DNA from: a virus
Length of the DNA stretch: 64,000 nucleotides
Virus record (IMG/VR): IMGVR_UViG_3300042691_025267
Coordinates: 16,387 to 80,386 of that record
Direction: 5' to 3' (one strand)
This document shows, in pieces, positions 1 to 64,000 of this stretch (positions within the stretch are counted from its first letter, which is position 1; each line of letters begins with the position of its first letter). The notes beneath the pieces were generated by a model. The model searched no databases. It saw only the letters and a list, made by a program, of their open reading frames with translations, and was not told the DNA's origin. Both the position numbers and the translations under genes were made by a program.

Positions 1-1938
1 TTGATTGGTTTCCAAATCATACGTCTTGTCCAATGCGTAACGTTTCTTTGCAACCCAGAATCCAGTACTAGCAACCGATTCTCCTTTAATGAACAAACGA
101 TGATCGTTACAATTAAATGCTTTCTTAGCAAATACATTATAAAAGTTATTTAACTTATCTTCCATTTGTCGGGCAAGATCAATCGTAAACTGCTTGGGTA
201 CAACCCCATCAGTCAACAACGGTTTGGCAGATGCGTAGATAGAATCCGTATCAATATACACTACGTAATCTTTCTCGTCTCCCAACAACTTTTCATAATA
301 CTTGTTAACGACCTTTGCCGTAGACTTAATCACATCTTGTCCAGAGATCGTAACTGCGGCAGCATTGTCAACGTCATAGAAACGGAAGACGGGCAGACCC
401 AGCACACCATACAACGAGTTCAAGAAAATCTTCTGAATATGTTGACGACGATCATAATAGTCCGCCAGTTCCTTGTTTCCTTCATTGACATACTTCTTCA
501 TGGTATTCTTGTATTCTACACGAAGATTAAACCACGTATCCAATACCTCTGGAATAATACCCTTCTTATCATTATTATATAATACACCGTTGGAACTAAT
601 AGTCAGATTATTATCCACAAGGAATCCCATGAAGGTATCATAGTCCATTTCCATTGACGTATCTATACCCTTTTCTTCCACCACATATGCAACAATTTCT
701 TTCTTGAAGTGTTGTTCCATATTCCAGTTGCGAACATACCCCACTTTTGTTTCGGGTGAAATGTTCAAGCTCATGATAATGGATGGATACAGCGACTGTA
801 AGTCCAGTGAATAGACCCAATCATACAGACCAGGCGTTGGATCCTTTACGAACGCTCCGATGAATCCTTCTTCCCCATCATCCAGTGCTTCCATCTTTTC
901 CCGTGCATTTTGTGGCTTATCCGTCACAATGATTCCCTTGCGATGCAGATAGGTTACAATCGTACCTTCAAGGAATCGCGATGACATGGGATAATCTTCG
1001 TATGGCACGTGACCGATATGACAGATCCCACGAACCAACTCAATCAACTTGAGTTTCCGATCCATCTCCACAATGATCCGCACGTCCTGTAAGTTATACT
1101 CAATAAACTTATCTAGATCGTCACGGAACAATTGATCCAGTGATCCTTCATATGGAACCTTACCCATGTTCACTTCAATGCGACCAATCGTATCCAACCG
1201 ATAATTGGGTTGCTGCGTATAGGTAAACTTCTTATAGAGATCCAGATAATCTAGACTAGACACACCCGCAATCTTATATCGTTCCAATCGTTCCGAATAC
1301 TTGACCTTACCGATTGGACTGAGTTTATTGGCGATAGACTGACCACATACTTGTCTGATACGATTATACAGATAGGGAACGTCAAATCCATTACTATTCC
1401 ATCCCGTAATAATAGTAGGTTGGATTTGTTCGTAGACAGTAATGAACGCATGTAATAGTTCTACCTCACTGGTACAGAAGATAATATCTGTTTCCTCAGT
1501 AGATTTATTTTCGTACATCGCCGTCTTATCCAACACGAGTACAATATATTTCTTAATCGTAGGATCGTATAAGGCAATAGATGTCACTTCATTATTTGGC
1601 GTATGGATGTCTGGGATTCCATTCGTCATCGACACCTCAATGTCAAAGAACAATACGATATTCCCTTCTGATGGGGAATCTTCGTTTAAATATAAATCAG
1701 TTAATACCCGTGTCTCTTTGGGTAGATCACTTTCAAATATATTGGGATGACCACGGGTAAACCTGCGAGTCTTACTCACACGAACACCCGTCATACTTAG
1801 ATACTTTCCAGACGGATCTTTTACATACGCATAATTAAAATCAGACAACGGCAAAGTTACCAGACCCTTTGCGTCATCCCAAATATAAACTGTTTGTTCA
1901 TCGTCTTGCTGATCAATATAAATATTTTGATACGCCAT
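1..1938 (-). CDS. Family B DNA polymerase (T4 gp43-like), 3' end beyond window edge
   Basis: Not in the ORF track. Manual translation from ATG 1938 (MAYQNIYIDQ..., SD GAGG) is open to base 1. Contains exo I FFDIEV, exo II GWNSNGFDVPY, motif A DLQSLYPS, motif B KIFLNSLYG and motif C YIDTDS. Confidence 0.95.
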   Translation of the reverse strand, partial: MAYQNIYIDQQDDEQTVYIWDDAKGLVTLPLSDFNYAYVKDPSGKYLSMTGVRVSKTRRFTRGHPNIFESDLPKETRVLTDLYLNEDSPSEGNIVLFFDIEVSMTNGIPDIHTPNNEVTSIALYDPTIKKYIVLVLDKTAMYENKSTEETDIIFCTSEVELLHAFITVYEQIQPTIITGWNSNGFDVPYLYNRIRQVCGQSIANKLSPIGKVKYSERLERYKIAGVSSLDYLDLYKKFTYTQQPNYRLDTIGRIEVNMGKVPYEGSLDQLFRDDLDKFIEYNLQDVRIIVEMDRKLKLIELVRGICHIGHVPYEDYPMSSRFLEGTIVTYLHRKGIIVTDKPQNAREKMEALDDGEEGFIGAFVKDPTPGLYDWVYSLDLQSLYPSIIMSLNISPETKVGYVRNWNMEQHFKKEIVAYVVEEKGIDTSMEMDYDTFMGFLVDNNLTISSNGVLYNNDKKGIIPEVLDTWFNLRVEYKNTMKKYVNEGNKELADYYDRRQHIQKIFLNSLYGVLGLPVFRFYDVDNAAAVTISGQDVIKSTAKVVNKYYEKLLGDEKDYVVYIDTDSIYASAKPLLTDGVVPKQFTIDLARQMEDKLNNFYNVFAKKAFNCNDHRLFIKGESVASTGFWVAKKRYALDKTYDLETNQ

Positions 1939-1965
1939 AGCACCTCAAGAGTAAATACCTACCGT

Positions 1966-1994
1966 AATATACAACAAAGGGACTTGAAGTTCAA
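1966..1994 (-). promoter_or_regulatory. Sigma70-like promoter for polB
   Basis: TTGAAC-17 nt-TATATT on the minus strand, just upstream of the polB SD and ATG. Confidence 0.6.
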
Positions 1995-2000
1995 GTCCCT
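1978..2000 (-). terminator. Perfect 11-bp inverted repeat, probable intrinsic terminator of dut
   Basis: AGGGACTTGAA-C-TTCAAGTCCCT followed by TTGTTGT on the minus strand; overlaps the dut stop and the polB -35 box. Confidence 0.55.
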
Positions 2001-2410
2001 GTGCTGCCGAATCCGTTTGCATTTCTTCCGTCACTAGACGATATTTCTTGAACTTCCTCTACTGAAAAATCCACGGTCGGAATCAATATGAGTTGTGCAA
2101 TCTTTTCACCTGCGTAAATCTTATCAGCACTTTCCGTTGAGTTATATAATGCAATTTTAATCTCTCCCGTGTATCCGTTATCAATTACTCCTGCAACAAC
2201 AAACAATCCTTGTTTGGTAGCAACTGATGAACGATCACGAATTAGTCCACCATATCCTTCTGGAAACTGAACAGCGATTCCTGTGGATAGTAGTTTGGTT
2301 TCTCCTGCATAAATTACAATGTCTTCTACGCAAAAGAGATCGTATCCTAAATCACCTGCATGTGCTTTTCGTGGAAGAGTTGCTTCTTCACGTAACCGTT
2401 TAACTTTCAT
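1991..2410 (-). CDS. dut: Trimeric dUTPase
   Basis: Motifs GYDL, RSS, GVIDNGYTGEI, AQL and C-terminal RNANGFGSTG. Confidence 0.97.
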   Translation of the reverse strand: MKVKRLREEATLPRKAHAGDLGYDLFCVEDIVIYAGETKLLSTGIAVQFPEGYGGLIRDRSSVATKQGLFVVAGVIDNGYTGEIKIALYNSTESADKIYAGEKIAQLILIPTVDFSVEEVQEISSSDGRNANGFGSTGT

Positions 2411-2784
2411 TATATCCGTTCTCCAAATCGTTTAAATACTTCATCAATATTATCATGAATATATTTTTTCATAGTTTCTTCATCACCACCACCTGGCTTA
2501 TCCGTCAACTCAATCCCTCTACAAAATCCTTTGAAGTGTGGTACGCCAGATATTTTCCATGTTTCATAACAGTAGGTCATTTGTTCTCCTGGTTCCCATG
2601 CATGAATCTTATAAAAACGAATCCTTGCATTTCTTTCCTTGAAAAATTTTGCGGCGGCTTCATAGTTAGGCAGTGTTGCTTGACATGGACCACACTTGTC
2701 CCCATAAAACATAATAATATGAATATCGTTATCGGGAACAGGTAACCCTTTAATCATGTCATTCATTGTAACTTCTGTAACCAT
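2410..2784 (-). CDS. Thioredoxin-like protein
   Basis: FYGDKCGPC CxxC motif and cis-Pro region ISGVPHF. Confidence 0.8.
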   Translation of the reverse strand: MVTEVTMNDMIKGLPVPDNDIHIIMFYGDKCGPCQATLPNYEAAAKFFKERNARIRFYKIHAWEPGEQMTYCYETWKISGVPHFKGFCRGIELTDKPGGGDEETMKKYIHDNIDEVFKRFGERI

Positions 2785-2793
2785 AACAGTTCC

Positions 2794-3153
2794 TCACTTA
2801 AGATATCTTTTTAACTTAGATCTTATTTTTTTAACATTATCTCTTATATCACATTCCCACAAATTTATAAACCTATATCCAAGTTCTTCAAATCGTTTCT
2901 TTCTCTCTAAATCACGATTCCAGATTTCTCTTGCAGTTTTTTTCTTACCTTTATTAAAGTAATCCGGTTTATATCTTTGTGGGTTACAGTGCCAGAAATC
3001 ACCATAACACTCTATAATATACTTATCACCGACCAAAAAGTCAACATTATATTTGTCAATTTCTACTTGTACTTTAAACTTGACTTTTAATTTTTTCAGT
3101 ATATCAAAAACTGTTTGTTCAATCTTATTAAGCGATGTATTCTTATCGCTCAT
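2794..3153 (-). CDS. Vsr/DUF559-like endonuclease
   Basis: VDFLV...IIECYGDFWH...RDLERKKRFEELGYRFINLWECDI; basic protein. Confidence 0.8.
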   Translation of the reverse strand: MSDKNTSLNKIEQTVFDILKKLKVKFKVQVEIDKYNVDFLVGDKYIIECYGDFWHCNPQRYKPDYFNKGKKKTAREIWNRDLERKKRFEELGYRFINLWECDIRDNVKKIRSKLKRYLK

Positions 3154-3163
3154 ACATCAAACG

Positions 3164-3433
3164 TCATGTGGTTTCTCTGGCTGCATCAAATGCGGTAATA
3201 TATTTTTCTTTATGATTTAATCCGACTAATCTAGCAACGATCTGATTATCTTTTTCCACAATCACCGTGGGAACATTACGAATCCCGTACAACTCTGCTG
3301 CATCTGAATCGGTATCAACGTCCACCGTTTTAAATGTAATATCGGTGAATTGTTCTTCAAACTTCTTGAACTCTGGTGCCAGCACTTTACACGGCTGACA
3401 CCAGGGGGCGGTAAATCTTGTAACATTAATCAT
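3164..3433 (-). CDS. trxA: Thioredoxin
   Basis: FTAPWCQPCK, VDVD, YGIRNVPT. Start moved to ATG 3433 (GGAG SD). Adjacent to RNR. Confidence 0.9.
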   Translation of the reverse strand: MINVTRFTAPWCQPCKVLAPEFKKFEEQFTDITFKTVDVDTDSDAAELYGIRNVPTVIVEKDNQIVARLVGLNHKEKYITAFDAARETT

Positions 3434-3454
3434 GAACCATTTCTCCAATAAATA

Positions 3455-5305
3455 TTAAATTACTTCACATCCACCACCACCGCACGCAACTTCACCAGCC
3501 AGATTCGTATCATCGCCGATTTCTACGACTTGACTTAAATCAATTGCATGTAAGTGGGAAATTAATTCTTCGTACTTCTCCTTTGTGCAGTCTTCAAACG
3601 GAGCCTGAACATACGAGTGATCAGAATGTGGCAACACCGACAGTGCTGTAAAGTTTTCCTTGTTCGTCCACATCCATTCCCCAACGTCAACCCATTCTCC
3701 ATCTTTAATAGATACGGTAACGGAGACATTGTTTTTGTTCTCACCCTTACGATGTCCTTGCTTCACCCATTCCTTCCACACCTTACTCACACGATGAAGA
3801 AGATCTAACGCACTTTCTTCACGGGTCACAGCACCTTCTGGAGCACGTTGCGGAACACTGATTACTGACTGTTGGTTGGGCTTGAAGTAATCGTCTTCCA
3901 AGAGTTCTGGATGATTGAACATCAAGTATGAATAAATACTTTCGTTCTTACCCACTCGTACACGACGGATGTAGTAATCGTTATGCCAAGCGTGAATTCC
4001 AGAAGAAGTTCCAAGAACCAGAGAAGAGGTACCTTCGGGTTTTACCGTAGTAGTACGGGCAGCCTTCTTGATGCCGATGATTTCTGCGACTCGTTCGTTT
4101 TCCGCCTTCACTACGTTCGCTGCTTCCTTCATGTCCAACTTCAGTACTGCACCAGACGCAATGCCGGTCATACTGACGCCAATCAACGCTTCTCGTTCCG
4201 TGGTCTTTTTCCATATATCTCTCAAGTAATGAAAGTTCGTGTAACTTGCTTGAAGAGTCCCGATGAAGGCGGCAGCCCGTGCGCGGGCATTCAAATCATC
4301 TTGACTATCAACATTACCCGCATTGATAGTGGTCAAGTTACAGAATTGAAAGGGACGGAGAGAGATTTCCGCGCACGGGTTTAAGCCCCAACTTGCATCA
4401 TTCGTGAAAAAGAAACCAGGTTCGCCGGATCCACTAAGTTCAATCTTCTTCCACAATTCTAAGAAGACTTCCTTTTCAATCTTATGACGAACAATGACCG
4501 CACTGTTATTCGCACGGGCACGTTGTGGATTGTTTTCCCACCAGTTACCGAACTTACAGGTGAGCATATCATCATCGTCCAAATCAAACAGAGAGATCAT
4601 TGCCGAACGACGAATACCACCAGACAATACTGCATCAGCAATGTAGCAAAGGATGTCATGGACTTCAATAGATGACAACTGTTCACCACTCTGCTTACGA
4701 TCAAAGATCTTTTGGATGTTATGAAGTGCATCCTTGAGTGGTTCTGGACCAGGCGCCTTTCCGCCACTCGTCAACAGTAATGCACCTTTCTGACGAACAT
4801 CACGGAAATCAAATAATGGAAGTGGCTTACCCTTTAAGTATGAGGCAACCAATACCTTCACTGCATCTGCCCATCCTTCAATACTATCACCGACAAGATA
4901 TCGGCGTGTCTTTGATGGTTTGGTGACCTCTGGAAGTTTTTCAATATGCTGACGTTGTACTGAATATCCTACACCTGTTCCCGAAAGAAGAAGGAACATC
5001 ACTTCACTAAACGCATCTGCGTGATCAATAGGTAAGAAGCAACAGTTATATAGACGTGCGTTATTAATTCCAATCGGCTTTCCTGCGAACTGTAATGAAC
5101 GCATGGATGGAAGAATCTTTTTATCGTATACAAATTTATAAGCTGCTTCAATTTCATCTACTAAATGTGGAAACTTTTCCACATGCATTTGTTTATTTCT
5201 TGTTACTAACTCGTCCCACGTTTCTCTTCGTTGTTTTTCTGGTACGTACTTTGCGTACTTCATGAATGTCGTAATGTCTGACAGCAGCTTAGATTCTAAC
5301 AACAT
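3455..5305 (-). CDS. nrdJ: Class II (adenosylcobalamin-dependent) ribonucleotide reductase
   Basis: LPSMRSL, GTGVGYSV, GGIRRSA, NPCAEI active site, TTVKPEGTSS, C-terminal CGGGGC; no nrdB nearby. Confidence 0.92.
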   Translation of the reverse strand: MLLESKLLSDITTFMKYAKYVPEKQRRETWDELVTRNKQMHVEKFPHLVDEIEAAYKFVYDKKILPSMRSLQFAGKPIGINNARLYNCCFLPIDHADAFSEVMFLLLSGTGVGYSVQRQHIEKLPEVTKPSKTRRYLVGDSIEGWADAVKVLVASYLKGKPLPLFDFRDVRQKGALLLTSGGKAPGPEPLKDALHNIQKIFDRKQSGEQLSSIEVHDILCYIADAVLSGGIRRSAMISLFDLDDDDMLTCKFGNWWENNPQRARANNSAVIVRHKIEKEVFLELWKKIELSGSGEPGFFFTNDASWGLNPCAEISLRPFQFCNLTTINAGNVDSQDDLNARARAAAFIGTLQASYTNFHYLRDIWKKTTEREALIGVSMTGIASGAVLKLDMKEAANVVKAENERVAEIIGIKKAARTTTVKPEGTSSLVLGTSSGIHAWHNDYYIRRVRVGKNESIYSYLMFNHPELLEDDYFKPNQQSVISVPQRAPEGAVTREESALDLLHRVSKVWKEWVKQGHRKGENKNNVSVTVSIKDGEWVDVGEWMWTNKENFTALSVLPHSDHSYVQAPFEDCTKEKYEELISHLHAIDLSQVVEIGDDTNLAGEVACGGGGCEVI

Positions 5306-5351
5306 CTATACTTCTCCAAATAGTTGAGGTTTGTCGGTTCTTATAAGTATA

Positions 5352-6737
5352 TCACTCGCCGTCAGAAAAATCGTCGTGTAACTCATTAAATTTCTTTGCT
5401 AGAGTTTTCTTCAACATACTTTCCCCGGCTTGCATTTGCTTCTTCAATAGAATTCCCTTGGAGGAATTTTCATCATAAATTTCAATTTTTCCAATACTCG
5501 TATTCATAAATACTGGGAGCGTAACACCATCAGCACCGAAACGATTTTTCATTACGTGTGCTCTACCTGTATGATTTGCTTTATCTTCCAGTTTACGGGA
5601 AAGTGAAATCACCAAGTCTGCGTTCATAATCTTTTCATACGACGATGCAATCTTATCTGCTTGAATGACTTCATCTTGGATACTAGACCGTTGTGTTTGA
5701 CTCGCAGTCCAGCACGGAAGTCCCATCTCACCAGAGAGTCCGCGAAGTTCCTTGTAGATTTGTCCAAGTTCTTCATGTCGTGCATCAGACCGTTCTGTAG
5801 ACCTCATAAGATCTGCGTAGTCAATCAACATGATATCGGGTTTCATCTTATTCGCAATCAAGTGTTCTAAGTGTGCTTGAATGGTGTGAGTGGTGATGGC
5901 GCTAGGTGGATAGTATTTAATAACAATATCACCCATTACTCCATCAACGACACCACGAACTTGATCTGCATTATTTGGAATATTCCCAGGTTCAATTCCT
6001 GTGAAGATGGTATCAAATCGTAGACCCACATAATTTTCATTTAATTCTAATGTGTAGTACACCACACGTTTTCCTGCACGTGCCGCATTCGCACCAATCG
6101 TGGCAAGTGCCCAACTCTTACCGATACCAGACGGAGCAGCAATAACACCCAATTCGCCAGACGCAAGTCCACCACCAATCAATGTATCAATTGCATCCCA
6201 TCCCGTAGGAATAACATTTCGTGTTTCACCTGCCAACCGCATTTCAATATCTTTCTTCCAATCATGACCAATGTTGCGTGGCTGACCAGACTTCAATGCA
6301 GTATCTACGAGACTCTTAATGTCTCCATATCGTCCAGCTTGAAGAAGATCAACGGACTTAATGATTGCAGACTTCAGTGCTTGATTCTTTGCGAAGTCAA
6401 GAAAACTATCTTTGATATACTGCAAGTCATCATCGTTCTTACGTTGAAACGCCGTACGTAGTTGTTCCTTCACGGCAATCTTCAATACATCATCATTTAC
6501 TCTATCCAATTCAATCTTAAATACTTCAAGAGTAGGAACTGCTTTATATTGTGTGAAATAATCCATCGTCTGTTCAACAATCCATTGACCCGCATCACTT
6601 TCAAAGAATTTTGGATTGAGTACATCCAATGACTGTTGTAAGAAATCAGTTGATGATAACAAGTTAGCCAACACTTTCGCCTGAAAGGTTGGTCCATATT
6701 TTGCCAAATTGTCTACGGTCGTATCAGTTTGTGTCAT
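5352..6737 (-). CDS. Replicative DnaB/gp41-like helicase
   Basis: Walker A APSGIGKS, TLEL, IDYADL, TASQTQR, KNRFG. Confidence 0.93.
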   Translation of the reverse strand: MTQTDTTVDNLAKYGPTFQAKVLANLLSSTDFLQQSLDVLNPKFFESDAGQWIVEQTMDYFTQYKAVPTLEVFKIELDRVNDDVLKIAVKEQLRTAFQRKNDDDLQYIKDSFLDFAKNQALKSAIIKSVDLLQAGRYGDIKSLVDTALKSGQPRNIGHDWKKDIEMRLAGETRNVIPTGWDAIDTLIGGGLASGELGVIAAPSGIGKSWALATIGANAARAGKRVVYYTLELNENYVGLRFDTIFTGIEPGNIPNNADQVRGVVDGVMGDIVIKYYPPSAITTHTIQAHLEHLIANKMKPDIMLIDYADLMRSTERSDARHEELGQIYKELRGLSGEMGLPCWTASQTQRSSIQDEVIQADKIASSYEKIMNADLVISLSRKLEDKANHTGRAHVMKNRFGADGVTLPVFMNTSIGKIEIYDENSSKGILLKKQMQAGESMLKKTLAKKFNELHDDFSDGE

Positions 6738-7773
6738 GCGTAAATCTATTAAGGGGAATGAACGTCTGTGCTAACCACGAGTCGTAGTTAGGGAACGCAC
6801 CTAGTAATTTAGTTCTCATCATTAACTTTGTCAAGTCATATTTTCTGAATTCAACTGTTGCATTATGAAACATATTCACCACTTTCATACGTGCATCGGT
6901 TGACATCATACCTTCGTGTAGATTCATCAGCTGAATATTTCGTTCCACAATATCACGATTATCAAGGATATTAGAAATAACTTTAGGTATCTTTTTTGTG
7001 TCACCATATTTATCTTCAATAAATTGTAAATTAATATCAATGGATGGATCAACAATTTCTGGAATATATTTCTTTAATGTTGCTTGTCCAACGCCCTTAA
7101 CTCCTTCAATATTGTCGCTGTTATCACCATCAAGTGCTCTATAAAAATAGAAATGCTTCGGATGTATTCCATACTCTTCCAGAACTACATCCACATCAAA
7201 TGTTTTCTTCTTGACGGGATTATACATTTTAACTGAGTCAGACACGAGTTGTAAGAAATCTTTATCAGTGGAATAAATAATACTATGTCCACCTTCCGCT
7301 GTTACTAATTGACTTAGTTGTCCAATTACATCATCTGCTTCAACATTATCTAATGCAAGAATTGTGACGGGTAAACATTCTAACATCTCAATCAGTGATA
7401 CCAATTGAAACTTCATGTTTTCTTTTTCTTGTTCGTCCGTAGTTAAATCATACGCACGATTTAGACGTACTGGTGGCTTTCTATTTGCCTTATACTGTGG
7501 GTAAATCTTTCTCCGTCGTTGACTTCCACCTTTTCCATCAAATACCAACACGACACGAGTCGGCTTGAATGTACGAATCGCAAGACCAATACTTTTGAGA
7601 AATCCAATCATTCCGCCAATATGATGTCCATCTTCATTCATTGACGGAACCACTGTATAAGATCGTAAGAATGTATTAAGTCCATCGACCAACAGGACAC
7701 GAGAATTATATCCCATGCCCTGTTGGTCGTTTTCAAACTTCATGTTGTGGAAAATACTTTGGAGATCAGCCAT
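6724..7773 (-). CDS. 5'-3' exonuclease / flap endonuclease (T4 RNase H-like)
   Basis: LLVDG, VFDGKG, YKANR, EADDVI, STDKDFLQL, GDNSDNIEGVKGVG. Confidence 0.93.
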   Translation of the reverse strand: MADLQSIFHNMKFENDQQGMGYNSRVLLVDGLNTFLRSYTVVPSMNEDGHHIGGMIGFLKSIGLAIRTFKPTRVVLVFDGKGGSQRRRKIYPQYKANRKPPVRLNRAYDLTTDEQEKENMKFQLVSLIEMLECLPVTILALDNVEADDVIGQLSQLVTAEGGHSIIYSTDKDFLQLVSDSVKMYNPVKKKTFDVDVVLEEYGIHPKHFYFYRALDGDNSDNIEGVKGVGQATLKKYIPEIVDPSIDINLQFIEDKYGDTKKIPKVISNILDNRDIVERNIQLMNLHEGMMSTDARMKVVNMFHNATVEFRKYDLTKLMMRTKLLGAFPNYDSWLAQTFIPLNRFTHDTN

Positions 7774-8008
7774 GTAGTAAAATGTTATGAGAACTGGTTG
7801 CGTTACTAATCGTGTTGGTGTTCCATGTTCCCATCAAATTTCCCCTATTAATTGTATAGGTATGTGATGGTAGATTAGAGCAATACTTTTGCATTAACGC
7901 CGTTCGCACTTCCAACTCAAACATGGGTGTAATATCATATTCATCACCATGTGTATCGGAATATGCACGCATGACTAACTGTACGATGTCTTCTAAATTA
8001 TTCGTCAT
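7766..8008 (-). CDS. Hypothetical protein
   Basis: Fills the recA-exonuclease gap with overlaps at both ends; ATG 8008 follows GGGAG. Confidence 0.55.
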   Translation of the reverse strand: MTNNLEDIVQLVMRAYSDTHGDEYDITPMFELEVRTALMQKYCSNLPSHTYTINRGNLMGTWNTNTISNATSSHNILLHG

Positions 8009-9134
8009 CGGAGGCTCCCGTAATACTAATGGCTTCTGGATCAAATTCGGTCTGATACTTCATGATGAGTGAGTCACAGATCGTTTGATAAATGACTTCC
8101 TTTCGTTCCGCATCTGCATCCAAGAACTTACTGAACTCCTTGGATTGGAATTTGGTTTCTTCGCCTGTCGTTGGATCCACATAGGTATACCACGCACCTG
8201 CTTGCTTCACCAACTTGTTTTCCTTCATGACATCCAACCACGATCCCGCATCATCAATTCCACGATTGAAATAAATTTGGAATTCCGCAGTACGATGTGG
8301 TGGACCCAAACGATTCTTGACGATGTTTGCTTTCACCTTCACACCAATCACATCACCGCCAGAATTACTAATCTTACCCATCAGATTCAAACGGAGCCGA
8401 GTAGATGCATGGAATGCAATTGCCTTACCACCCGAAGTCGTCCACGGATCACTAAACGCCATTGCGTTCATCTTCTGACGGAGTTGGTTTGTAAAGACTA
8501 GTGCGATTCGCTCTCGTCCAAGAAGTCCTGTAATCTTACGCATTGCCTTGGAGATAATGATTGCTTTATCTGTAGCATATCCGTCCTTTCCAAAATCGGC
8601 TTCCATTTCTTTCTTCGTGGAGGCAGCAGCAACAGAATCCACGACAATGGTAACCAACTTATCCTTATCTTTCCCAGTCCGTACCTTCTCAATAATTGTG
8701 GTGACAGCATCAAAAATTTCCTCAACAGTCTGTAAATGAACATAGACTAGTTTATTTGTATCAATACCCACCGCCTTAAAGAACTCAGGGTTGACTGCCG
8801 TTTCCGTATCAATGAGTACACCGACACCACCACGCTTCTGTGTGTTAGCGATCAACTGTGCTCCAATCAACGACTTACCAGAACCTTCCAATCCCGTCAA
8901 TTCGGTAATACGACCAACGGCAATACCACCGTGCGGACGATTACTGATAGCAATGTCCAACATGGTATTACCCGTTGAAATGAAATCGGTAAAGTCGGTA
9001 GGTGTTTCTTCACGACCATCAAGGAAGTATGCGATCTGATCGCTATCCTTGTTCATCTTATTGAGTGAGTCTGCAATAAGGGACGCCAGTTCATCACGAT
9101 CTGGTTCTTGAATGACCTTCTTTTCTTTTGCCAT
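7998..9134 (-). CDS. recA: RecA/UvsX recombinase
   Basis: ISTGN, GLEGSGKS, IDTE, VVDSVAA, FTNQLR, TSGGKAIAFHAS, KNRLGPP. Confidence 0.95.
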   Translation of the reverse strand: MAKEKKVIQEPDRDELASLIADSLNKMNKDSDQIAYFLDGREETPTDFTDFISTGNTMLDIAISNRPHGGIAVGRITELTGLEGSGKSLIGAQLIANTQKRGGVGVLIDTETAVNPEFFKAVGIDTNKLVYVHLQTVEEIFDAVTTIIEKVRTGKDKDKLVTIVVDSVAAASTKKEMEADFGKDGYATDKAIIISKAMRKITGLLGRERIALVFTNQLRQKMNAMAFSDPWTTSGGKAIAFHASTRLRLNLMGKISNSGGDVIGVKVKANIVKNRLGPPHRTAEFQIYFNRGIDDAGSWLDVMKENKLVKQAGAWYTYVDPTTGEETKFQSKEFSKFLDADAERKEVIYQTICDSLIMKYQTEFDPEAISITGASDDE

Positions 9135-9172
9135 AAATGTTTCCTATAAAATACGTTAATGACTCACTAAGA

Positions 9173-9201
9173 AATCTAGTGAGCCATTAGCGTAATGTCA
9201 A
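9173..9201 (-). promoter_or_regulatory. Sigma70-like promoter for recA inside a hairpin (9157-9189)
   Basis: TTGACA-17-TAGATT; inverted repeat TAATGGCTCACTA/TAGTGAGTCATTA with the -10 box at the loop. Confidence 0.6.
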
Positions 9202-9207
9202 GAGTGA

Positions 9208-9993
9208 TTAATTAAATACTTCGTCAAACTCATCAATCATATCTTTGACTGATGTTGTCTTCTGGGTAGTTGCAGACTTTGCTGCTGTCGGTGAAGTGAC
9301 GGGAGTATCCTCAACGGTCTTCTGTGTTGGGACCGCTGGACCACTGCTTGGATCAAGATACCGTTCAAGGGTGACCTTCAATTCCTCATACGAGGGTTCC
9401 TTGAAGATGGCACGAATGTCGGGCTGATCAGTGAGGAACTTTTCAATCTGTTCGGCAGTTCCAGCCGGAGTCTGATTTGGCTTTGGACGAACCATCGTCT
9501 TAGCGAAGTTCGTGTCGGACTTTTCCTGTGGGACATACTCAACCACAATGTCACGACCGTTCTTTACATCGGTGATATCGCCGTAATCGGGATCAGAGAT
9601 GATAGAGAGAAGCTCGGTATACACCGTCTTGCCAAACGACATGAAACGAACGCCCTTATCTTCCTCACCACGAACGAGGATTGGAACAAACGTACGGAGC
9701 TTCGGACGGAATACACGAGACTGTGCCCAATCATCCTTAGTACCGCCGGCAGCAAGTGCCTCGGCGAACTCCATGATCGGATCACGGTTACCATAGGATG
9801 TTGGGGAAAGGTGGGTCTTATTACCCAGATAGTGGAAGTACAGTTCAATAAAAGGATTTTCCTTATTTTCCTTCCACGGAACAATACGAATGACGTGCTT
9901 GCCTTCGGTGGGCTTCCAGAGAGCGTCGGTACGATCTCCCTGGCGATTAAACTGATTGAGCTTAGCCTTAAGTGCTGCGATGTTTAGCGACAT
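9208..9993 (-). CDS. Single-stranded DNA-binding protein (gp32-like)
   Basis: LWKPTEG-VIRIVP, DYGDITD-GRDI, acidic C-tail IDEFDEVFN; adjacent to recA; AAGGAG SD. Confidence 0.85.
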   Translation of the reverse strand: MSLNIAALKAKLNQFNRQGDRTDALWKPTEGKHVIRIVPWKENKENPFIELYFHYLGNKTHLSPTSYGNRDPIMEFAEALAAGGTKDDWAQSRVFRPKLRTFVPILVRGEEDKGVRFMSFGKTVYTELLSIISDPDYGDITDVKNGRDIVVEYVPQEKSDTNFAKTMVRPKPNQTPAGTAEQIEKFLTDQPDIRAIFKEPSYEELKVTLERYLDPSSGPAVPTQKTVEDTPVTSPTAAKSATTQKTTSVKDMIDEFDEVFN

Positions 9994-10047
9994 AGTGTAC
10001 TCCTTAGTGTTTAGTGTGTTTAGTGAGTTTAAAACTCCCTATCACGA

Positions 10048-10076
10048 ATAGTAATAGGGTACTGCTTAGATGTCAA
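10048..10076 (-). promoter_or_regulatory. Sigma70-like promoter for ssb
   Basis: TTGACA-17-TACTAT; inverted repeat CCCTATTAC/GTGATAGGG spans the -10 box. Confidence 0.65.
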
Positions 10077-10085
10077 GTCAAATGT

Positions 10086-10496
10086 TTAGCAATCTATAAT
10101 GTGTAATAATTTAGTGTTTACGATTTTCAGTTTTCCGTAGGCAGTCACTAATACCATATTTTGTAATTCGTTCCAATCAATACGATATGATTTATCCAGC
10201 ACACCACCGTTCTTAGATTCAATCAGTTTATTAATTGCATTAATCGTATAAATGGTATTCGTTTGTTTCTTTCTATGTACTGATATAGTTGAAGCAGGTG
10301 GTGTTAATGACTCGTTTAATTGTTTTGATACGTTATATGTCAACACGAGCTGATTAGCATCTTCGGTATTTTCTAGTACATATATTTTATTAAATACTAA
10401 TTTATATGAACTTTTCACCTTTTCTACAGCAGCATCAAGTTCAGCAACTGTGGTGAACGTACATAATAATTGTGTTTCAGATTCCATATGTAACAT
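10086..10496 (-). CDS. Hypothetical phage protein
   Basis: Clean ORF in gene order (QLLCTF...HRKKQTNTIYTINAIN); function not recognised. Confidence 0.7.
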   Translation of the reverse strand: MLHMESETQLLCTFTTVAELDAAVEKVKSSYKLVFNKIYVLENTEDANQLVLTYNVSKQLNESLTPPASTISVHRKKQTNTIYTINAINKLIESKNGGVLDKSYRIDWNELQNMVLVTAYGKLKIVNTKLLHIIDC

Positions 10497-10550
10497 CCAT
10501 TAAGAGTAAAACCTCTTAATAAATATTACCGTTAATGCATAAAGTACGTA

Positions 10551-11411
10551 TTATTCGGAAACTGCTCGTCCTTTCATCTGCTCCCAATCTCTCTCTGGAC
10601 GATCAACGAAAATGTTACGTTTCCAGACTGCCTCTAGCAACGGAGTTCCAACGCCTTTGGAATGTGCATAATGAATAATAGCTGACATATCTTTCGGGAA
10701 ACAGGTACCACCGAATCCATTGCGTCCATCGGGACCAGGTACTTTCCAGTGTCCTGTGCCAAGGCGGGAATCATTGACGATCAACTGACGAAGATCTTCC
10801 CACTCCACACCAGACTCCTTGGCAACCGTCGCCATTTCATTTGCAAACGATACCTTGGTTGCCAAGAATAGGTTTGCGGTATACTTGTATAGTTCGGCGG
10901 TGTTGGACGATACGACCTTACCAAACTTCGGATTAGACATTAAGCTGGTTTGACTGTTCAATGCCCATTCGGCAACCGCATCGGGTGTGGTAGACGACTT
11001 TCCAATCAGTGTGACTTCTTGGTTAATATAGTCGGTTAGATAATTTGCTTCCGTCAAAAACTCTGGACTGAACATGATGATATGTTCGGGATGCTGCTGT
11101 TGTAATCGTTCCGTCGTTCCCGGTGACACAGTGGATTTAATCACGATTACCTTCTTCTCACTGGTCATGCACAGATCATGTACTACCCGCTCTACAATAC
11201 CCGTATCACATGCTCCATTACTCATCATCGGAGTCGGAACCGCAACATAGATAAAGTTTGTACTTTCTAGAAATTCTTCAAATGAAGTGTGCGTGGGATT
11301 TCTTGCAGGATCTATATCAAATGTATGAACCGCATGTCCTTTCAACGTATATGCGTTTAATACTGCACCGCCTACATATCCCAATCCTACAATTCCAATA
11401 TTAAATGTCAT
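10551..11411 (-). CDS. ugd: UDP-glucose/GDP-mannose dehydrogenase family, short form
   Basis: GLGYVG Rossmann motif, AVPTP, IKSTV.PG, SPEFL, catalytic GFGGTCFPKD; lacks the C-terminal UDP-binding domain. Confidence 0.88.
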   Translation of the reverse strand: MTFNIGIVGLGYVGGAVLNAYTLKGHAVHTFDIDPARNPTHTSFEEFLESTNFIYVAVPTPMMSNGACDTGIVERVVHDLCMTSEKKVIVIKSTVSPGTTERLQQQHPEHIIMFSPEFLTEANYLTDYINQEVTLIGKSSTTPDAVAEWALNSQTSLMSNPKFGKVVSSNTAELYKYTANLFLATKVSFANEMATVAKESGVEWEDLRQLIVNDSRLGTGHWKVPGPDGRNGFGGTCFPKDMSAIIHYAHSKGVGTPLLEAVWKRNIFVDRPERDWEQMKGRAVSE

Positions 11412-12652
11412 AACCGTATCTCCGAAATATTACCATATGTTGTGCCCGTATATAAACGAACGGGGAATTTTTTATCTTCTTCAAGGATGGCAACAATCTG
11501 CATAACCAATTCTGTATCAAATCGTTCCATGTCTAGTAAGATACTATCATAAGTATAAAGTATCAAGTGGTTGCGCGAGGTTTTTAGTAAGTCCAATACT
11601 TGTCGTAATTTAGGTAAAGTTTTTATTACTTCCAATGATTGTACGTAATAATTAAACATTTTACTTGCGTTTGGTTCTGGAAACTCCACCGTTATCCCAT
11701 TGGGTAGTTCCAAGGTTCCCGTTGTTGTTTGAAACAGTTTCCGCAGTTCTACGACTCGTTCAAACAAATGAATACCATAGGTTTCATCCGACATACCATA
11801 GAGAATCTCAAACGTCTTTTGCTTACTCATTGCATACAGTTCATCGGTAATATCATCTGTACCGAAATACTTCTTTGCAAGCTCCATATGAAGTGATCCG
11901 CTCGGTAAAGTAATATCAAACTCATCGGCAATTAGTCGGAGATGATATGCCTCAAAATCCATTTGGACCAGTACTCCATTATCATACCGACTAATAAACG
12001 CATCACGAGTACCATCCGATTTATTCAATGCGGAAAAATTAATACCACCAAATCTATTACTGGGTCTTCCGGTAATCGTATAGGGATTATATTCTGAATA
12101 CACCAGATTATCTTTGAACGTTCGCAGTGTCCTTGGTTCAAAATGTTGTTGTAATACCTCCCGATCCACACAGATCCCCGCATCTTCTATTTCACGCAAC
12201 GTATGAATCATAGTTCGGACGGATTCACAGGTGTCTGTTATTGTAGTATTATTAATAATGTCCCATTGCTTCTTTGCATACTTCTTAATAATTGATCCCC
12301 ATGTTGACAGCGGAATCAATCGGTTGACATCATTTATACTATAAAAATGGTTATGCGTGTCGTTAATGTACGGCGTATACTCCCATTCAATCAATGGAAG
12401 GTTGTGGACGTAGGCACGTATGTGAACGTCCTCTGTGGTCAAATACGGACCCAGCGGTACCGTAAAAGGTTGAGCATCTTCATGAGACACTGAAATAATA
12501 TACGTTTCATCGGAAAAACTTACCCCCACACATAATATGTTATTTTCCTTTCTGTGGTAATGGATATCACGAAAAATCGGGGTCAATATACATTGCTCCC
12601 GATTCATTCGTTGGATTAGGTTTTCGTATTCAATAACCGTTGTAATAACCAT
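11408..12652 (-). CDS. Compact family A DNA polymerase-like protein
   Basis: TITGRPS, motif A MDFEAYHLRL, motif B KQKTFEILYG, NYYVQS, motif C YTYDSILLD. Confidence 0.8.
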   Translation of the reverse strand: MVITTVIEYENLIQRMNREQCILTPIFRDIHYHRKENNILCVGVSFSDETYIISVSHEDAQPFTVPLGPYLTTEDVHIRAYVHNLPLIEWEYTPYINDTHNHFYSINDVNRLIPLSTWGSIIKKYAKKQWDIINNTTITDTCESVRTMIHTLREIEDAGICVDREVLQQHFEPRTLRTFKDNLVYSEYNPYTITGRPSNRFGGINFSALNKSDGTRDAFISRYDNGVLVQMDFEAYHLRLIADEFDITLPSGSLHMELAKKYFGTDDITDELYAMSKQKTFEILYGMSDETYGIHLFERVVELRKLFQTTTGTLELPNGITVEFPEPNASKMFNYYVQSLEVIKTLPKLRQVLDLLKTSRNHLILYTYDSILLDMERFDTELVMQIVAILEEDKKFPVRLYTGTTYGNISEIRL

Positions 12653-13056
12653 TAAGTCTCCGATACCCAGTACTCCAGATAACTTGAAATATATCTACGT
12701 AACCCCCCAAAAGTCAAGTCCGCATCTGCAACGGTTATTCTATTTTGATCTTCTACACCATATAAGTTGGCACCACTACTGTGTTTTATAGTTTCTTTTT
12801 TACCTACTATTTTCCATTTAATGGTGGTTGTAATAAACCGAGGATTTTCTTTTAAATCTTCATATTGTGTCTTATCTATTTCCGTTACATACATTTGGTC
12901 ATTAACCTGTCTAACAAAATATCTGACAATAAACTTCTTCGACGCATCCTCTTGGGTAACTACGGGAAGTGCGGGTGTTGGTAATTTATCTATTGTGTCT
13001 CGTAACTCCTCTTCTGAGTCTTTATATAATTTTTTAAGAAGTTCTTCGTCTATCAT
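12652..13056 (-). CDS. Hypothetical protein (baseplate region)
   Basis: ORF in gene order, translationally coupled to the next gene. Confidence 0.65.
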   Translation of the reverse strand: MIDEELLKKLYKDSEEELRDTIDKLPTPALPVVTQEDASKKFIVRYFVRQVNDQMYVTEIDKTQYEDLKENPRFITTTIKWKIVGKKETIKHSSGANLYGVEDQNRITVADADLTFGGLRRYISSYLEYWVSET

Positions 13057-13067
13057 GTACGTTTTAG

Positions 13068-16000
13068 TTAGGGATTGCGAGGTTTATTTACTCTTCCGGC
13101 AACTCTTTTAGCAGCACTGAGTCCGCCCAATAGGTTCTTTTGTAGCGCACCTCTGGCAGCTTCTTCAAATGTCTTTACTTTAATATCGCTTGGTATTTTT
13201 ACTGATGGACTACTTGATTTATTTTCCGTAGAAGGGGTTGGTGCGGTTAGTATACCAAACATTTTTCGTTTCCATTCTTCGCCAAGATAGTTAAACACCG
13301 CATGTATTTTGGTTTTCCATCCAGAATTGTCGATGACATCTTCTATCGTTAATGTTTGAAATGCACCAAATGCTTTATAAAATGCGGGGATCCGGTCAAT
13401 CCAGAACAATTCACCAAGTCTAAATCCATTAATTCCAGGCATAGTGATGTCTGCTTTTATTGCTAATGCGCCAGGTGCAGCACCAAAAGAATTGGAGCGA
13501 ATTCCGTTTGCATTACCGGCAATTTGAGCAACCATGTGTTCGGGATATATTTCCGAGTATCTGAACAGGGTTTGTAATTTATGTAGTTCACGTATTTCTG
13601 CCTGTTTTTCTTCGGCAGCTTCTGTGCCGCTATCCAATATTTGTACTTGTCTGACAATTTCTTGTTGCCGTGCACATTCTTGGCAAAGACTTTTCCCTGC
13701 ATCAGCATTACCGTCGCCTGCGTTTTTATATACATCTTCCGTACATTGATCACTAGGAGATACCGTTGTTGGACTAGTTGTTGATGGAATCAATGGCAGA
13801 CCGACTCCGCCATAATATTCATTCAATTTAGCAAATGCTGCTGGGTTATTTTCTACCCAACCATTTGTAGTCCACAGGTCAAGTTCTGCTTTAGCAGTAC
13901 TGACAATTGTCGAAACTGCTTCAGCAGGTGGTCTAAGGATGACATATACGTTTTTATCCGTGACAAGTCCATTGCTCAAACCATATGATGCATAGGAAAC
14001 TTTATCAGAAACATTGCCTCCTATGGCAGATGCTTTATTAGATATATTTACAACAATATCTCCGTGCCCGGCTTTACCAGACCAATCGGATGTTGTATAT
14101 GTATTATCACTAACTTTACCTGAATCAGGATTTACTCTATTACCAACAATGATGTCACCCAGTTGTACCTTTGTACTTGCTGGACTTAGTGCTAACCAGC
14201 CAGGTGCTTTATTATTTTTTATACTTTGTGCGTAGTTTGAATGTTTTCCATTTCCAGGAAAGTTTGTTTTGCTCTGTTTCATGACGTAACTTATGAATGC
14301 ACCACTCCAATGATGTTCTTCAATCCATTTTGTTAAGTCGTCTGGTGCAGTCTGTGTCGGTAAACATGGTTTACATTTTTTACATTGGGGTCCATTAACT
14401 AATTTTTGTGCCTCTGACTGTAATACTTTTCGTTCTTCAACAGTTTTATTAGACACATCAACTGGACTAATCACTATTGGTGCCGAACGATTCCCTACAC
14501 CAGAGGTTTGTGCAGTGGTTTGAGTATTTTGTTTTTTACATCTACCATATGCTTCCACCAATTTTTTACGTTCTGTTCTAGGTAATATGGTTAAGTCTGG
14601 TCCTTGCTCAGTATCACCACCTGGATATATGGAGAGTACCGCAAACATTCTTCGCAGTACATCATTTGGATCAGATAATGAAGGATCGCGTGGAATGTCT
14701 CCATCAGATATATCCGTTCCTGTGGATTGCGCAGGTTGTTGTCCAGGCGGGGGAGCGTTGATGGCATCCATATCACTTTGTTGCACCAATCCGGTGGCAA
14801 CAATTTGAGTAAACAATCGTTTTGGTAACGATAAATCTACAGAACAATCTATTAACTCAGATCCTATTAATTCACCCGACTCGGTATCCGTGCGAATATA
14901 CTTGTTGAATAAATGTACTTTATCCATGAACCTAGACACCACATCATTTCCATTTTCACGCCAATTTGCGTCAACTACCATCCGATTATGTACTGGATTA
15001 ATTTCTGCATTAGCCGTTGGTTCTAGATCATCCAGCACCAAATTCCAATAGTTTCTAGTAGCAGCACTCATTCGTTGAAGTAATAGTGATATACCCCGAA
15101 GGAGTGTATCGCCTTGAATCATGCACTCAATAACTGCTTTATGGTTAATCCACACACCAGTACTTAGAAATGCCTTGTCTGGATTATTTGGATCCGTTAC
15201 GGTTGCCGAGTTTTCAAACAAACCCACCTTACTAAAATCTTCGGTGTCTTTTGTTTTTTTCATGGATGTCTGTTGAGAACCCTGTGTTTTATATTCAGGA
15301 TCTTTTTCTGCAAGTGTTGCTGCGAGTTCATTAACGATAACCAACGTGGTAAGATCGGTGGAACGCAAGTGTTTATTAATTCCAACATACGATTCCGCCG
15401 GATCCGTTAAAATAAGTGGACCGGGAGATGATGATGCAGTCTTTAAATCCCCTGTCGTGTTATAGGGCTTGAGTACTGCAATCTTAGCCAGTTCAACGGG
15501 AGTAAGTGCTGCACCTTTGAATATGGATTTTACGCCAACGTCTTCGTCATTCAAGACCACGTTAACAAAAAACCTCCAAGTCATAAAATAGGCGTCTTCT
15601 GCGTCACCGAAGGATATAGAATTTGTGTTTACGTTTTTATCGTTTGGTTTTGGTTCACCGCGTTTACTGTTACTTTGTTTAAATATTTTTACATGGTCTT
15701 TCCACGGACTATTCTTATTCGGATCCACCGTGTTATCTAACAACGTTTTTAAATTTTTTCCAGCCGAAGTATTTGTAAAATATCCGTAAATACTATTTGA
15801 ATTATCTGCACAAATTGGCGTTCCTCGTGCTCTTGCAGGAGTTACTGTATTTTTTGTGGAGTATGCCCATGAATCTTCGGAAGTACCAACGATTTTCACT
15901 GTACATTCAGCCGATCCATCTGAATTAGACTTTACATTAAAGTTTGCCACTCGACCAAACAACCACATGTATTGTCCGTTTGTCTTATATGCGTAGTCTT

Positions 16001-16718
16001 CTAAAATTTCTTCCGTACCAACTTCGTTTCTCCCAAGTCTCTGTAACATTTCTTTTAATTTTATGCGATCATGCCACGGAAACATGTGATCTCCAATCTT
16101 TGGCATTTCATCAGCGGACTTTGTTAGATTGGACAGTAAAGAAAATTCCTGACCCCACTCCAGTATCATACCAATACCAGGAACTAGGAATGTCCGATGT
16201 AAACTTTCTAATTGAATTAATGATGGAATTGAAATTTGTAAATCAGCACTTGCCAACATTCCGTTCTTTCCACGATTTATTGTAACTCTGGTTATTCCAG
16301 GCGGTGGTATACGAACATAGTTACCCGTATTGGTTGATAACGTTGCTCGTTTATCAAAGATTTGACCAATTGTAATAGCAAGTTCTGCGTCAGGGTCTTT
16401 TGCATAGACTCGTTTGGTTTCACCATTCGGTCCATAGGTGTATCCTATCAGTGGAGTATTATCACCTGCCTCAGCGTACATGTCTTCATACGCTACATCT
16501 TCTGCTATTCCGTGCAACCCCAACGAGAATCCAATATATCCTTCGCTTAAATCAGCACTCGCTTCGCCACCCAACATTTTATGACGTAACGTTGTTGTTG
16601 CTTTTACAAAGGGCATAGCCATTTGTATTGTATTATTTAGACGCGATCTATTATCCAATACGTCTGCAATTTTTCTGTTTATTACTTTGTAGTCAAAAGA
16701 ACTTTTATCGTGCGCCAT
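13068..16718 (-). CDS. Large baseplate-hub-like tail protein with embedded DUF2272/CHAP-like amidase domain
   Basis: PPPGIT..., ILEWG, C-terminal ITMPGINGFRLGELFWID...GWKTKI; internal WSGAFISYVM...GDIIV...HGDIVV...IGGNV. Confidence 0.65.
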   Translation of the reverse strand: MAHDKSSFDYKVINRKIADVLDNRSRLNNTIQMAMPFVKATTTLRHKMLGGEASADLSEGYIGFSLGLHGIAEDVAYEDMYAEAGDNTPLIGYTYGPNGETKRVYAKDPDAELAITIGQIFDKRATLSTNTGNYVRIPPPGITRVTINRGKNGMLASADLQISIPSLIQLESLHRTFLVPGIGMILEWGQEFSLLSNLTKSADEMPKIGDHMFPWHDRIKLKEMLQRLGRNEVGTEEILEDYAYKTNGQYMWLFGRVANFNVKSNSDGSAECTVKIVGTSEDSWAYSTKNTVTPARARGTPICADNSNSIYGYFTNTSAGKNLKTLLDNTVDPNKNSPWKDHVKIFKQSNSKRGEPKPNDKNVNTNSISFGDAEDAYFMTWRFFVNVVLNDEDVGVKSIFKGAALTPVELAKIAVLKPYNTTGDLKTASSSPGPLILTDPAESYVGINKHLRSTDLTTLVIVNELAATLAEKDPEYKTQGSQQTSMKKTKDTEDFSKVGLFENSATVTDPNNPDKAFLSTGVWINHKAVIECMIQGDTLLRGISLLLQRMSAATRNYWNLVLDDLEPTANAEINPVHNRMVVDANWRENGNDVVSRFMDKVHLFNKYIRTDTESGELIGSELIDCSVDLSLPKRLFTQIVATGLVQQSDMDAINAPPPGQQPAQSTGTDISDGDIPRDPSLSDPNDVLRRMFAVLSIYPGGDTEQGPDLTILPRTERKKLVEAYGRCKKQNTQTTAQTSGVGNRSAPIVISPVDVSNKTVEERKVLQSEAQKLVNGPQCKKCKPCLPTQTAPDDLTKWIEEHHWSGAFISYVMKQSKTNFPGNGKHSNYAQSIKNNKAPGWLALSPASTKVQLGDIIVGNRVNPDSGKVSDNTYTTSDWSGKAGHGDIVVNISNKASAIGGNVSDKVSYASYGLSNGLVTDKNVYVILRPPAEAVSTIVSTAKAELDLWTTNGWVENNPAAFAKLNEYYGGVGLPLIPSTTSPTTVSPSDQCTEDVYKNAGDGNADAGKSLCQECARQQEIVRQVQILDSGTEAAEEKQAEIRELHKLQTLFRYSEIYPEHMVAQIAGNANGIRSNSFGAAPGALAIKADITMPGINGFRLGELFWIDRIPAFYKAFGAFQTLTIEDVIDNSGWKTKIHAVFNYLGEEWKRKMFGILTAPTPSTENKSSSPSVKIPSDIKVKTFEEAARGALQKNLLGGLSAAKRVAGRVNKPRNP

Positions 16719-16726
16719 ATGAATCC

Positions 16727-16990
16727 TTAATAGGTTTGTGGAATAATAATTCGTGTTCCCGGTTTAATAAATATGGAGCCGTTTACTCCATCATTTCTAT
16801 TTGCGATGACATGCCACAGTGTTGCCGATCCTAAATACTTATATGCTAATGTATCCCACCGATCTCCAACTCTAGCAACATGTTCATATTCTATTAAATC
16901 TTCTATTGGATCATTTGGTATTCCCGTACTATAGTACCGTTTCCCATCATCCATTCGTAGTATATTGATATTATTAATATATCTTGCCAT
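16727..16990 (-). CDS. LysM-like baseplate wedge protein
   Basis: GDRWDTLAYKYLGSATLWHVIANRN...PGTRIIIP. Confidence 0.8.
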   Translation of the reverse strand: MARYINNINILRMDDGKRYYSTGIPNDPIEDLIEYEHVARVGDRWDTLAYKYLGSATLWHVIANRNDGVNGSIFIKPGTRIIIPQTY

Positions 16991-17011
16991 AAGTATTATA
17001 CCGATAGGTTA

Positions 17012-18871
17012 TTAAGGTGTTCTACGTCCAATGCCTAGTCCTGACGCAAACCCTGCGGCTGCGGTTTTTACGGTTCCAAAGTTGGGTTTAAATGCAGGAA
17101 TTTTAATCGGTCCCAATTGTGGTGCCCGTCGTTCGGTCGTCGTAGTTTCTGCTGGTTGTGGCGTGGAAGATTTTGGTATACTTTCTTCTTTTATGATAGT
17201 CGAGAAGTTATCCGTATCTTGTTCCGTCATTCCATAGAAAGGAGAACTTGCAATTCTTGTTGCTTTTTCTATCAATGTGAATTTCATATCCATGACAGCA
17301 GAAATTGGAACTTGTCGGTCTATATCCCACGATTCTGATATTTCATTAAAATTGGTATTTAACGCTGTCACATAACCTGGTTGGTTCGTGTATACATTAC
17401 CGATAGTTAAACGTACGATGTTTGGTTGTAATATTCCTCGACTGAATCCATACGGAAATACTAGTCCGGTCAAATAATTTATACGTCTCCATACACCGTC
17501 CAATTCATCTGCGCCAAATGCAATTATTCCAAGTTTAAATGATATTTCTCGTTGCACTCCCACGTAGTTAATAAACTTTTCCATGCGTCCAATATATTGA
17601 TATGGTTTATATTCAGGAGTTGCAGTTTGTTGCAAATCACGAATATACGCACGAAATCGTATCGGAGATGTGTCATCGCCCATCGCAAACGATACTACTA
17701 TTGGATCTTCAAATGATGAATTAATTGCACGATAGGGAATATTTTTAACTTCAGTGTTTACTTGTTTTGGTGGTAAATTACTTGGATCTTTAATATAAGA
17801 AATACGTTTTTTAGCATCAGTTGGTTCCGATAACTGGCCGTCACCAGATCGTTTTGCTTTTGCTGTTTGTGGTGTATCATTGTCTGACCATACTGCTTTA
17901 CTTAAAGAATCACTGGCGTCAAAATATTTTATGAACGATACCGATTTGGTAGATACCGATGTACCAAGTTGCGGATTTTGTGTAGACGTACCGAGTTGAA
18001 CATTGTCGGTAAGTGATTTTGGAAGTTTTACACCACCCAAATTAAATACTGAACCCAGCGCACGTTTACCCAACGACGACACTGCAGAAGTTTTATTATT
18101 TGGCTTTACAACCTCACTAACCGTTTCGTCTGCATAACTCTGTTGTTGTTCATATAATCGTTTTTGTATATCAGGAATATATTTGGATAATTCCGGTCTA
18201 CTAACCTTCCAACTTTCCGCATTCCAGTTACCACCAAGTTGACCAACATTTCGTTTTTGTAATGGACTCACAGCAGATACTGCGCTCTTTGCAGTATCTA
18301 CTACCGATTTAAGTGGACCTAACAATCTACCTTTTAATGCACCTCCAATCTTTCCCAACGTAGATGATGCACCAGGAGGTGCCGTTGGATCTTCTCCTAA
18401 CAAGGGAATACTTTTAGATTTCAATGCGTTATACGTAGACATCTGTAACTGTCCCATCGTTCTAACACTTTGATATGAACGATCAGTTTTACCGATCAGT
18501 TCATTTGCCGGTCGTAGATTTCGTTTGATGTGTAAAAATGGCACTGCATTTGCAACAACAAATGCCGGATTTATCAATCGTGTGGATTCAAACGTGTTAC
18601 CCAATTGTAACACTTGTTGTTTTGCCAAGAACAATAACCCGTTCGTACTGAGTTGGAACAACGTTAGTCGTTTCACATCTTCCACCGTACTTCTTAGTGG
18701 AAGCATTCGGGATTCCGCTTTGTTCCAATATCCCTTACCAGGCTTTCGTACTATAAACGGTGCATCATTTCTTCCATTGCTGGGTTTACCGTTTTCAAAC
18801 TTACTGGTTGCCCCAGCGTACAACTTGTCTACGTTCTGGTTAAATCGTTGTTCTAGAGTTAGAAATGACAT
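17012..18871 (-). CDS. Putative tail-tube initiator / baseplate protein
   Basis: C-terminal FRAYIRDL...YIGRMEKF-Y-GVQREISF...RLTIG...WDID; lies between the tape-measure and LysM genes. Confidence 0.6.
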   Translation of the reverse strand: MSFLTLEQRFNQNVDKLYAGATSKFENGKPSNGRNDAPFIVRKPGKGYWNKAESRMLPLRSTVEDVKRLTLFQLSTNGLLFLAKQQVLQLGNTFESTRLINPAFVVANAVPFLHIKRNLRPANELIGKTDRSYQSVRTMGQLQMSTYNALKSKSIPLLGEDPTAPPGASSTLGKIGGALKGRLLGPLKSVVDTAKSAVSAVSPLQKRNVGQLGGNWNAESWKVSRPELSKYIPDIQKRLYEQQQSYADETVSEVVKPNNKTSAVSSLGKRALGSVFNLGGVKLPKSLTDNVQLGTSTQNPQLGTSVSTKSVSFIKYFDASDSLSKAVWSDNDTPQTAKAKRSGDGQLSEPTDAKKRISYIKDPSNLPPKQVNTEVKNIPYRAINSSFEDPIVVSFAMGDDTSPIRFRAYIRDLQQTATPEYKPYQYIGRMEKFINYVGVQREISFKLGIIAFGADELDGVWRRINYLTGLVFPYGFSRGILQPNIVRLTIGNVYTNQPGYVTALNTNFNEISESWDIDRQVPISAVMDMKFTLIEKATRIASSPFYGMTEQDTDNFSTIIKEESIPKSSTPQPAETTTTERRAPQLGPIKIPAFKPNFGTVKTAAAGFASGLGIGRRTP

Positions 18872-18884
18872 ATGTTAGTTTTAC

Positions 18885-21800
18885 CTATTGAGATTGTGCG
18901 CGATATAATCCACTAACCACTGCCGAATCACTTGCATTTACTAGAACCTTTCCTACCTTGGCACCGTCCATGTGAATTTGAATACCTTGTAGTGCGGTAA
19001 TAAAGTTATTCAATTTTTGTTCCATGCCACTAGTATCCACCGTCACTGGTTTTTGTTCAGTTTCTCGTGGTTCCTGTTGTTGCTGCTGTCCACCTGCCAT
19101 CGTTCCAAGATCTACTGATGGTGATGATATGCCTGGTCCCGATGGCGTTGCTTGAGGTTTCTTCTTACCGAATAGTCCACCCGCCAATTTACCGAGCTTA
19201 GATCCAACCAATGAACCAATTGCAGTTCCTACGCCTGGTATTGGGATTGCCGTTCCGATTGCTCCGCCGAGTGCCTTTCCAATACCACCTTTGGCAAGTG
19301 ATCCTAACGCACCTTTTACCCCACCTTGCTTAAAGGCAGAGAATGCGTTCATTGCCCCAGAAAGTCCTGGAACCTTTTTACCAAGCATGCCTAGTCCTTG
19401 GGTTAATAATGAACTCTTGACTCCACCAACGCCACCTTCTTTAAAGGCACCCATTGCTCCAGAAAGTCCGGGAACCTTTCCACCTAAGAAGCCCAATCCT
19501 GTATTCAATAAACTAGATTTCAATCCGCCGACGCCACCTTCTTTAAAGGCGCCAATTGAACCAGATAAAGAAGAGAATCTATTTCCTAACAATCCCAATC
19601 CAGTATTCAACGCGTTAGATTTTATTCCACCAACTCCACCTTGTTTGTACGTATCATACATGTTAGTTGCTTGTGGCATATACTTCGCAAAGCCTGGCAC
19701 TCTACTACCGGCAAGTCCCATTCCTTTGGACATCAAATTGGATTTCAGACTACCTACCAATCCACCATCACGCATTTTAACACCGACGCCCGCAGCAAAG
19801 TTTTTTGACCATTCACTTGGTTGTTTCCGTGGCATTGCTTTCCCACGTTCACGACTATTCTTTACCCATTCTGGTTCTGCTTTCCCAACATCATATCCAG
19901 TATAAAACAATGGGTTTTTTCCTTTATTCCACGACATTTGTGATTGTTCTTTGTAAGTATCATAGGTTTCTGATAATCCCAGTCCAATAATAAATGCTTC
20001 TGCTCCTGCAACATTAACCGCACGTGAAATGAGGGATTCTGCTCCATCCATGCCAACCGTCTCAGCTATTGCTTTCCATTGACCTTTTAAGATTTGTTGG
20101 ATTAAGGCAAAGTTTTTCAGTTTTCCCGTCACGCCTTCAACTTTATCAAGTGTTTGTGCATACCGAGTTATATCTTTTAGAACTGCGGCAATAGAACCTA
20201 CCGTTGATGCAGAGTCAAGTGCAGCACTTCCAGTTTTATTTAAACTATCTAATTTATCCACACCAATAGAAGAAACTGCTTTTGCGTTTAATACATATTC
20301 ACCATTAGACAACATTGCAGGAATACTATCACTAGTTGGAGTTCCCGGTCCTGTAACTTTTCCACCTTCTGCAAATCCCGTCGCTGAGACTTTAGGTTTA
20401 TTTGTTGGGATTTGAGTAGAAGGTTGTACTGGTTGAAATAAATTACCTCTGTATGTTCCTGGCAGAATATTGCCGTATGTATTGTTGAGATACTGTATGT
20501 TGCTCGCCGTAATAGCATCCTCTTGAGCTTTTCTTATGTTTTCTTGACTAATCTGTGCCGCACGCATAGCAGGTAAGTTACGCATCTGTACTGCTTTATT
20601 TTCTTTATCTTTTGCATAACCGACATCACTTTCGGTAAATACATTTGTGTTTGTTTCTGCCGAATATCTAGCTCCTTGTACTTTACCTGCCTTAATCTGT
20701 TCTTGCACCTTACTATTATTTTCAGAAAGCCAAGTTTGTGTCAGTTTTTCAATTACAGTCTTATCTACACCAGCTTGACGTAAAACATCTCGTGCTTCGT
20801 ATCCTTTATTTTGAGAAAATAGTTGCCTTGCTTGATTTTCTGCTTTAATTTTATCCCCAATAAATGGTATTTCAGCAGCAATACGTAGAATTAGTTCGGA
20901 TAACGCACCAAACCCAGTCGTGATGGCAGCAATAAGTGCTATCGTACCTCCAGGACCCTCTAAAAACTTCATCAGATCGCCAGCAGGCCCCATTGCTTTC
21001 AATAGACTATCTAACAAAGAATTACCTTTTTCTGCTTCAGTTAATTCTGGAGATTTTGTTGGTTTTGGTGCGGCAAGTTTTTGTAATTCACTGATACTCA
21101 TACCCATGAATCGTTCTAATGCAATTCTGGTAGGTCGGTCAAGGTCCGTAATGTCCTTGCCTAGAGTTTGAAGTTGTCTATTAAGTTCATTATATAGATC
21201 GGCATCACTTCCTGTTACCGAAACTTCCATCAGTCTATTTGCGTCAATGTTCATTCCCATTGCGCCCAATTCAGCAGATCCCTCTAAGAATCCTTCATAA
21301 TTGTCAATAATACTATCACCAAATTGACTTACTTTATTTAAATCAACACCCATTCGTTTTGCATCAGCAGCGGCGCGTGCAAACGAATCAGCAAATCGTG
21401 ATCCATTTCGTGCCATCAATTCTGAATATTTTCCGATTGCCTCCATTGCAACTTTTGGAGTCATACCTGCTTTACTAAACTGTGTTAAAAATTTATTTTG
21501 AAGAACCCCTGCTTTGTTAAGATCACCGAGCGCTTGTGTGGCAAATACTCGACGTGCTTTTACGATAGCATCAGTAGATAATCCTCTTTCTGCTGCAAGA
21601 TTTGCCACACTTTTCATTGCACCTTCGTCTAATACGCCAAACTCTTCTTGCACAGATTTTAATGCATCTTCTCTAGTTTTTTGATCTACATAAATTTTTG
21701 CTTTTTCTACCAATGGGCCACGATCTGCGGTGAGTCTTTCGGCTAACCCCTTAAATTCTGTCATTGCGCCAGAGAATACATCCCCAACCGATCCTTGTCC

Positions 21801-22658
21801 AAATGCAGCACTTGTTAAACCACGACCAGCATTAAATAACGTTGAAAATGTGTCTCCAATGAGATCACCGAGTCCTGTAAAATCTAATGACTCAAAAGTT
21901 TCTTTCATCCCTACAAATGAATCTTTCAGCATCCGTGCTTGTAACTCGGCTGCTTGAGTCATTGAAAGACCAAAGTCTTGTTGTGTTTTCTTAATAGAAT
22001 TAACAAAATCTATTGCCGCACTTGCCGCCTTACCTAATCCAATAGCAAGTAGACTTAATCCTCCGACAACCAGACCAAGCGCTGCCGCAGCGCTTGCAAG
22101 TGTTGCGCCTCCTGCCATCTTGGCAATGTTACCAGCCACTGCCAATCTACTTGGTGCCGGTCCCGCCGAGGTTAATGCTTCCGATGCTTTTTGTTCTGTA
22201 GAAGATGATTTTTCGTATTTCTGTGATGCTTTTTCTGCTTTACTCTTTAAATCTTTACGTTGCGCATACAAGTCACGAAATTTGATTTCTTCAGTAATTG
22301 ATGCCAGTGCTCCGCCCGATGCTGCTCGTTTCCGTGTCAAGGTCACATATTCATCATATTGACGAGCACGGAGTTGCATTTCTCTACGATCAATATCAGC
22401 TTTTCGTTTAGCAGTAGCTAAACTTGCCTGCAACATAGTATTTTCTTGTCGTTTTAATTGAGCAGTTTTTAATTCTTCAACTATACTGTTTTTAAATTCA
22501 ACAACACGGGCTCTAAATGTTTTGTTTTGCTCTTTAAGATGTTTAACCTGTTCCGTGTGCGCAGAAATTAAACTACGAGTTTCCTCTTGTAGTTTTTTAT
22601 ATAATTTAGCTTGATCGGCCGCTTCTTTTTTAAGTTGGTCTACACTAGGATCTGCCAT
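18885..22658 (-). CDS. Tape-measure-like protein
   Basis: 1257 aa, Ala/Gly-rich and helical, hydrophobic segments, motif FAEGGKVTGPGTPTSDSIPAMLSNGEYVLNAKAV, C-terminal IHMDGAKVG. Confidence 0.8.
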   Translation of the reverse strand: MADPSVDQLKKEAADQAKLYKKLQEETRSLISAHTEQVKHLKEQNKTFRARVVEFKNSIVEELKTAQLKRQENTMLQASLATAKRKADIDRREMQLRARQYDEYVTLTRKRAASGGALASITEEIKFRDLYAQRKDLKSKAEKASQKYEKSSSTEQKASEALTSAGPAPSRLAVAGNIAKMAGGATLASAAAALGLVVGGLSLLAIGLGKAASAAIDFVNSIKKTQQDFGLSMTQAAELQARMLKDSFVGMKETFESLDFTGLGDLIGDTFSTLFNAGRGLTSAAFGQGSVGDVFSGAMTEFKGLAERLTADRGPLVEKAKIYVDQKTREDALKSVQEEFGVLDEGAMKSVANLAAERGLSTDAIVKARRVFATQALGDLNKAGVLQNKFLTQFSKAGMTPKVAMEAIGKYSELMARNGSRFADSFARAAADAKRMGVDLNKVSQFGDSIIDNYEGFLEGSAELGAMGMNIDANRLMEVSVTGSDADLYNELNRQLQTLGKDITDLDRPTRIALERFMGMSISELQKLAAPKPTKSPELTEAEKGNSLLDSLLKAMGPAGDLMKFLEGPGGTIALIAAITTGFGALSELILRIAAEIPFIGDKIKAENQARQLFSQNKGYEARDVLRQAGVDKTVIEKLTQTWLSENNSKVQEQIKAGKVQGARYSAETNTNVFTESDVGYAKDKENKAVQMRNLPAMRAAQISQENIRKAQEDAITASNIQYLNNTYGNILPGTYRGNLFQPVQPSTQIPTNKPKVSATGFAEGGKVTGPGTPTSDSIPAMLSNGEYVLNAKAVSSIGVDKLDSLNKTGSAALDSASTVGSIAAVLKDITRYAQTLDKVEGVTGKLKNFALIQQILKGQWKAIAETVGMDGAESLISRAVNVAGAEAFIIGLGLSETYDTYKEQSQMSWNKGKNPLFYTGYDVGKAEPEWVKNSRERGKAMPRKQPSEWSKNFAAGVGVKMRDGGLVGSLKSNLMSKGMGLAGSRVPGFAKYMPQATNMYDTYKQGGVGGIKSNALNTGLGLLGNRFSSLSGSIGAFKEGGVGGLKSSLLNTGLGFLGGKVPGLSGAMGAFKEGGVGGVKSSLLTQGLGMLGKKVPGLSGAMNAFSAFKQGGVKGALGSLAKGGIGKALGGAIGTAIPIPGVGTAIGSLVGSKLGKLAGGLFGKKKPQATPSGPGISSPSVDLGTMAGGQQQQQEPRETEQKPVTVDTSGMEQKLNNFITALQGIQIHMDGAKVGKVLVNASDSAVVSGLYRAQSQ
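19290..19770 (-). repeat. About 34-aa (102-bp) imperfect Gly-rich repeats in the tape-measure C-terminus
   Basis: GGVGGLKSSLLNTGLGFLGGKVPGLSGAMGAFKE-like unit, three clear copies plus degenerate flanks; boundaries approximate. Confidence 0.8.
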
Positions 22659-22661
22659 ATA

Positions 22662-23033
22662 TTACTCAAACAGGGCGTGATATGCTACCGCCAACAATAG
22701 TTGTATATTACCACTTGGTACTGTTCCTAATGGATACCCCGATACGCCTGTTCCTTTAAATACACGAGTGCCACTAATACGTGCAATCGGCATACCACTT
22801 ACTGCATTTCCTTTAAATACCAAGTCTCCCACAAGCGTTACCAGTGGGCTACCAGATGGAGACATTCCTTTAAACAGTTTGTTTCCAGATACCGTGTATA
22901 CTGCAGCGCCCGATACACCGGACCCACCATATACTCTAGAATCTCCCACGATAGTTAACGTGGGAGATCCAGAGACAGATGATCCTTTATAAGCTCTATC
23001 AGTATTTTCCAACAAGTATCGCAATCGTATCAT
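22662..23033 (-). CDS. Small beta-repeat protein
   Basis: Five ~19-aa repeats (e.g. RVFKGTGVSGYPLGTV) followed by a hydrophobic C-terminal helix. Confidence 0.75.
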   Translation of the reverse strand: MIRLRYLLENTDRAYKGSSVSGSPTLTIVGDSRVYGGSGVSGAAVYTVSGNKLFKGMSPSGSPLVTLVGDLVFKGNAVSGMPIARISGTRVFKGTGVSGYPLGTVPSGNIQLLLAVAYHALFE

Positions 23034-23221
23034 CGTCGTTTACTCGCTTTCTCTATTTGTTTAGATTCTTCTTCTTTCAGTTTACCAAATTCTCTAATCA
23101 TAAAGTTTCGCATGTAAACCGGCATTTGGTATAAATCCATCACACTAAACGCACCTTTTGAGTAATGAGCAACCGTCATTATGATTTTTAACGTTTCAGC
23201 TTTATACTCTTGAGTCAGGCC
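23030..23221 (-). CDS. Probable frameshift extension of the upstream gene (tail-chaperone GT-like), or a small protein from ATG 23179
   Basis: Frame is open through the T7 run; ...MDLYQMPVYMRNFMIREF...; no SD seen before ATG 23179. Confidence 0.55.
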   Translation of the reverse strand, partial: GLTQEYKAETLKIIMTVAHYSKGAFSVMDLYQMPVYMRNFMIREFGKLKEEESKQIEKASKRR

Positions 23222-23966
23222 AAAAAAAGTTGGTGCCGAGCGGCAACCTCGTCTCTTCTGAAGTACCACACACACAGTCTAATGTAATCTTAAAATTAAT
23301 ATCTGGGATAATGTTTCTGTATGTTTCCCGAAGATACCGTGCATCTCGTACTAACATATTGTCCACAAAACTCCAGATCGTAGACTTTGATGTATCTCCA
23401 TTCACCGACAAAATCATATGCTTTAATCGTGTAGTTGCGTCTGCTTCCACATCTGAGTTGATTTTTTTCAGTGACTTAACTTCTTTTTCTATTGCTAATT
23501 CATCACCACGAGTCAGTAACTTAAGAACAATTTCGGCCTTTGATAACGGAAGTACAATTTTAAAATCTGGCTTAGTTCCCACTTGTGGTTCATTTTGGGT
23601 ACTAAGTTCTGCCAAGTTTACCGTTTGATCTACCTGCTTTCCACAGGACGGACATTCCAGCGATACTTCATAGTCTTTACCATATCCTAAAATACGTGAG
23701 GCAACCATGACAGCATTTAAATCACCCACCAATAAATCGGTAGTCTTTACTCCTTTTGTGGCAATGATAGCGTCCATAAATCTATCTAACACAATTCCCT
23801 TTTGAATCAAGTTCGGTGATGTTAAGATATCTTCGTGCTTTGCTGTCATGTAATGTAATTCAATTTGACCACTACGTAACGGACTTCCCTCTGGATAAAA
23901 TAGTCCCTTAGATGGGAGATCAATGGTTTCCGTGGGAAATGTTGTTGTAACTGATTGTTGTTCCAT
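23202..23966 (-). CDS. Baseplate hub assembly / tail assembly chaperone (gp26-like)
   Basis: IDLPSKG-FYP, MTAKHEDIL, CPSC...CVC zinc motif, ends NFFWP. Confidence 0.8.
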   Translation of the reverse strand: MEQQSVTTTFPTETIDLPSKGLFYPEGSPLRSGQIELHYMTAKHEDILTSPNLIQKGIVLDRFMDAIIATKGVKTTDLLVGDLNAVMVASRILGYGKDYEVSLECPSCGKQVDQTVNLAELSTQNEPQVGTKPDFKIVLPLSKAEIVLKLLTRGDELAIEKEVKSLKKINSDVEADATTRLKHMILSVNGDTSKSTIWSFVDNMLVRDARYLRETYRNIIPDINFKITLDCVCGTSEETRLPLGTNFFWPDSRV

Positions 23967-24001
23967 AAAACCCTCTTGTTAAAGTTATACCCTAATAAAT
24001 A

Positions 24002-25885
24002 TCATTCGTCTACAGTTTCTATATCAAAACGTTCGTTATAATCTGTACTTAATCGTCTGACAAACTCTTTAAAATAGGACTTTTGCTTCTCTGGCGTGAC
24101 CAATGCTCCATCCACAATAATGTCCGCAACTTCCTGTTTCTCTTTCAGAATATCCCGCATATATTCGTCCATTGTATTATCGCACACCATATAATAGACT
24201 TGGACTTGGGCAGTTTGACCTATACGATGGGTACGATCTTCTGCTTGTTCATGGTTTGCTGGCACGTAGTCCATATTAAGAAAGACCACGGTATCAATTT
24301 TATGTTGGAGTCCGTCAATACCCATACCTGCTGCTAGGAGACTGAACAGTCCGACTTTTGCTTTCCCCGATACCAACTTATCAATCGTTTCTTGACGTTC
24401 GTTACGGTTCATCTCACCCGTCAATATTGCCGCTTGATCCCCATAATGTTCTAATAATAATTTAAGTGGGGCAATATAGTTACTGAAGATCAGAATCGGT
24501 TTGTCGTTATCCAAGAATTCATCCACCATTTCCAGTAACCGTGGGAGTTTCTTTTCAATCAAGAATCCCTGCAACTTCGGCATATGCTTAACAGACGGTT
24601 TCCCATCCGATTTCCATTTTCCGAAGAGTTCTTTTAGTAATTGATTATATTCTTTCCGTTCGTCTTTGGTGAGTTCCACATAGAGATCGTTTCGTTGCTT
24701 AGCGGGTAACTCGGTGAGCACTTGATCTTTCTTTCTGCGAATTACGAGGTCTTTCGTACGATCATGAAGGTCTTGCAAGTTCATGGGTGCCGCACCTTTC
24801 CATCCCCCATATCGTTGTGTAAAATGAAAGAAGTTATTGAACCTGTCTTTGTCCAAGAAGTTCAACAAACTAAATGCTTCTATGGGACGAGACATGACCG
24901 GCGTTCCCGTCAAAAAAATGGTATACTTGGTTTTCACGCCGGGATACTTTCGTCGTTCTTTCCACGATCCCAAGATAGACTTTGCCCGAATAGTTTGACG
25001 GTTCTTCAAATACGTTGCTTCATCACATACTAATAAATCAAATCCTTGGTCACGTAACCAGTGATTGTTCTTGGCTACTGCATCGTAATGCGTGATGTGA
25101 AATTGGTGTTTGAGATGACCATCATATGTTTTACTATCCCAAATGGTACTGTCCTTTCCCGTAAACTTTTTAATTTCACGTTGCCAGTTCACCACCACAG
25201 ACAATGGACAGACAATAATGGTTTTGAGATTATGTAATTGTGCGTACGCAATAGCTTGTACCGTTTTACCCAATCCCGGTGCATCGGCAATGAGGCATCG
25301 ACCACCTGCTCTATCCACAAATTGTACGCCGACTTTCTGATAGGGGTATAGATTTAGTTTTAAGCCGGGTACAGTGAAGTCCGTATCCTCTAATTGACGA
25401 ATTTCATCAAGGTCTTCCCGACGTTCTTGTAATTTTGTTAATAACTTTTCCGCAGATGATGACAGTGTACTTTGCGGGAAAAGTTTCTTCACTTTCGGTA
25501 GATGGACTGCGGGAAACTCCCATCGCTTCTCATCCCCATTCCATTTCCGCCCGTCAATTTCATATTTGAACTGTTCCACTAACAGCTTATTATATGGCAT
25601 GACAAGATAGGCCGTTTTGGAATCCTTTAAGTGAATTTCAATCGGACCTACCTTTTCTTCTTTTTGTTCTTGCGGTTTTTCTGAGAGTTTTGTTCGTGGG
25701 AGGGATAGATCACTCACATCATCCCCGACTAAGGCACGTTTTGCTGCTTCTACCCACACCTCGGGCAATCCAGGAGTCGTACTAATCCATTGGAGATATT
25801 GTGGTGCGGTACGTCTAACATTCCCTAACGTAGTTCCCTTATATTTTCCCCACGTAAAAATGACTTCATCCAGTGACGGGTGCAT
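24002..25885 (-). CDS. SNF2-family (HARP/SMARCAL1-like) helicase with N-terminal WGKYKG module
   Basis: LYPYQ, ADAPGLGKT, CDEA, LTGTP, QAEDRTHRIGQ; N-terminal TWGKYKG...PQYLQW. Confidence 0.9.
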   Translation of the reverse strand: MHPSLDEVIFTWGKYKGTTLGNVRRTAPQYLQWISTTPGLPEVWVEAAKRALVGDDVSDLSLPRTKLSEKPQEQKEEKVGPIEIHLKDSKTAYLVMPYNKLLVEQFKYEIDGRKWNGDEKRWEFPAVHLPKVKKLFPQSTLSSSAEKLLTKLQERREDLDEIRQLEDTDFTVPGLKLNLYPYQKVGVQFVDRAGGRCLIADAPGLGKTVQAIAYAQLHNLKTIIVCPLSVVVNWQREIKKFTGKDSTIWDSKTYDGHLKHQFHITHYDAVAKNNHWLRDQGFDLLVCDEATYLKNRQTIRAKSILGSWKERRKYPGVKTKYTIFLTGTPVMSRPIEAFSLLNFLDKDRFNNFFHFTQRYGGWKGAAPMNLQDLHDRTKDLVIRRKKDQVLTELPAKQRNDLYVELTKDERKEYNQLLKELFGKWKSDGKPSVKHMPKLQGFLIEKKLPRLLEMVDEFLDNDKPILIFSNYIAPLKLLLEHYGDQAAILTGEMNRNERQETIDKLVSGKAKVGLFSLLAAGMGIDGLQHKIDTVVFLNMDYVPANHEQAEDRTHRIGQTAQVQVYYMVCDNTMDEYMRDILKEKQEVADIIVDGALVTPEKQKSYFKEFVRRLSTDYNERFDIETVDE

Positions 25886-26105
25886 TCTCTTCTGGAGTTT
25901 CTTCTATACGGACGTAGACCATATTTTCCATGTCTAACCGCCATCCGTTCTTGGGGTCAATTTGTAATATTTGCATCATTTGTATATTTGCTTCTTGAAT
26001 TTCGGTCATCAATTGTGTCTGATAACTCTTTAATAGTGCATTATTTGACTTGATTAGATTTTGTAACGCAAGTGGAACATCTACCGTAACTTGTTTAGTG
26101 CTCAT
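25866..26105 (-). CDS. Hypothetical protein
   Basis: 79 aa with GGAGG SD; overlaps both neighbours. Confidence 0.7.
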   Translation of the reverse strand: MSTKQVTVDVPLALQNLIKSNNALLKSYQTQLMTEIQEANIQMMQILQIDPKNGWRLDMENMVYVRIEETPEENAPVTG

Positions 26106-26754
26106 GTATACCTCCTAAAAACATCTGTTTAATTTCTATTGCATTTTTTTCTGGGAACTGTTGTACCAATTTAGCCAGTTGTCCCGATACTCGTGCTGCT
26201 GCCAACGAAGTACCAGACGCTATCTGTGTTTCTCCGTCTAGTGTTGTAACTTCTACGTCAATCCCCAAGGCAATCACATCAACTTCTGGTCCAAAATTAC
26301 TTCCCCGACCTTCTTCCCATGACATGACTTGATTATACATATCACATGCACCAACGCCAATTACTTCATTCATATTCACGGGAGAAAATTCAGAGGCTGG
26401 TCGCATTTCGTTTCCTGCTGCTGCAACTACAATAAACTTTGTAGGATCCAACTCTCGTATCTTATCGTCAATAATATGATGGCGTGGAACTGCCCATGCG
26501 CAGGTGACGATATTGACAGGTTCCGTTGCATCGTGTTGTATTGCGGTAAATGCTTCCATCATCTGTCCAAATGTACCCACTGAACCCAATCCAATTTTTA
26601 CATTCTTTAGTAGAACGTTGGGGTTAGTTCGTCTAATGACACTTGCTACTCCTGTGCCATGTCCATCTAGATCGTCAAACGTTCCATCATAGGTGTATAC
26701 GTTTATCCCGTTTGGTATTCCACTGTCTACTACGTAAATTGTTACACTTCCCAT
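26095..26754 (-). CDS. Minimal S8 subtilisin-like protease
   Basis: VVDSG, GHGT, AAAGN, SGTSLAA; no prodomain or signal peptide. Confidence 0.88.
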   Translation of the reverse strand: MGSVTIYVVDSGIPNGINVYTYDGTFDDLDGHGTGVASVIRRTNPNVLLKNVKIGLGSVGTFGQMMEAFTAIQHDATEPVNIVTCAWAVPRHHIIDDKIRELDPTKFIVVAAAGNEMRPASEFSPVNMNEVIGVGACDMYNQVMSWEEGRGSNFGPEVDVIALGIDVEVTTLDGETQIASGTSLAAARVSGQLAKLVQQFPEKNAIEIKQMFLGGIHEH

Positions 26755-26978
26755 TTACCTTTTGGACATGCACTTGGTCCTTTTGGACTATATACTTTTT
26801 TTGACAATGGACATCCACATGCACCACAGATATGCGTCCGTATTAACATTTTAAACTCTTTGAACTCACACGCATCGCAAACTTCTGCTCTACGTTCAGC
26901 AGTTTCTTTTTGTTCAATAGTTGGATTACTGGCACGATGCCATGCAGTGATAATTTCTCGTATATCAGGAATATTCAT
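26742..26978 (-). CDS. Small Cys-rich (probably metal-binding) protein, DUF6171-like
   Basis: R...CDACE...CGACGC...K...CPKGKW. Confidence 0.7.
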   Translation of the reverse strand: MNIPDIREIITAWHRASNPTIEQKETAERRAEVCDACEFKEFKMLIRTHICGACGCPLSKKVYSPKGPSACPKGKWEV

Positions 26979-27694
26979 ATTGGAAATTCATAATTAAAAT
27001 ATACAAAATCGTCGTGAAACAAATATTTCACCAAGTTCTTAAATTTTTCTGAGTTAATATCTATATTAATTTTTATTTTTTCCTTGGGTGTGATATTTTC
27101 TTGTTTAATTACAGATGTGTCATATCCCAACGTGACTTCTATCCAATCATTAAATTCGTTTATATTTTCATATCTAAATATTTTAACCTTTGGTTTGTAC
27201 GCCCATTCTACTTGAGTTGTAAAAAATGAGGACACAAACCCCGGTCCGTCTGCATCAAAAATTAACTGTAAATTATTTATATATTTTGGTACACAATTTT
27301 TATAAAACGAGTCATAACAAAAATCGTAAAAAAACTTTTCCGATTGAAATATGTCTATAAAGTTAAATCCCTTCGTCCTTGGATCAGTTTCTTCAATTTT
27401 AATTCTTTGTTTTGAATCGACATCAAACTGATATGTGGTTTTATATACGTTTCCTTGTAAATACGAATCACGTTTAAACTTCATGAAATATAGTGCTGAA
27501 ATAAATCTTTTATACGGATTTCTTATTACGGTAAACGCCGGAATATCTATGTGTTCTTTAGTATATGGATCGTGTGTATGTAAAAAGTTTTCACCGATCT
27601 CTGGGAAAAATAACTTCGTATATGCAATGGTTCCTGTTTTTGGTATTTTTATATAAAAAAACTTATTATTATTAATTCTTGAAGTAACTATCAT
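26975..27694 (-). CDS. Sulfotransferase family 2 protein
   Basis: 5'-PSB IKIPKTGT, 3'-PB RNPYKRFIS, FRYEN, DDFVYFNY. Start moved to ATG 27694. Confidence 0.8.
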   Translation of the reverse strand: MIVTSRINNNKFFYIKIPKTGTIAYTKLFFPEIGENFLHTHDPYTKEHIDIPAFTVIRNPYKRFISALYFMKFKRDSYLQGNVYKTTYQFDVDSKQRIKIEETDPRTKGFNFIDIFQSEKFFYDFCYDSFYKNCVPKYINNLQLIFDADGPGFVSSFFTTQVEWAYKPKVKIFRYENINEFNDWIEVTLGYDTSVIKQENITPKEKIKINIDINSEKFKNLVKYLFHDDFVYFNYEFPI

Positions 27695-27695
27695 A

Positions 27696-29234
27696 TTAAG
27701 CTTGTGTAAAACATTCACCATTAGAACATCCGCAACTGTACCCTTTGGGGGGGATAGCACCACAGGTCTGAAAGCAAAACCCTTCGCATGCAGCAGGTAT
27801 TACCACTATTGTACCATTTTCTTCTTTATATTGATACACTTCTTCCGTTGTAGATTCTTCTGGATCATTTATATATGTACCTATCAACAACGGGTATACT
27901 TCTAACTGTGTATCATTTTGATCTACTACTTTGATAAATATTCTCGTATTTTTAACATAATTAACATCCGTTGGACTAAACCTAATAGTATTAGTAGTTG
28001 TGTCAATCGTAACCCACTCAGGATAATATCTACGTATGTTACCGAAAACAACATCATCTATGTCTATTCCATAGGCATATTGATCATTTAATTCTAATAT
28101 TAATTCATACTCTGTACCAATCTGTACATTTATTTTTTCTTTCGGGATATTTTTTATAAACTTATCAAATGATGAGATGTATAGTATACTATTTGGTGTT
28201 GTGCCATAGATACTTTCATTTCTAAACAAAATATCAGTAATTCCACTATTAATTACTATGAATTGTATGTGGTATGCAGTAAGATTATTCGTTGAATTTA
28301 AATCTTTTATATATTGTGCAACTACCCCCGACGTTAATGCAGCAGCAAGTGAAGTACCAGAAGATTCTTTTATAGTACCGTCTATGTTTAGAACATTAAC
28401 TCCAATTCCTGGCGCAAAAATATCTACATCGGGCCCCCAGTTTGAACCAGCTCCACCCCCCCAACTAATAACTCTATCATATGGATCGGATGCACCTACA
28501 CCTATCACCGTATCTAACCCCACGGGCGATAGATTATTTGCGTCTGACATGGTGTTACCTGCTGCGGCCACTACTACAAAATTACTATCTTGCAATTCTT
28601 TAATTTTTGTATCAAGAATTTTACTTCGTGGAATAGTCCATGAGCAATTTACTACAGCAACTTCGGTTATATCGGTTCGGTCTTGCAAAATTGCGTCAAA
28701 TGCAAGTAACAAATCACTTATGTTAATCACTGCTGCCATTTCAATTCTTACGTTTTTTAATTCTACGTTAGTTGCTACACCAAGTGTGCTACCAACTATT
28801 AGACTTGCCATAGCAGTACCGTGACCCAACTCGTCAGAAAAATCACCATTGAAACTATAACAGTTAACAATATTTGCGTCAACTAATTCTGGTAACGTTG
28901 CGTTTATTCCACTATCAATCAAATAAACTTTTACTCCATCCCCATGATTTAATGGAAAATACTTTTCTTTCATTGGAAGTGCATTAGAAATAATTCTTAA
29001 TTGGTGCCACTCCGAATTAGATGGATGTACTTCCGTACTCAAGTCTTCTTCTATATCTAATACACCAGATATGTTCGTAAATACGTCTTCTGATTCGCAC
29101 GATACATTGACTACCTGCATGGAAGTAAATATACGATTTACTACTATACCTTGATTGGTCATACTGCTAAGTAAATTTTCTATATTAATATCTTTTTCAA
29201 AAACTACATTATAGTTTTTCATAATAATCCTCAA
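27696..29234 (-). CDS. S8 subtilase with I9-like prodomain, beta-rich C-domain and Cys-rich tail
   Basis: LIDSG, GHGT, NCSW, AAAGN, SGTSLAA; terminal CEGFCFQTC...CGC...C. Confidence 0.88.
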   Translation of the reverse strand: MRIIMKNYNVVFEKDINIENLLSSMTNQGIVVNRIFTSMQVVNVSCESEDVFTNISGVLDIEEDLSTEVHPSNSEWHQLRIISNALPMKEKYFPLNHGDGVKVYLIDSGINATLPELVDANIVNCYSFNGDFSDELGHGTAMASLIVGSTLGVATNVELKNVRIEMAAVINISDLLLAFDAILQDRTDITEVAVVNCSWTIPRSKILDTKIKELQDSNFVVVAAAGNTMSDANNLSPVGLDTVIGVGASDPYDRVISWGGGAGSNWGPDVDIFAPGIGVNVLNIDGTIKESSGTSLAAALTSGVVAQYIKDLNSTNNLTAYHIQFIVINSGITDILFRNESIYGTTPNSILYISSFDKFIKNIPKEKINVQIGTEYELILELNDQYAYGIDIDDVVFGNIRRYYPEWVTIDTTTNTIRFSPTDVNYVKNTRIFIKVVDQNDTQLEVYPLLIGTYINDPEESTTEEVYQYKEENGTIVVIPAACEGFCFQTCGAIPPKGYSCGCSNGECFTQA

Positions 29235-29251
29235 TCAAAGTACTTGAATTT

Positions 29252-29839
29252 TCATATAAGTACGTCATTTATATTTAATAAATTTGCAGCCCACTGACGT
29301 TCCATGCAGAAGTAACACCCACCACACTTCTCCACACCATCTTTATTTTTTATACCACATGACCTAGTTAATTTCAACAAATCCAACACATTCTCTGTAA
29401 CATACAATTGCATTATTTCTTTTTTATCCATATCAATAAACGGTCTGATATGTTTATCATTGTAAGGAGGGCCCCTAAACGGTGGTGTATCGTTTTTTAT
29501 GTATATAGTGGGGGTAAATTCATCCGTTAGTACTTTATTACATCCACTATATACATACCCGCCTTCCGTCAATAATATGTTTTCCACCAACTCCCGTATA
29601 TTGTAGTTTTTATATAATTTTTTATTACTAAAGTTAATTCCTTTCATAGTAAACCATTCCTGTACTCTCTTTACATTATTCACCGCATCTGCGGTTGGCA
29701 TCGTATACGAGAGAATCGGGATGGTCCTATTTTCTTCATAGAGTTGCTTTTGTAATAAAAATAATAAAATAGAACTATCCATTCCGCCAGAAAATAATAC
29801 GTTAATTTTTTCGCAGTCGGATGGTATTTTTATTGTCAT
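29252..29839 (-). CDS. QueC-like PP-loop ATPase (copy 1)
   Basis: LFSGGMDS; TRSC...CGGCYFCMER zinc site. Confidence 0.75.
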   Translation of the reverse strand: MTIKIPSDCEKINVLFSGGMDSSILLFLLQKQLYEENRTIPILSYTMPTADAVNNVKRVQEWFTMKGINFSNKKLYKNYNIRELVENILLTEGGYVYSGCNKVLTDEFTPTIYIKNDTPPFRGPPYNDKHIRPFIDMDKKEIMQLYVTENVLDLLKLTRSCGIKNKDGVEKCGGCYFCMERQWAANLLNINDVLI

Positions 29840-29852
29840 ATATAAGTATCAA

Positions 29853-30626
29853 TTATATTCCCATTTGCTTACGAATGTCGGTTGCGCTGATCGCTTCTGT
29901 GGACGCGTCCAGATTGATTTTCTCCACCTTATAGCCCACATCTCTACCGTAATACACGCCGGTAATGTTTGGTAGGAATATCACTTCAAATTTTCCTTGA
30001 TATTTGTCATTTAATTTTTTATAAATGAAATCAGATACTTCTTCATAATCAAACGGATTCTTTTCATCAATGTTGTGGGTATTGCGGACCCCAATAAGTA
30101 CCTGTCCTTCTTTTTCCAGGATGGTTTCAAACAATTTCAAATGACCATCGTGGAATGGCTGGAATCGTCCAATCATCAATCCTGTGGGTGCTTGCCAATC
30201 AAATTCTGGAACCGGCTCCATCTTTTTAGTAAGGCGTGCGATAATCTCGTCAGTTTGTTCACCGACATCACCCCATGCAGTAATTTCCACATCTACTACT
30301 TCTGGTCGTTGGAATACCTTATTGGTGTCCTCAAACCGACCTTCGTTGATTGTATTCATAAACACGATATAGTCGGGAGCAAACGCATCTCTGGTTTCTT
30401 CTAATGGACACACGAAATCGGCAACTACGTGGTCTGAACTGGCAATATCGGCAAGATGATACATTCTATCCGCCTGTCGGAGCCGTCCTTCTTCACTGAA
30501 GTCCCAATCATTAAACATCTTACGAACTTCGTCTGCATTAAAATATGCGGCTTTCAACTTCTCTGCCAACACTTTGGAAAGGGTCGTTTTTCCAGACCCC
30601 GGTAATCCCATAACTAAAATTTTCAT
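29853..30626 (-). CDS. cysC: Adenylylsulfate kinase fused to HxGH nucleotidyltransferase domain
   Basis: GLPGSGKTT, NADEVRK, DFSEEGR, DFVCP; C-terminal half GRFQPFHDGH...NPF...ISATDIR. Confidence 0.82.
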   Translation of the reverse strand: MKILVMGLPGSGKTTLSKVLAEKLKAAYFNADEVRKMFNDWDFSEEGRLRQADRMYHLADIASSDHVVADFVCPLEETRDAFAPDYIVFMNTINEGRFEDTNKVFQRPEVVDVEITAWGDVGEQTDEIIARLTKKMEPVPEFDWQAPTGLMIGRFQPFHDGHLKLFETILEKEGQVLIGVRNTHNIDEKNPFDYEEVSDFIYKKLNDKYQGKFEVIFLPNITGVYYGRDVGYKVEKINLDASTEAISATDIRKQMGI

Positions 30627-30633
30627 ATAACCC

Positions 30634-30843
30634 TCATTCTTTAATTCCGTACGATACCCATTTGTACCATACTCGTTCGTGTAGAAAATATAACACCATT
30701 TTGGTCAGTACTTCCGCACCACCAATTGACAACCCAACTTTCCAATTACCCGATATGAGTCCTGCGAGTATTATGGTGTCTAGTGTACCAACAGCTCTCC
30801 AACTAATCGTCTTTGCTATATGTCGTTTTACATGTACTGTCAT
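30634..30843 (-). CDS. DUF2061-like small membrane protein
   Basis: KTISWR...LYFLHERVW with hydrophobic core. Confidence 0.85.
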   Translation of the reverse strand: MTVHVKRHIAKTISWRAVGTLDTIILAGLISGNWKVGLSIGGAEVLTKMVLYFLHERVWYKWVSYGIKE

Positions 30844-31390
30844 AATATGAATAGTTAATTGCCCAAGTTCGTTCTATACAATTTAAACAACTTCCGCAAT
30901 GTCCATATTTTTGTAAATAACAACTGTGCGTAAGTTCCAGTAGTTCCCAAATATTTTCGTTCCTATATAATTGGACTACTTCGTGCTTATACATATCTTT
31001 GAATGGTATCAAGACTTGTGGATATTCAAAAAATTTTCTCTCTGGAAACTGAGGCATAAATTTATTACTTCCGATAACAAACTGATCCACCTCTCCAGTT
31101 CTTAGATACAATTTAATCCACCTAGTAAACGTTCTATTACTTGTTGAATCTTTATCGTTAATTTCTTCTGGTGGTATTATACTTGTGTTTAGTTTTGTGT
31201 TTATCCAACTTAAAATATTACGAATTCTATCCATACAAATCGTTGATTGAATCATTGTATAACACCGTATGTTTACATTCAATTTAGCTAATAGGTATAA
31301 TAGCAACGAACTCTCTAGGCCACCTGACAAATATAGTCCAATATTATTTGTTGTTGGGCTTATACTAATTAAATTGGACACAGATGTCAT
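30803..31390 (-). CDS. QueC-like PP-loop ATPase (copy 2)
   Basis: LSGGLES; THSC...HCGSCLNCIER. Confidence 0.72.
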   Translation of the reverse strand: MTSVSNLISISPTTNNIGLYLSGGLESSLLLYLLAKLNVNIRCYTMIQSTICMDRIRNILSWINTKLNTSIIPPEEINDKDSTSNRTFTRWIKLYLRTGEVDQFVIGSNKFMPQFPERKFFEYPQVLIPFKDMYKHEVVQLYRNENIWELLELTHSCYLQKYGHCGSCLNCIERTWAINYSYYDSTCKTTYSKDD

Positions 31391-32025
31391 AAGTATGTAA
31401 TACTTGGTTCCAATAATTCATAGTCGTCTTTATATAGATTCATACACATCTCTTGTATTTTTTGCATGTCTCTAAATTTAGCAGGAGTAATATTAAAGTT
31501 ATCAATTGCAGAAGGTCTAGCTTTTACAGTGTCGCCAAATGTTAAATAAATCCATTTTGTATACTGGTCCATTGATACAATTTTATACTCTTTTATGTCT
31601 TGGACGGATTCGTTATAAGCAACCTCTATATTAACGGGTGGGATGTTATAAAAATAATCCATCTGGGATCTAGTGTGCATATCCAGTCTATAGTTTTTTA
31701 AAATCAATTCCTTTGCATTTAAAAAATCAGATAGTAAATCATGTCCACGACTTTTAGGAATAAATAATGGTATGTGTTCAACTTTAACAGTTTTATATAA
31801 AAATGGTTCGTATATAAATTGATTGTAAAACGACAATAATCTTATGCATGGATCTCTATATAGGAAAGTTTTGTGTTCTGCTTCTGTAATTACATTTTTA
31901 AATATGGGAACGTGAGTCACATCTGTCAAATTGTACTTAAATACATTATTTACTAGATGTGATGATCCATTTCTTGAAGGAGTTACGATGAGATGCCTTT
32001 TTTTTAAATCATAAAACACTCGCAC
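31387..32025 (-). CDS. Sulfotransferase-like protein
   Basis: PSRNGSS, RDPCIRLLSFY, HTRSQ, LYKDDYELL. Confidence 0.6.
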   Translation of the reverse strand: MRVFYDLKKRHLIVTPSRNGSSHLVNNVFKYNLTDVTHVPIFKNVITEAEHKTFLYRDPCIRLLSFYNQFIYEPFLYKTVKVEHIPLFIPKSRGHDLLSDFLNAKELILKNYRLDMHTRSQMDYFYNIPPVNIEVAYNESVQDIKEYKIVSMDQYTKWIYLTFGDTVKARPSAIDNFNITPAKFRDMQKIQEMCMNLYKDDYELLEPSITYL

Positions 32026-32048
32026 AAAAAATTCTCAACAAATTATAG

Positions 32049-32678
32049 TCAGAGATATGTAATGTTTGGTTCTAGTAATTCGTAATCGTCTTTATACAAC
32101 GTCATACATAAATCTTGTATTCTTTGCATATTACGAAAATTAGAAGGATTGATGATAATACTATCTAACGCAGACGTTGATTGCGTAGTTTTTTTATCTA
32201 CAAACGTCAGTTTTAGCCATTTGGCATATTGATTGATTGAAACTATTTCATAGTCACTTATATTTTGGTCATATCGTTCATCTTTGAAATAGTCACTCTG
32301 CGGGGTTGTATGAAAATCTTCCTTATAATTTTTTATCAATTTATCGGTAGCGAGAATCATATCAGATAGTAAATCGTTTCCACGAGTTACCGGTTTAAAT
32401 AATTTATTGGCTAAATTCGTATCTTGATCTTCCTTGGCAAATGTTTTTACTGCCTGTGTATCAAATACAAATCTTTTATAATATGACATCAGTCTAACAC
32501 AGGGATCTCTGTATAAAAAGGTTTTTTTCTCGACTTCCGAAATTATACCATTAAATATAGGACTGTGAGTTACCTCGGTTAATTTGTATTCTATTGCGTG
32601 ATGATGTAGATGCGAAGATCCATTGCGAAATGGCACCACTATGAGATGTCGTTGACTTATATTGTAAAATATTTTCAT
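32049..32678 (-). CDS. Sulfotransferase-like protein (tandem paralog)
   Basis: PFRNGSS, RDPCVRLMSYY, HTTPQ, LYKDDYELL; aligns along its length with 31387-32025. Confidence 0.6.
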   Translation of the reverse strand: MKIFYNISQRHLIVVPFRNGSSHLHHHAIEYKLTEVTHSPIFNGIISEVEKKTFLYRDPCVRLMSYYKRFVFDTQAVKTFAKEDQDTNLANKLFKPVTRGNDLLSDMILATDKLIKNYKEDFHTTPQSDYFKDERYDQNISDYEIVSINQYAKWLKLTFVDKKTTQSTSALDSIIINPSNFRNMQRIQDLCMTLYKDDYELLEPNITYL

Positions 32679-34175
32679 TTATAGTACCGTTACTTTATAA
32701 AAATGTTCAAACTCAAGTGCATCGTTTCGTGTATTTACAATAGGTTGCCCCTTGATATTCAAACTGGTGTTTAGTAACATAGGGCACCCCGTTTCCTCAT
32801 ACCACGACATTAATAGTTGATAATATCCTGGATTATTTTCTTTAGTTACCGTTTGAACTCGTGAGGTACCATCGGCGTGAATAATTGCAGGAAACTCCTC
32901 TGGACGTTTACACTTTACTACATACTGCATATACGGACTTTCATCTGTCACCATATCAAAATAGTCAGCCGCATGTTCTTGGAGAATGGAAGGAGCAAAC
33001 GGACGAAACTTCTGTCGGCGTTTGATTGCATTCACCGTATCCTTAATTTCTGGACCCCGTGGGTCTGCTAATAAACTTCTATTACCCAACGCACGGGGTC
33101 CAAATTCTGCTCGCCCATTTGCCACTCCTACTAATTTATTCGTTTTCAATTCAGAAATCAACCCCCCAACGGGATATTCTCCTTCAATATTATACCCTAG
33201 AAATGGACTAGTGAATTGAATATGTTCGTTAGTATATGATAAGATTGCTCCTAGACTGTTTCCCGCATCGCCTGGATTAGGTATGATCCATACATTCTTA
33301 AAGTATTCCAACGTTATTGGATTAGCAACGCAATTCAGTGCGCATCCACCACCTAATACCAGATTATCAGATTTTATCAACTCTTTGGTCTTTTTTAAAA
33401 GATCACGAAAGTATAGTTCGTATACATACTGCGTTGCAGCTGCTATATCATACAAATCCTGCGGATCGTTGGTTCGGTTCAATTCAGGAAACCACCAAGA
33501 ACATCCACGATGTAAGTTGTGTTTTAATCGCAATAAATTTGATTTATAATAGAATTCATTCATATATTCTTTTTTATCAAAAAAATCTTCTATTATCATC
33601 GCAGAGTATTTGTGCGGATCACCATATGCGGCCATGCCCATGAGAATATATTCTTCTTCATTTGGTTTTAATCCCACCCGTTGCGTCATGGCAGAATACC
33701 ACAATCCTAGACTATGAGGATAACCAATACCTAATTTGTTGGTAAGTTTTGTACCTTTTCCTTCCCAAATTGTTGTCGTATCAAATTCACCAATTGCATC
33801 AATAATAAGAACTGCTGCTTCTTGAAACTGCGATGTATAGTATCCCGCCGATGCGTGACTTTTGTGATGGCCGGTAATTTTGACGGGAGCAGTGATTCCA
33901 TAGGTGGACAGATATCGTCGTATATTATTTTCTTTAATACGCAATCCTTGACCAGCATATAGTTGTCGTAGGGTTTTTACATATGGATTCTCGTACCAAA
34001 CAACGGACGATGGCTTTCCATATCGTAATGCATCCTTAATTAACTCCGGATGTAGATCTTTGTCGTTTTTATTTTTTGAATACCGTTCGCTTTGTGACGC
34101 AAATACCAACGAGTTATCTTTTATTACCGATAATGCAGCGTCATGACTGTTAGCAGAGATTCCCCATATTACCAT
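32679..34175 (-). CDS. O-carbamoyltransferase (NodU/CmcH/TobZ family)
   Basis: HDAA, ERYSKNK, HHKSHA, DAIGE, GGCALN, EFGPRALGNRS, FRPFAPS, DGTSRVQTV, LLNTSLN. Confidence 0.95.
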   Translation of the reverse strand: MVIWGISANSHDAALSVIKDNSLVFASQSERYSKNKNDKDLHPELIKDALRYGKPSSVVWYENPYVKTLRQLYAGQGLRIKENNIRRYLSTYGITAPVKITGHHKSHASAGYYTSQFQEAAVLIIDAIGEFDTTTIWEGKGTKLTNKLGIGYPHSLGLWYSAMTQRVGLKPNEEEYILMGMAAYGDPHKYSAMIIEDFFDKKEYMNEFYYKSNLLRLKHNLHRGCSWWFPELNRTNDPQDLYDIAAATQYVYELYFRDLLKKTKELIKSDNLVLGGGCALNCVANPITLEYFKNVWIIPNPGDAGNSLGAILSYTNEHIQFTSPFLGYNIEGEYPVGGLISELKTNKLVGVANGRAEFGPRALGNRSLLADPRGPEIKDTVNAIKRRQKFRPFAPSILQEHAADYFDMVTDESPYMQYVVKCKRPEEFPAIIHADGTSRVQTVTKENNPGYYQLLMSWYEETGCPMLLNTSLNIKGQPIVNTRNDALEFEHFYKVTVL

Positions 34176-34981
34176 TGTTTAGGTACTCCTAAATGTTTAT
34201 TTTCATACTTCTCAGGAGGAGTTTTGTTTATAAGATAAGAATGTTCATAGGAAATGAGATTAAACAAACGTTCAGTTATTATTGCATAACCTTTCTCGTT
34301 GGGATGTCCGCAAAATGCAACGGTATCTAAATCTTTATTTGCACGTACTTCGTGTAAAATATCTCGATGTTCTGGATACAGAATTTTATGGGTAAAGTTT
34401 AAACTTGCTGAATTTTTCATAAGGACATCTAACCCCCGACCTTCGTCGGCATTAACATTAATATAAAAAAATTTATAGTTAGATAATGTACATATGTTTT
34501 TTATTAGATTAACATAAAAATATGACTCCAGTACAACATCTCTGGTAGGATTATTACCCAAAAAATTGAAATAACTATCAGATAAATTCTGATATTCTGG
34601 TGTCATGTTTGTTACGTGCGAAAGTACCGATGAGATTTTTCCGTTTCTATAAAAACTTATTCTAGTAGAAAATGTAACCATCCATATTACCAATACGTCA
34701 TATTCGTCGGAAAGATTTCTATCAGAAAACAATTCCATCCATCGTTTGACGGTTTCGGAATTTGAACACCCACCGTGACCTAAATTCCATAAGTAATGAT
34801 AACCCAACTTCTTTTGCAGTTGATGTGGCCATCCCATAACATGAAATCTATCAGTACTGGCATTATACGGAGAAATTGTTTTATCTAACGGCTTTCTTCG
34901 TTCGTTCAACAAAGAAGGTTCATAACACCCAACTCCCTCCGTATAGGAACATCCTAATGTTATTAGAAGTTTCTTTTTCAT
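34169..34981 (-). CDS. SGNH/GDSL-like protein
   Basis: LGCSYTEG, NLGHGGCSN, C-terminal GHPN. Confidence 0.7.
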   Translation of the reverse strand: MKKKLLITLGCSYTEGVGCYEPSLLNERRKPLDKTISPYNASTDRFHVMGWPHQLQKKLGYHYLWNLGHGGCSNSETVKRWMELFSDRNLSDEYDVLVIWMVTFSTRISFYRNGKISSVLSHVTNMTPEYQNLSDSYFNFLGNNPTRDVVLESYFYVNLIKNICTLSNYKFFYINVNADEGRGLDVLMKNSASLNFTHKILYPEHRDILHEVRANKDLDTVAFCGHPNEKGYAIITERLFNLISYEHSYLINKTPPEKYENKHLGVPKQW

Positions 34982-34995
34982 ATAATTATCCGTAA

Positions 34996-35811
34996 CTATT
35001 GAGAAATTTTATTCACCATCCATCTGGAAATGCAATCGTATCCAAGTGGATTTGGATGACTGCATCTAGAAAATCCTTTACTGGAGTGAGTGGATACTAT
35101 TAATTCTTTAAAGCTGTCAAACTCAGTTGGATGTAAACATCCTTCAATTTTATACTTGTTTATAATTTCGTTGACCGGAGTAAACGCCGTACCCCAGTGA
35201 AATTTATATCCACAACTTTTTGCAAAATATTCAACTGCTCTAATACTAAACAAAGTTTCTTGCATAGCCCCATGTGGTATCATGTGGGAAATATATAAGT
35301 CATGTATATATGCAGGAATGTAAGGTGGTTTATATAAATTTTCTCCCGTACTTCCCGTTTCTTCATTAATGGTAAATCCACGGGTTGTCACACTCCATAA
35401 TATACTACTGTTCCCGTTTGTGTTCAAGTACAAACTAAAACGATGTGGATCGGTCAATAAAAAAACTAGTACAACCTCATCATAATTAGATCTAAAATTT
35501 GCATACTTATCGTTTATAAACGTTTTTGCAATGCCGGGGTTTGTAAATCCCGCAATACCTAGATTTTTTAGATCGTAATTTAATATCCTAGAGGTGATTG
35601 ATGGCCAACTATATTGTTTTTCCATTTTTTCAATTTCATCGTCGTAGTCTTTTCTTTCTTCTGATGATAAATGAATACTGAGGTTATTGGTTCGTTCTAA
35701 GTATTCTGGTGTATAACACCCAACCCCGTGTGTCCAGCTATCTCCAAGTGTTATTAACAATTTTTTAGTCATGTTATCTCCAAGTGTTATTAACAATTTT
35801 TTAGTCATCAA
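34996..35811 (-). CDS. SGNH/GDSL-like protein with duplicated N-terminus
   Basis: LGDSWTHG, NLGIAG, SHPN. Confidence 0.7.
   Translation of the reverse strand: MMTKKLLITLGDNMTKKLLITLGDSWTHGVGCYTPEYLERTNNLSIHLSSEERKDYDDEIEKMEKQYSWPSITSRILNYDLKNLGIAGFTNPGIAKTFINDKYANFRSNYDEVVLVFLLTDPHRFSLYLNTNGNSSILWSVTTRGFTINEETGSTGENLYKPPYIPAYIHDLYISHMIPHGAMQETLFSIRAVEYFAKSCGYKFHWGTAFTPVNEIINKYKIEGCLHPTEFDSFKELIVSTHSSKGFSRCSHPNPLGYDCISRWMVNKISQ
35739..35808. repeat. Tandem duplication of a gene start (34-bp copies, period 36)
   Basis: tatctccaagtgttattaacaattttttagtcat at 35739 and 35775, giving MTKKLLITLGD twice. Confidence 0.9.
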
Positions 35812-36745
35812 GTATGCCAGAATTTATAATTTTTTCACCCCAAAGTTTATGAGTATCTTCATTTGGGTGAGTAACTTTAAATAAAATATTATTATACTTA
35901 CGCTGCCAATTAAAATAATTCAAGGTTTTGTTTAATTCCTTATTAATAAAACTCATGTCATCAGGAGTGAATTGTTTGTAAACATCAAACGGATTAATAT
36001 TAGTGTTAATCACCCAATCATAAAAAGTTTTGATTAACGTTTCCCAATAATAACTACTCAAATCAACGGGTGGAATTATTGGATCATTTTTTAATAAACT
36101 AAGATGTTCTACCATTGAAATATCTATTGCATTTTTGTATGGTCTATCTATCCATCTAGTAAAATTTTTCCAGAAAATATATTTTACGTTTGAATGTTTA
36201 TCTAAAACAGAATTATACAAAGTTTCCAGTCTACGTTCATACCACGAATAAAATGCTTGTATAGAAATAGGATCTTTAATTATTTCTTGAAAAAAGCCAC
36301 GATATGTAAAATCAAAAGGTATCTCATAGTTTAATAACCAATACCCCTTTATACCTAATTGAAAAAAATCACGGGATGGTTCAGTTAGTTGAATTATACA
36401 TCGTACAGTATCATATTTACCAGCAACTTCATTCAACAATCTACGCAAAGAAAGTGCAATATTAACATTGTTACCACCGGGCAGTGCGCACAGACAAAAA
36501 TCCGAATCATATTTAATTGCACTATAAATTCCCAAATTATTATTAATACGATGTTCCGTGTTATCAATTCCCAGTGCGTGTTGACCTCCCATTGAATCTC
36601 CCCAAGACCAACTTTCTCCTACTACTATAACCAAATCTTTTTTATTTCTATTCAACCAAACTTCTGTGTTTAAATTTGGAGGATTTTTATAGTGTGATTC
36701 TAGTAATAATTTTTTGGTAACAATACTTTCCTTATATATATTCAT
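35801..36745 (-). CDS. SGNH/GDSL-like protein
   Basis: VGESWSWG, ALPGGNN, QLTEPSRD, THPN. Confidence 0.65.
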   Translation of the reverse strand: MNIYKESIVTKKLLLESHYKNPPNLNTEVWLNRNKKDLVIVVGESWSWGDSMGGQHALGIDNTEHRINNNLGIYSAIKYDSDFCLCALPGGNNVNIALSLRRLLNEVAGKYDTVRCIIQLTEPSRDFFQLGIKGYWLLNYEIPFDFTYRGFFQEIIKDPISIQAFYSWYERRLETLYNSVLDKHSNVKYIFWKNFTRWIDRPYKNAIDISMVEHLSLLKNDPIIPPVDLSSYYWETLIKTFYDWVINTNINPFDVYKQFTPDDMSFINKELNKTLNYFNWQRKYNNILFKVTHPNEDTHKLWGEKIINSGILDD

Positions 36746-36757
36746 TTTATGGATCTC

Positions 36758-37537
36758 TTATCTTAGTAAAAATCTTCCACAATTTCTGTTTATATTGTAG
36801 TTATGTCGCATTGCAGCCTGTTGATCATGTAGTGGTATATTATTTTCTATAAATTCCGCAGATAACTGATTGGTATAATATTCCGACAAATACAACCTAC
36901 ACCACAATTCATGATGCTTCACGGTTGGATGGTAATCTACCCAATTATCACCTGCGTTTGATTTTTTAAACACGTATGGTTTAAATTGACGATTTTGCTG
37001 TAGCCAGGTTAGCATGTTGGGTTCTTGTCCAAAATAAGAATCTATGTCGTCTACATATTCTTTATAAAATTCTTGTTCCTGTACGGGTGGGTTGAACTGT
37101 TGCAATTCATGTCCTACTGTTGGACTAATATCAAACGCTTTCATAAATTTATAATTACATCCGATACTGTCGAGTAATATTTTTGTTTGCTTAATTGCCA
37201 TCCATGTATTATAAAATCCTTGCGTAAAGGACCAATTATTATCACGCCACTGTTGTTCATATGGCAATGAATGAGCATTGAATATATTGCCATTTCTGGT
37301 CCATGCGCTCGTATAAAAATCTATTCTTGGAATACTAGTATACATTACGAACACTGTGTCGTTTGCTGTAAGTTTATTTACCTGATGACATTCTAATACT
37401 CTTGATGATATCAAATAATTACCACTACCAGCAAGTCCCCAATTTTCGTAATAATCAAAGGATTGTCCGACAATATCTGCCCACGTTGGCCATACATATT
37501 CTGTAAAACTGCAACCAAATGCAAACATTCGTTTCAT
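36758..37537 (-). CDS. SGNH/GDSL-like protein
   Basis: FGCSFT, NWGLAGSGN, DYHP. Confidence 0.7.
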   Translation of the reverse strand: MKRMFAFGCSFTEYVWPTWADIVGQSFDYYENWGLAGSGNYLISSRVLECHQVNKLTANDTVFVMYTSIPRIDFYTSAWTRNGNIFNAHSLPYEQQWRDNNWSFTQGFYNTWMAIKQTKILLDSIGCNYKFMKAFDISPTVGHELQQFNPPVQEQEFYKEYVDDIDSYFGQEPNMLTWLQQNRQFKPYVFKKSNAGDNWVDYHPTVKHHELWCRLYLSEYYTNQLSAEFIENNIPLHDQQAAMRHNYNINRNCGRFLLR

Positions 37538-38271
37538 AATTTTAACCTATCAAAAATGTTATTTGCTAATTCTGCATATCCGATCTCATTAAAATGAGAG
37601 CAAAAAGATGTGTTTTCTGGGGTGAGTTGTGGAAATTTTATATTCAAATATGCATCTTCTTGTAAATACGATACGTTTCTATCTGCTCCTTCTTTAAATA
37701 GAAAATCAAAATAGAACTTATACCCTCTTAGTTGACAGAAGTATTTTATTATTTGTATATAAAAATCTCTTTCTAGGTGTAAATCTTCTTCTGGATTTTT
37801 CATCAATTCCAACAAACCAGTTATTAATTTACTATATTCATTTCTATTATTATTGATGTGTATATCCTTTACTAATCCGTTTATAAAAAAACTTATTCGT
37901 GAAGACGAGGGGACTAGCCATATAACTGTCACATCATATCCTACAGAAAAATCAACTTCTCCATACCCACTTAAAAATCGTTTTACTTGTCCCGATGGTC
38001 CACTACCGCCACGTCCTAAATTGATAACTCTATCAAACCCCATCATTTCTTTTAGTACATTTGGCCAAGAATATTCTAAAAATCTAGACTTACTTAAAAA
38101 TAACATTTCATGAAATTTATCAATTCTATCTTCTGGCAAAGGAGTCGCCCAATTAGGATTGTGACTAATATCTTTATTTCCTAACAGAAACTCTGCAAGT
38201 TTTGTTGGATCATAATTTCCCCATCCCTCAGTAAAACTATCACCAAGCGCAATAAGTAATTTAGGTTTCAT
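37534..38271 (-). CDS. SGNH/GDSL-like protein
   Basis: LGDSFTEG, NLGRGGSG, SHFN; ATGA overlap with the upstream gene. Confidence 0.7.
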   Translation of the reverse strand: MKPKLLIALGDSFTEGWGNYDPTKLAEFLLGNKDISHNPNWATPLPEDRIDKFHEMLFLSKSRFLEYSWPNVLKEMMGFDRVINLGRGGSGPSGQVKRFLSGYGEVDFSVGYDVTVIWLVPSSSRISFFINGLVKDIHINNNRNEYSKLITGLLELMKNPEEDLHLERDFYIQIIKYFCQLRGYKFYFDFLFKEGADRNVSYLQEDAYLNIKFPQLTPENTSFCSHFNEIGYAELANNIFDRLKL

Positions 38272-39275
38272 ATATCGCATCTATTCTTAGATTTTAATGT
38301 TCTATAGTTATACTCTACTATTTCTTTTATATTTTTTTGCCATAATAACCAGTATTCGTCTGGCATAGTACTTAATCTTAATAGTTCTTTCATAATAGCG
38401 TTATGACGTTCTTCTGAATCAGTAATTGTATCGTACTCTTCATTTATAAATGGCGAAAACGTTTTGTATCCCAATTTTCTTAATTCAATCAATGCTGTTG
38501 GCCATCCTGCTATTATAAACGGGTGTTTTAATGAAATCGGTTTAAAAACCTTTTCAGAAAAAAATTTATAAGCTCCAGTAGTTTCTACGTTTACATCAAA
38601 CATAGTTTCTGTTACTACGCTAAAATAACTTTCCGAAAAATATTGAATATCATCCTCAATGATATTTGTTGGGTTCGTTCTAGTTTCTGTTATGTTTAAT
38701 CGTATGGGTAACATACCGAGTACATCGTTGAGGTTGTCGTACTGTTTATTACGAAATTTATTATCGTTTAATAAATTTTCTATACACGCCCCTTCGAAAG
38801 AAAAAAAAGATTTGTTAAATAAATTATATTTAATACTATCATATAGTAAATTAAATCTATATAGTTTTGCAACTCTATTAAAGCTCAGAAATAATTTTTT
38901 TTTATTTATTATTTCATAACTTACTTCTGGCATATGAAGTAACTGTTCAGCAGCGTTTACTTCAAATATTGGCGTATATTTTACTTCTATCTTATTTTTC
39001 CAACCAAATTTTTCAAACATCACATCATATTTTTCTTGTCCATCAATAGATCCAGTAAATGTTATAAACTTTATTGGGTGGTCTACAAAATAATCTGCAA
39101 TTCTCTGCATTTTTCTGATGTTATCACTTAACCACTCTGAGGAGTTGCTTAATACTATCACAGATACGTTTTTAGAAAGTGCAGTTTTAATTTCAGTCAC
39201 TATAGATTTAAATGCCCTTTTTATAAAGCCAAAATCTGCATTATGACCGGCGTATATATAATAGTAATTTTCCAT
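38268..39275 (-). CDS. Glycosyltransferase-like protein (GT-B type, paralog 1)
   Basis: FLSFNR...SVVTET...FSEKVFKPI...HPFII...LGYKTF...EEYD; resembles GT10-like C-domains. Confidence 0.55.
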   Translation of the reverse strand: MENYYYIYAGHNADFGFIKRAFKSIVTEIKTALSKNVSVIVLSNSSEWLSDNIRKMQRIADYFVDHPIKFITFTGSIDGQEKYDVMFEKFGWKNKIEVKYTPIFEVNAAEQLLHMPEVSYEIINKKKLFLSFNRVAKLYRFNLLYDSIKYNLFNKSFFSFEGACIENLLNDNKFRNKQYDNLNDVLGMLPIRLNITETRTNPTNIIEDDIQYFSESYFSVVTETMFDVNVETTGAYKFFSEKVFKPISLKHPFIIAGWPTALIELRKLGYKTFSPFINEEYDTITDSEERHNAIMKELLRLSTMPDEYWLLWQKNIKEIVEYNYRTLKSKNRCDI

Positions 39276-39276
39276 A

Positions 39277-40533
39277 TCACAAATATTTGAATTCGTGCTC
39301 TTGGAAGATCAGTCGTGTTTCTTCGTCCATAATATTTACTGGATTTTGATTTCTGGTATTACCGTAATGAATGATTTCTCCGGGATGTTGGAACGATGTT
39401 AATTTTCTCCACGGATCTATAACCGTTACCCAACTAGGGAACCGAATATTTTCCACGTATTCTTCCCAATAACCGATTAAATACACATCCGTCCAATCAG
39501 TTCGTAAATCAGAATCTCCTGTGTGTTCATCGTAGTAATTTACTTCTCCGCCCAATTGTTCTATATAATGTCCGACCAATAGACTAGAACTACCGTTTAA
39601 ATAAGGTACACCGGGTTTGTATGATTTACCTATTATTGTAATCTTTTTACCGTTTTCAATACATCGTTCTGCTATATTTTTTGCTTGTATTTCTCGTGCA
39701 ACCATTATAGAATCAAATAAATCATAACCTAAATTTAATTTCTTTGCCAAATATCTTAATGCAATGTTGTCACGTGGATGACACGCACCGCCGTCACCCA
39801 TTCCCGCAGTCATATACTTTGGTCCCATTATACGATCAGTGGATTTCTTTAATGCGTTAGTAACTACATCTACATTTATGTTACCGTTACGTTCAGCAAC
39901 GTCTTGTATCATATTTACCAATGCAATTTTGGTAGAGATAAATGTATTATAAAAAATTTTAATTGATTCTGCCTCATCCCATGTACCAACTTCATATCGT
40001 GGATCGTTCTGCATCATCGTTTTATAAAAATCAATTAAAATTTTAGCATCACCAGTCAATGAACCATCCTGGGTTCCTATGATTACCATTTCAGGATTTA
40101 CCATATCCCGTTCAACCGTACCCATTGCTATTAGATATGGATTATATATAAACCTATAATTTGTGGTGTGTTGTATAAATTGACTGCGTACTGTTCCTGG
40201 AAGTACTGTACTTATTAACACCACCAACTGATCTTGCGTACAGTGATTATTTAGTTCTCTGAGAACGTCTGTTACTGTGAAGTAGTCAAAGTCTCTTGGT
40301 TCTAAATGTGAAGTTGGCGTTTCTCCGCCATAAAATTCTTCATGTGGAGTTGGAACTGCCACGAATATTAATTCGGCATCCAATACTGCTTCTTGAATAC
40401 TGTTAGCCAATGGAAACTTCGGTGTCGGTGGACGCATTGGATCATATCCAGTAACCGTATGTCCAGCGTTCACCATTTCATTTGCACACGGTGCACCGAG
40501 TTTACCGCACCCAATCATAGATACTTTCATCAA
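39277..40533 (-). CDS. ugd: UDP-glucose/GDP-mannose dehydrogenase family, full length
   Basis: GCGKLG, AVPTP, STVLPG, KIFYNTF, GDGGACHPRD, SYKPG. Confidence 0.88.
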   Translation of the reverse strand: MMKVSMIGCGKLGAPCANEMVNAGHTVTGYDPMRPPTPKFPLANSIQEAVLDAELIFVAVPTPHEEFYGGETPTSHLEPRDFDYFTVTDVLRELNNHCTQDQLVVLISTVLPGTVRSQFIQHTTNYRFIYNPYLIAMGTVERDMVNPEMVIIGTQDGSLTGDAKILIDFYKTMMQNDPRYEVGTWDEAESIKIFYNTFISTKIALVNMIQDVAERNGNINVDVVTNALKKSTDRIMGPKYMTAGMGDGGACHPRDNIALRYLAKKLNLGYDLFDSIMVAREIQAKNIAERCIENGKKITIIGKSYKPGVPYLNGSSSLLVGHYIEQLGGEVNYYDEHTGDSDLRTDWTDVYLIGYWEEYVENIRFPSWVTVIDPWRKLTSFQHPGEIIHYGNTRNQNPVNIMDEETRLIFQEHEFKYL

Positions 40534-40566
40534 AACCCCTCAACTTAAAGTAATTTTTAATATATA

Positions 40567-41580
40567 TTATTCAATTTCAATTGCATCGTATTTTAATATA
40601 TTGTTTATTAAAATTGGTTTTATTATATCGGGATAGGTTGTTCCCAACTTTATAGCATGTTCTTTGTTTGCCAAAAGTTTATCTTTAACTTTATTATACA
40701 ATAAAAACTGGTCTTTCCTTGACAATAAATTAAGTCTGTGTATTTCTAATACAGCCATTTCAAATCTACGAACGTCATCTTCTATAGAATCAAATGAATA
40801 ATCAAATATTTCCTCATATAATTCAAATCCAAGTTCTTTCAACCATAAATTATAATTTATTTTGTTGATCACAATAAATGGTTTCTTTAAAAATAAAGGA
40901 ATTGTAGTTTTTTCCGTTATGAAATAATGATCTATTGTTGATTCATTTACTAGTTGTATAAACGAATTATTGTATTCTGACGGTAGAGTTCTAAATGGGT
41001 TTGGTGCGGTGAGAAACTTCTCGTCCAAAACAAGTTGTTTTTCTTTCCAGTATAGAAATTCGTAGGCATAATCCGTATATTTTCTGGTAGGTATTATCCA
41101 AGAAATTGCTTGATCATCAATCAAATTATGTTTTTGCAATAGATCCATCATTAAACATCTGTGTGGATGTGGTCTATTATTTAGAGATATTAATGTATAT
41201 TTAATATCTGCTTCGGAGTTTAATTCATATGCAAATCTATCTAAATCACCAGGTTCATCAAACCCATTATTTTGCAATGATACATTAAAAAATGCAGTTT
41301 CCCACGGAACAACATTCTTTATACAGTTAAATTTAGTAGAAGTAATATCGTGCAATAAAGCTTCCGTAGATTTCCAGCAATTAACAATGGTTATATTAAT
41401 ATGTTTTTCATTTGCCCAATCCAATAAAACATCAAAATTAAAAGAACCGTCTGCGCTGAAGAATGATACATAATTATGTTCTTGTTCATTTACCAGTATG
41501 ACCTCGTTAATATCTTGTCTTTCCCGTAATGAGTTAATGTCTATTAGATCTGCTGCTCTAGTTCCTATATACAGTCTCAT
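40567..41580 (-). CDS. Glycosyltransferase-like protein (paralog 2)
   Basis: SLNNRPHPHR...LVNEST...FITEKT...KPFIV...LGFELYEEIFDYSFD. Confidence 0.55.
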   Translation of the reverse strand: MRLYIGTRAADLIDINSLRERQDINEVILVNEQEHNYVSFFSADGSFNFDVLLDWANEKHINITIVNCWKSTEALLHDITSTKFNCIKNVVPWETAFFNVSLQNNGFDEPGDLDRFAYELNSEADIKYTLISLNNRPHPHRCLMMDLLQKHNLIDDQAISWIIPTRKYTDYAYEFLYWKEKQLVLDEKFLTAPNPFRTLPSEYNNSFIQLVNESTIDHYFITEKTTIPLFLKKPFIVINKINYNLWLKELGFELYEEIFDYSFDSIEDDVRRFEMAVLEIHRLNLLSRKDQFLLYNKVKDKLLANKEHAIKLGTTYPDIIKPILINNILKYDAIEIE

Positions 41581-41583
41581 ATA

Positions 41584-42891
41584 TCATCTCAATGTTTCCC
41601 AAAAGTCCAGTTGTATATTTTTATGTCTACTTTTAAGTACTTCAAAATTGTGATCCACTACTTCGTTCGTTTCTTGAATAAATTGTGATTTTTTTGCATG
41701 ACTCCATGAATCAATTTCTTTACATACATTTGAAATTGCAAAAACTCGTTCGCGATGGTTGTCAATAGTATCATAACTTTCATCAAACCAATTAGAAAAT
41801 GTTCTATAGCCCTTTTTCTTTAATGATACCAAAGAATTTGGTGCACCAACTAAAATAAACGGGTGTCTATATTTAATAGGCTTGAACGTCTTTTCTGTTT
41901 CTGCAATTGCATGTTGATATGCGTGGGTTTCCGTTACAACACTTAATAAAGTACCTTTATAAAAATGCTCAGTAGAATGTCCTATTTCCATTGTCATTTC
42001 TGCATGTCTCGTATGATCAGATGACAGGTGATCTATTTTTAATGGCAGAATATATTGTTGAATATACTGTAGTTCTTCTTCCGAAATATCCAGCTGTTGC
42101 GCAATGTTACGATCTACCGTCTCTATAAATGAATTTGGAGACTCAGGATTTTTTTCAGGAAATGTAAACAAAGAACTTCCCAATAAATTTTGTTTGTAGA
42201 ATGCCAAAAACAAATCAAGTCTATGTGGTCTGTATCTATAATTTAAACTCAAGAAAGTTTTATGTATGTGTCTGATGTGTCGGTCGTTTACATACTCTCG
42301 GTTTGTCAATTGTTTTGACATATTCCACTCAAACGAATCCCAACAAAATATTTTAAGTCTGTTAGATGTGGGTGTATTACGTTGATCACAAAAGTTTTGG
42401 TATAAATCATCTCCATTTGGACATCCCGTCATATAAATTACTTTATGCGGTGGTATTTGATGATTTAAAAAGTATTGTTCCATTAGATGAAAAAAGTTTG
42501 GATATACGAAAGATTCCATAGAAAAATCAAGTAACATGTATCCTTTCCCATTCCTAAGTCCATCCATCACTCTACTAGATACTTTAGAATTTTCAAATAA
42601 TCCAGTGGGAACTCCAAACGTAAATAAAGATTCCGCAGTTGTTTTATAAATGTATTGAAAATCGTATATAAAAATATCTTCTCTAGTAACTTCACTGGCA
42701 GATTTTAATACAAAGTTTTCGGGAAATTTTGATAACACCTCTTTATAAAAGTATGCGGACGTTGCCCTACGATTATCAGATATCGTTACATTTTCCACGG
42801 ATAATGCAAGATCATAAATGTTTGGCATTCGTGCATTACATAATGGACCTTGTGGTCCTATCCATTCGTAAATTACATTTATTTTAGTCAT
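41584..42891 (-). CDS. Glycosyltransferase-like protein (paralog 3)
   Basis: FLSLNYRYRPHR...SVVTET...TEKTFKPI...HPFILVG...GYRTF...DESYD. Confidence 0.55.
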   Translation of the reverse strand: MTKINVIYEWIGPQGPLCNARMPNIYDLALSVENVTISDNRRATSAYFYKEVLSKFPENFVLKSASEVTREDIFIYDFQYIYKTTAESLFTFGVPTGLFENSKVSSRVMDGLRNGKGYMLLDFSMESFVYPNFFHLMEQYFLNHQIPPHKVIYMTGCPNGDDLYQNFCDQRNTPTSNRLKIFCWDSFEWNMSKQLTNREYVNDRHIRHIHKTFLSLNYRYRPHRLDLFLAFYKQNLLGSSLFTFPEKNPESPNSFIETVDRNIAQQLDISEEELQYIQQYILPLKIDHLSSDHTRHAEMTMEIGHSTEHFYKGTLLSVVTETHAYQHAIAETEKTFKPIKYRHPFILVGAPNSLVSLKKKGYRTFSNWFDESYDTIDNHRERVFAISNVCKEIDSWSHAKKSQFIQETNEVVDHNFEVLKSRHKNIQLDFWETLR

Positions 42892-43768
42892 TATTTATTA
42901 TAGTATAAATTTGATTTGCTACTGATATTTGGTGTTTTTCGCCGAAATGAACCCCATCGTATGCTGGAAAGATGTAGTCACTTCCCGAAAAATACCAACC
43001 ACTTAATCCTTTGGTAAAATCAACTACATGTGGAACTATTCCTGTATATTGATTAAAATCTTCTATATTACAATTCCACATACTATTGATCAGTAAGTTA
43101 TAAACTTTTACGTTTAACGCTTTTAGTAATACATTAACCGCACAATAATCTTCTATGAAATCATTGCTCCACATAGTATTTGACAGTATTGCCTTATCAT
43201 AAACATCATTGATTACTCTATCGTGTAAATCTAATGCAGGATCAATTTTCCATTTTACATTTAAGTGCTGTGGAGCGCCACCCTCTCGTATGAAAGTTTT
43301 TCTTGTCGGTTCAGTCCAAAGAATTAACACTCGTTCTGGCAACGGCATTCCAGACAAGACCCACGAAAATAATGTATGTTTTACATATTTTGCGCTGGAT
43401 CCTCCTTTCCCTAAATTAAGTATTTTCGTATTCAATTTACCTTCTAGGTGATGTACCCACATTTCTGTATGACGTACACCAATTCCCTCGGTAAACGAAC
43501 ATCCAATTGCAATATCAAATTTTCTATCTTGTACAGTAGAAAACTCATAAGTTCTATATCCCATAGAATTATAGGTATAGAAATCATCTTCCATTTCATA
43601 ATAAGGCCAGTCAGAAGATGGAATGTTCAATACTTTTATTTTTTCTAAAAACTCTAGATACTGTCTTTCACTATAAGTACCGTCAAACTTAGAACTACCG
43701 ACGTTTCCATAAAAATGGGCAAAATTGAACAGTTGATTGTACTTATGTGTTGGAGAAAACTTAAGCAT
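42884..43768 (-). CDS. SGNH/GDSL-like protein
   Basis: YNSMGYR, IGCSFTEGIG, NLGKGGSS, DGVHFG. Start moved to ATG 43768. Confidence 0.68.
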   Translation of the reverse strand: MLKFSPTHKYNQLFNFAHFYGNVGSSKFDGTYSERQYLEFLEKIKVLNIPSSDWPYYEMEDDFYTYNSMGYRTYEFSTVQDRKFDIAIGCSFTEGIGVRHTEMWVHHLEGKLNTKILNLGKGGSSAKYVKHTLFSWVLSGMPLPERVLILWTEPTRKTFIREGGAPQHLNVKWKIDPALDLHDRVINDVYDKAILSNTMWSNDFIEDYCAVNVLLKALNVKVYNLLINSMWNCNIEDFNQYTGIVPHVVDFTKGLSGWYFSGSDYIFPAYDGVHFGEKHQISVANQIYTIINND

Positions 43769-44738
43769 TACTAAAACTCCGTTTAGGAATAATGATATCT
43801 GTCCCGCAGTGGCAATGGTATTTATTGCAAGAAATAGTTTTCGGACCAACTCCGTCAACGTTTTCTAAAATATGTCCCACGTTGCCAGACAATCCGCAAC
43901 TAGCCATTGATACATATCCCGCTGGGTTGATAAAAATACTGTCACCAATGTCACAGTCCCATCCAGTAAAAAAGTTTTCCCGTTTAATAATCAATTCGTT
44001 ACTATTAGTGGGGGAGGTTGACCCATCGTCCCATCTGTTAAGAGAAACTGCTTGACTTTCCTTGTAAATTTTATTCGGTGGCCATTTTACTTCCAAATCC
44101 CGATGTTCTTCCAGCCACCTATCTTTAAAAGATTCCTTATATTTCCAAGGTGAAGCGTTTCCCGACATTTCGTCAAATAACGGAGTCCACTCAATAACAT
44201 ATCCAGGAAGTTTTTCTTTTAACATTTCCCCGTACTCTACTACTTCCCAAAAACGTTCCTCGTGCATCAACATTTTATTACAAAAATAACTAATCTTGTC
44301 ACACATTAATAAACTATTTTCAAGATATCGTTGTTTGTTTACACTTTCAATGTGAAAACTTGCCACAACATCATCAAATAAATGATAATATTTTTCCCAC
44401 CAATCCGTAGCGCGACTGAGATTGGTGTTAATTGCTATCGTGTTGTTTGGGGTATATTCTTTAAAAAATTCTACTACTGGTAATAGGTTCTTCCAGATGG
44501 TTGGTTCTCCACCACTTAGGTATATTTTAAATGCATCATATCCACCGTCTAAATACCTGTCAACGATCAATTTTAAATTTTTTAAATATATATTTAAATT
44601 TTGACTGTTTTTATGGTTACCACTCCAGTTACCAGGATTACAATATGAGCATTTATAATTACAATGATCATTTACCTGCCACGTGATGGCTAAGTATTTA
44701 GTTTTTGGATAAATTTCTAAGAGTTTTTTCTCAGCCAT
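43761..44738 (-). CDS. Radical SAM protein with C-terminal Cys cluster
   Basis: CNYKCSYC, SGGEPT, NTNLS; C-terminal GWDC...SC...C...CHC. Confidence 0.92.
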   Translation of the reverse strand: MAEKKLLEIYPKTKYLAITWQVNDHCNYKCSYCNPGNWSGNHKNSQNLNIYLKNLKLIVDRYLDGGYDAFKIYLSGGEPTIWKNLLPVVEFFKEYTPNNTIAINTNLSRATDWWEKYYHLFDDVVASFHIESVNKQRYLENSLLMCDKISYFCNKMLMHEERFWEVVEYGEMLKEKLPGYVIEWTPLFDEMSGNASPWKYKESFKDRWLEEHRDLEVKWPPNKIYKESQAVSLNRWDDGSTSPTNSNELIIKRENFFTGWDCDIGDSIFINPAGYVSMASCGLSGNVGHILENVDGVGPKTISCNKYHCHCGTDIIIPKRSFSNA

Positions 44739-46009
44739 AGATATAGTTCCGTTAATTCAGGTATACTTTCGTACCACAGTTCATTTCTAAGTCCATCGTA
44801 TTTTTTATTCTTATCAAAAAATTCTTTCAATAAACCTACATTTGCTTCTGCTTTTTCTAATGCACCACACACAGTTCTAAATTGCCCAACGTTTTGCTCA
44901 TACTGTTCGGAATCCAAATATTTACCCTTGATCCAGTGGAAATGGTACCACCACTTGTCTTCCAACTTAGCAGCAATTTCTCGTGGTAGATTACCTATAT
45001 TCATTTCTGGAGGATACGTTAAAATGTTTAATCGTAAACCAGATACGTCAATCAACCCTTCCTCTATGAGCCACCGATGAAAATCTGGAAAACTGAACAC
45101 GTTGAATAGTGATATTGTCGGAGTTATTCCTAATTTTACATGCGGTACGTATTTCTTAATATCAAGTAAATTTTTATGTATTTGTTTCCACTCGGTACCA
45201 TGACGCAACAATTCTGCAACATCATCTCGACCATCTAAACTAGCCCAAATCTGTACGTTCGGAAATTTTTCCCAGTACTCAATTGCATGTTTATTTTTAT
45301 ACCGAAGAGTCAATAAATTTGTAGTGTACGTTAGTTCCACATTAGTATGATTGTGTTCTATCCAATAATCCAAAATATCATAATGTTCGTTCGTAATTAA
45401 CGATTCTCCTCCGGCAAAATACACTTCTTCCGTATCCAATAAGTATGGCTTTAATTTAGTCAGTAGAGTTCCATCGTCGTTTGCGTTTACTACAGTACTG
45501 TCCATATTAAAGAATTTTTTTAGATCCTTTTTACCAGACTTACCCTGCATCTTGACAAATTCATCTGCCCATCTACTACTACATCCCGGTCCACACGTAC
45601 GACACTTCATATTACAAATATTACTAAAGCGTATATCTAAGTATTTTAGTTTAAACTTGTTAATTGATCCATCTGTATTAGTACTTTCTACCAAATCAAT
45701 TGACTGTTCATATCGTCTGGCATTATTTGATTTACGCATGGACCAAATACCCATATCTTCCAAATCATAACACCGTTTGCAAACGTCAACATATTCATCG
45801 TTTAACATTTTTAAACGCATCTCATTAAAATCTGGACTGTTCATAATATCCAGTACGGTGTCTTTATCTGTAGAAGATACAGGCTTATTAGAGTCTGCTA
45901 TACAACATGGCATAACTCGTTTATCTGGCCATGCATGAAAATGTATCCACGGCAGAATACAAAAATGTTTTGTTTCTGAAATAACCGGTAATTGTTTAGA
46001 TAGACTCAT
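44717..46009 (-). CDS. Radical SAM protein with N-terminal SPASM/twitch-like domain
   Basis: FCILPW, PCC, CKRCY, CNMKCRTC, YFAGGE, ASLDG. Confidence 0.92.
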   Translation of the reverse strand: MSLSKQLPVISETKHFCILPWIHFHAWPDKRVMPCCIADSNKPVSSTDKDTVLDIMNSPDFNEMRLKMLNDEYVDVCKRCYDLEDMGIWSMRKSNNARRYEQSIDLVESTNTDGSINKFKLKYLDIRFSNICNMKCRTCGPGCSSRWADEFVKMQGKSGKKDLKKFFNMDSTVVNANDDGTLLTKLKPYLLDTEEVYFAGGESLITNEHYDILDYWIEHNHTNVELTYTTNLLTLRYKNKHAIEYWEKFPNVQIWASLDGRDDVAELLRHGTEWKQIHKNLLDIKKYVPHVKLGITPTISLFNVFSFPDFHRWLIEEGLIDVSGLRLNILTYPPEMNIGNLPREIAAKLEDKWWYHFHWIKGKYLDSEQYEQNVGQFRTVCGALEKAEANVGLLKEFFDKNKKYDGLRNELWYESIPELTELYLWLRKNS

Positions 46010-47249
46010 ACCATTCCTTTAATTCTGGGTAGGTTTCTGAAAAGTTGTCGTTGCGGATACTATCAAAGTGTTGCGTGAGTTGTTTAAACTTCAGTTGGTG
46101 TTCTCGTACAGGGTCTAATTCTTCTTGAATAAAATGATAAATATCTGTTAATCCGTGCGCAATTGGACCATCTGGTGCGGTTTCTAACCACTGACCAATT
46201 TTACTCTTTATATCACGTTTCATTTCTCTCGTAAATACGTTGTTTAAATTATAATGGTCAGGATTTATAAGTTTGTAAAAAGAACAGTGCGTATTATGTA
46301 AATCTATTACTTGGTGTTGTTGTAAATTTTCTAAAAATTCTATAATAGTATATGCGTTAAACACTCCCACCACACAATTAAATCGTATTGATACGGTTGG
46401 GCAGTTATTCCGAATGAACTGTAGGTTTCCTATTACTTCACTCCACACGGTACCCTTTCGCATATACTCTGCTCTCGCACCAAATGAGTCCAGACTGGCA
46501 TAAAATTCTACTTGTTTAAATTTATTCCATAGATCAGTAACGTGTGTATTACCAAATTTTAATTTACTACTGTTACTGTTATATCGCAAAACAAGATCCG
46601 TATTATTATTCTCAATCAAGAACTGGAGTATTTCGTAGTGTTCGGGAGTAATCAGTGGTTCCCCACCTGCAAAATATAACATTTCCAATTCTCCTAGATG
46701 TGGCTTAAACTGCTCTAAAAGATTTGGATTTCCATTTGATGCATGCATCAATCCATTAACTTCGCCGTATCCTTGTTTGAAGGATTCGGCCGCCCACGTG
46801 GAAGAAAACATATCTCCACACGTACGACATTTAAAATTACACAAGTTACTGAACCGTACGTCGAAATATTTTAGATGCATACCAGGAAGATATCCATCAT
46901 TTTCTGTTACTTTAGTTAAATCAAAATGATGACCAAACTCATTATTTGCAAAATTACGAAATGAAAAACCACCGCCTCCAGTAGATTCGTGCTTATAACA
47001 ATTTGCACATCCATCAACTCGTTCTCCAGCAAGTAATTTTTTACGAATTACTTTTAAATCCTCACCATTCCAAATTTCATCAATTGTTTGTTCACGAACG
47101 TTACCTATTGGATTTTCGTATTTTGTAGTACAGCACGGGTACGTGGCCCCATCTGTGTTCACATACAGATGAAGCCACGGAAACATACAAAATGTTTTAT
47201 TATGTGTTAATAACTGGGAGAGTTCTGGATGTTGATTCATTTGCCCCAC
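45996..47249 (-). CDS. Radical SAM protein with N-terminal SPASM/twitch-like domain
   Basis: FCMFPW, PCC, IWN, CANCY, CNFKCRTC, YFAGGEP. Confidence 0.92.
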   Translation of the reverse strand: MGQMNQHPELSQLLTHNKTFCMFPWLHLYVNTDGATYPCCTTKYENPIGNVREQTIDEIWNGEDLKVIRKKLLAGERVDGCANCYKHESTGGGGFSFRNFANNEFGHHFDLTKVTENDGYLPGMHLKYFDVRFSNLCNFKCRTCGDMFSSTWAAESFKQGYGEVNGLMHASNGNPNLLEQFKPHLGELEMLYFAGGEPLITPEHYEILQFLIENNNTDLVLRYNSNSSKLKFGNTHVTDLWNKFKQVEFYASLDSFGARAEYMRKGTVWSEVIGNLQFIRNNCPTVSIRFNCVVGVFNAYTIIEFLENLQQHQVIDLHNTHCSFYKLINPDHYNLNNVFTREMKRDIKSKIGQWLETAPDGPIAHGLTDIYHFIQEELDPVREHQLKFKQLTQHFDSIRNDNFSETYPELKEWYESI

Positions 47250-48618
47250 TCAAGTAAAACGTTTTATATTCAGGAAATGTTTCTGGAAAGTTTGTGCCGC
47301 GTCGTTTATCATATTCAGTAAACCAGTTATAAAAGTCTTTACGAGCTTCCTCAAGTTTATCTTCTGAATATACTGTATTTTCCATGTATTTAACCACCCG
47401 ACGAAACCGCTCAAGTTCCAACTCAGAGAACTTTGTGACATCGTTTTCGTCAGTATTCTCTTCCATAAATGTAAGGTGACTGTGCATATAAGGCATGAAC
47501 TCTTCTTTTGGTAAGATGTTCATATCATACTGCAAAGGTTCTTTTAAGTATGGAGTATCAAACCGAATCTTTCTTTCCAATGGTCTTATTTGATCGTCTG
47601 GAATAATATCGTTGTAACGTACTCGCCATTCAAGAATCTTTTTTAATAGTTGATCAAATGTACTGACTGATAGTGCGTTGAACGTTATCATAAACGTGAC
47701 ATGACTTTTGGTCATACGAACATATGTATCTAAATTCTTTTCCCATGTTTCAAGATCTAATCCAGTTCTAAGATATTCTGCACGTTCTCCCCACGTATCA
47801 ATACTACTGAACAGTTTGAATTTTTTAATTGAATTTGTTTTAAGTAGTTTATTTACTTCTTTGGAAAGTCGAACTACCCATTCATTTTTTCCACCAAGAT
47901 TACTATTAATATTAAGTTCCAAATTTGGCAAAGGATTTTCTTTAAGTGACTGTAGCAATCTCCAAGTACTCTTGTGCATTAAAGGTTCTCCGCCAGTTAA
48001 ACGAAGAATATTTAATGTTTTACTTACTTCGGGCCACCACTTCCACCAGGCCTCAACGTATGGATTTGTTTCTTCCTCATACATGGTAAACCAATCAATA
48101 TCTTGTCTATGATTTTTTACCATACCATATGGACCAAATTGTTGTATTTCTCTGTAGTAACGGGAGGATGCTTTGGGATGACAATATCCACATTTAAAGT
48201 TACATTCGTTTCCAAAACTTAACTCAATATACTCGGGATTTATATCAAAGTCCCAAGGCATGTCTTTAATTTCTTGTAAACGTTCTTTTGTGTAAATTGA
48301 TGCAGTACGAATATGTCTATCGGAAATATACTCCGGTCCCATGTTTTCAATATTCCAACAATATTGACATCCAGCGGGTCTTTCTCCCTTCAACATCTGC
48401 TGACGTTCTTGCTTCTTGTGTGACGTATTATGTAAAGCAGATGGATTCTTTTCTATTTCATCCAACGGAATCCTGTGTGGAGCGGGATGATAACAACTGT
48501 GGGTTTCTCCAGTCTGTAGATAGATGGTTACGTGATGCCACTTTGCCAAACAGAATGATTTACTGATTTCATCCGTTATGGGTAGTACTGTTTTAATTCT
48601 ATCTAAATCATAGCTCAT
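47200..48618 (-). CDS. Radical SAM protein with N-terminal auxiliary Cys domain
   Basis: FCLAKW, HSCYH, CQYCW, CNFKCGYC, TGGEP. Confidence 0.92.
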   Translation of the reverse strand: MSYDLDRIKTVLPITDEISKSFCLAKWHHVTIYLQTGETHSCYHPAPHRIPLDEIEKNPSALHNTSHKKQERQQMLKGERPAGCQYCWNIENMGPEYISDRHIRTASIYTKERLQEIKDMPWDFDINPEYIELSFGNECNFKCGYCHPKASSRYYREIQQFGPYGMVKNHRQDIDWFTMYEEETNPYVEAWWKWWPEVSKTLNILRLTGGEPLMHKSTWRLLQSLKENPLPNLELNINSNLGGKNEWVVRLSKEVNKLLKTNSIKKFKLFSSIDTWGERAEYLRTGLDLETWEKNLDTYVRMTKSHVTFMITFNALSVSTFDQLLKKILEWRVRYNDIIPDDQIRPLERKIRFDTPYLKEPLQYDMNILPKEEFMPYMHSHLTFMEENTDENDVTKFSELELERFRRVVKYMENTVYSEDKLEEARKDFYNWFTEYDKRRGTNFPETFPEYKTFYLSGANESTSRTLPVINT

Positions 48619-49256
48619 TGCTTATATCCTATACACATATATCTTGTAAATTGTGCGCAGTCCAGTTCACCTTTGTAAAGAATATTATCAATATGATTTT
48701 GAGATACGAACATATCTAAATTTTCTGAGAACCTTACGTGATCTGCAACCGCATGATAATTATTTCCTTGTACGGCAAGTAAAGTATTTTCTTTAATATT
48801 TGCAAACCAATCATCATATCCACGTTGACGTAAATGTTCAGTAGAAGTATTTACTATTAATGCAATGTCGTCTGGATAGAACTCTTTGGAGAATACTGTC
48901 ATGTCGTATGTTTTAAACTTAATACGTGGATCGTTGTTTGTCAACATATTTCCGTACAATGCACACTTTGGATCTTTATCTAAACTATACACTGTATGAA
49001 TGTTTGGTAAATGATCAATAATTAACATTGCCGCAAATCCATGCCAACCGCCAAATACATAAGCAGTTCCAGTTTTTTCCCACTCAGGATTATTTTTATA
49101 AATTTCTTTTATCTGATCAATTAACCACGATTTACTTTTTACTTGACTGCCCCAAAATGCTTCCAACATATCATATCTATTTCTAGAATCATTAGTTTCT
49201 CTTATGAGGTTGATCCAGTGTATAAATCGGTCTTCAGTAATATATGAACGGGTCAC
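48615..49256 (-). CDS. Class I SAM-dependent methyltransferase-like protein
   Basis: VFGGWHG, SLDKDP, VNTSTEH; GTG start with AGGAG SD. Confidence 0.6.
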   Translation of the reverse strand: MTRSYITEDRFIHWINLIRETNDSRNRYDMLEAFWGSQVKSKSWLIDQIKEIYKNNPEWEKTGTAYVFGGWHGFAAMLIIDHLPNIHTVYSLDKDPKCALYGNMLTNNDPRIKFKTYDMTVFSKEFYPDDIALIVNTSTEHLRQRGYDDWFANIKENTLLAVQGNNYHAVADHVRFSENLDMFVSQNHIDNILYKGELDCAQFTRYMCIGYKQ

Positions 49257-49330
49257 GTTTTTTGATCTCCTGTATTTTACGTTTGGTTACATACTTTTCG
49301 GTAATATTGTGTATACCGAAAATAATCCAA

Positions 49331-51550
49331 TCAAGAATCTTCACTAACATATTCATTCTCCATTACCGTTAATTGTTTTGTTGGTTCCCGTATACTGGAA
49401 CCATTGTTGTTACCCCAATCACCAGCCTCATTAAATTTATACTTAAAGGAAAAATCTATTATTCTATTTAAATGAGCTTCTTCTCGTAACAAATCTCCAA
49501 AATCCGAATCTGCTCTACCATTAATTCCCCACGAGGGTTTTGCCAATTTTTTAGCACGAACTGCGGTATTTGACATCATTCTACTATAGTCTTGTGCGTA
49601 GAATGGGCCCTTTCTACCTGGATTGCCGTCTTCGTCAAATTCATGTGAATATGGTCTGTTGTCATATGGATTGTCTATCTGATCAAACTGGTAGTCAAAG
49701 TCTGCGTACCATTTACCATCATCCGTGATACTAAATCTGAACGTTGCGGAATACATACCAGGCCCAAACTGATTGCCAAATTCTTTCAAGTCAATCTCTG
49801 GATTAAACTTCACCACTGCATCATATCCACCACGGGTTTTCCATAACATTCTAAAAAACGGCCACATTTCGTTTACCAGTGCATCCGCAAACGGATTAAT
49901 ATTTGGTTTAATTATATTATAATCAAAGTCTTCGTAATGTTCTATTTCGTTAATGGTAGATGGGTTATGTAAAGTTATTTCATAATGTTCTTTTGCTAAG
50001 TTAAACCGAACGGGATATCCAAAGGGGGTATCCGTACAGCCTGTCATGAAATCTAAAAACATATGAAATGTCTTTACTCGTGTCATCACATGTGTGCCGC
50101 CGCGTCGGAGATCGTTCGTTATCCAATGACCTTGGTATTTGTGCGCAGATACATTAAATCGGTGTGTGTTTTGACCAACAATGGTTTCTGGTCCCACTGC
50201 CATTCCTACACCCGCACCCACGTTGTTGATATTGTTGTTTCTATTTCTCCATAAAAACGTCATACTATCAGCAAAGTCTTGTAATTCTTCGTTTGGAAAT
50301 CCAACAATCCAGTTGGTTGCCGCATAAATTCCGACTTCTTTTCCATGACGAAAATTTGCTTCCATCTCTTCAATGGTAACACCTTTGTTCATTGCATCAA
50401 GAACTCGTTGACTACCGGATTCAATCCCATAGTTTAACATAATACATCCACCGGCTTTCAAATCTTTAAAAAATTCTAAGTCCATTCTTCCATCGCACCG
50501 AGAATATCCTGTCCAATGAATTTTTAGTCCCTTCGCTTCTACCGCTTTACAGAAAGCACGGAGTTCTTTGAGATTTCCATTGACTAAGCTATCAATAAAC
50601 CAAATGACATCAGTTCCTTTGTTATAATACAACCACTCAATTTCTTTAATAGCATCTACGGCAGTACGTTGACGATACTTCCAGAAGTGCGTTTCTTCAC
50701 AAAACGTACACTTGGCTGTACATCCTCGACTAAATTGACTATTCACACCGTTTGGTAATTCATATTGAGAGAAGTCAATACTTTCATAATCTGGCATGGG
50801 AAGATTATTGATATTAATTCTTTGTCCTTCTGGTTGTACGATGTACCACGTTTCCGTGCGTTCTACGCCATGTTCTACCTCATCCAAAATGTCTAAGATT
50901 GCTCCTTCTCCCTCGCCACTGACCACGTAGTCATAATATGGTTGAATATTAAACCAACTTTTTTGTACGTTACTTCCGCCAATTGCAATTTTAATTTTTG
51001 GATTTCGTCTTTTTAACTCTTGTGCCATCCACTTCGTCGGTTCTTCGCTAATATAATACATACTAAAACCAACTATGTCCGCACCATATTCCAATATTTG
51101 ATCAATTGCAGCAGTAAGTATAGGTTCTAGAATAGGATGGATGTCCTTTGCATACGTGTCACCCAACCAATGCCAACTAGCACTTGGATCCCATAATCTA
51201 AATGGTAACTTATTATTTGGTGCCCAATCATTTTTGTATTGGTTATATGCACGAACATTTAAATCCATGATTTTAGTTTCGTACCCAGCAGTTTTGGCAA
51301 CTCCACTTAGTAATGCAAGATTATACGGAGGCATCTGTGGAGCCCATTCTGGACATAACACTAGTGCAAGTTTCGTTTTTCTAAACTTATAGTCGATGTA
51401 TACTGGAGTAACATTTCTTTGCTCAAACGGTCTTACGTATGGAGCAATCGCATCCATCATAGCTTTATGCTTGGCATCTGCCACGTCCATCGTCGGTTGC
51501 TCAGGAGCTAATACTTCTGACTTTGCCAATCCCCGTAAATTAAAATCCAT
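49331..51550 (-). CDS. Cobalamin-binding (class B) radical SAM enzyme
   Basis: PPYNLALL, DIVGFS, IGG, GEGE, SRGCTAKCTFC, GIESGSQRVL, IVGFPNE. Confidence 0.92.
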   Translation of the reverse strand: MDFNLRGLAKSEVLAPEQPTMDVADAKHKAMMDAIAPYVRPFEQRNVTPVYIDYKFRKTKLALVLCPEWAPQMPPYNLALLSGVAKTAGYETKIMDLNVRAYNQYKNDWAPNNKLPFRLWDPSASWHWLGDTYAKDIHPILEPILTAAIDQILEYGADIVGFSMYYISEEPTKWMAQELKRRNPKIKIAIGGSNVQKSWFNIQPYYDYVVSGEGEGAILDILDEVEHGVERTETWYIVQPEGQRININNLPMPDYESIDFSQYELPNGVNSQFSRGCTAKCTFCEETHFWKYRQRTAVDAIKEIEWLYYNKGTDVIWFIDSLVNGNLKELRAFCKAVEAKGLKIHWTGYSRCDGRMDLEFFKDLKAGGCIMLNYGIESGSQRVLDAMNKGVTIEEMEANFRHGKEVGIYAATNWIVGFPNEELQDFADSMTFLWRNRNNNINNVGAGVGMAVGPETIVGQNTHRFNVSAHKYQGHWITNDLRRGGTHVMTRVKTFHMFLDFMTGCTDTPFGYPVRFNLAKEHYEITLHNPSTINEIEHYEDFDYNIIKPNINPFADALVNEMWPFFRMLWKTRGGYDAVVKFNPEIDLKEFGNQFGPGMYSATFRFSITDDGKWYADFDYQFDQIDNPYDNRPYSHEFDEDGNPGRKGPFYAQDYSRMMSNTAVRAKKLAKPSWGINGRADSDFGDLLREEAHLNRIIDFSFKYKFNEAGDWGNNNGSSIREPTKQLTVMENEYVSEDS

Positions 51551-51564
51551 AACTATTTAACCCC

Positions 51565-52686
51565 TTAATTATTATCTCCATATTTTTTATCAAAATATTC
51601 TTCTAACCATTCCCATCGTTCGGTTTTTAACAATTCATCTACGTTGTCTCTATGCAGAGTGGCGTATGCATGTCCATCTCCAGCTCCTTGTAATACCCAA
51701 TCGGCATATATTCCTTTTGCATGTGACCTCCATTGCTTTAGCCATTCCCTTGATAATTGCGTGTCTTTTAATGTTAACTTTACAGTTTCACGAAACGCAG
51801 TACGCCACGCTTCATATTTACTAGTTGCAAAATGTGCTTCACTTACCGTTAGTGGAATGGGATATATCTTACCGTATTCAGTCAAATCTAATCCAAAATT
51901 ACTTGGGGTATTTTTTATAATTTTTGTATTATAACACCCAACTGCCATGTGTCCATATTCCAGTCCATTACTCATATTTTCTGCTTGAAAAATGATATGA
52001 GCTTCTGGTACACTGCCGTCTGGTACATAATCAAATACTGATGGATCGGTGACTTTATTTTTTCCTGTTACTACGAAAAAGTAGGGCGCAGTGTCCGCCA
52101 TATCTGCGCATTGTAAAAATGCGTTCAACCGCGGAGAAATACCATCTACTCGTTCGGCTCTGGGACATACACGTTTTAGGTGTTTCCAATTTTCTTCTGC
52201 AGTAGTTTCTCCGTTACTTATAAAAAATACGGGAAATCGTTGTGTAATAATTGTTTCATTTGCAGAAGTAGTACGTTTTTTTGCAATTGTCGGTTGTACC
52301 TTAATAACATTAATTCCTGGCCAATCCCACGGACTGTCATGTTTTTTCTTATATTCTGCAATTTGTTTTTTATCACCTGCCCAACCAGCAATAAACGTTT
52401 CCTCTTCGCTCTTTTCAATAACAAACAACACCGGACCTTCTATATATGTCCATTTATCATCTGCATACATATACAAGTTTGTATCAGAGTCTTTTGCGTC
52501 TACTATATTAATATAATCCATCAGATCCAATTCATGAGGACCGAATAGTACCCATCCATCATCCATTCGTACTTCTGATAGCATGGAGGACACCCATCCA
52601 AGATTTCTGACCCATGATTTAGTCTCTACTGTCCAATATTTTTTAAATAGGTTAGTATGCAGTAACCAAGATTCGCCATTTAGCAT
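51565..52686 (-). CDS. Glycosyltransferase-like (GT-A) protein
   Basis: VFFISNGE..AEENW..L, NGLEYGH, AWRTAFRE; canonical DxD not evident (VTGKN). Confidence 0.5.
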   Translation of the reverse strand: MLNGESWLLHTNLFKKYWTVETKSWVRNLGWVSSMLSEVRMDDGWVLFGPHELDLMDYINIVDAKDSDTNLYMYADDKWTYIEGPVLFVIEKSEEETFIAGWAGDKKQIAEYKKKHDSPWDWPGINVIKVQPTIAKKRTTSANETIITQRFPVFFISNGETTAEENWKHLKRVCPRAERVDGISPRLNAFLQCADMADTAPYFFVVTGKNKVTDPSVFDYVPDGSVPEAHIIFQAENMSNGLEYGHMAVGCYNTKIIKNTPSNFGLDLTEYGKIYPIPLTVSEAHFATSKYEAWRTAFRETVKLTLKDTQLSREWLKQWRSHAKGIYADWVLQGAGDGHAYATLHRDNVDELLKTERWEWLEEYFDKKYGDNN

Positions 52687-53378
52687 TATTTTGTCCCCTT
52701 AATTTTCTTCCGCTTGACAATTTGTTCTTGATTCGTTCCAATACTTGGACCAAACGCCCATTGTCCAATGTGACGAATTTGCCGACTGAGGTTCATGTCT
52801 ACAAGGATTTCATGACCCGCATCACGAAGTTTTCTTTGGAAGTAAAAATCTTCCCCGTGCCATGCTCCCTCTTTATATTCAAATTCAAACCAAGGCTTTT
52901 GAATGTTAGTTAACACGGACGTTTTCATCAACATGCACCCCATCCCAATTCCTTCCACGGGTTCCAACTCTTGTTGTGATTCCAGTGGGAGCCAGTTATC
53001 CCAGTCTTCCACCTTGGGATACGCAACCGTTGTGAGTGGCACGGATCTCTTCATGTAGTTTGCGGCAACGATATCTTTGTTATGACTCATCAATCGCAAT
53101 GCAGTCGTTGAAGGAAACATCATATCTGAATCTAACCACAGTAGATAATCAGCTTTCACTTCCACTGCTTTATTTGCCAATCTTTCTCGTTGATTGAGGA
53201 GAATGGTACTCATGTCATAGGTTACGTGGACATCAATTCCAGTTAACACGCACGTCTTTATTAATTCCGTCAATGACATTGCAAATAACGTATGTACGGT
53301 ATCTCTGCACGGTACTAAAATAATTAATTTGGTGGGCTTGGTCTTCCACGCAGATCCGTCAAAAATATTCTTACTCAT
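52686..53378 (-). CDS. GT2-like glycosyltransferase
   Basis: LWLDSDMMFP (DxD), GMGCML, GEDFYF, H-x-G near the C-terminus. Confidence 0.75.
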   Translation of the reverse strand: MSKNIFDGSAWKTKPTKLIILVPCRDTVHTLFAMSLTELIKTCVLTGIDVHVTYDMSTILLNQRERLANKAVEVKADYLLWLDSDMMFPSTTALRLMSHNKDIVAANYMKRSVPLTTVAYPKVEDWDNWLPLESQQELEPVEGIGMGCMLMKTSVLTNIQKPWFEFEYKEGAWHGEDFYFQRKLRDAGHEILVDMNLSRQIRHIGQWAFGPSIGTNQEQIVKRKKIKGTK

Positions 53379-53836
53379 ACACCCGCAACTCCTTCTACCG
53401 AAGATGCAGCCTGGGTAGTTATGTCGCTGATAATATTGACCAGTTCTTGAATTCTCTTGACTGTTAGTTGGTAATCCGCCAATGGAAACTGCGTGATTGC
53501 GTTTAATGTATCCGTTGTATATTTTCCACGAATCAACATTTCCATTGCCGCAACACGGGAATACTTTTCAATCATTGCCATCCGTGCCGCAACCGGTTCA
53601 TTTATTAACAACCGATATAAATGTTCTATATCATGGTCGTGTAAAATATTTTCTAAGAATTCAATACGATCAGTATTAGGTTCTGCTTGTTCCTTTAAGA
53701 ACTTTAATTCGTATAATAATTCTAACAGCTTCAACTTGTCATACCCAATAGATACCCATTTTGAATAACGTTCTTCGTATTGGGACGGCTGTTCGTTTAT
53801 ACTTGCTAAAAGAAAATCGGGGGTAATACCATTCAT
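53375..53836 (-). CDS. Hypothetical protein
   Basis: ATG 53836 with GAGG SD, downstream of a sigma70-like promoter. Confidence 0.7.
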   Translation of the reverse strand: MNGITPDFLLASINEQPSQYEERYSKWVSIGYDKLKLLELLYELKFLKEQAEPNTDRIEFLENILHDHDIEHLYRLLINEPVAARMAMIEKYSRVAAMEMLIRGKYTTDTLNAITQFPLADYQLTVKRIQELVNIISDITTQAASSVEGVAGV

Positions 53837-53867
53837 AAAAACCTCGTTGTAAATGTAACCGTTGTTG

Positions 53868-53896
53868 AATATAACTAGATGATGTACCGTTGTCAA
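53868..53896 (-). promoter_or_regulatory. Sigma70-like promoter heading the tailoring-enzyme genes
   Basis: TTGACA-17-TATATT. Confidence 0.72.
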
Positions 53897-53905
53897 TACC
53901 CACAA

Positions 53906-55177
53906 TTAATATATAGTAGAAGATACCCGAAATGACGGCATAATACTTCTAGTTGGTGTTGGTGATGGAGAGTATCGTATTGATGGCGTAGGTGATGCAC
54001 TTAAACCAAATCTAAAATCAAATGAGCCGCCGCCACCAACAGTTCCAGATGTCGGGGTAACTGTTGGAGTTACTGTACGAGTTGGAGTAACCGTTGGAGT
54101 AACCGATTGCGAAGTTGTTATCGTTGGGGTCACTGTTGGAGTAACCGATGGCGAAGTTGTTATCGTTGGGGTCACTGTTGGAGTGACGCTTGGGCAAATG
54201 ACCGTACCTTGTAATTGACCAGCAGAATATTCTCTTAAAGTACCACCAACATTTACCACCCCCGTAAATGCGGCAGTACAACTATTGTTTGTATAAAAAT
54301 ATCCATTACAATTTGATTGATAAAATGGACCAGATGGGAATGGACTTGAACAATATCCACTTAAATTATTACCGTATGAATAATTTCCTTGAAAACTACA
54401 CACGCAAGGAGAGGCACTTGGTGTAACTGTAGGCGTTGGTGTAATTGATGGCGATACAGTTATACTTGGTGTGACAGACGGCGTTTGAGTGACAGACGGC
54501 GTTTGAGTGACAGACGGCGTTGGTGTAATTGATGGCGATACAGTTATACTTGGTGTAACTGTAGGCGTTGGTGTAATTGATGGCGATACAGTTATACTTG
54601 GTGTAACTGTAGGCGTTGGTGTAATTGATGGGGTTTGAGTGACAGACGGCGTTTGTGTTACTGATGGAGTTTGTGTTACTGATGGCGATACAGTTATACT
54701 TGGTGTAACTGTAGGCGTTGGTGTAATTGATGGGGTTTGCGTGACAGACGGCGTTTGCGTGACAGACGGCGTTTGCGTGACAGAAGGCGTTTGCGTGACA
54801 GACGGCGTTTGCGTGACAGAAGGCGTTTGTGTTACTGATGGAGTTTGCGTGACAGAAGGCGTTCGCGTGACAGAAGGCGTTCGCGTGACGGTTGGAGTAA
54901 CTGTTGGAGTCGGACTTGGAGTTGGAATGGGATAACATAAAAAATAATTTCTAGCAGTTGGCGTTACTGCTGGATTAGGTATGTCAAACGCAATAGTTGC
55001 ATCTGTGTATCCCGGTGGACATCCTGGGGCCGGTGTGCCTTGCGGTCCTATTTGTCCATATTTTCCCACCAATGCATATGCAACAGATACAGAAGGTGCA
55101 ATAATATAATTTGCAATACTTGCAGTTTCTGCATATGAACTAGTTGATGGGACACCAAACGGGAAAAATATACTCAC
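53906..55177 (-). CDS. Mucin-like Thr/Pro/Ser repeat protein with Cys-rich domain
   Basis: GTG start after AGGAG; (TPSVTQ)n and TPSITVSPSITPTPTV repeats flank a Cys-rich module. Confidence 0.85.
   Translation of the reverse strand: MSIFFPFGVPSTSSYAETASIANYIIAPSVSVAYALVGKYGQIGPQGTPAPGCPPGYTDATIAFDIPNPAVTPTARNYFLCYPIPTPSPTPTVTPTVTRTPSVTRTPSVTQTPSVTQTPSVTQTPSVTQTPSVTQTPSVTQTPSVTQTPSITPTPTVTPSITVSPSVTQTPSVTQTPSVTQTPSITPTPTVTPSITVSPSITPTPTVTPSITVSPSITPTPSVTQTPSVTQTPSVTPSITVSPSITPTPTVTPSASPCVCSFQGNYSYGNNLSGYCSSPFPSGPFYQSNCNGYFYTNNSCTAAFTGVVNVGGTLREYSAGQLQGTVICPSVTPTVTPTITTSPSVTPTVTPTITTSQSVTPTVTPTRTVTPTVTPTSGTVGGGGSFDFRFGLSASPTPSIRYSPSPTPTRSIMPSFRVSSTIY
54050..54925. repeat. Coding minisatellite (18-bp units plus higher-order units), two blocks
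   Basis: gtgacagacggcgtttgc-type units at about 54410-54925 and TPTV units at about 54050-54195. Confidence 0.9.
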
Positions 55178-55192
55178 AAATAACTCCTGGTT

Positions 55193-55378
55193 TTATACTA
55201 ATCTAGTTGCCGATACCGTTTGGTATAACGGGCCAGTTGGTCCTACAAAATTTACCACATACTCGGCCAAAGAAGCAGTTGCAGGAAATCCCGCCAAAGA
55301 TGTTGTAACTCCTACACTAGCACTTATGGCAAATGAACTACTGACTGGAATTCCTAGTGGTGAAAATGATATACTCAT
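55193..55378 (-). CDS. Small protein related to the mucin-like protein N-terminus
   Basis: MSISFSPLGIPVSSSFAISAS...GPTGP versus MSIFFPFGVPSTSSYAETAS...GPQG. Confidence 0.7.
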   Translation of the reverse strand: MSISFSPLGIPVSSSFAISASVGVTTSLAGFPATASLAEYVVNFVGPTGPLYQTVSATRLV

Positions 55379-55391
55379 AGGTTAAGTCAAC

Positions 55392-55625
55392 TCACGTAAA
55401 TGTACAAACTTCCACTTTTCCACTAGCAACCATTTCCAAATATTGAGCAGTTGTTAACAAACATATACCCTTTCCACGGGAACCCGACTGTGGGTATAAT
55501 ACTTCCCCTGCATTAGAAGAAGACAGTACATATTGAATATAACTTATTTTACCTGCATAAGAAGCACTGATTGCGTATGCTGCGTTGTATAGAGAACCCG
55601 AACCATATGGATAGACTGATAGCAC
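55392..55625 (-). CDS. Small protein of the same family
   Basis: MLSVYPYG...AYAISASYA. Confidence 0.65.
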   Translation of the reverse strand: MLSVYPYGSGSLYNAAYAISASYAGKISYIQYVLSSSNAGEVLYPQSGSRGKGICLLTTAQYLEMVASGKVEVCTFT

Positions 55626-55626
55626 C

Positions 55627-56490
55627 TTAGTTCTCCAGAGAAAATACGTGTATTGATGCCGAAATATTTGCAGTTCCAGCAGTTGCCATGTTTTCTATGA
55701 CATAGTAAATTTCATGTTCTCCAACCATTTTAGTTCTATCAATTCTAGTAAGATTCAAGTTCGTTCCCATGTTTTGTAAATTTGCCCCGATTATTTTTGG
55801 TACAAAATACGTGGTTTCACTGCCAGACAAAATTGCATCTACTATCAAATATGAAGTTGCGTTTGATTCTGTTGCGAACGGGCGTGTTATTTCTGTAGCA
55901 TTATACAAAGAAGCTGATGTAGAGTATAATCTCACTCTTGCCCGTACGTCTGAACCGGAAACTGACGCACTTACTAATAAGTAGGTTTGTGGAATAGATG
56001 AATCCACTAATGACCCAGATGCTCTACTACCAGCACTCAAATTGTGTTGTATAGTAGGCAACGTCATTCTACTTGCTGCGCTAATGTCAGGATTTTCCAA
56101 TAGGTAACGATTAAATGTTATGGTTGGGTATGGAGGTGACGTTACGCCATCAATTTTATAATACGTTAACTTTGATGAGGGATTCTGAACAACAGAATAT
56201 AATACGGGATCTACTGTATGAGTCGTTGCGTTACTCATACTGAAATCCCCTATCAATGCCGTTTCCGCTGATATGTTTGTGTTTCCGAATACCCTATTTT
56301 TTTCTACCGCATTGTCTCTGCTGGATTGATTATCGTATAATCGTAATCTACAAGGAACGGTGTTGGTTATGTTTAATAACACATATGCGGATCCTAACTC
56401 AATTGACCCGGATCCTACGGAATCTGTTTGTAATGAGATGGACTCACGTTTTAAGGAAACACCCAGTTTGATATATTCAGCTAATCCCAT
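55627..56490 (-). CDS. Hypothetical Ser-rich protein with internal duplication, possibly structural
   Basis: Two halves share SGS...Y.L....R.RLY...S..NA.E..R.F...LI.D. Confidence 0.7.
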   Translation of the reverse strand: MGLAEYIKLGVSLKRESISLQTDSVGSGSIELGSAYVLLNITNTVPCRLRLYDNQSSRDNAVEKNRVFGNTNISAETALIGDFSMSNATTHTVDPVLYSVVQNPSSKLTYYKIDGVTSPPYPTITFNRYLLENPDISAASRMTLPTIQHNLSAGSRASGSLVDSSIPQTYLLVSASVSGSDVRARVRLYSTSASLYNATEITRPFATESNATSYLIVDAILSGSETTYFVPKIIGANLQNMGTNLNLTRIDRTKMVGEHEIYYVIENMATAGTANISASIHVFSLEN

Positions 56491-56531
56491 ATATTATATT
56501 TAAAGTGTACTTACATAAATAGTTTATACTA

Positions 56532-58877
56532 TTAGTTTTCTCTACGTACGTCTGGGGAGTAATGTGAAATTCTGTTATGATTTATAGGACTTGCCAGTAA
56601 AACCGCAGGTGTAAGTTCTCCTCGTAACGTACGTTGGAACATATAACTCATCCACGTTTGTTCATATGGGTTTTCCCAAGGCGTTTCTAAAAACATTTTA
56701 TAATTTCCAGTTTTACTAACTAACATGGGCCAGTTTGCATAGTATACATCGCCAACTGCATAAGATATGCCACCATGAACTTCTATTCTATTAAACTTTG
56801 TTCTCGGAGCGTTGGGATCCAATCCAGTAATAGGTAGTTGGTCATAATCTGGCCACAATTCCGTACGAATGCTTTGTGGAACATTATACCAAGAAACTTG
56901 GATATTATTATCCATATAAACTTCTGTATACGACACTTTCAGGAAATCCAGGCTTTCTTTTGCCACTATTTCATGAGTAAGATCATACAAATTGGGTATG
57001 TAAGTTTTGAACCCATTTCTACAGGTATTTCCCGTGATAGGTTCATGTAAACACATATCATCCTCAAAAAAGTAATAATACTGACTATCGCTTTCGTGAA
57101 AATGTTTAGCGGCGTAGTGTCTCCCGCGATTAATTCCTAAGTTAGTTCCTGTTTGGATGTGTTCAAACCCATAATGTTTACACAAAAAATCATATCTTGC
57201 AAACGTTGAACTATCTGTTGAATTGTTAATTAAAATTTTTCTTGGTCTGTTTATGAAGTCTGGGTGTAGTTCAAAACTTTTCAGTAATGTTTCAAACTGT
57301 TCAGGGAAATTAAATCCCAATACGTATAATGAAGTTTTATCTTGTTTGTTGTATCTATTATGTGAAATTATTTTTTTAGTGTTATCAATAGGTTCCAACG
57401 CAACAGAGTCGTTTATCAAATCTTGAATAAACTTCACTATCAATCCATTATCACTCAACGCATATCTGCGGTAAATATTAGGTTCTAGATGAGACATGAT
57501 ACTAAAAATACTTTCTTCGGTACCCATGTAGCCATTATCAAGGGAGTCTTTTAGTAGTGTATAATACACTGCATTTGCTTCACTCAAAACATCTTTGTGA
57601 CCACCAAATAATCCGCCACGACACACATAATTGACACGTGTACGTGCATATCGGTTCATTGCACTGAAGTCAAACCCATGAATTTCTGTTTGAGTCTGGT
57701 ATGGGTAACTTAAAAATAAAAATGTGTCTAGGTGATCTATTATCTTATCAAGACAATGGTTCTCAGTAAAAAACTTCTCATAGACGGTATTAGTTATTCC
57801 CGCATCTAACCAAATAAAATAATCGTTATTAAAGACATTCATCAACTTCGCATCGTGTAACATGAACATCTTTGATTGTACTATTGGGTTATACCACTCG
57901 TTAACTGCTTGTGGACTGTTGACTAACCATCCAGTTTCTCCTGTTTGATTATACCACGACGGATTTGTACGAATTGCTTGGGTACTATCCCAAAAAGGAC
58001 CATATAAATTTTTGATATCTTCCAACTCAAATATTTTAACATGCGTATTTGTTTTGTTTCTATTTGAATTCTGCCACACTAAATATTCCAGATCTTTTGG
58101 TAGATACAAAAACATGTTTACTGGAATGTCTAGAAACTTTTTGAAATTTTCTATGTAATGATCAAAAGATCTACCTTCCCGTTGAATATTCCATAACCCA
58201 CTAACCAATGTTAGGTTAACCGGAGGTTTAGTTTCAATGTGTAAAGTACTACAGAGTTCTTCAAAGCTGTGAACTTGTCCTTTACCACTATTATTTTTTA
58301 TGATGACAATAAAATTTCCACCAAAAAAGTATTCGTGCGCATCGGCAATGTTTTTAAAGTTTTTCTCAAACTCTTCAAATATATTAGTACCGTCGCCGCC
58401 ACCGCCACAATCTTCAATTATATACAATCCGTCTGGTTTAACTTTTCTGAAAAAGTTATACATGGTATATAATTGACCAATTCCCGTGTGTAAACCATCG
58501 TCAATAATAATATCAAGAGATTCGTCTTGAAAATACTGGTTACACTTAACTGTGTCCACAGAACTGAATATAAATGTTTCCAGTCGTTCCTCTTTCATTC
58601 GACAATCTTCTGCAACATCCACTCCATAAATTTGAGCATTTTGGAAGTAGTCTCTCCATGCACGAAGTGATCCACCTGGCTTATAGTGTGGATACAATCC
58701 TGTATTTCCGACAAACGTACTTGGTATTTCTGGCTGCAAAGTACCGATGCCGATTTCTAACAATGACTGCACCGTCTTTTGTCTTGATCGTAACAATTGA
58801 TCGTACAGAGGAGCGTAACCACTTCTAACTTTATCAGAACCGTATTTTTCTACATAAAAACTTATTGTATCATTCAT
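56532..58877 (-). CDS. Three-domain fusion: sugar O-methyltransferase-like + HtrL/YibB-like + GT-A glycosyltransferase
   Basis: LLEIGIG..GGSLRAWRDYF..GVD..DIIIDDGLH..YIIED; LVSGLWNI..IWLDAG..GGLFGG..GTEE; LINNS..NLGI..FFEDD. Confidence 0.75.
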   Translation of the reverse strand: MNDTISFYVEKYGSDKVRSGYAPLYDQLLRSRQKTVQSLLEIGIGTLQPEIPSTFVGNTGLYPHYKPGGSLRAWRDYFQNAQIYGVDVAEDCRMKEERLETFIFSSVDTVKCNQYFQDESLDIIIDDGLHTGIGQLYTMYNFFRKVKPDGLYIIEDCGGGGDGTNIFEEFEKNFKNIADAHEYFFGGNFIVIIKNNSGKGQVHSFEELCSTLHIETKPPVNLTLVSGLWNIQREGRSFDHYIENFKKFLDIPVNMFLYLPKDLEYLVWQNSNRNKTNTHVKIFELEDIKNLYGPFWDSTQAIRTNPSWYNQTGETGWLVNSPQAVNEWYNPIVQSKMFMLHDAKLMNVFNNDYFIWLDAGITNTVYEKFFTENHCLDKIIDHLDTFLFLSYPYQTQTEIHGFDFSAMNRYARTRVNYVCRGGLFGGHKDVLSEANAVYYTLLKDSLDNGYMGTEESIFSIMSHLEPNIYRRYALSDNGLIVKFIQDLINDSVALEPIDNTKKIISHNRYNKQDKTSLYVLGFNFPEQFETLLKSFELHPDFINRPRKILINNSTDSSTFARYDFLCKHYGFEHIQTGTNLGINRGRHYAAKHFHESDSQYYYFFEDDMCLHEPITGNTCRNGFKTYIPNLYDLTHEIVAKESLDFLKVSYTEVYMDNNIQVSWYNVPQSIRTELWPDYDQLPITGLDPNAPRTKFNRIEVHGGISYAVGDVYYANWPMLVSKTGNYKMFLETPWENPYEQTWMSYMFQRTLRGELTPAVLLASPINHNRISHYSPDVRREN

Positions 58878-58906
58878 ATTACGTCTACCTGAAACATGTG
58901 TTTAAA

Positions 58907-59254
58907 TTATTCACTACCATGATTGACTTTGATGTCTTTGAATCCTTCGCCAAATAATTCAACCATTTCATTTTTGTATCCAACGCGAATTTTATTTAAT
59001 CCACGGATTGCAATTGCGCGACGACCGACTTCTTCCAGTCCAAGTTCACCTTCTCGTCCGGCACGAATATCGGCTTCTAAATCCCAAATCTTTCCATTTA
59101 CTTCAACCAATTTATCAATGAATTCTTTAACATCATATGATGCCAATTCTGAATAATACGTATTGATTTCATCGGTCATATCATTGTCAGTCCGCTGATG
59201 TTTTAAAATTGCGATAGATAGTCTATCCGCCATTTCTGATACTGGCATTTTCAT
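58907..59254 (-). CDS. DUF6165-like protein
   Basis: PVSEMADRLSI...LVEVNGKIWDLEADIR...N..R...K. Confidence 0.6.
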   Translation of the reverse strand: MKMPVSEMADRLSIAILKHQRTDNDMTDEINTYYSELASYDVKEFIDKLVEVNGKIWDLEADIRAGREGELGLEEVGRRAIAIRGLNKIRVGYKNEMVELFGEGFKDIKVNHGSE

Positions 59255-59259
59255 ATTAT

Positions 59260-60051
59260 TTACCTGTTCATGTATCCGAGTTGTTCAAACTCAGGCGGTA
59301 CATAAAATCTGATATGTAGTGGGTCGCCACATCCTTGTCCGGGATCGTGGGCAATTCTACCCGTTACAGGAAAACTATTTCCTACCAATGTACCCCATTC
59401 TTCAATAGAATTATACGTGGGATCATTTTCATAAGGAACCACTAATTTATGTATATCTTTGCTTGCTAAATAGGCAGACAGTAATACGTCATCCGACATG
59501 GTTTTTCCTACAAAGTCCGTAAATAACTCTTCCGTAAAAAATCCTCTTTTATAGGAAACGGACTTGTAATGTTGAAGTACTCGTACACGAGTAGGTGTGG
59601 GAATCATACTTACAAAGTGATCACGAATATCACTAAATATAGGACCATCAACGACATCTAATGCGTCATATCCAATAGCACAATTTTTATATAGTTCTTG
59701 ATTCCGTACATGTTCTTTAATCATGTCTGGGTGATACCGTTGGTCGTCATCCACGATAATAAGAATCGTATCATCGTTTGTTATTCGTCGGATGGTGGGT
59801 AGTATCTTAGTCACTGGACCTTCATCTTCAACTCTGAATATTTTAACTTTATCCAGCGATGTTAGCCATTCAGGAATAGTGTACTCAGTATTATGAAGTT
59901 TATATGTCCGAGGTATATTAAAATGTATTTCAAAATCATCATAGTTTTGCTCACACAATGACATAATACAAGAATATATACCTTCTTCCCCGTAATGTGT
60001 ATTACTTAAACGTTCGGGAATTGTTGTTAATGATACTATAACATTTGTCAT
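59260..60051 (-). CDS. GT-A glycosyltransferase-like protein
   Basis: IVSLTTIPER, DEGPVTKILP, IIVDDD, DDVLLS. Confidence 0.72.
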   Translation of the reverse strand: MTNVIVSLTTIPERLSNTHYGEEGIYSCIMSLCEQNYDDFEIHFNIPRTYKLHNTEYTIPEWLTSLDKVKIFRVEDEGPVTKILPTIRRITNDDTILIIVDDDQRYHPDMIKEHVRNQELYKNCAIGYDALDVVDGPIFSDIRDHFVSMIPTPTRVRVLQHYKSVSYKRGFFTEELFTDFVGKTMSDDVLLSAYLASKDIHKLVVPYENDPTYNSIEEWGTLVGNSFPVTGRIAHDPGQGCGDPLHIRFYVPPEFEQLGYMNR

Positions 60052-61055
60052 GATAACCACTCGTCTAAATTTAACTGATTATAAGTATTAAGTACTTGCT
60101 TCTCAATGATTAAATTATCTTCGTAATACTTTCGAGAGTTTAACGAAATCATATGTAAGAACTCATCATTATGTATTACATCACTATATCGTTGATGTAA
60201 TAATTTTACATATTTTTCTCCTGCGGTACCATAATTTTCCATATCAACCGGACGATCTATTGAAACATAATGATGATTTGGTATCAATGGAGGATTAAAA
60301 TTGTTTAAATATTCAAATCTGATAAACGGGATTCCAAGTCCCATCAATTCTATATCTCTATAACAAAATTCTCCTCTGCCATCAACGGATAATGCAAGTT
60401 TAGTATCTACTAAATGTGTCAGATATTCTTCTTCTGGTACTGGACTGAAGTTATCGTGTATGATTGCTGGATCAATTACGTTTAGTATAGTGCGTGCTTC
60501 CAGAGAGGTTCCTTTAAAATATAATTTTTTATTTGTTGGGGAGTGGGTTTTTCTAATATTGTAATATTTGTCTATAAGGATGGGATCAATATAGGGAAAA
60601 TATGTCCACGGTTCACATTTGTAAGATTCTTCATGAAAAAAATACTTTACAATTGAATCCCTGTGCTGCGACATCAACGCTTTCTTAAAATGAGTATTTT
60701 TGTAAAATCGTACCGCACACCCAAGCGTATCATCTCTAGTTGATATTAGAAAAAAATCTTTAGTGTGTTGGTTTTCTATGATATATTCGGATTCAAAAAT
60801 ACCAAATTCATCTTCATGTGATAGTAGTTTAATATTAAACGGTTTAGAATGTGCGTGTTCAAATTCTCTACACTCTTCTACATGAAATTTTGTAGTTAAA
60901 AATCGCGTAAATTCATCAAAAAATATATTATATCGTCTATTTTTATATGTGTATGAATTTGTAGGATTATAAATTTTTATGTGTGACATTATATGATATA
61001 CTCCACTTTTATATGTGTATGAATTTGTAGGATTATAAATTTTTATGTGTGACAT
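60048..61055 (-). CDS. Glycosyltransferase-like protein (GT-B/exostosin-like C-domain) with duplicated start
   Basis: LYFKG, EEYL, ALSVDGRGEFCYRDIELMGLGIPFI; second in-frame start at 60989. Confidence 0.55.
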   Translation of the reverse strand: MSHIKIYNPTNSYTYKSGVYHIMSHIKIYNPTNSYTYKNRRYNIFFDEFTRFLTTKFHVEECREFEHAHSKPFNIKLLSHEDEFGIFESEYIIENQHTKDFFLISTRDDTLGCAVRFYKNTHFKKALMSQHRDSIVKYFFHEESYKCEPWTYFPYIDPILIDKYYNIRKTHSPTNKKLYFKGTSLEARTILNVIDPAIIHDNFSPVPEEEYLTHLVDTKLALSVDGRGEFCYRDIELMGLGIPFIRFEYLNNFNPPLIPNHHYVSIDRPVDMENYGTAGEKYVKLLHQRYSDVIHNDEFLHMISLNSRKYYEDNLIIEKQVLNTYNQLNLDEWLS

Positions 61056-61072
61056 TATATGATATACTCCAC
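60941..61072. repeat. Exact 66-bp tandem duplication across a gene junction
   Basis: 60941-61006 equals 61007-61072; covers the end of the upstream gene (VEYII-stop) and MSHIKIYNPTNSYTYK. Confidence 0.92.
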
Positions 61073-62308
61073 ACGTTCACACCACCCACGATCCTTGCTA
61101 TACGCCCAGAACACGACTTTCTTCGGACTCTTTCCCGTTAAGAACATTTCTTCATAGTGAATCGGAATATCATGTTCCATGAAATTTTTTAGTTGATGGT
61201 CTACAATATATCGTTGATTCAATCCAATTCCATTTTCATCATCAAATGCAACGAGAATGTGTTGGTAGTCCGTTGCTGGAAAGTCTTTCTTGTGTATGGT
61301 TACCAGATGATAGAATGATTTCATGAAGGAGTTTTCCCACTCTTCCTCATTATCTATCATTGGGTTTGGTGGAAATTTATTCTCAATGGTATATGATTGA
61401 ACAGATTTTTTCTTGAAGTGTATCCCTGCATACTTTTCAAAATCTCGTAACGATCTAACCGTGCCCAAATCATATCCTGTGAGATCAAACCCGCCGTCTT
61501 CGGTTTTCAACAACTGTCGGACTTTTGCTCGGGCACGATCTTGAAATAGTGCCCAATTCTCACCACGTTTATGTTGGTCGTCCCACAACAATTTTCCATC
61601 GCGTTCTTCCCGCATCGTGGCGTGCCAAATGACTAATTTGTGTGGGTGAAATAAATCATATCCGTGGGTAAACGAACGAACTGTGAGATTCAATTCTTCG
61701 CCACTGAAATAGATGTCACTGTCATGTTTGATTTCCTTTGCCCACTCCGTACGAGCAAATGCAAAGTGACCCGAAATAAAACGGGAATGGAATGGCTCCG
61801 TCATAGTTTGCCAATTCGGTATCCCGCCAGGACGAATGAAGATAGTTCCATGTGGATAGAAGGCAGCAAACTGTTGTTGCCACGGTTCCATCGTTCGTCC
61901 TTCGGGATCCTTGAACGGATTGTAATAGGGGAGGTAGCCCGTAAGAATTGGTTTAAATCCTTTCTTCTCCAACCCAGCATGCATGTTAAGTAATTCAACA
62001 TCCCAATGTTCAATAAATCGGTGATGTGCGTCTAACTGGAGAATGTAATCTTCATCGGTGATCAGTTCATTGATACGGAATCGTGCATACGGCAATCCCT
62101 TTGCTTGTTCATACGGAATATCAATAATCTTAAATCGTTTATCTTTCCGAAACTCGTCTACATTGTCAAACCCATCCGTTGGGTTAAATTGTCGGCAAAT
62201 ACCAAACCGCAATCGTTTCGGATACTTTGCTTGTGCAATTGCATCTTTTATGGTAGGAATGAGTTCCGGTTCTCTGTATGCGGGGAGGTGAATAAATATT
62301 GTTTTCAT
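61055..62308 (-). CDS. GT60-like polypeptide GlcNAc-transferase (copy 1)
   Basis: IFIHLPAYREPEL, AKGLPYAR, LQLDAHHRF..WD, ILTGY, SGHFAF, YFSGEE, FTHGYDLFHP, WH. Confidence 0.8.
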   Translation of the reverse strand: MKTIFIHLPAYREPELIPTIKDAIAQAKYPKRLRFGICRQFNPTDGFDNVDEFRKDKRFKIIDIPYEQAKGLPYARFRINELITDEDYILQLDAHHRFIEHWDVELLNMHAGLEKKGFKPILTGYLPYYNPFKDPEGRTMEPWQQQFAAFYPHGTIFIRPGGIPNWQTMTEPFHSRFISGHFAFARTEWAKEIKHDSDIYFSGEELNLTVRSFTHGYDLFHPHKLVIWHATMREERDGKLLWDDQHKRGENWALFQDRARAKVRQLLKTEDGGFDLTGYDLGTVRSLRDFEKYAGIHFKKKSVQSYTIENKFPPNPMIDNEEEWENSFMKSFYHLVTIHKKDFPATDYQHILVAFDDENGIGLNQRYIVDHQLKNFMEHDIPIHYEEMFLTGKSPKKVVFWAYSKDRGWCERVEYII

Positions 62309-63579
62309 CGTCTAAATACTCCCGTTAACCGCTCAGTAAAGCCTTTTGATTCACTCTGTGGCCAGACCACCCATCCATGTGGCAATTGCTCAGAATGGAA
62401 ACTTCTCCAGATATGAATAAATTTATCAGTTTCCAAAGGTACACTCAATATTTTTTCAATTTCTTCTTTAGTTGCGTCTTCACGATGGATTTCGTTTCCG
62501 TCTTTATCCGTAAATGCTACTGCCCAGAAAATATAATCATTTTCAGTAAACGTTGGTTTATAAAGGTCAATACACATTCTATGGTAGGATACTAAATGTT
62601 CCGTATGTGATTGTTCGTCCAATGAAATGGGTGGAATCGTTTTTTTCAACGTTTCTTTATGAACTCGCCGGGTACTGAACTCCAATCCAGCATACATCTC
62701 GTATTCTTTTAAGGTGCGTTTGGATTTTGTCAATGTCTTTTCTGACATCTCGTTATCCATTCCTAGTAGTTCCCGTCCATGCTTATACGAGTCTCTATCA
62801 AGTAATGCCCAGTCCTTATGATCATCCCAGTGCTTTTTCTTATTGTTTCTGGTGTACTCGTGCCAAATAAAGACACGATGGGGAGCAAACAAATCATATC
62901 CTGCCATATATGCTCGGACGGATAGATTAATTTCTTCCCCGTGAAAATAATAATTGGGATCGTATTCTACATCTTGACAGAATTTTCCATCGGCAAAAAT
63001 AAAATGTCCGGAGGCAAACCGTGTAGGAATTGGTTTGTCTAATTCTTTAAAATTATCAATAGTATGTGGAAGAAAATGTACTGGACCTTCTGGAGCAAAT
63101 CTATCAAACTCCATGACCCACGGCATATTTGTACGACCCTCTGGATCTTTAGCGGGATCAAAGCTAGGTAAATATGAGGTTAATACTGGGAGTGGGTGTT
63201 CTTTGGAACGGAGATTCTCTAACATACCAATTAATTCAACGTCCCAGTTCGGTTCAAACCGGTGATGTGAGTCTAATTGTAGAGTATATCGTTGTCCGTT
63301 ATATGCAGTATTTAATTTATGTCGGATCCAGCACGGACCCTTCGCATCACGATAATCAATATCAATAATATGAAAACGAGAATCATCTTTATACTCGTCT
63401 AAGTTGTCCCATTGTTCGTACGGAGAGTGCTGCCATCCAATAGCAAACTGTAGTCGTTCTGGATGGGTTGCTTTTCCAATACAGTCCCGCAACGTATTGA
63501 GTAGTTCGGGATCTCTGTATGCAGCAATCTGTACGTAAATTGTTGGATTAGAAACCGTTTTCTTTTTTCTTGGAGCCAT
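62305..63579 (-). CDS. GT60-like polypeptide GlcNAc-transferase (copy 2)
   Basis: IYVQIAAYRDPEL, AKGPCWIR, LQLDSHHRF..WD, VLTSY, SGHFIF, YDP..YFHGEE, GYDLFAP, WHEY. Confidence 0.82.
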   Translation of the reverse strand: MAPRKKKTVSNPTIYVQIAAYRDPELLNTLRDCIGKATHPERLQFAIGWQHSPYEQWDNLDEYKDDSRFHIIDIDYRDAKGPCWIRHKLNTAYNGQRYTLQLDSHHRFEPNWDVELIGMLENLRSKEHPLPVLTSYLPSFDPAKDPEGRTNMPWVMEFDRFAPEGPVHFLPHTIDNFKELDKPIPTRFASGHFIFADGKFCQDVEYDPNYYFHGEEINLSVRAYMAGYDLFAPHRVFIWHEYTRNNKKKHWDDHKDWALLDRDSYKHGRELLGMDNEMSEKTLTKSKRTLKEYEMYAGLEFSTRRVHKETLKKTIPPISLDEQSHTEHLVSYHRMCIDLYKPTFTENDYIFWAVAFTDKDGNEIHREDATKEEIEKILSVPLETDKFIHIWRSFHSEQLPHGWVVWPQSESKGFTERLTGVFRR

Positions 63580-63610
63580 ATAACCCTCGTGAGGAAACCT
63601 TTAACTTACC

Positions 63611-63639
63611 AATATACATATTATTCACTTTGTTGTCAA
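63611..63639 (-). promoter_or_regulatory. Sigma70-like promoter for the glycosyltransferase genes
   Basis: TTGACA-17-TATATT upstream of GAGG SD and ATG 63579. Confidence 0.72.
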
Positions 63640-63645
63640 GTGGGT

Positions 63646-63855
63646 TTAATACGTCGTTACCACCCACTGTGTTCCATTCCAAAATTTTACAGGTTTTGTA
63701 ACCCATGCGGCACCCGTCCAGACTTTCATGGGCTTTGCCACAAATGCGGCACCCGTCCATACTTTAATTTGTCCAGTGGTTCCTACCGCCGACGACAGTG
63801 AAACGTCGAAGGTGCCGGCGCCACCGTCTCGTAGTACAAGTGTATCAAATGCCAT
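63646..63855 (-). CDS. Small protein with three KVWTG-type repeats
   Basis: IKVWTGAAFVAKP MKVWTGAAWVTKP VKFWNGTQW; coupled to the upstream stop (TAATG). Confidence 0.7.
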   Translation of the reverse strand: MAFDTLVLRDGGAGTFDVSLSSAVGTTGQIKVWTGAAFVAKPMKVWTGAAWVTKPVKFWNGTQWVVTTY

Positions 63856-63998
63856 TATGGACTACCGGTTGCCGTTCCATTGCCAGACCGCCCAACCAAC
63901 GCATCGGTTTCACGCGCCTCGACAAACACTTCATTCACATTGTCATACCATGTAAATGTTACATCACCGTTGCCCGTCCGAGTGGTACTCTTGAGTAA
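63855..63998 (-). CDS. C-terminal end of an upstream gene (partial)
   Basis: Open frame LLKSTTRTGNGDVTFTWYDN...TGSP-stop entering from the right edge. Confidence 0.55.
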   Translation of the reverse strand, partial: LLKSTTRTGNGDVTFTWYDNVNEVFVEARETDALVGRSGNGTATGSP

Positions 63999-64000
63999 GG

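Follow-up and report, generated by a model that had tools for sequence, protein, structure and literature searches.

Introduction

Glycosylation of phage virions alters immune recognition and host interaction, and to our knowledge few cases have been described. The substrates of Dictyostelium GT60 enzymes are PTVT spacers; we know of no bacterial or phage GT60 characterised so far, and a literature search on phage GT60 returned nothing relevant. In protists, GT60 polypeptide alpha-GlcNAc-transferases such as T. cruzi OGNT and Dictyostelium Gnt2 start mucin-type O-glycans on Thr of Thr/Pro-rich repeats (PMC3769586). Among phages, virion glycosylation has been described for mycobacteriophages (Freeman et al. 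2023, PMC10527164, cited in PMC12619734), and virions of Xanthomonas phage XacN1 carry at least two Schiff-positive protein bands (PMC5852040). Phage DNA can itself bear glycans of several sugars (bioRxiv 10.1101/2023.12.21.572611), and uncultured T4-like phages contain radical SAM arrays, with 12 radical SAM genes in one 183-kb genome (Nishimura et al. 2017, PMC5332604).

Here we analyse a window of 64,000 nt (the whole stretch of DNA under study) from a source contig of about 80 kb, or about 32% of the genome. An earlier note had read an island on its minus strand (26975-63579) as a single 37-kb glycosylation assembly line. Linkage of GT60 to Thr/Pro-rich proteins, the position at fibre gene blocks and the staining of XacN1 virions all favour the glycosylation part of that reading; the idea of one pathway fares less well, since the tailoring part is distributed separately. 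On balance, we favour an island of two phage glycosylation modules joined end to end, A being a mucin-type starter and B an independent sugar-tailoring cassette:

53.9-63.6 kb, minus strand: module A, with a GT60 pair, an HtrL-like gene, a virus-only protein and a Thr/Pro protein
about 27-53.9 kb, minus strand: module B, with radical SAM enzymes, GT-A and GT-B transferases and a carbamoyltransferase

Results

An unbroken and co-oriented gene run

The co-orientation described earlier is complete, as all 35 of the 35 ORFs of at least 80 aa within 26975-63579 lie on the minus strand. Nearly all products are soluble, again as described, with two single hydrophobic segments across the island and no multi-span proteins. 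Promoter and terminator scans gave counts at or below shuffle expectation, so no operon boundaries were obtained. The window had zero nucleotide matches among cultured phages, a PHROGs search with the ten island proteins that lack a Pfam family gave nothing, and a Pfam search with the unassigned island proteins at E values up to 5 gave noise only.

The layout speaks for one integrated line, in which about 35 genes would yield a single sulfated, carbamoylated and radical-SAM-modified mucin-type glycan on the Thr/Pro protein as an anionic virion coat: the gene run is unbroken, junctions are short or overlapping, and no terminators were detected between its parts. The distribution of the two modules, given below, makes us doubt this version, and we continue with the two-module reading.

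A pair of GT60 transferases starts module A

62305..63579, minus strand: GT60-like glycosyltransferase 1, 424 aa, soluble (PF11397 E 6.8e-67; DSH metal motif; conserved C-terminal domain of about 90 aa)
61055..62308, minus strand: GT60-like glycosyltransferase 2, 417 aa, a paralogue (PF11397 E 8.7e-53; DAH motif)

The assignment of two GT60-like transferases proved well founded: at 226.8 and 180.4 bits, where the cut-off is 21, both belong to the Pfam family that corresponds to CAZy GT60. Both keep the metal motif D-[SA]-H-H-R-F, which is invariant as D-S-H-H-R-F or D-A-H-H-R-F across an alignment of five phage homologues and suggests a metal site of the GT-A DxH/DxD type. The copies are 36% identical to each other; copy 1 is 41% identical to ORF334 of XacN1 and copy 2 is 81% identical to its homologue in the related locus L090. 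PDB sequence and profile searches with GT60 matched no solved GT60 structure. A search for prolyl 4-hydroxylase (PF13640) on the 80-kb contig (32% of the genome) found no match, so the pair is not of the Gnt1/Skp1 type, in which the transferase goes together with such a hydroxylase. We count GT60 relatives in at least 554 viral stretches.

A Thr/Pro repeat protein and its conserved neighbours

53906..55177, minus strand: Thr/Ser/Pro repeat protein, 423 aa, candidate acceptor (TPSVTQ/PTVT repeats)
55193..55625, minus strand: two small genes, 77 and 61 aa, with an N-terminal motif in common with the Thr/Pro protein
55627..56490, minus strand: virus-only beta-rich protein, 287 aa, conserved directly before the Thr/Pro protein
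56532..58877, minus strand: 781-aa fusion of a weak N-terminal methyltransferase domain and an HtrL_YibB-like domain (PF09612 E 4.6e-10)
59260..60060, minus strand: GT2-like glycosyltransferase, weak (PF00535 E 3.3e-4, below cut-off)
60048..61055, minus strand: 335-aa protein with no family match, a recurrent GT60 partner (26/80 GT60 loci)

The Thr/Ser/Pro repeat protein reported earlier indeed has 423 aa and TPSVTQ/PTVT units. It comprises a conserved 95-aa N-terminal domain, a TPSVTQ/PTVT tract (repeat units TPSVTQ and TPTVTPSITVSPSI), a Cys-rich knot and a second repeat tract, and its gene contains tandem repeats of 18-132 nt (TRF). The N-terminal domain is conserved in L090 (74% identity) and L092 (49%), with repeats that differ yet remain Thr/Pro-rich. 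As a marker family of all GT60 loci this domain was rejected, being present in L090, L091 and L092 only, with low-complexity matches elsewhere. Both small genes begin, like the Thr/Pro protein, with M-S-I-x-F-x-P-x-G-x-P-x-S-S-S-x-A-x-x-A-S, and both frames stay open in L090.

The 287-aa protein, 56% identical in L090, L091 and L092 and next to the same neighbour in each, is probably structural. Its residues 8-133 have a weak structural likeness to T4 gp9/10 N-domain clusters, which we note as a lead only. The most constant partner of GT60 is the HtrL-like family of 56532 (65 of 80 GT60 loci), which falls into a viral Atlas cluster of 3145 members, and the GT2-like 59260 family occurs at 18 of the 80. 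A Pfam search with the 60048 protein gave no match; its C-terminal motif suggests that it may be a glycosyltransferase.

GT60 genes are linked to Thr/Pro-repeat proteins, and module A lies by fibre genes in relatives

GT60 genes and Thr/Pro-repeat phage proteins occur together far more often than chance would give. At 38 of 80 loci and, after dereplication at 90%, at 30 of 64, a Thr/Pro-rich ORF was found no more than 10 kb from GT60, whereas GT60-free control loci of equal total length have none (0/80); the co-occurrence that the earlier note wished to see checked is thus borne out. The Fisher p of 2e-13 is nominal, because the control loci were drawn from only a few clades. At 15 loci the ORF is directly upstream of GT60 on the same strand, and at about half of the GT60 loci none was found within 10 kb.

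L090 and L091/L092 share the gene set of module A, which in related phages recurs where tail/fibre gene blocks end. A tail-fibre-type gene lies upstream of it in L092, and the closest relative has upstream of GT60 a sheath-like fragment and a tube-like gene (identified by eye; the tube reaches only E 0.083 against the PDB), and also a run of fibre genes, with a fibre N-terminus that is matched in 355 phage records. In XacN1, GT60 (ORF334), a carbamoyltransferase and an HtrL-like gene adjoin a 3313-aa Thr/Pro-linker protein that comes after baseplate wedge genes.

Module B encodes radical SAM enzymes and further glycosyltransferases

51565..53905, minus strand: start of module B, with a 176-aa protein, an Anp1-like GT-A (52686-53378) and a predicted GT-A-fold transferase with a DGD motif (51565-52686)
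43761..51550, minus strand: B12-binding radical SAM enzyme (739 aa), 213-aa protein, three N-terminal-twitch radical SAM enzymes and one short radical SAM enzyme (by family; order conserved)
38268..43858, minus strand: SGNH-like 42884, predicted GT-B-fold paralogues 41584, 40567 and 38268, and NDP-sugar dehydrogenase 39277 (by families, models and paralogy)
39277-40533, minus strand: the NDP-sugar dehydrogenase, uronic-acid-forming (TIGR03026 E 1.8e-48)
34169..38280, minus strand: five SGNH-like proteins (37534, 36758, 35801, 34996, 34169; block I/V motifs, weak GDSL_2 and DUF6071 matches, paralogy)
32679..34175, minus strand: NodU/CmcH-type carbamoyltransferase (PF16861 E 5e-57; PF02543 E 1e-44)
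26095..32678, minus strand: sulfotransferase-like pair 32049 and 31387, QueC-like PP-loop proteins 30803 and 29252, kinase-nucleotidyltransferase 29853, subtilases 27696 and 26095, and sulfotransferase-like 26975

Several enzymes of module B had been named before, and the UDP-sugar dehydrogenase (here an NDP-sugar dehydrogenase), the carbamoyltransferase and the five radical SAM enzymes hold at family level. Others hold in part. In all six SGNH-like proteins (34169, 34996, 35801, 36758, 37534, 42884) block I reads G-[DCE]-S and a His block stands at the C-terminus; their Pfam matches are weak. Of the sulfotransferases with an APS-kinase fusion, three weak sulfotransferase-like genes are candidates: 26975 reaches E 7e-4 (20.3 bits against a Sulfotransfer_2-like Pfam cut-off of 22) and has IPKTGT and RNPYKRFIS motifs of the kind expected for PAPS binding (5'-PSB and 3'-PB), and 31387 and 32049 are sulfotransferase-like by degenerate motifs, with no family match. 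As for the fusion, 29853 joins a P-loop kinase to a cytidylyl/adenylyl-transferase domain, is not fused to a sulfotransferase and is ambiguous as an APS kinase. The two subtilases (27696, 26095) are S8 peptidases.

PDB sequence and profile searches gave nothing for the GT-B family and noise only for the GT-A family, and the folds were therefore modelled. The model of 41584 (pLDDT 81; VIA Z 12.8) predicts a GT-B fold, with 38268 and 40567 as its paralogues, and that of 51565 predicts a GT-A fold, with chlorovirus A64R as best Foldseek match (E 2e-4). The Anp1-like 52686 reaches E 1.3e-6, just under the Pfam cut-off. Overall, the roughly eight further GT-like genes proposed earlier come to seven or eight, with support of varying strength: assignment by HMM or structure succeeded for the GT60 pair, GT-B 41584 and GT-A 51565, and is below cut-off or by motif only for 52686, 59260 and 60048; 56532 is HtrL_YibB-like.

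The radical SAM set comprises short 43761, twitch enzymes 44717, 45996 and 47200, and B12-binding 49331. The twitch enzymes match NF033640 over their full length (E 1e-97 to 1e-111; 326-371 bits, cut-off 170). A Cys-rich auxiliary domain at the N-terminus precedes their CxxxCxxC core, and the Cys residues are invariant in the alignment. One could imagine a RiPP-like maturation in which radical SAM enzymes and subtilases modify or cut the repeat protein or the small proteins, given three tandem genes with a common leader-like N-terminal motif, the S8 peptidases, and a B12 enzyme whose best NCBIfam matches, far below cut-offs, are RiPP C-methyltransferases. We find this highly improbable: L092 retains the motif on a 146-kb contig free of twitch radical SAM, at least 70 module B loci lack such proteins, glycosyltransferases dominate the module, and the nearest solved radical SAM cores (viperin, BlsE, BtrN) have sugar or nucleotide substrates. 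Twitch and B12 radical SAM enzymes with a carbamoyltransferase, and an amidinotransferase-like protein in relatives, also recall an aminoglycoside-like small-molecule product; since no cyclitol synthase or aminotransferase was seen in the data and the fibre-gene link speaks against it, we keep this as a very improbable reading.

Module B is distributed independently of GT60

Module B is an independent and widespread phage cassette, which in most phages that have it occurs without GT60. It occurs in at least 203 viral stretches with conserved synteny, starting behind fibre-type genes, and packs three to seven N-terminal-twitch radical SAM enzymes with glycosyltransferases and a carbamoyltransferase; it was found in no cultured phage. 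The 43761..51550 block is 66-82% identical, with the same gene order, in L010-L019, and of 70 distant radical-SAM loci, 64 have the 51565 family and 49 the carbamoyltransferase. A single-protein scan of genome contigs for the twitch enzyme returned three MAG contigs only, from Haliscomenobacter and Lishizhenia.

These data bear on the single integrated line. In its favour, the carbamoyltransferase accompanies GT60 at 16 of 80 loci and in XacN1, and the island includes a uronic-acid-forming dehydrogenase and sulfotransferase-like genes. However, GT60 is absent from the contigs of all five close relatives (0/5) and from five near-complete radical-SAM genomes of 317-352 kb (0/5), and twitch radical SAM occurs at none of the 80 GT60 loci and in one of five GT60 genomes, 120 kb from GT60. 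Among the relatives compared, the modules are adjacent in this lineage only. They may cooperate here, co-orientation being the one observation that ties them.

The contig suggests two other possible targets for module B

No flippase, polymerase (Wzy), ligase, exporter or initiator was found in the window, and the island is no Wzx/Wzy/ABC-type locus; the earlier note had likewise recognised no flippase, Wzy, ABC exporter or undecaprenyl-phosphate initiator in it. The argument from an absent undecaprenyl-phosphate initiator nevertheless fails at genome level, because a PglC-like Bac_transf phosphoglycosyl transferase (E 1.5e-58, N-terminal membrane helix) is present on the contig outside the window. 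As two TAGT DNA glycosyltransferases are also encoded there, lipid-linked and DNA targets remain candidates for module B.

On the first of these, module B, perhaps with the PglC-like initiator, would act on undecaprenyl-phosphate-linked intermediates and remodel host LPS, capsule or general O-glycans, for example to block superinfection. Peripheral GT-A and GT-B enzymes normally use lipid-linked sugars without membrane spans of their own, and a TonB-dependent receptor of Bacteroidota type on the contig points to a host rich in surface glycans. We nonetheless rate it as unlikely: the initiator sits among genes of nucleotide metabolism, 38 kb away from the island, and has no counterpart in any of the related loci examined, no flippase, polymerase, ligase or exporter was found, and in distant relatives module B directly follows fibre genes.

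The second, in which some products of the island would lengthen or decorate the sugars of modified bases in phage DNA, appears quite improbable. The TAGT genes (E 1e-20 and 9e-40), which belong to the contig's replication block, and the top structural match of the GT-B model, T4 beta-glucosyltransferase (tied with many other GT-B enzymes), would fit it, but the TAGT genes are 29 kb away from the island, the contig (32% of the genome) has no hydroxymethylase (TS-like), TET/JBP or C5-methyltransferase, and GT60 loci track Thr/Pro proteins, not replication genes. The account of multi-sugar DNA glycans cited above is silent on carbamoyl, radical SAM, sulfotransferase and GT60, and no relevant paper came up in a literature search on phage DNA modification with carbamoyltransferase and radical SAM enzymes.

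Discussion

For the preferred two-module reading, what we observe (gene content, synteny, co-occurrence and modelled folds) leads us to infer a donor, an acceptor, an order of steps and a virion location. The soluble GT60 pair would add a first HexNAc, probably alpha-GlcNAc from UDP-GlcNAc, to Thr/Ser of Thr/Pro repeats in the host cytoplasm during particle assembly, the likely acceptor being the 423-aa protein that this phage encodes, perhaps along with other proteins of the fibres. The HtrL-like, GT2-like and 60048 products would then lengthen the sugar. Module B would use its NDP-sugar dehydrogenase, its radical SAM enzymes of the twitch and B12 types and its transferases of the GT-A and GT-B folds to make rare sugars and transfer them. 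Decoration would be with carbamoyl, probably with sulfate, and with acyl (or deacyl) and amide groups, and here the glycan begun by module A may be the substrate. The outcome could be an anionic glycan coat on the virion. That the phage makes its own mucin in this full sense, by a lipid-carrier-free cytoplasmic line with GT60-initiated O-HexNAc on a Thr/Pro virion protein, module B tailoring and an anionic coat, is a tentative proposal. If module A works as proposed, eukaryote-type mucin initiation (GT60 and Thr/Pro repeats) would be common in large environmental phages. Module B is a second, uncharacterised cassette and a likely source of new sugar chemistry.

How does this locus compare with known systems? 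The T4-like phages of Nishimura et al. (PMC5332604) resemble it in having several tandem radical SAM genes in large environmental myovirus-like genomes, but these genes were discussed as Fe-S clients only, and no glycosyltransferase, carbamoyltransferase or fibre-gene link was described. Mycobacteriophages also encode soluble transferases linked to structural proteins; these are of other GT families, act on the C-termini of capsid and tail-tube proteins, and come with no radical-SAM tailoring block. Giant viruses (chlorovirus PBCV-1 with A64R and others, mimivirus with its fibril glycan clusters) likewise use virus-encoded cytoplasmic pathways, independent of host secretion, to place rare sugars on capsid or fibril proteins, whereas host domain, enzyme families and linkage types differ and the A64R likeness of 51565 is at the level of a generic GT-A fold. 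From the protist GT60 enzymes the phage pair differs in being soluble and predicted for the bacterial cytoplasm instead of the Golgi, in an extra conserved C-terminal domain of about 90 aa and in having no prolyl hydroxylase; it shares PF11397 scores far above cut-off, a DxH-type metal motif and, encoded next to it, a Thr/Pro-repeat candidate acceptor with PTVT-like units. Finally, while XacN1 is without the radical-SAM tailoring block and the tie between ORF334 and its stained glycoproteins is putative, it has a homologous set of GT60, carbamoyltransferase and HtrL-like genes, soluble transferases linked to structural proteins and stained virion glycoproteins (PMC5852040), and since it is cultured and this staining already exists, the GT60 part of our proposal is open to direct testing.

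Gene content and setting of the island

The island lies on a linear contig of 80,386 bp, an IMG/VR virus record whose CheckV completeness of 32% implies a phage genome of roughly 250 kb, and it reaches to 421 bases from the contig end; the window covers contig bases 16387-80386. All genes in the window are on the minus strand. Window bases 1-26000 hold a family-B DNA polymerase (44% identity to its counterpart in Microcystis phage Mel-JY01), ribonucleotide reductase, a DnaB-type helicase, an exonuclease, a UvsX-like recombinase and SSB, as well as large proteins of virion type, including one that resembles a tape-measure protein. G+C content is 32-36% in the island against 38-46% in the replication block. 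The latter also contains, distant from the island, a second and shorter nucleotide-sugar-dehydrogenase-like gene (window 10551-11411; 286 aa, 25% identical to ORF 39277). Pfam and NCBIfam scans were run on all 35 island ORFs.

Families matched in the island (window 26975-63579, minus strand; Pfam/NCBIfam)
GT60 genes, two
Carbamoyltransferase and NDP-sugar dehydrogenase
Radical SAM enzymes, five, three of them in the N-terminal-twitch family NF033640
B12-binding radical SAM enzyme, one of these five
Subtilases, two; QueC-like PP-loop proteins, two
Kinase and nucleotidyltransferase fusion

Sixteen ORFs had no match in either library; an all-against-all comparison showed that they fall into paralogue sets. 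One set (38268, 40567 and 41584) was modelled with confidence as a GT-B fold from an alignment of 39 phage homologues (pLDDT 81); the model has a VIA Z of 12.8 to T4 beta-glucosyltransferase, a tie with fucosyltransferases, PimA and others. ORF 51565 gave a GT-A fold model (pLDDT 66) with an invariant DGD motif, its best Foldseek match being the chlorovirus capsid glycosyltransferase A64R. At the level of motifs only, SGNH blocks I and V are common to six island proteins and sulfotransferase-like PAPS motifs occur in three. Hydropathy finds just two single hydrophobic segments in the whole island. Taken together, family scans, fold models, motifs and hydropathy indicate that the gene inventory of the earlier note, on which it had built a single mucin-type O-glycosylation line, was essentially right.

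GT60 genes and Thr/Pro-rich proteins in module A

The Thr/Ser/Pro repeat protein described in that note is real. Encoded at 53906-55177 in module A (53.9-63.6 kb), it starts with a 95-aa N-domain, after which a Cys-rich knot separates two repeat tracts, the first of them built from TPSVTQ and PTVT-type units. Among related Thr/Pro proteins the N-domain is kept at 49-74% identity, and the repeats vary in sequence while retaining their Thr/Pro-richness.

An alignment-based scan of IMG/VR found at least 554 GT60 relatives. We counted neighbours in the best 80 of these (1.48 Mb in total) and, with the same Thr/Pro criterion, in 80 GT60-free control loci (1.51 Mb).

Neighbours of GT60 genes
Best 80 GT60 loci: Thr/Pro-rich ORF within 10 kb, 38
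GT60 loci dereplicated at 90%: Thr/Pro-rich ORF within 10 kb, 30 of 64; 15 directly upstream on the same strand
GT60-free control loci: Thr/Pro-rich ORF within 10 kb, 0 of 80
Best 80 GT60 loci: HtrL-like gene, 65 of 80
Best 80 GT60 loci: 60048 homologue, 26 of 80
Best 80 GT60 loci: GT2-like gene, 18 of 80
Best 80 GT60 loci: carbamoyltransferase, 16 of 80

The nominal Fisher p of 2e-13 exaggerates the strength of the Thr/Pro association, given the kinship among the loci. No twitch radical SAM gene was found near GT60 in any of the same best 80 loci.

Among cultured phages, the GT60 genes have their nearest homologues (about 41% identity) in the jumbo phages XacN1, Xoo-sp13, CM1 and RAS14. In XacN1 a carbamoyltransferase comes next after GT60, and an HtrL-like homologue three genes further; the set adjoins a 3313-aa protein that contains a Thr/Pro linker and is itself placed after baseplate wedge genes. 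Searching with the 287-aa product of 55627 gave three relatives. The first (L090) matches the window gene order at 56-81% identity: two GT60 genes, a 60048-like gene and a carbamoyltransferase-like gene, then an HtrL-like gene, 55627, two small ORFs and the Thr/Pro protein. Ahead of its GT60 pair, on the same strand, are a tail sheath-like fragment, a tail tube-like gene, several fibre proteins in a row and one protein with leucine-rich repeats. In the other two (L091 and L092), 55627 precedes a 474-aa Thr/Pro protein containing Cys knots; GT60 comes next, then, after three genes, an HtrL-like gene and finally a helicase with 81% identity to window 24002. L092 has a tail-fibre-type gene upstream.

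Three further features deserve mention. Tandem genes for 77, 61 and 423 aa (55193-55625 and 53906-55177) have unrelated C-termini and a common N-terminal motif of about 25 aa, M-S-I-x-F-x-P-x-G-x-P-x-S-S-S-x-A-x-x-A-S, which could be a virion-attachment peptide or leader; both small genes are kept in L090. The fibre block of that closest relative (L177:10654-11004) encodes a 116-aa protein made largely of V-T-T-V-T-T-V repeats, possibly another Thr-rich acceptor. Finally, the first 16 residues or so of the 60048-61055 ORF are exactly duplicated (MSHIKIYNPTNSYTYK twice), which points to a putative recent tandem duplication at the gene start or to an alternative start.

Distribution and possible chemistry of module B

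Scanning with one twitch radical SAM enzyme placed module B (about 27-53.9 kb) in at least 203 viral stretches. One gene order is common to the ten relatives that are close (L010-L019; identities of 66-82%): a B12 radical SAM enzyme, a 213-aa protein, three twitch and one short radical SAM enzymes, an SGNH-like gene, GT-B, dehydrogenase, GT-B and carbamoyltransferase. GT60 was found in none of the five contigs examined from these relatives (up to 119 kb).

A further 70 more distant loci (L020-L089, for example L030:1-21000) have a different layout, conserved among themselves. It begins with a fibre protein that ends in an intramolecular chaperone and a Ser/Thr/Gly-rich fibre-type protein, continues with two GT8-like proteins, the GT-A family and then GT-B family members placed among five to seven twitch radical SAM enzymes, and ends with a carbamoyltransferase, often with an SGNH-like and an amidinotransferase-like protein. 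These loci belong to jumbo phages of 200-350 kb, with the array directly behind the two fibre genes, and their enzyme mix is reminiscent of aminoglycoside pathways. Five near-complete genomes with such loci (317-352 kb) lack GT60; conversely, one of five GT60 genomes (146-324 kb) has twitch radical SAM genes, 120 kb from its GT60.

Module B was not found in cultured phages, and bacterial genome contigs gave three MAG matches only, all Bacteroidota (Haliscomenobacter, Lishizhenia). Among solved radical SAM structures, viperin, BlsE and SkfB have the nearest cores, and BtrN provides the match for the N-terminal auxiliary domain; on these matches we lean towards sugars or nucleotides as substrates. 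Many radical SAM genes have been noted before in T4-like environmental genomes, with no function given (PMC5332604).

Genes outside the window and possible cooperation between the modules

On the contig (C1), the first 16 kb, which also carry ClpP and a clamp loader, bear on an argument that the earlier note drew partly from a missing undecaprenyl-phosphate initiator. A PglC-type phosphoglycosyl transferase is encoded there (C1:4834-5427; 197 aa, Bac_transf E 1.5e-58, N-terminal membrane helix), amid nucleotide-metabolism genes and beside a dCMP-deaminase-like gene. Two TET-associated glycosyltransferase (TAGT) genes and an SPPY-motif methyltransferase (C1:10864-14175) lie within the replication block and, judged by sequence, suggest that DNA bases may be glycosylated; no thymidylate-synthase-like or hydroxymethylase gene, TET/JBP or C5-methyltransferase is present on the contig (32% of the genome). 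The PglC-like and TAGT genes weaken the argument from absence. The target of module B may be lipid-linked or, less plausibly, DNA. Modules A and B may cooperate in one pathway, as adjacency alone would suggest, though this is not the likelier reading.

The same stretch encodes an 895-aa TonB-dependent-receptor-like outer-membrane protein (C1:5879-8566) with CarboxypepD_reg, Plug and beta-barrel domains, an architecture typical of Bacteroidota SusC/RagA. It is an unusual phage auxiliary gene and a host clue in line with the MAG matches from Haliscomenobacter and Lishizhenia.

Probable role of module A and comparison with known systems

In our view module A probably serves protein O-glycosylation, with Thr/Pro tracts in structural proteins of the phage as its targets. 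Thr or Ser is a likelier acceptor than hydroxyproline, since no prolyl hydroxylase is present on the contig. Our literature search found no publication on phage GT60 genes beside Thr/Pro proteins. Among known systems, the GT60 enzyme of T. cruzi adds alpha-GlcNAc onto mucin Thr (PMC3769586), and XacN1 virions show at least two Schiff-stained glycoprotein bands, whose makers the authors proposed to be the phage's own transferases (PMC5852040).
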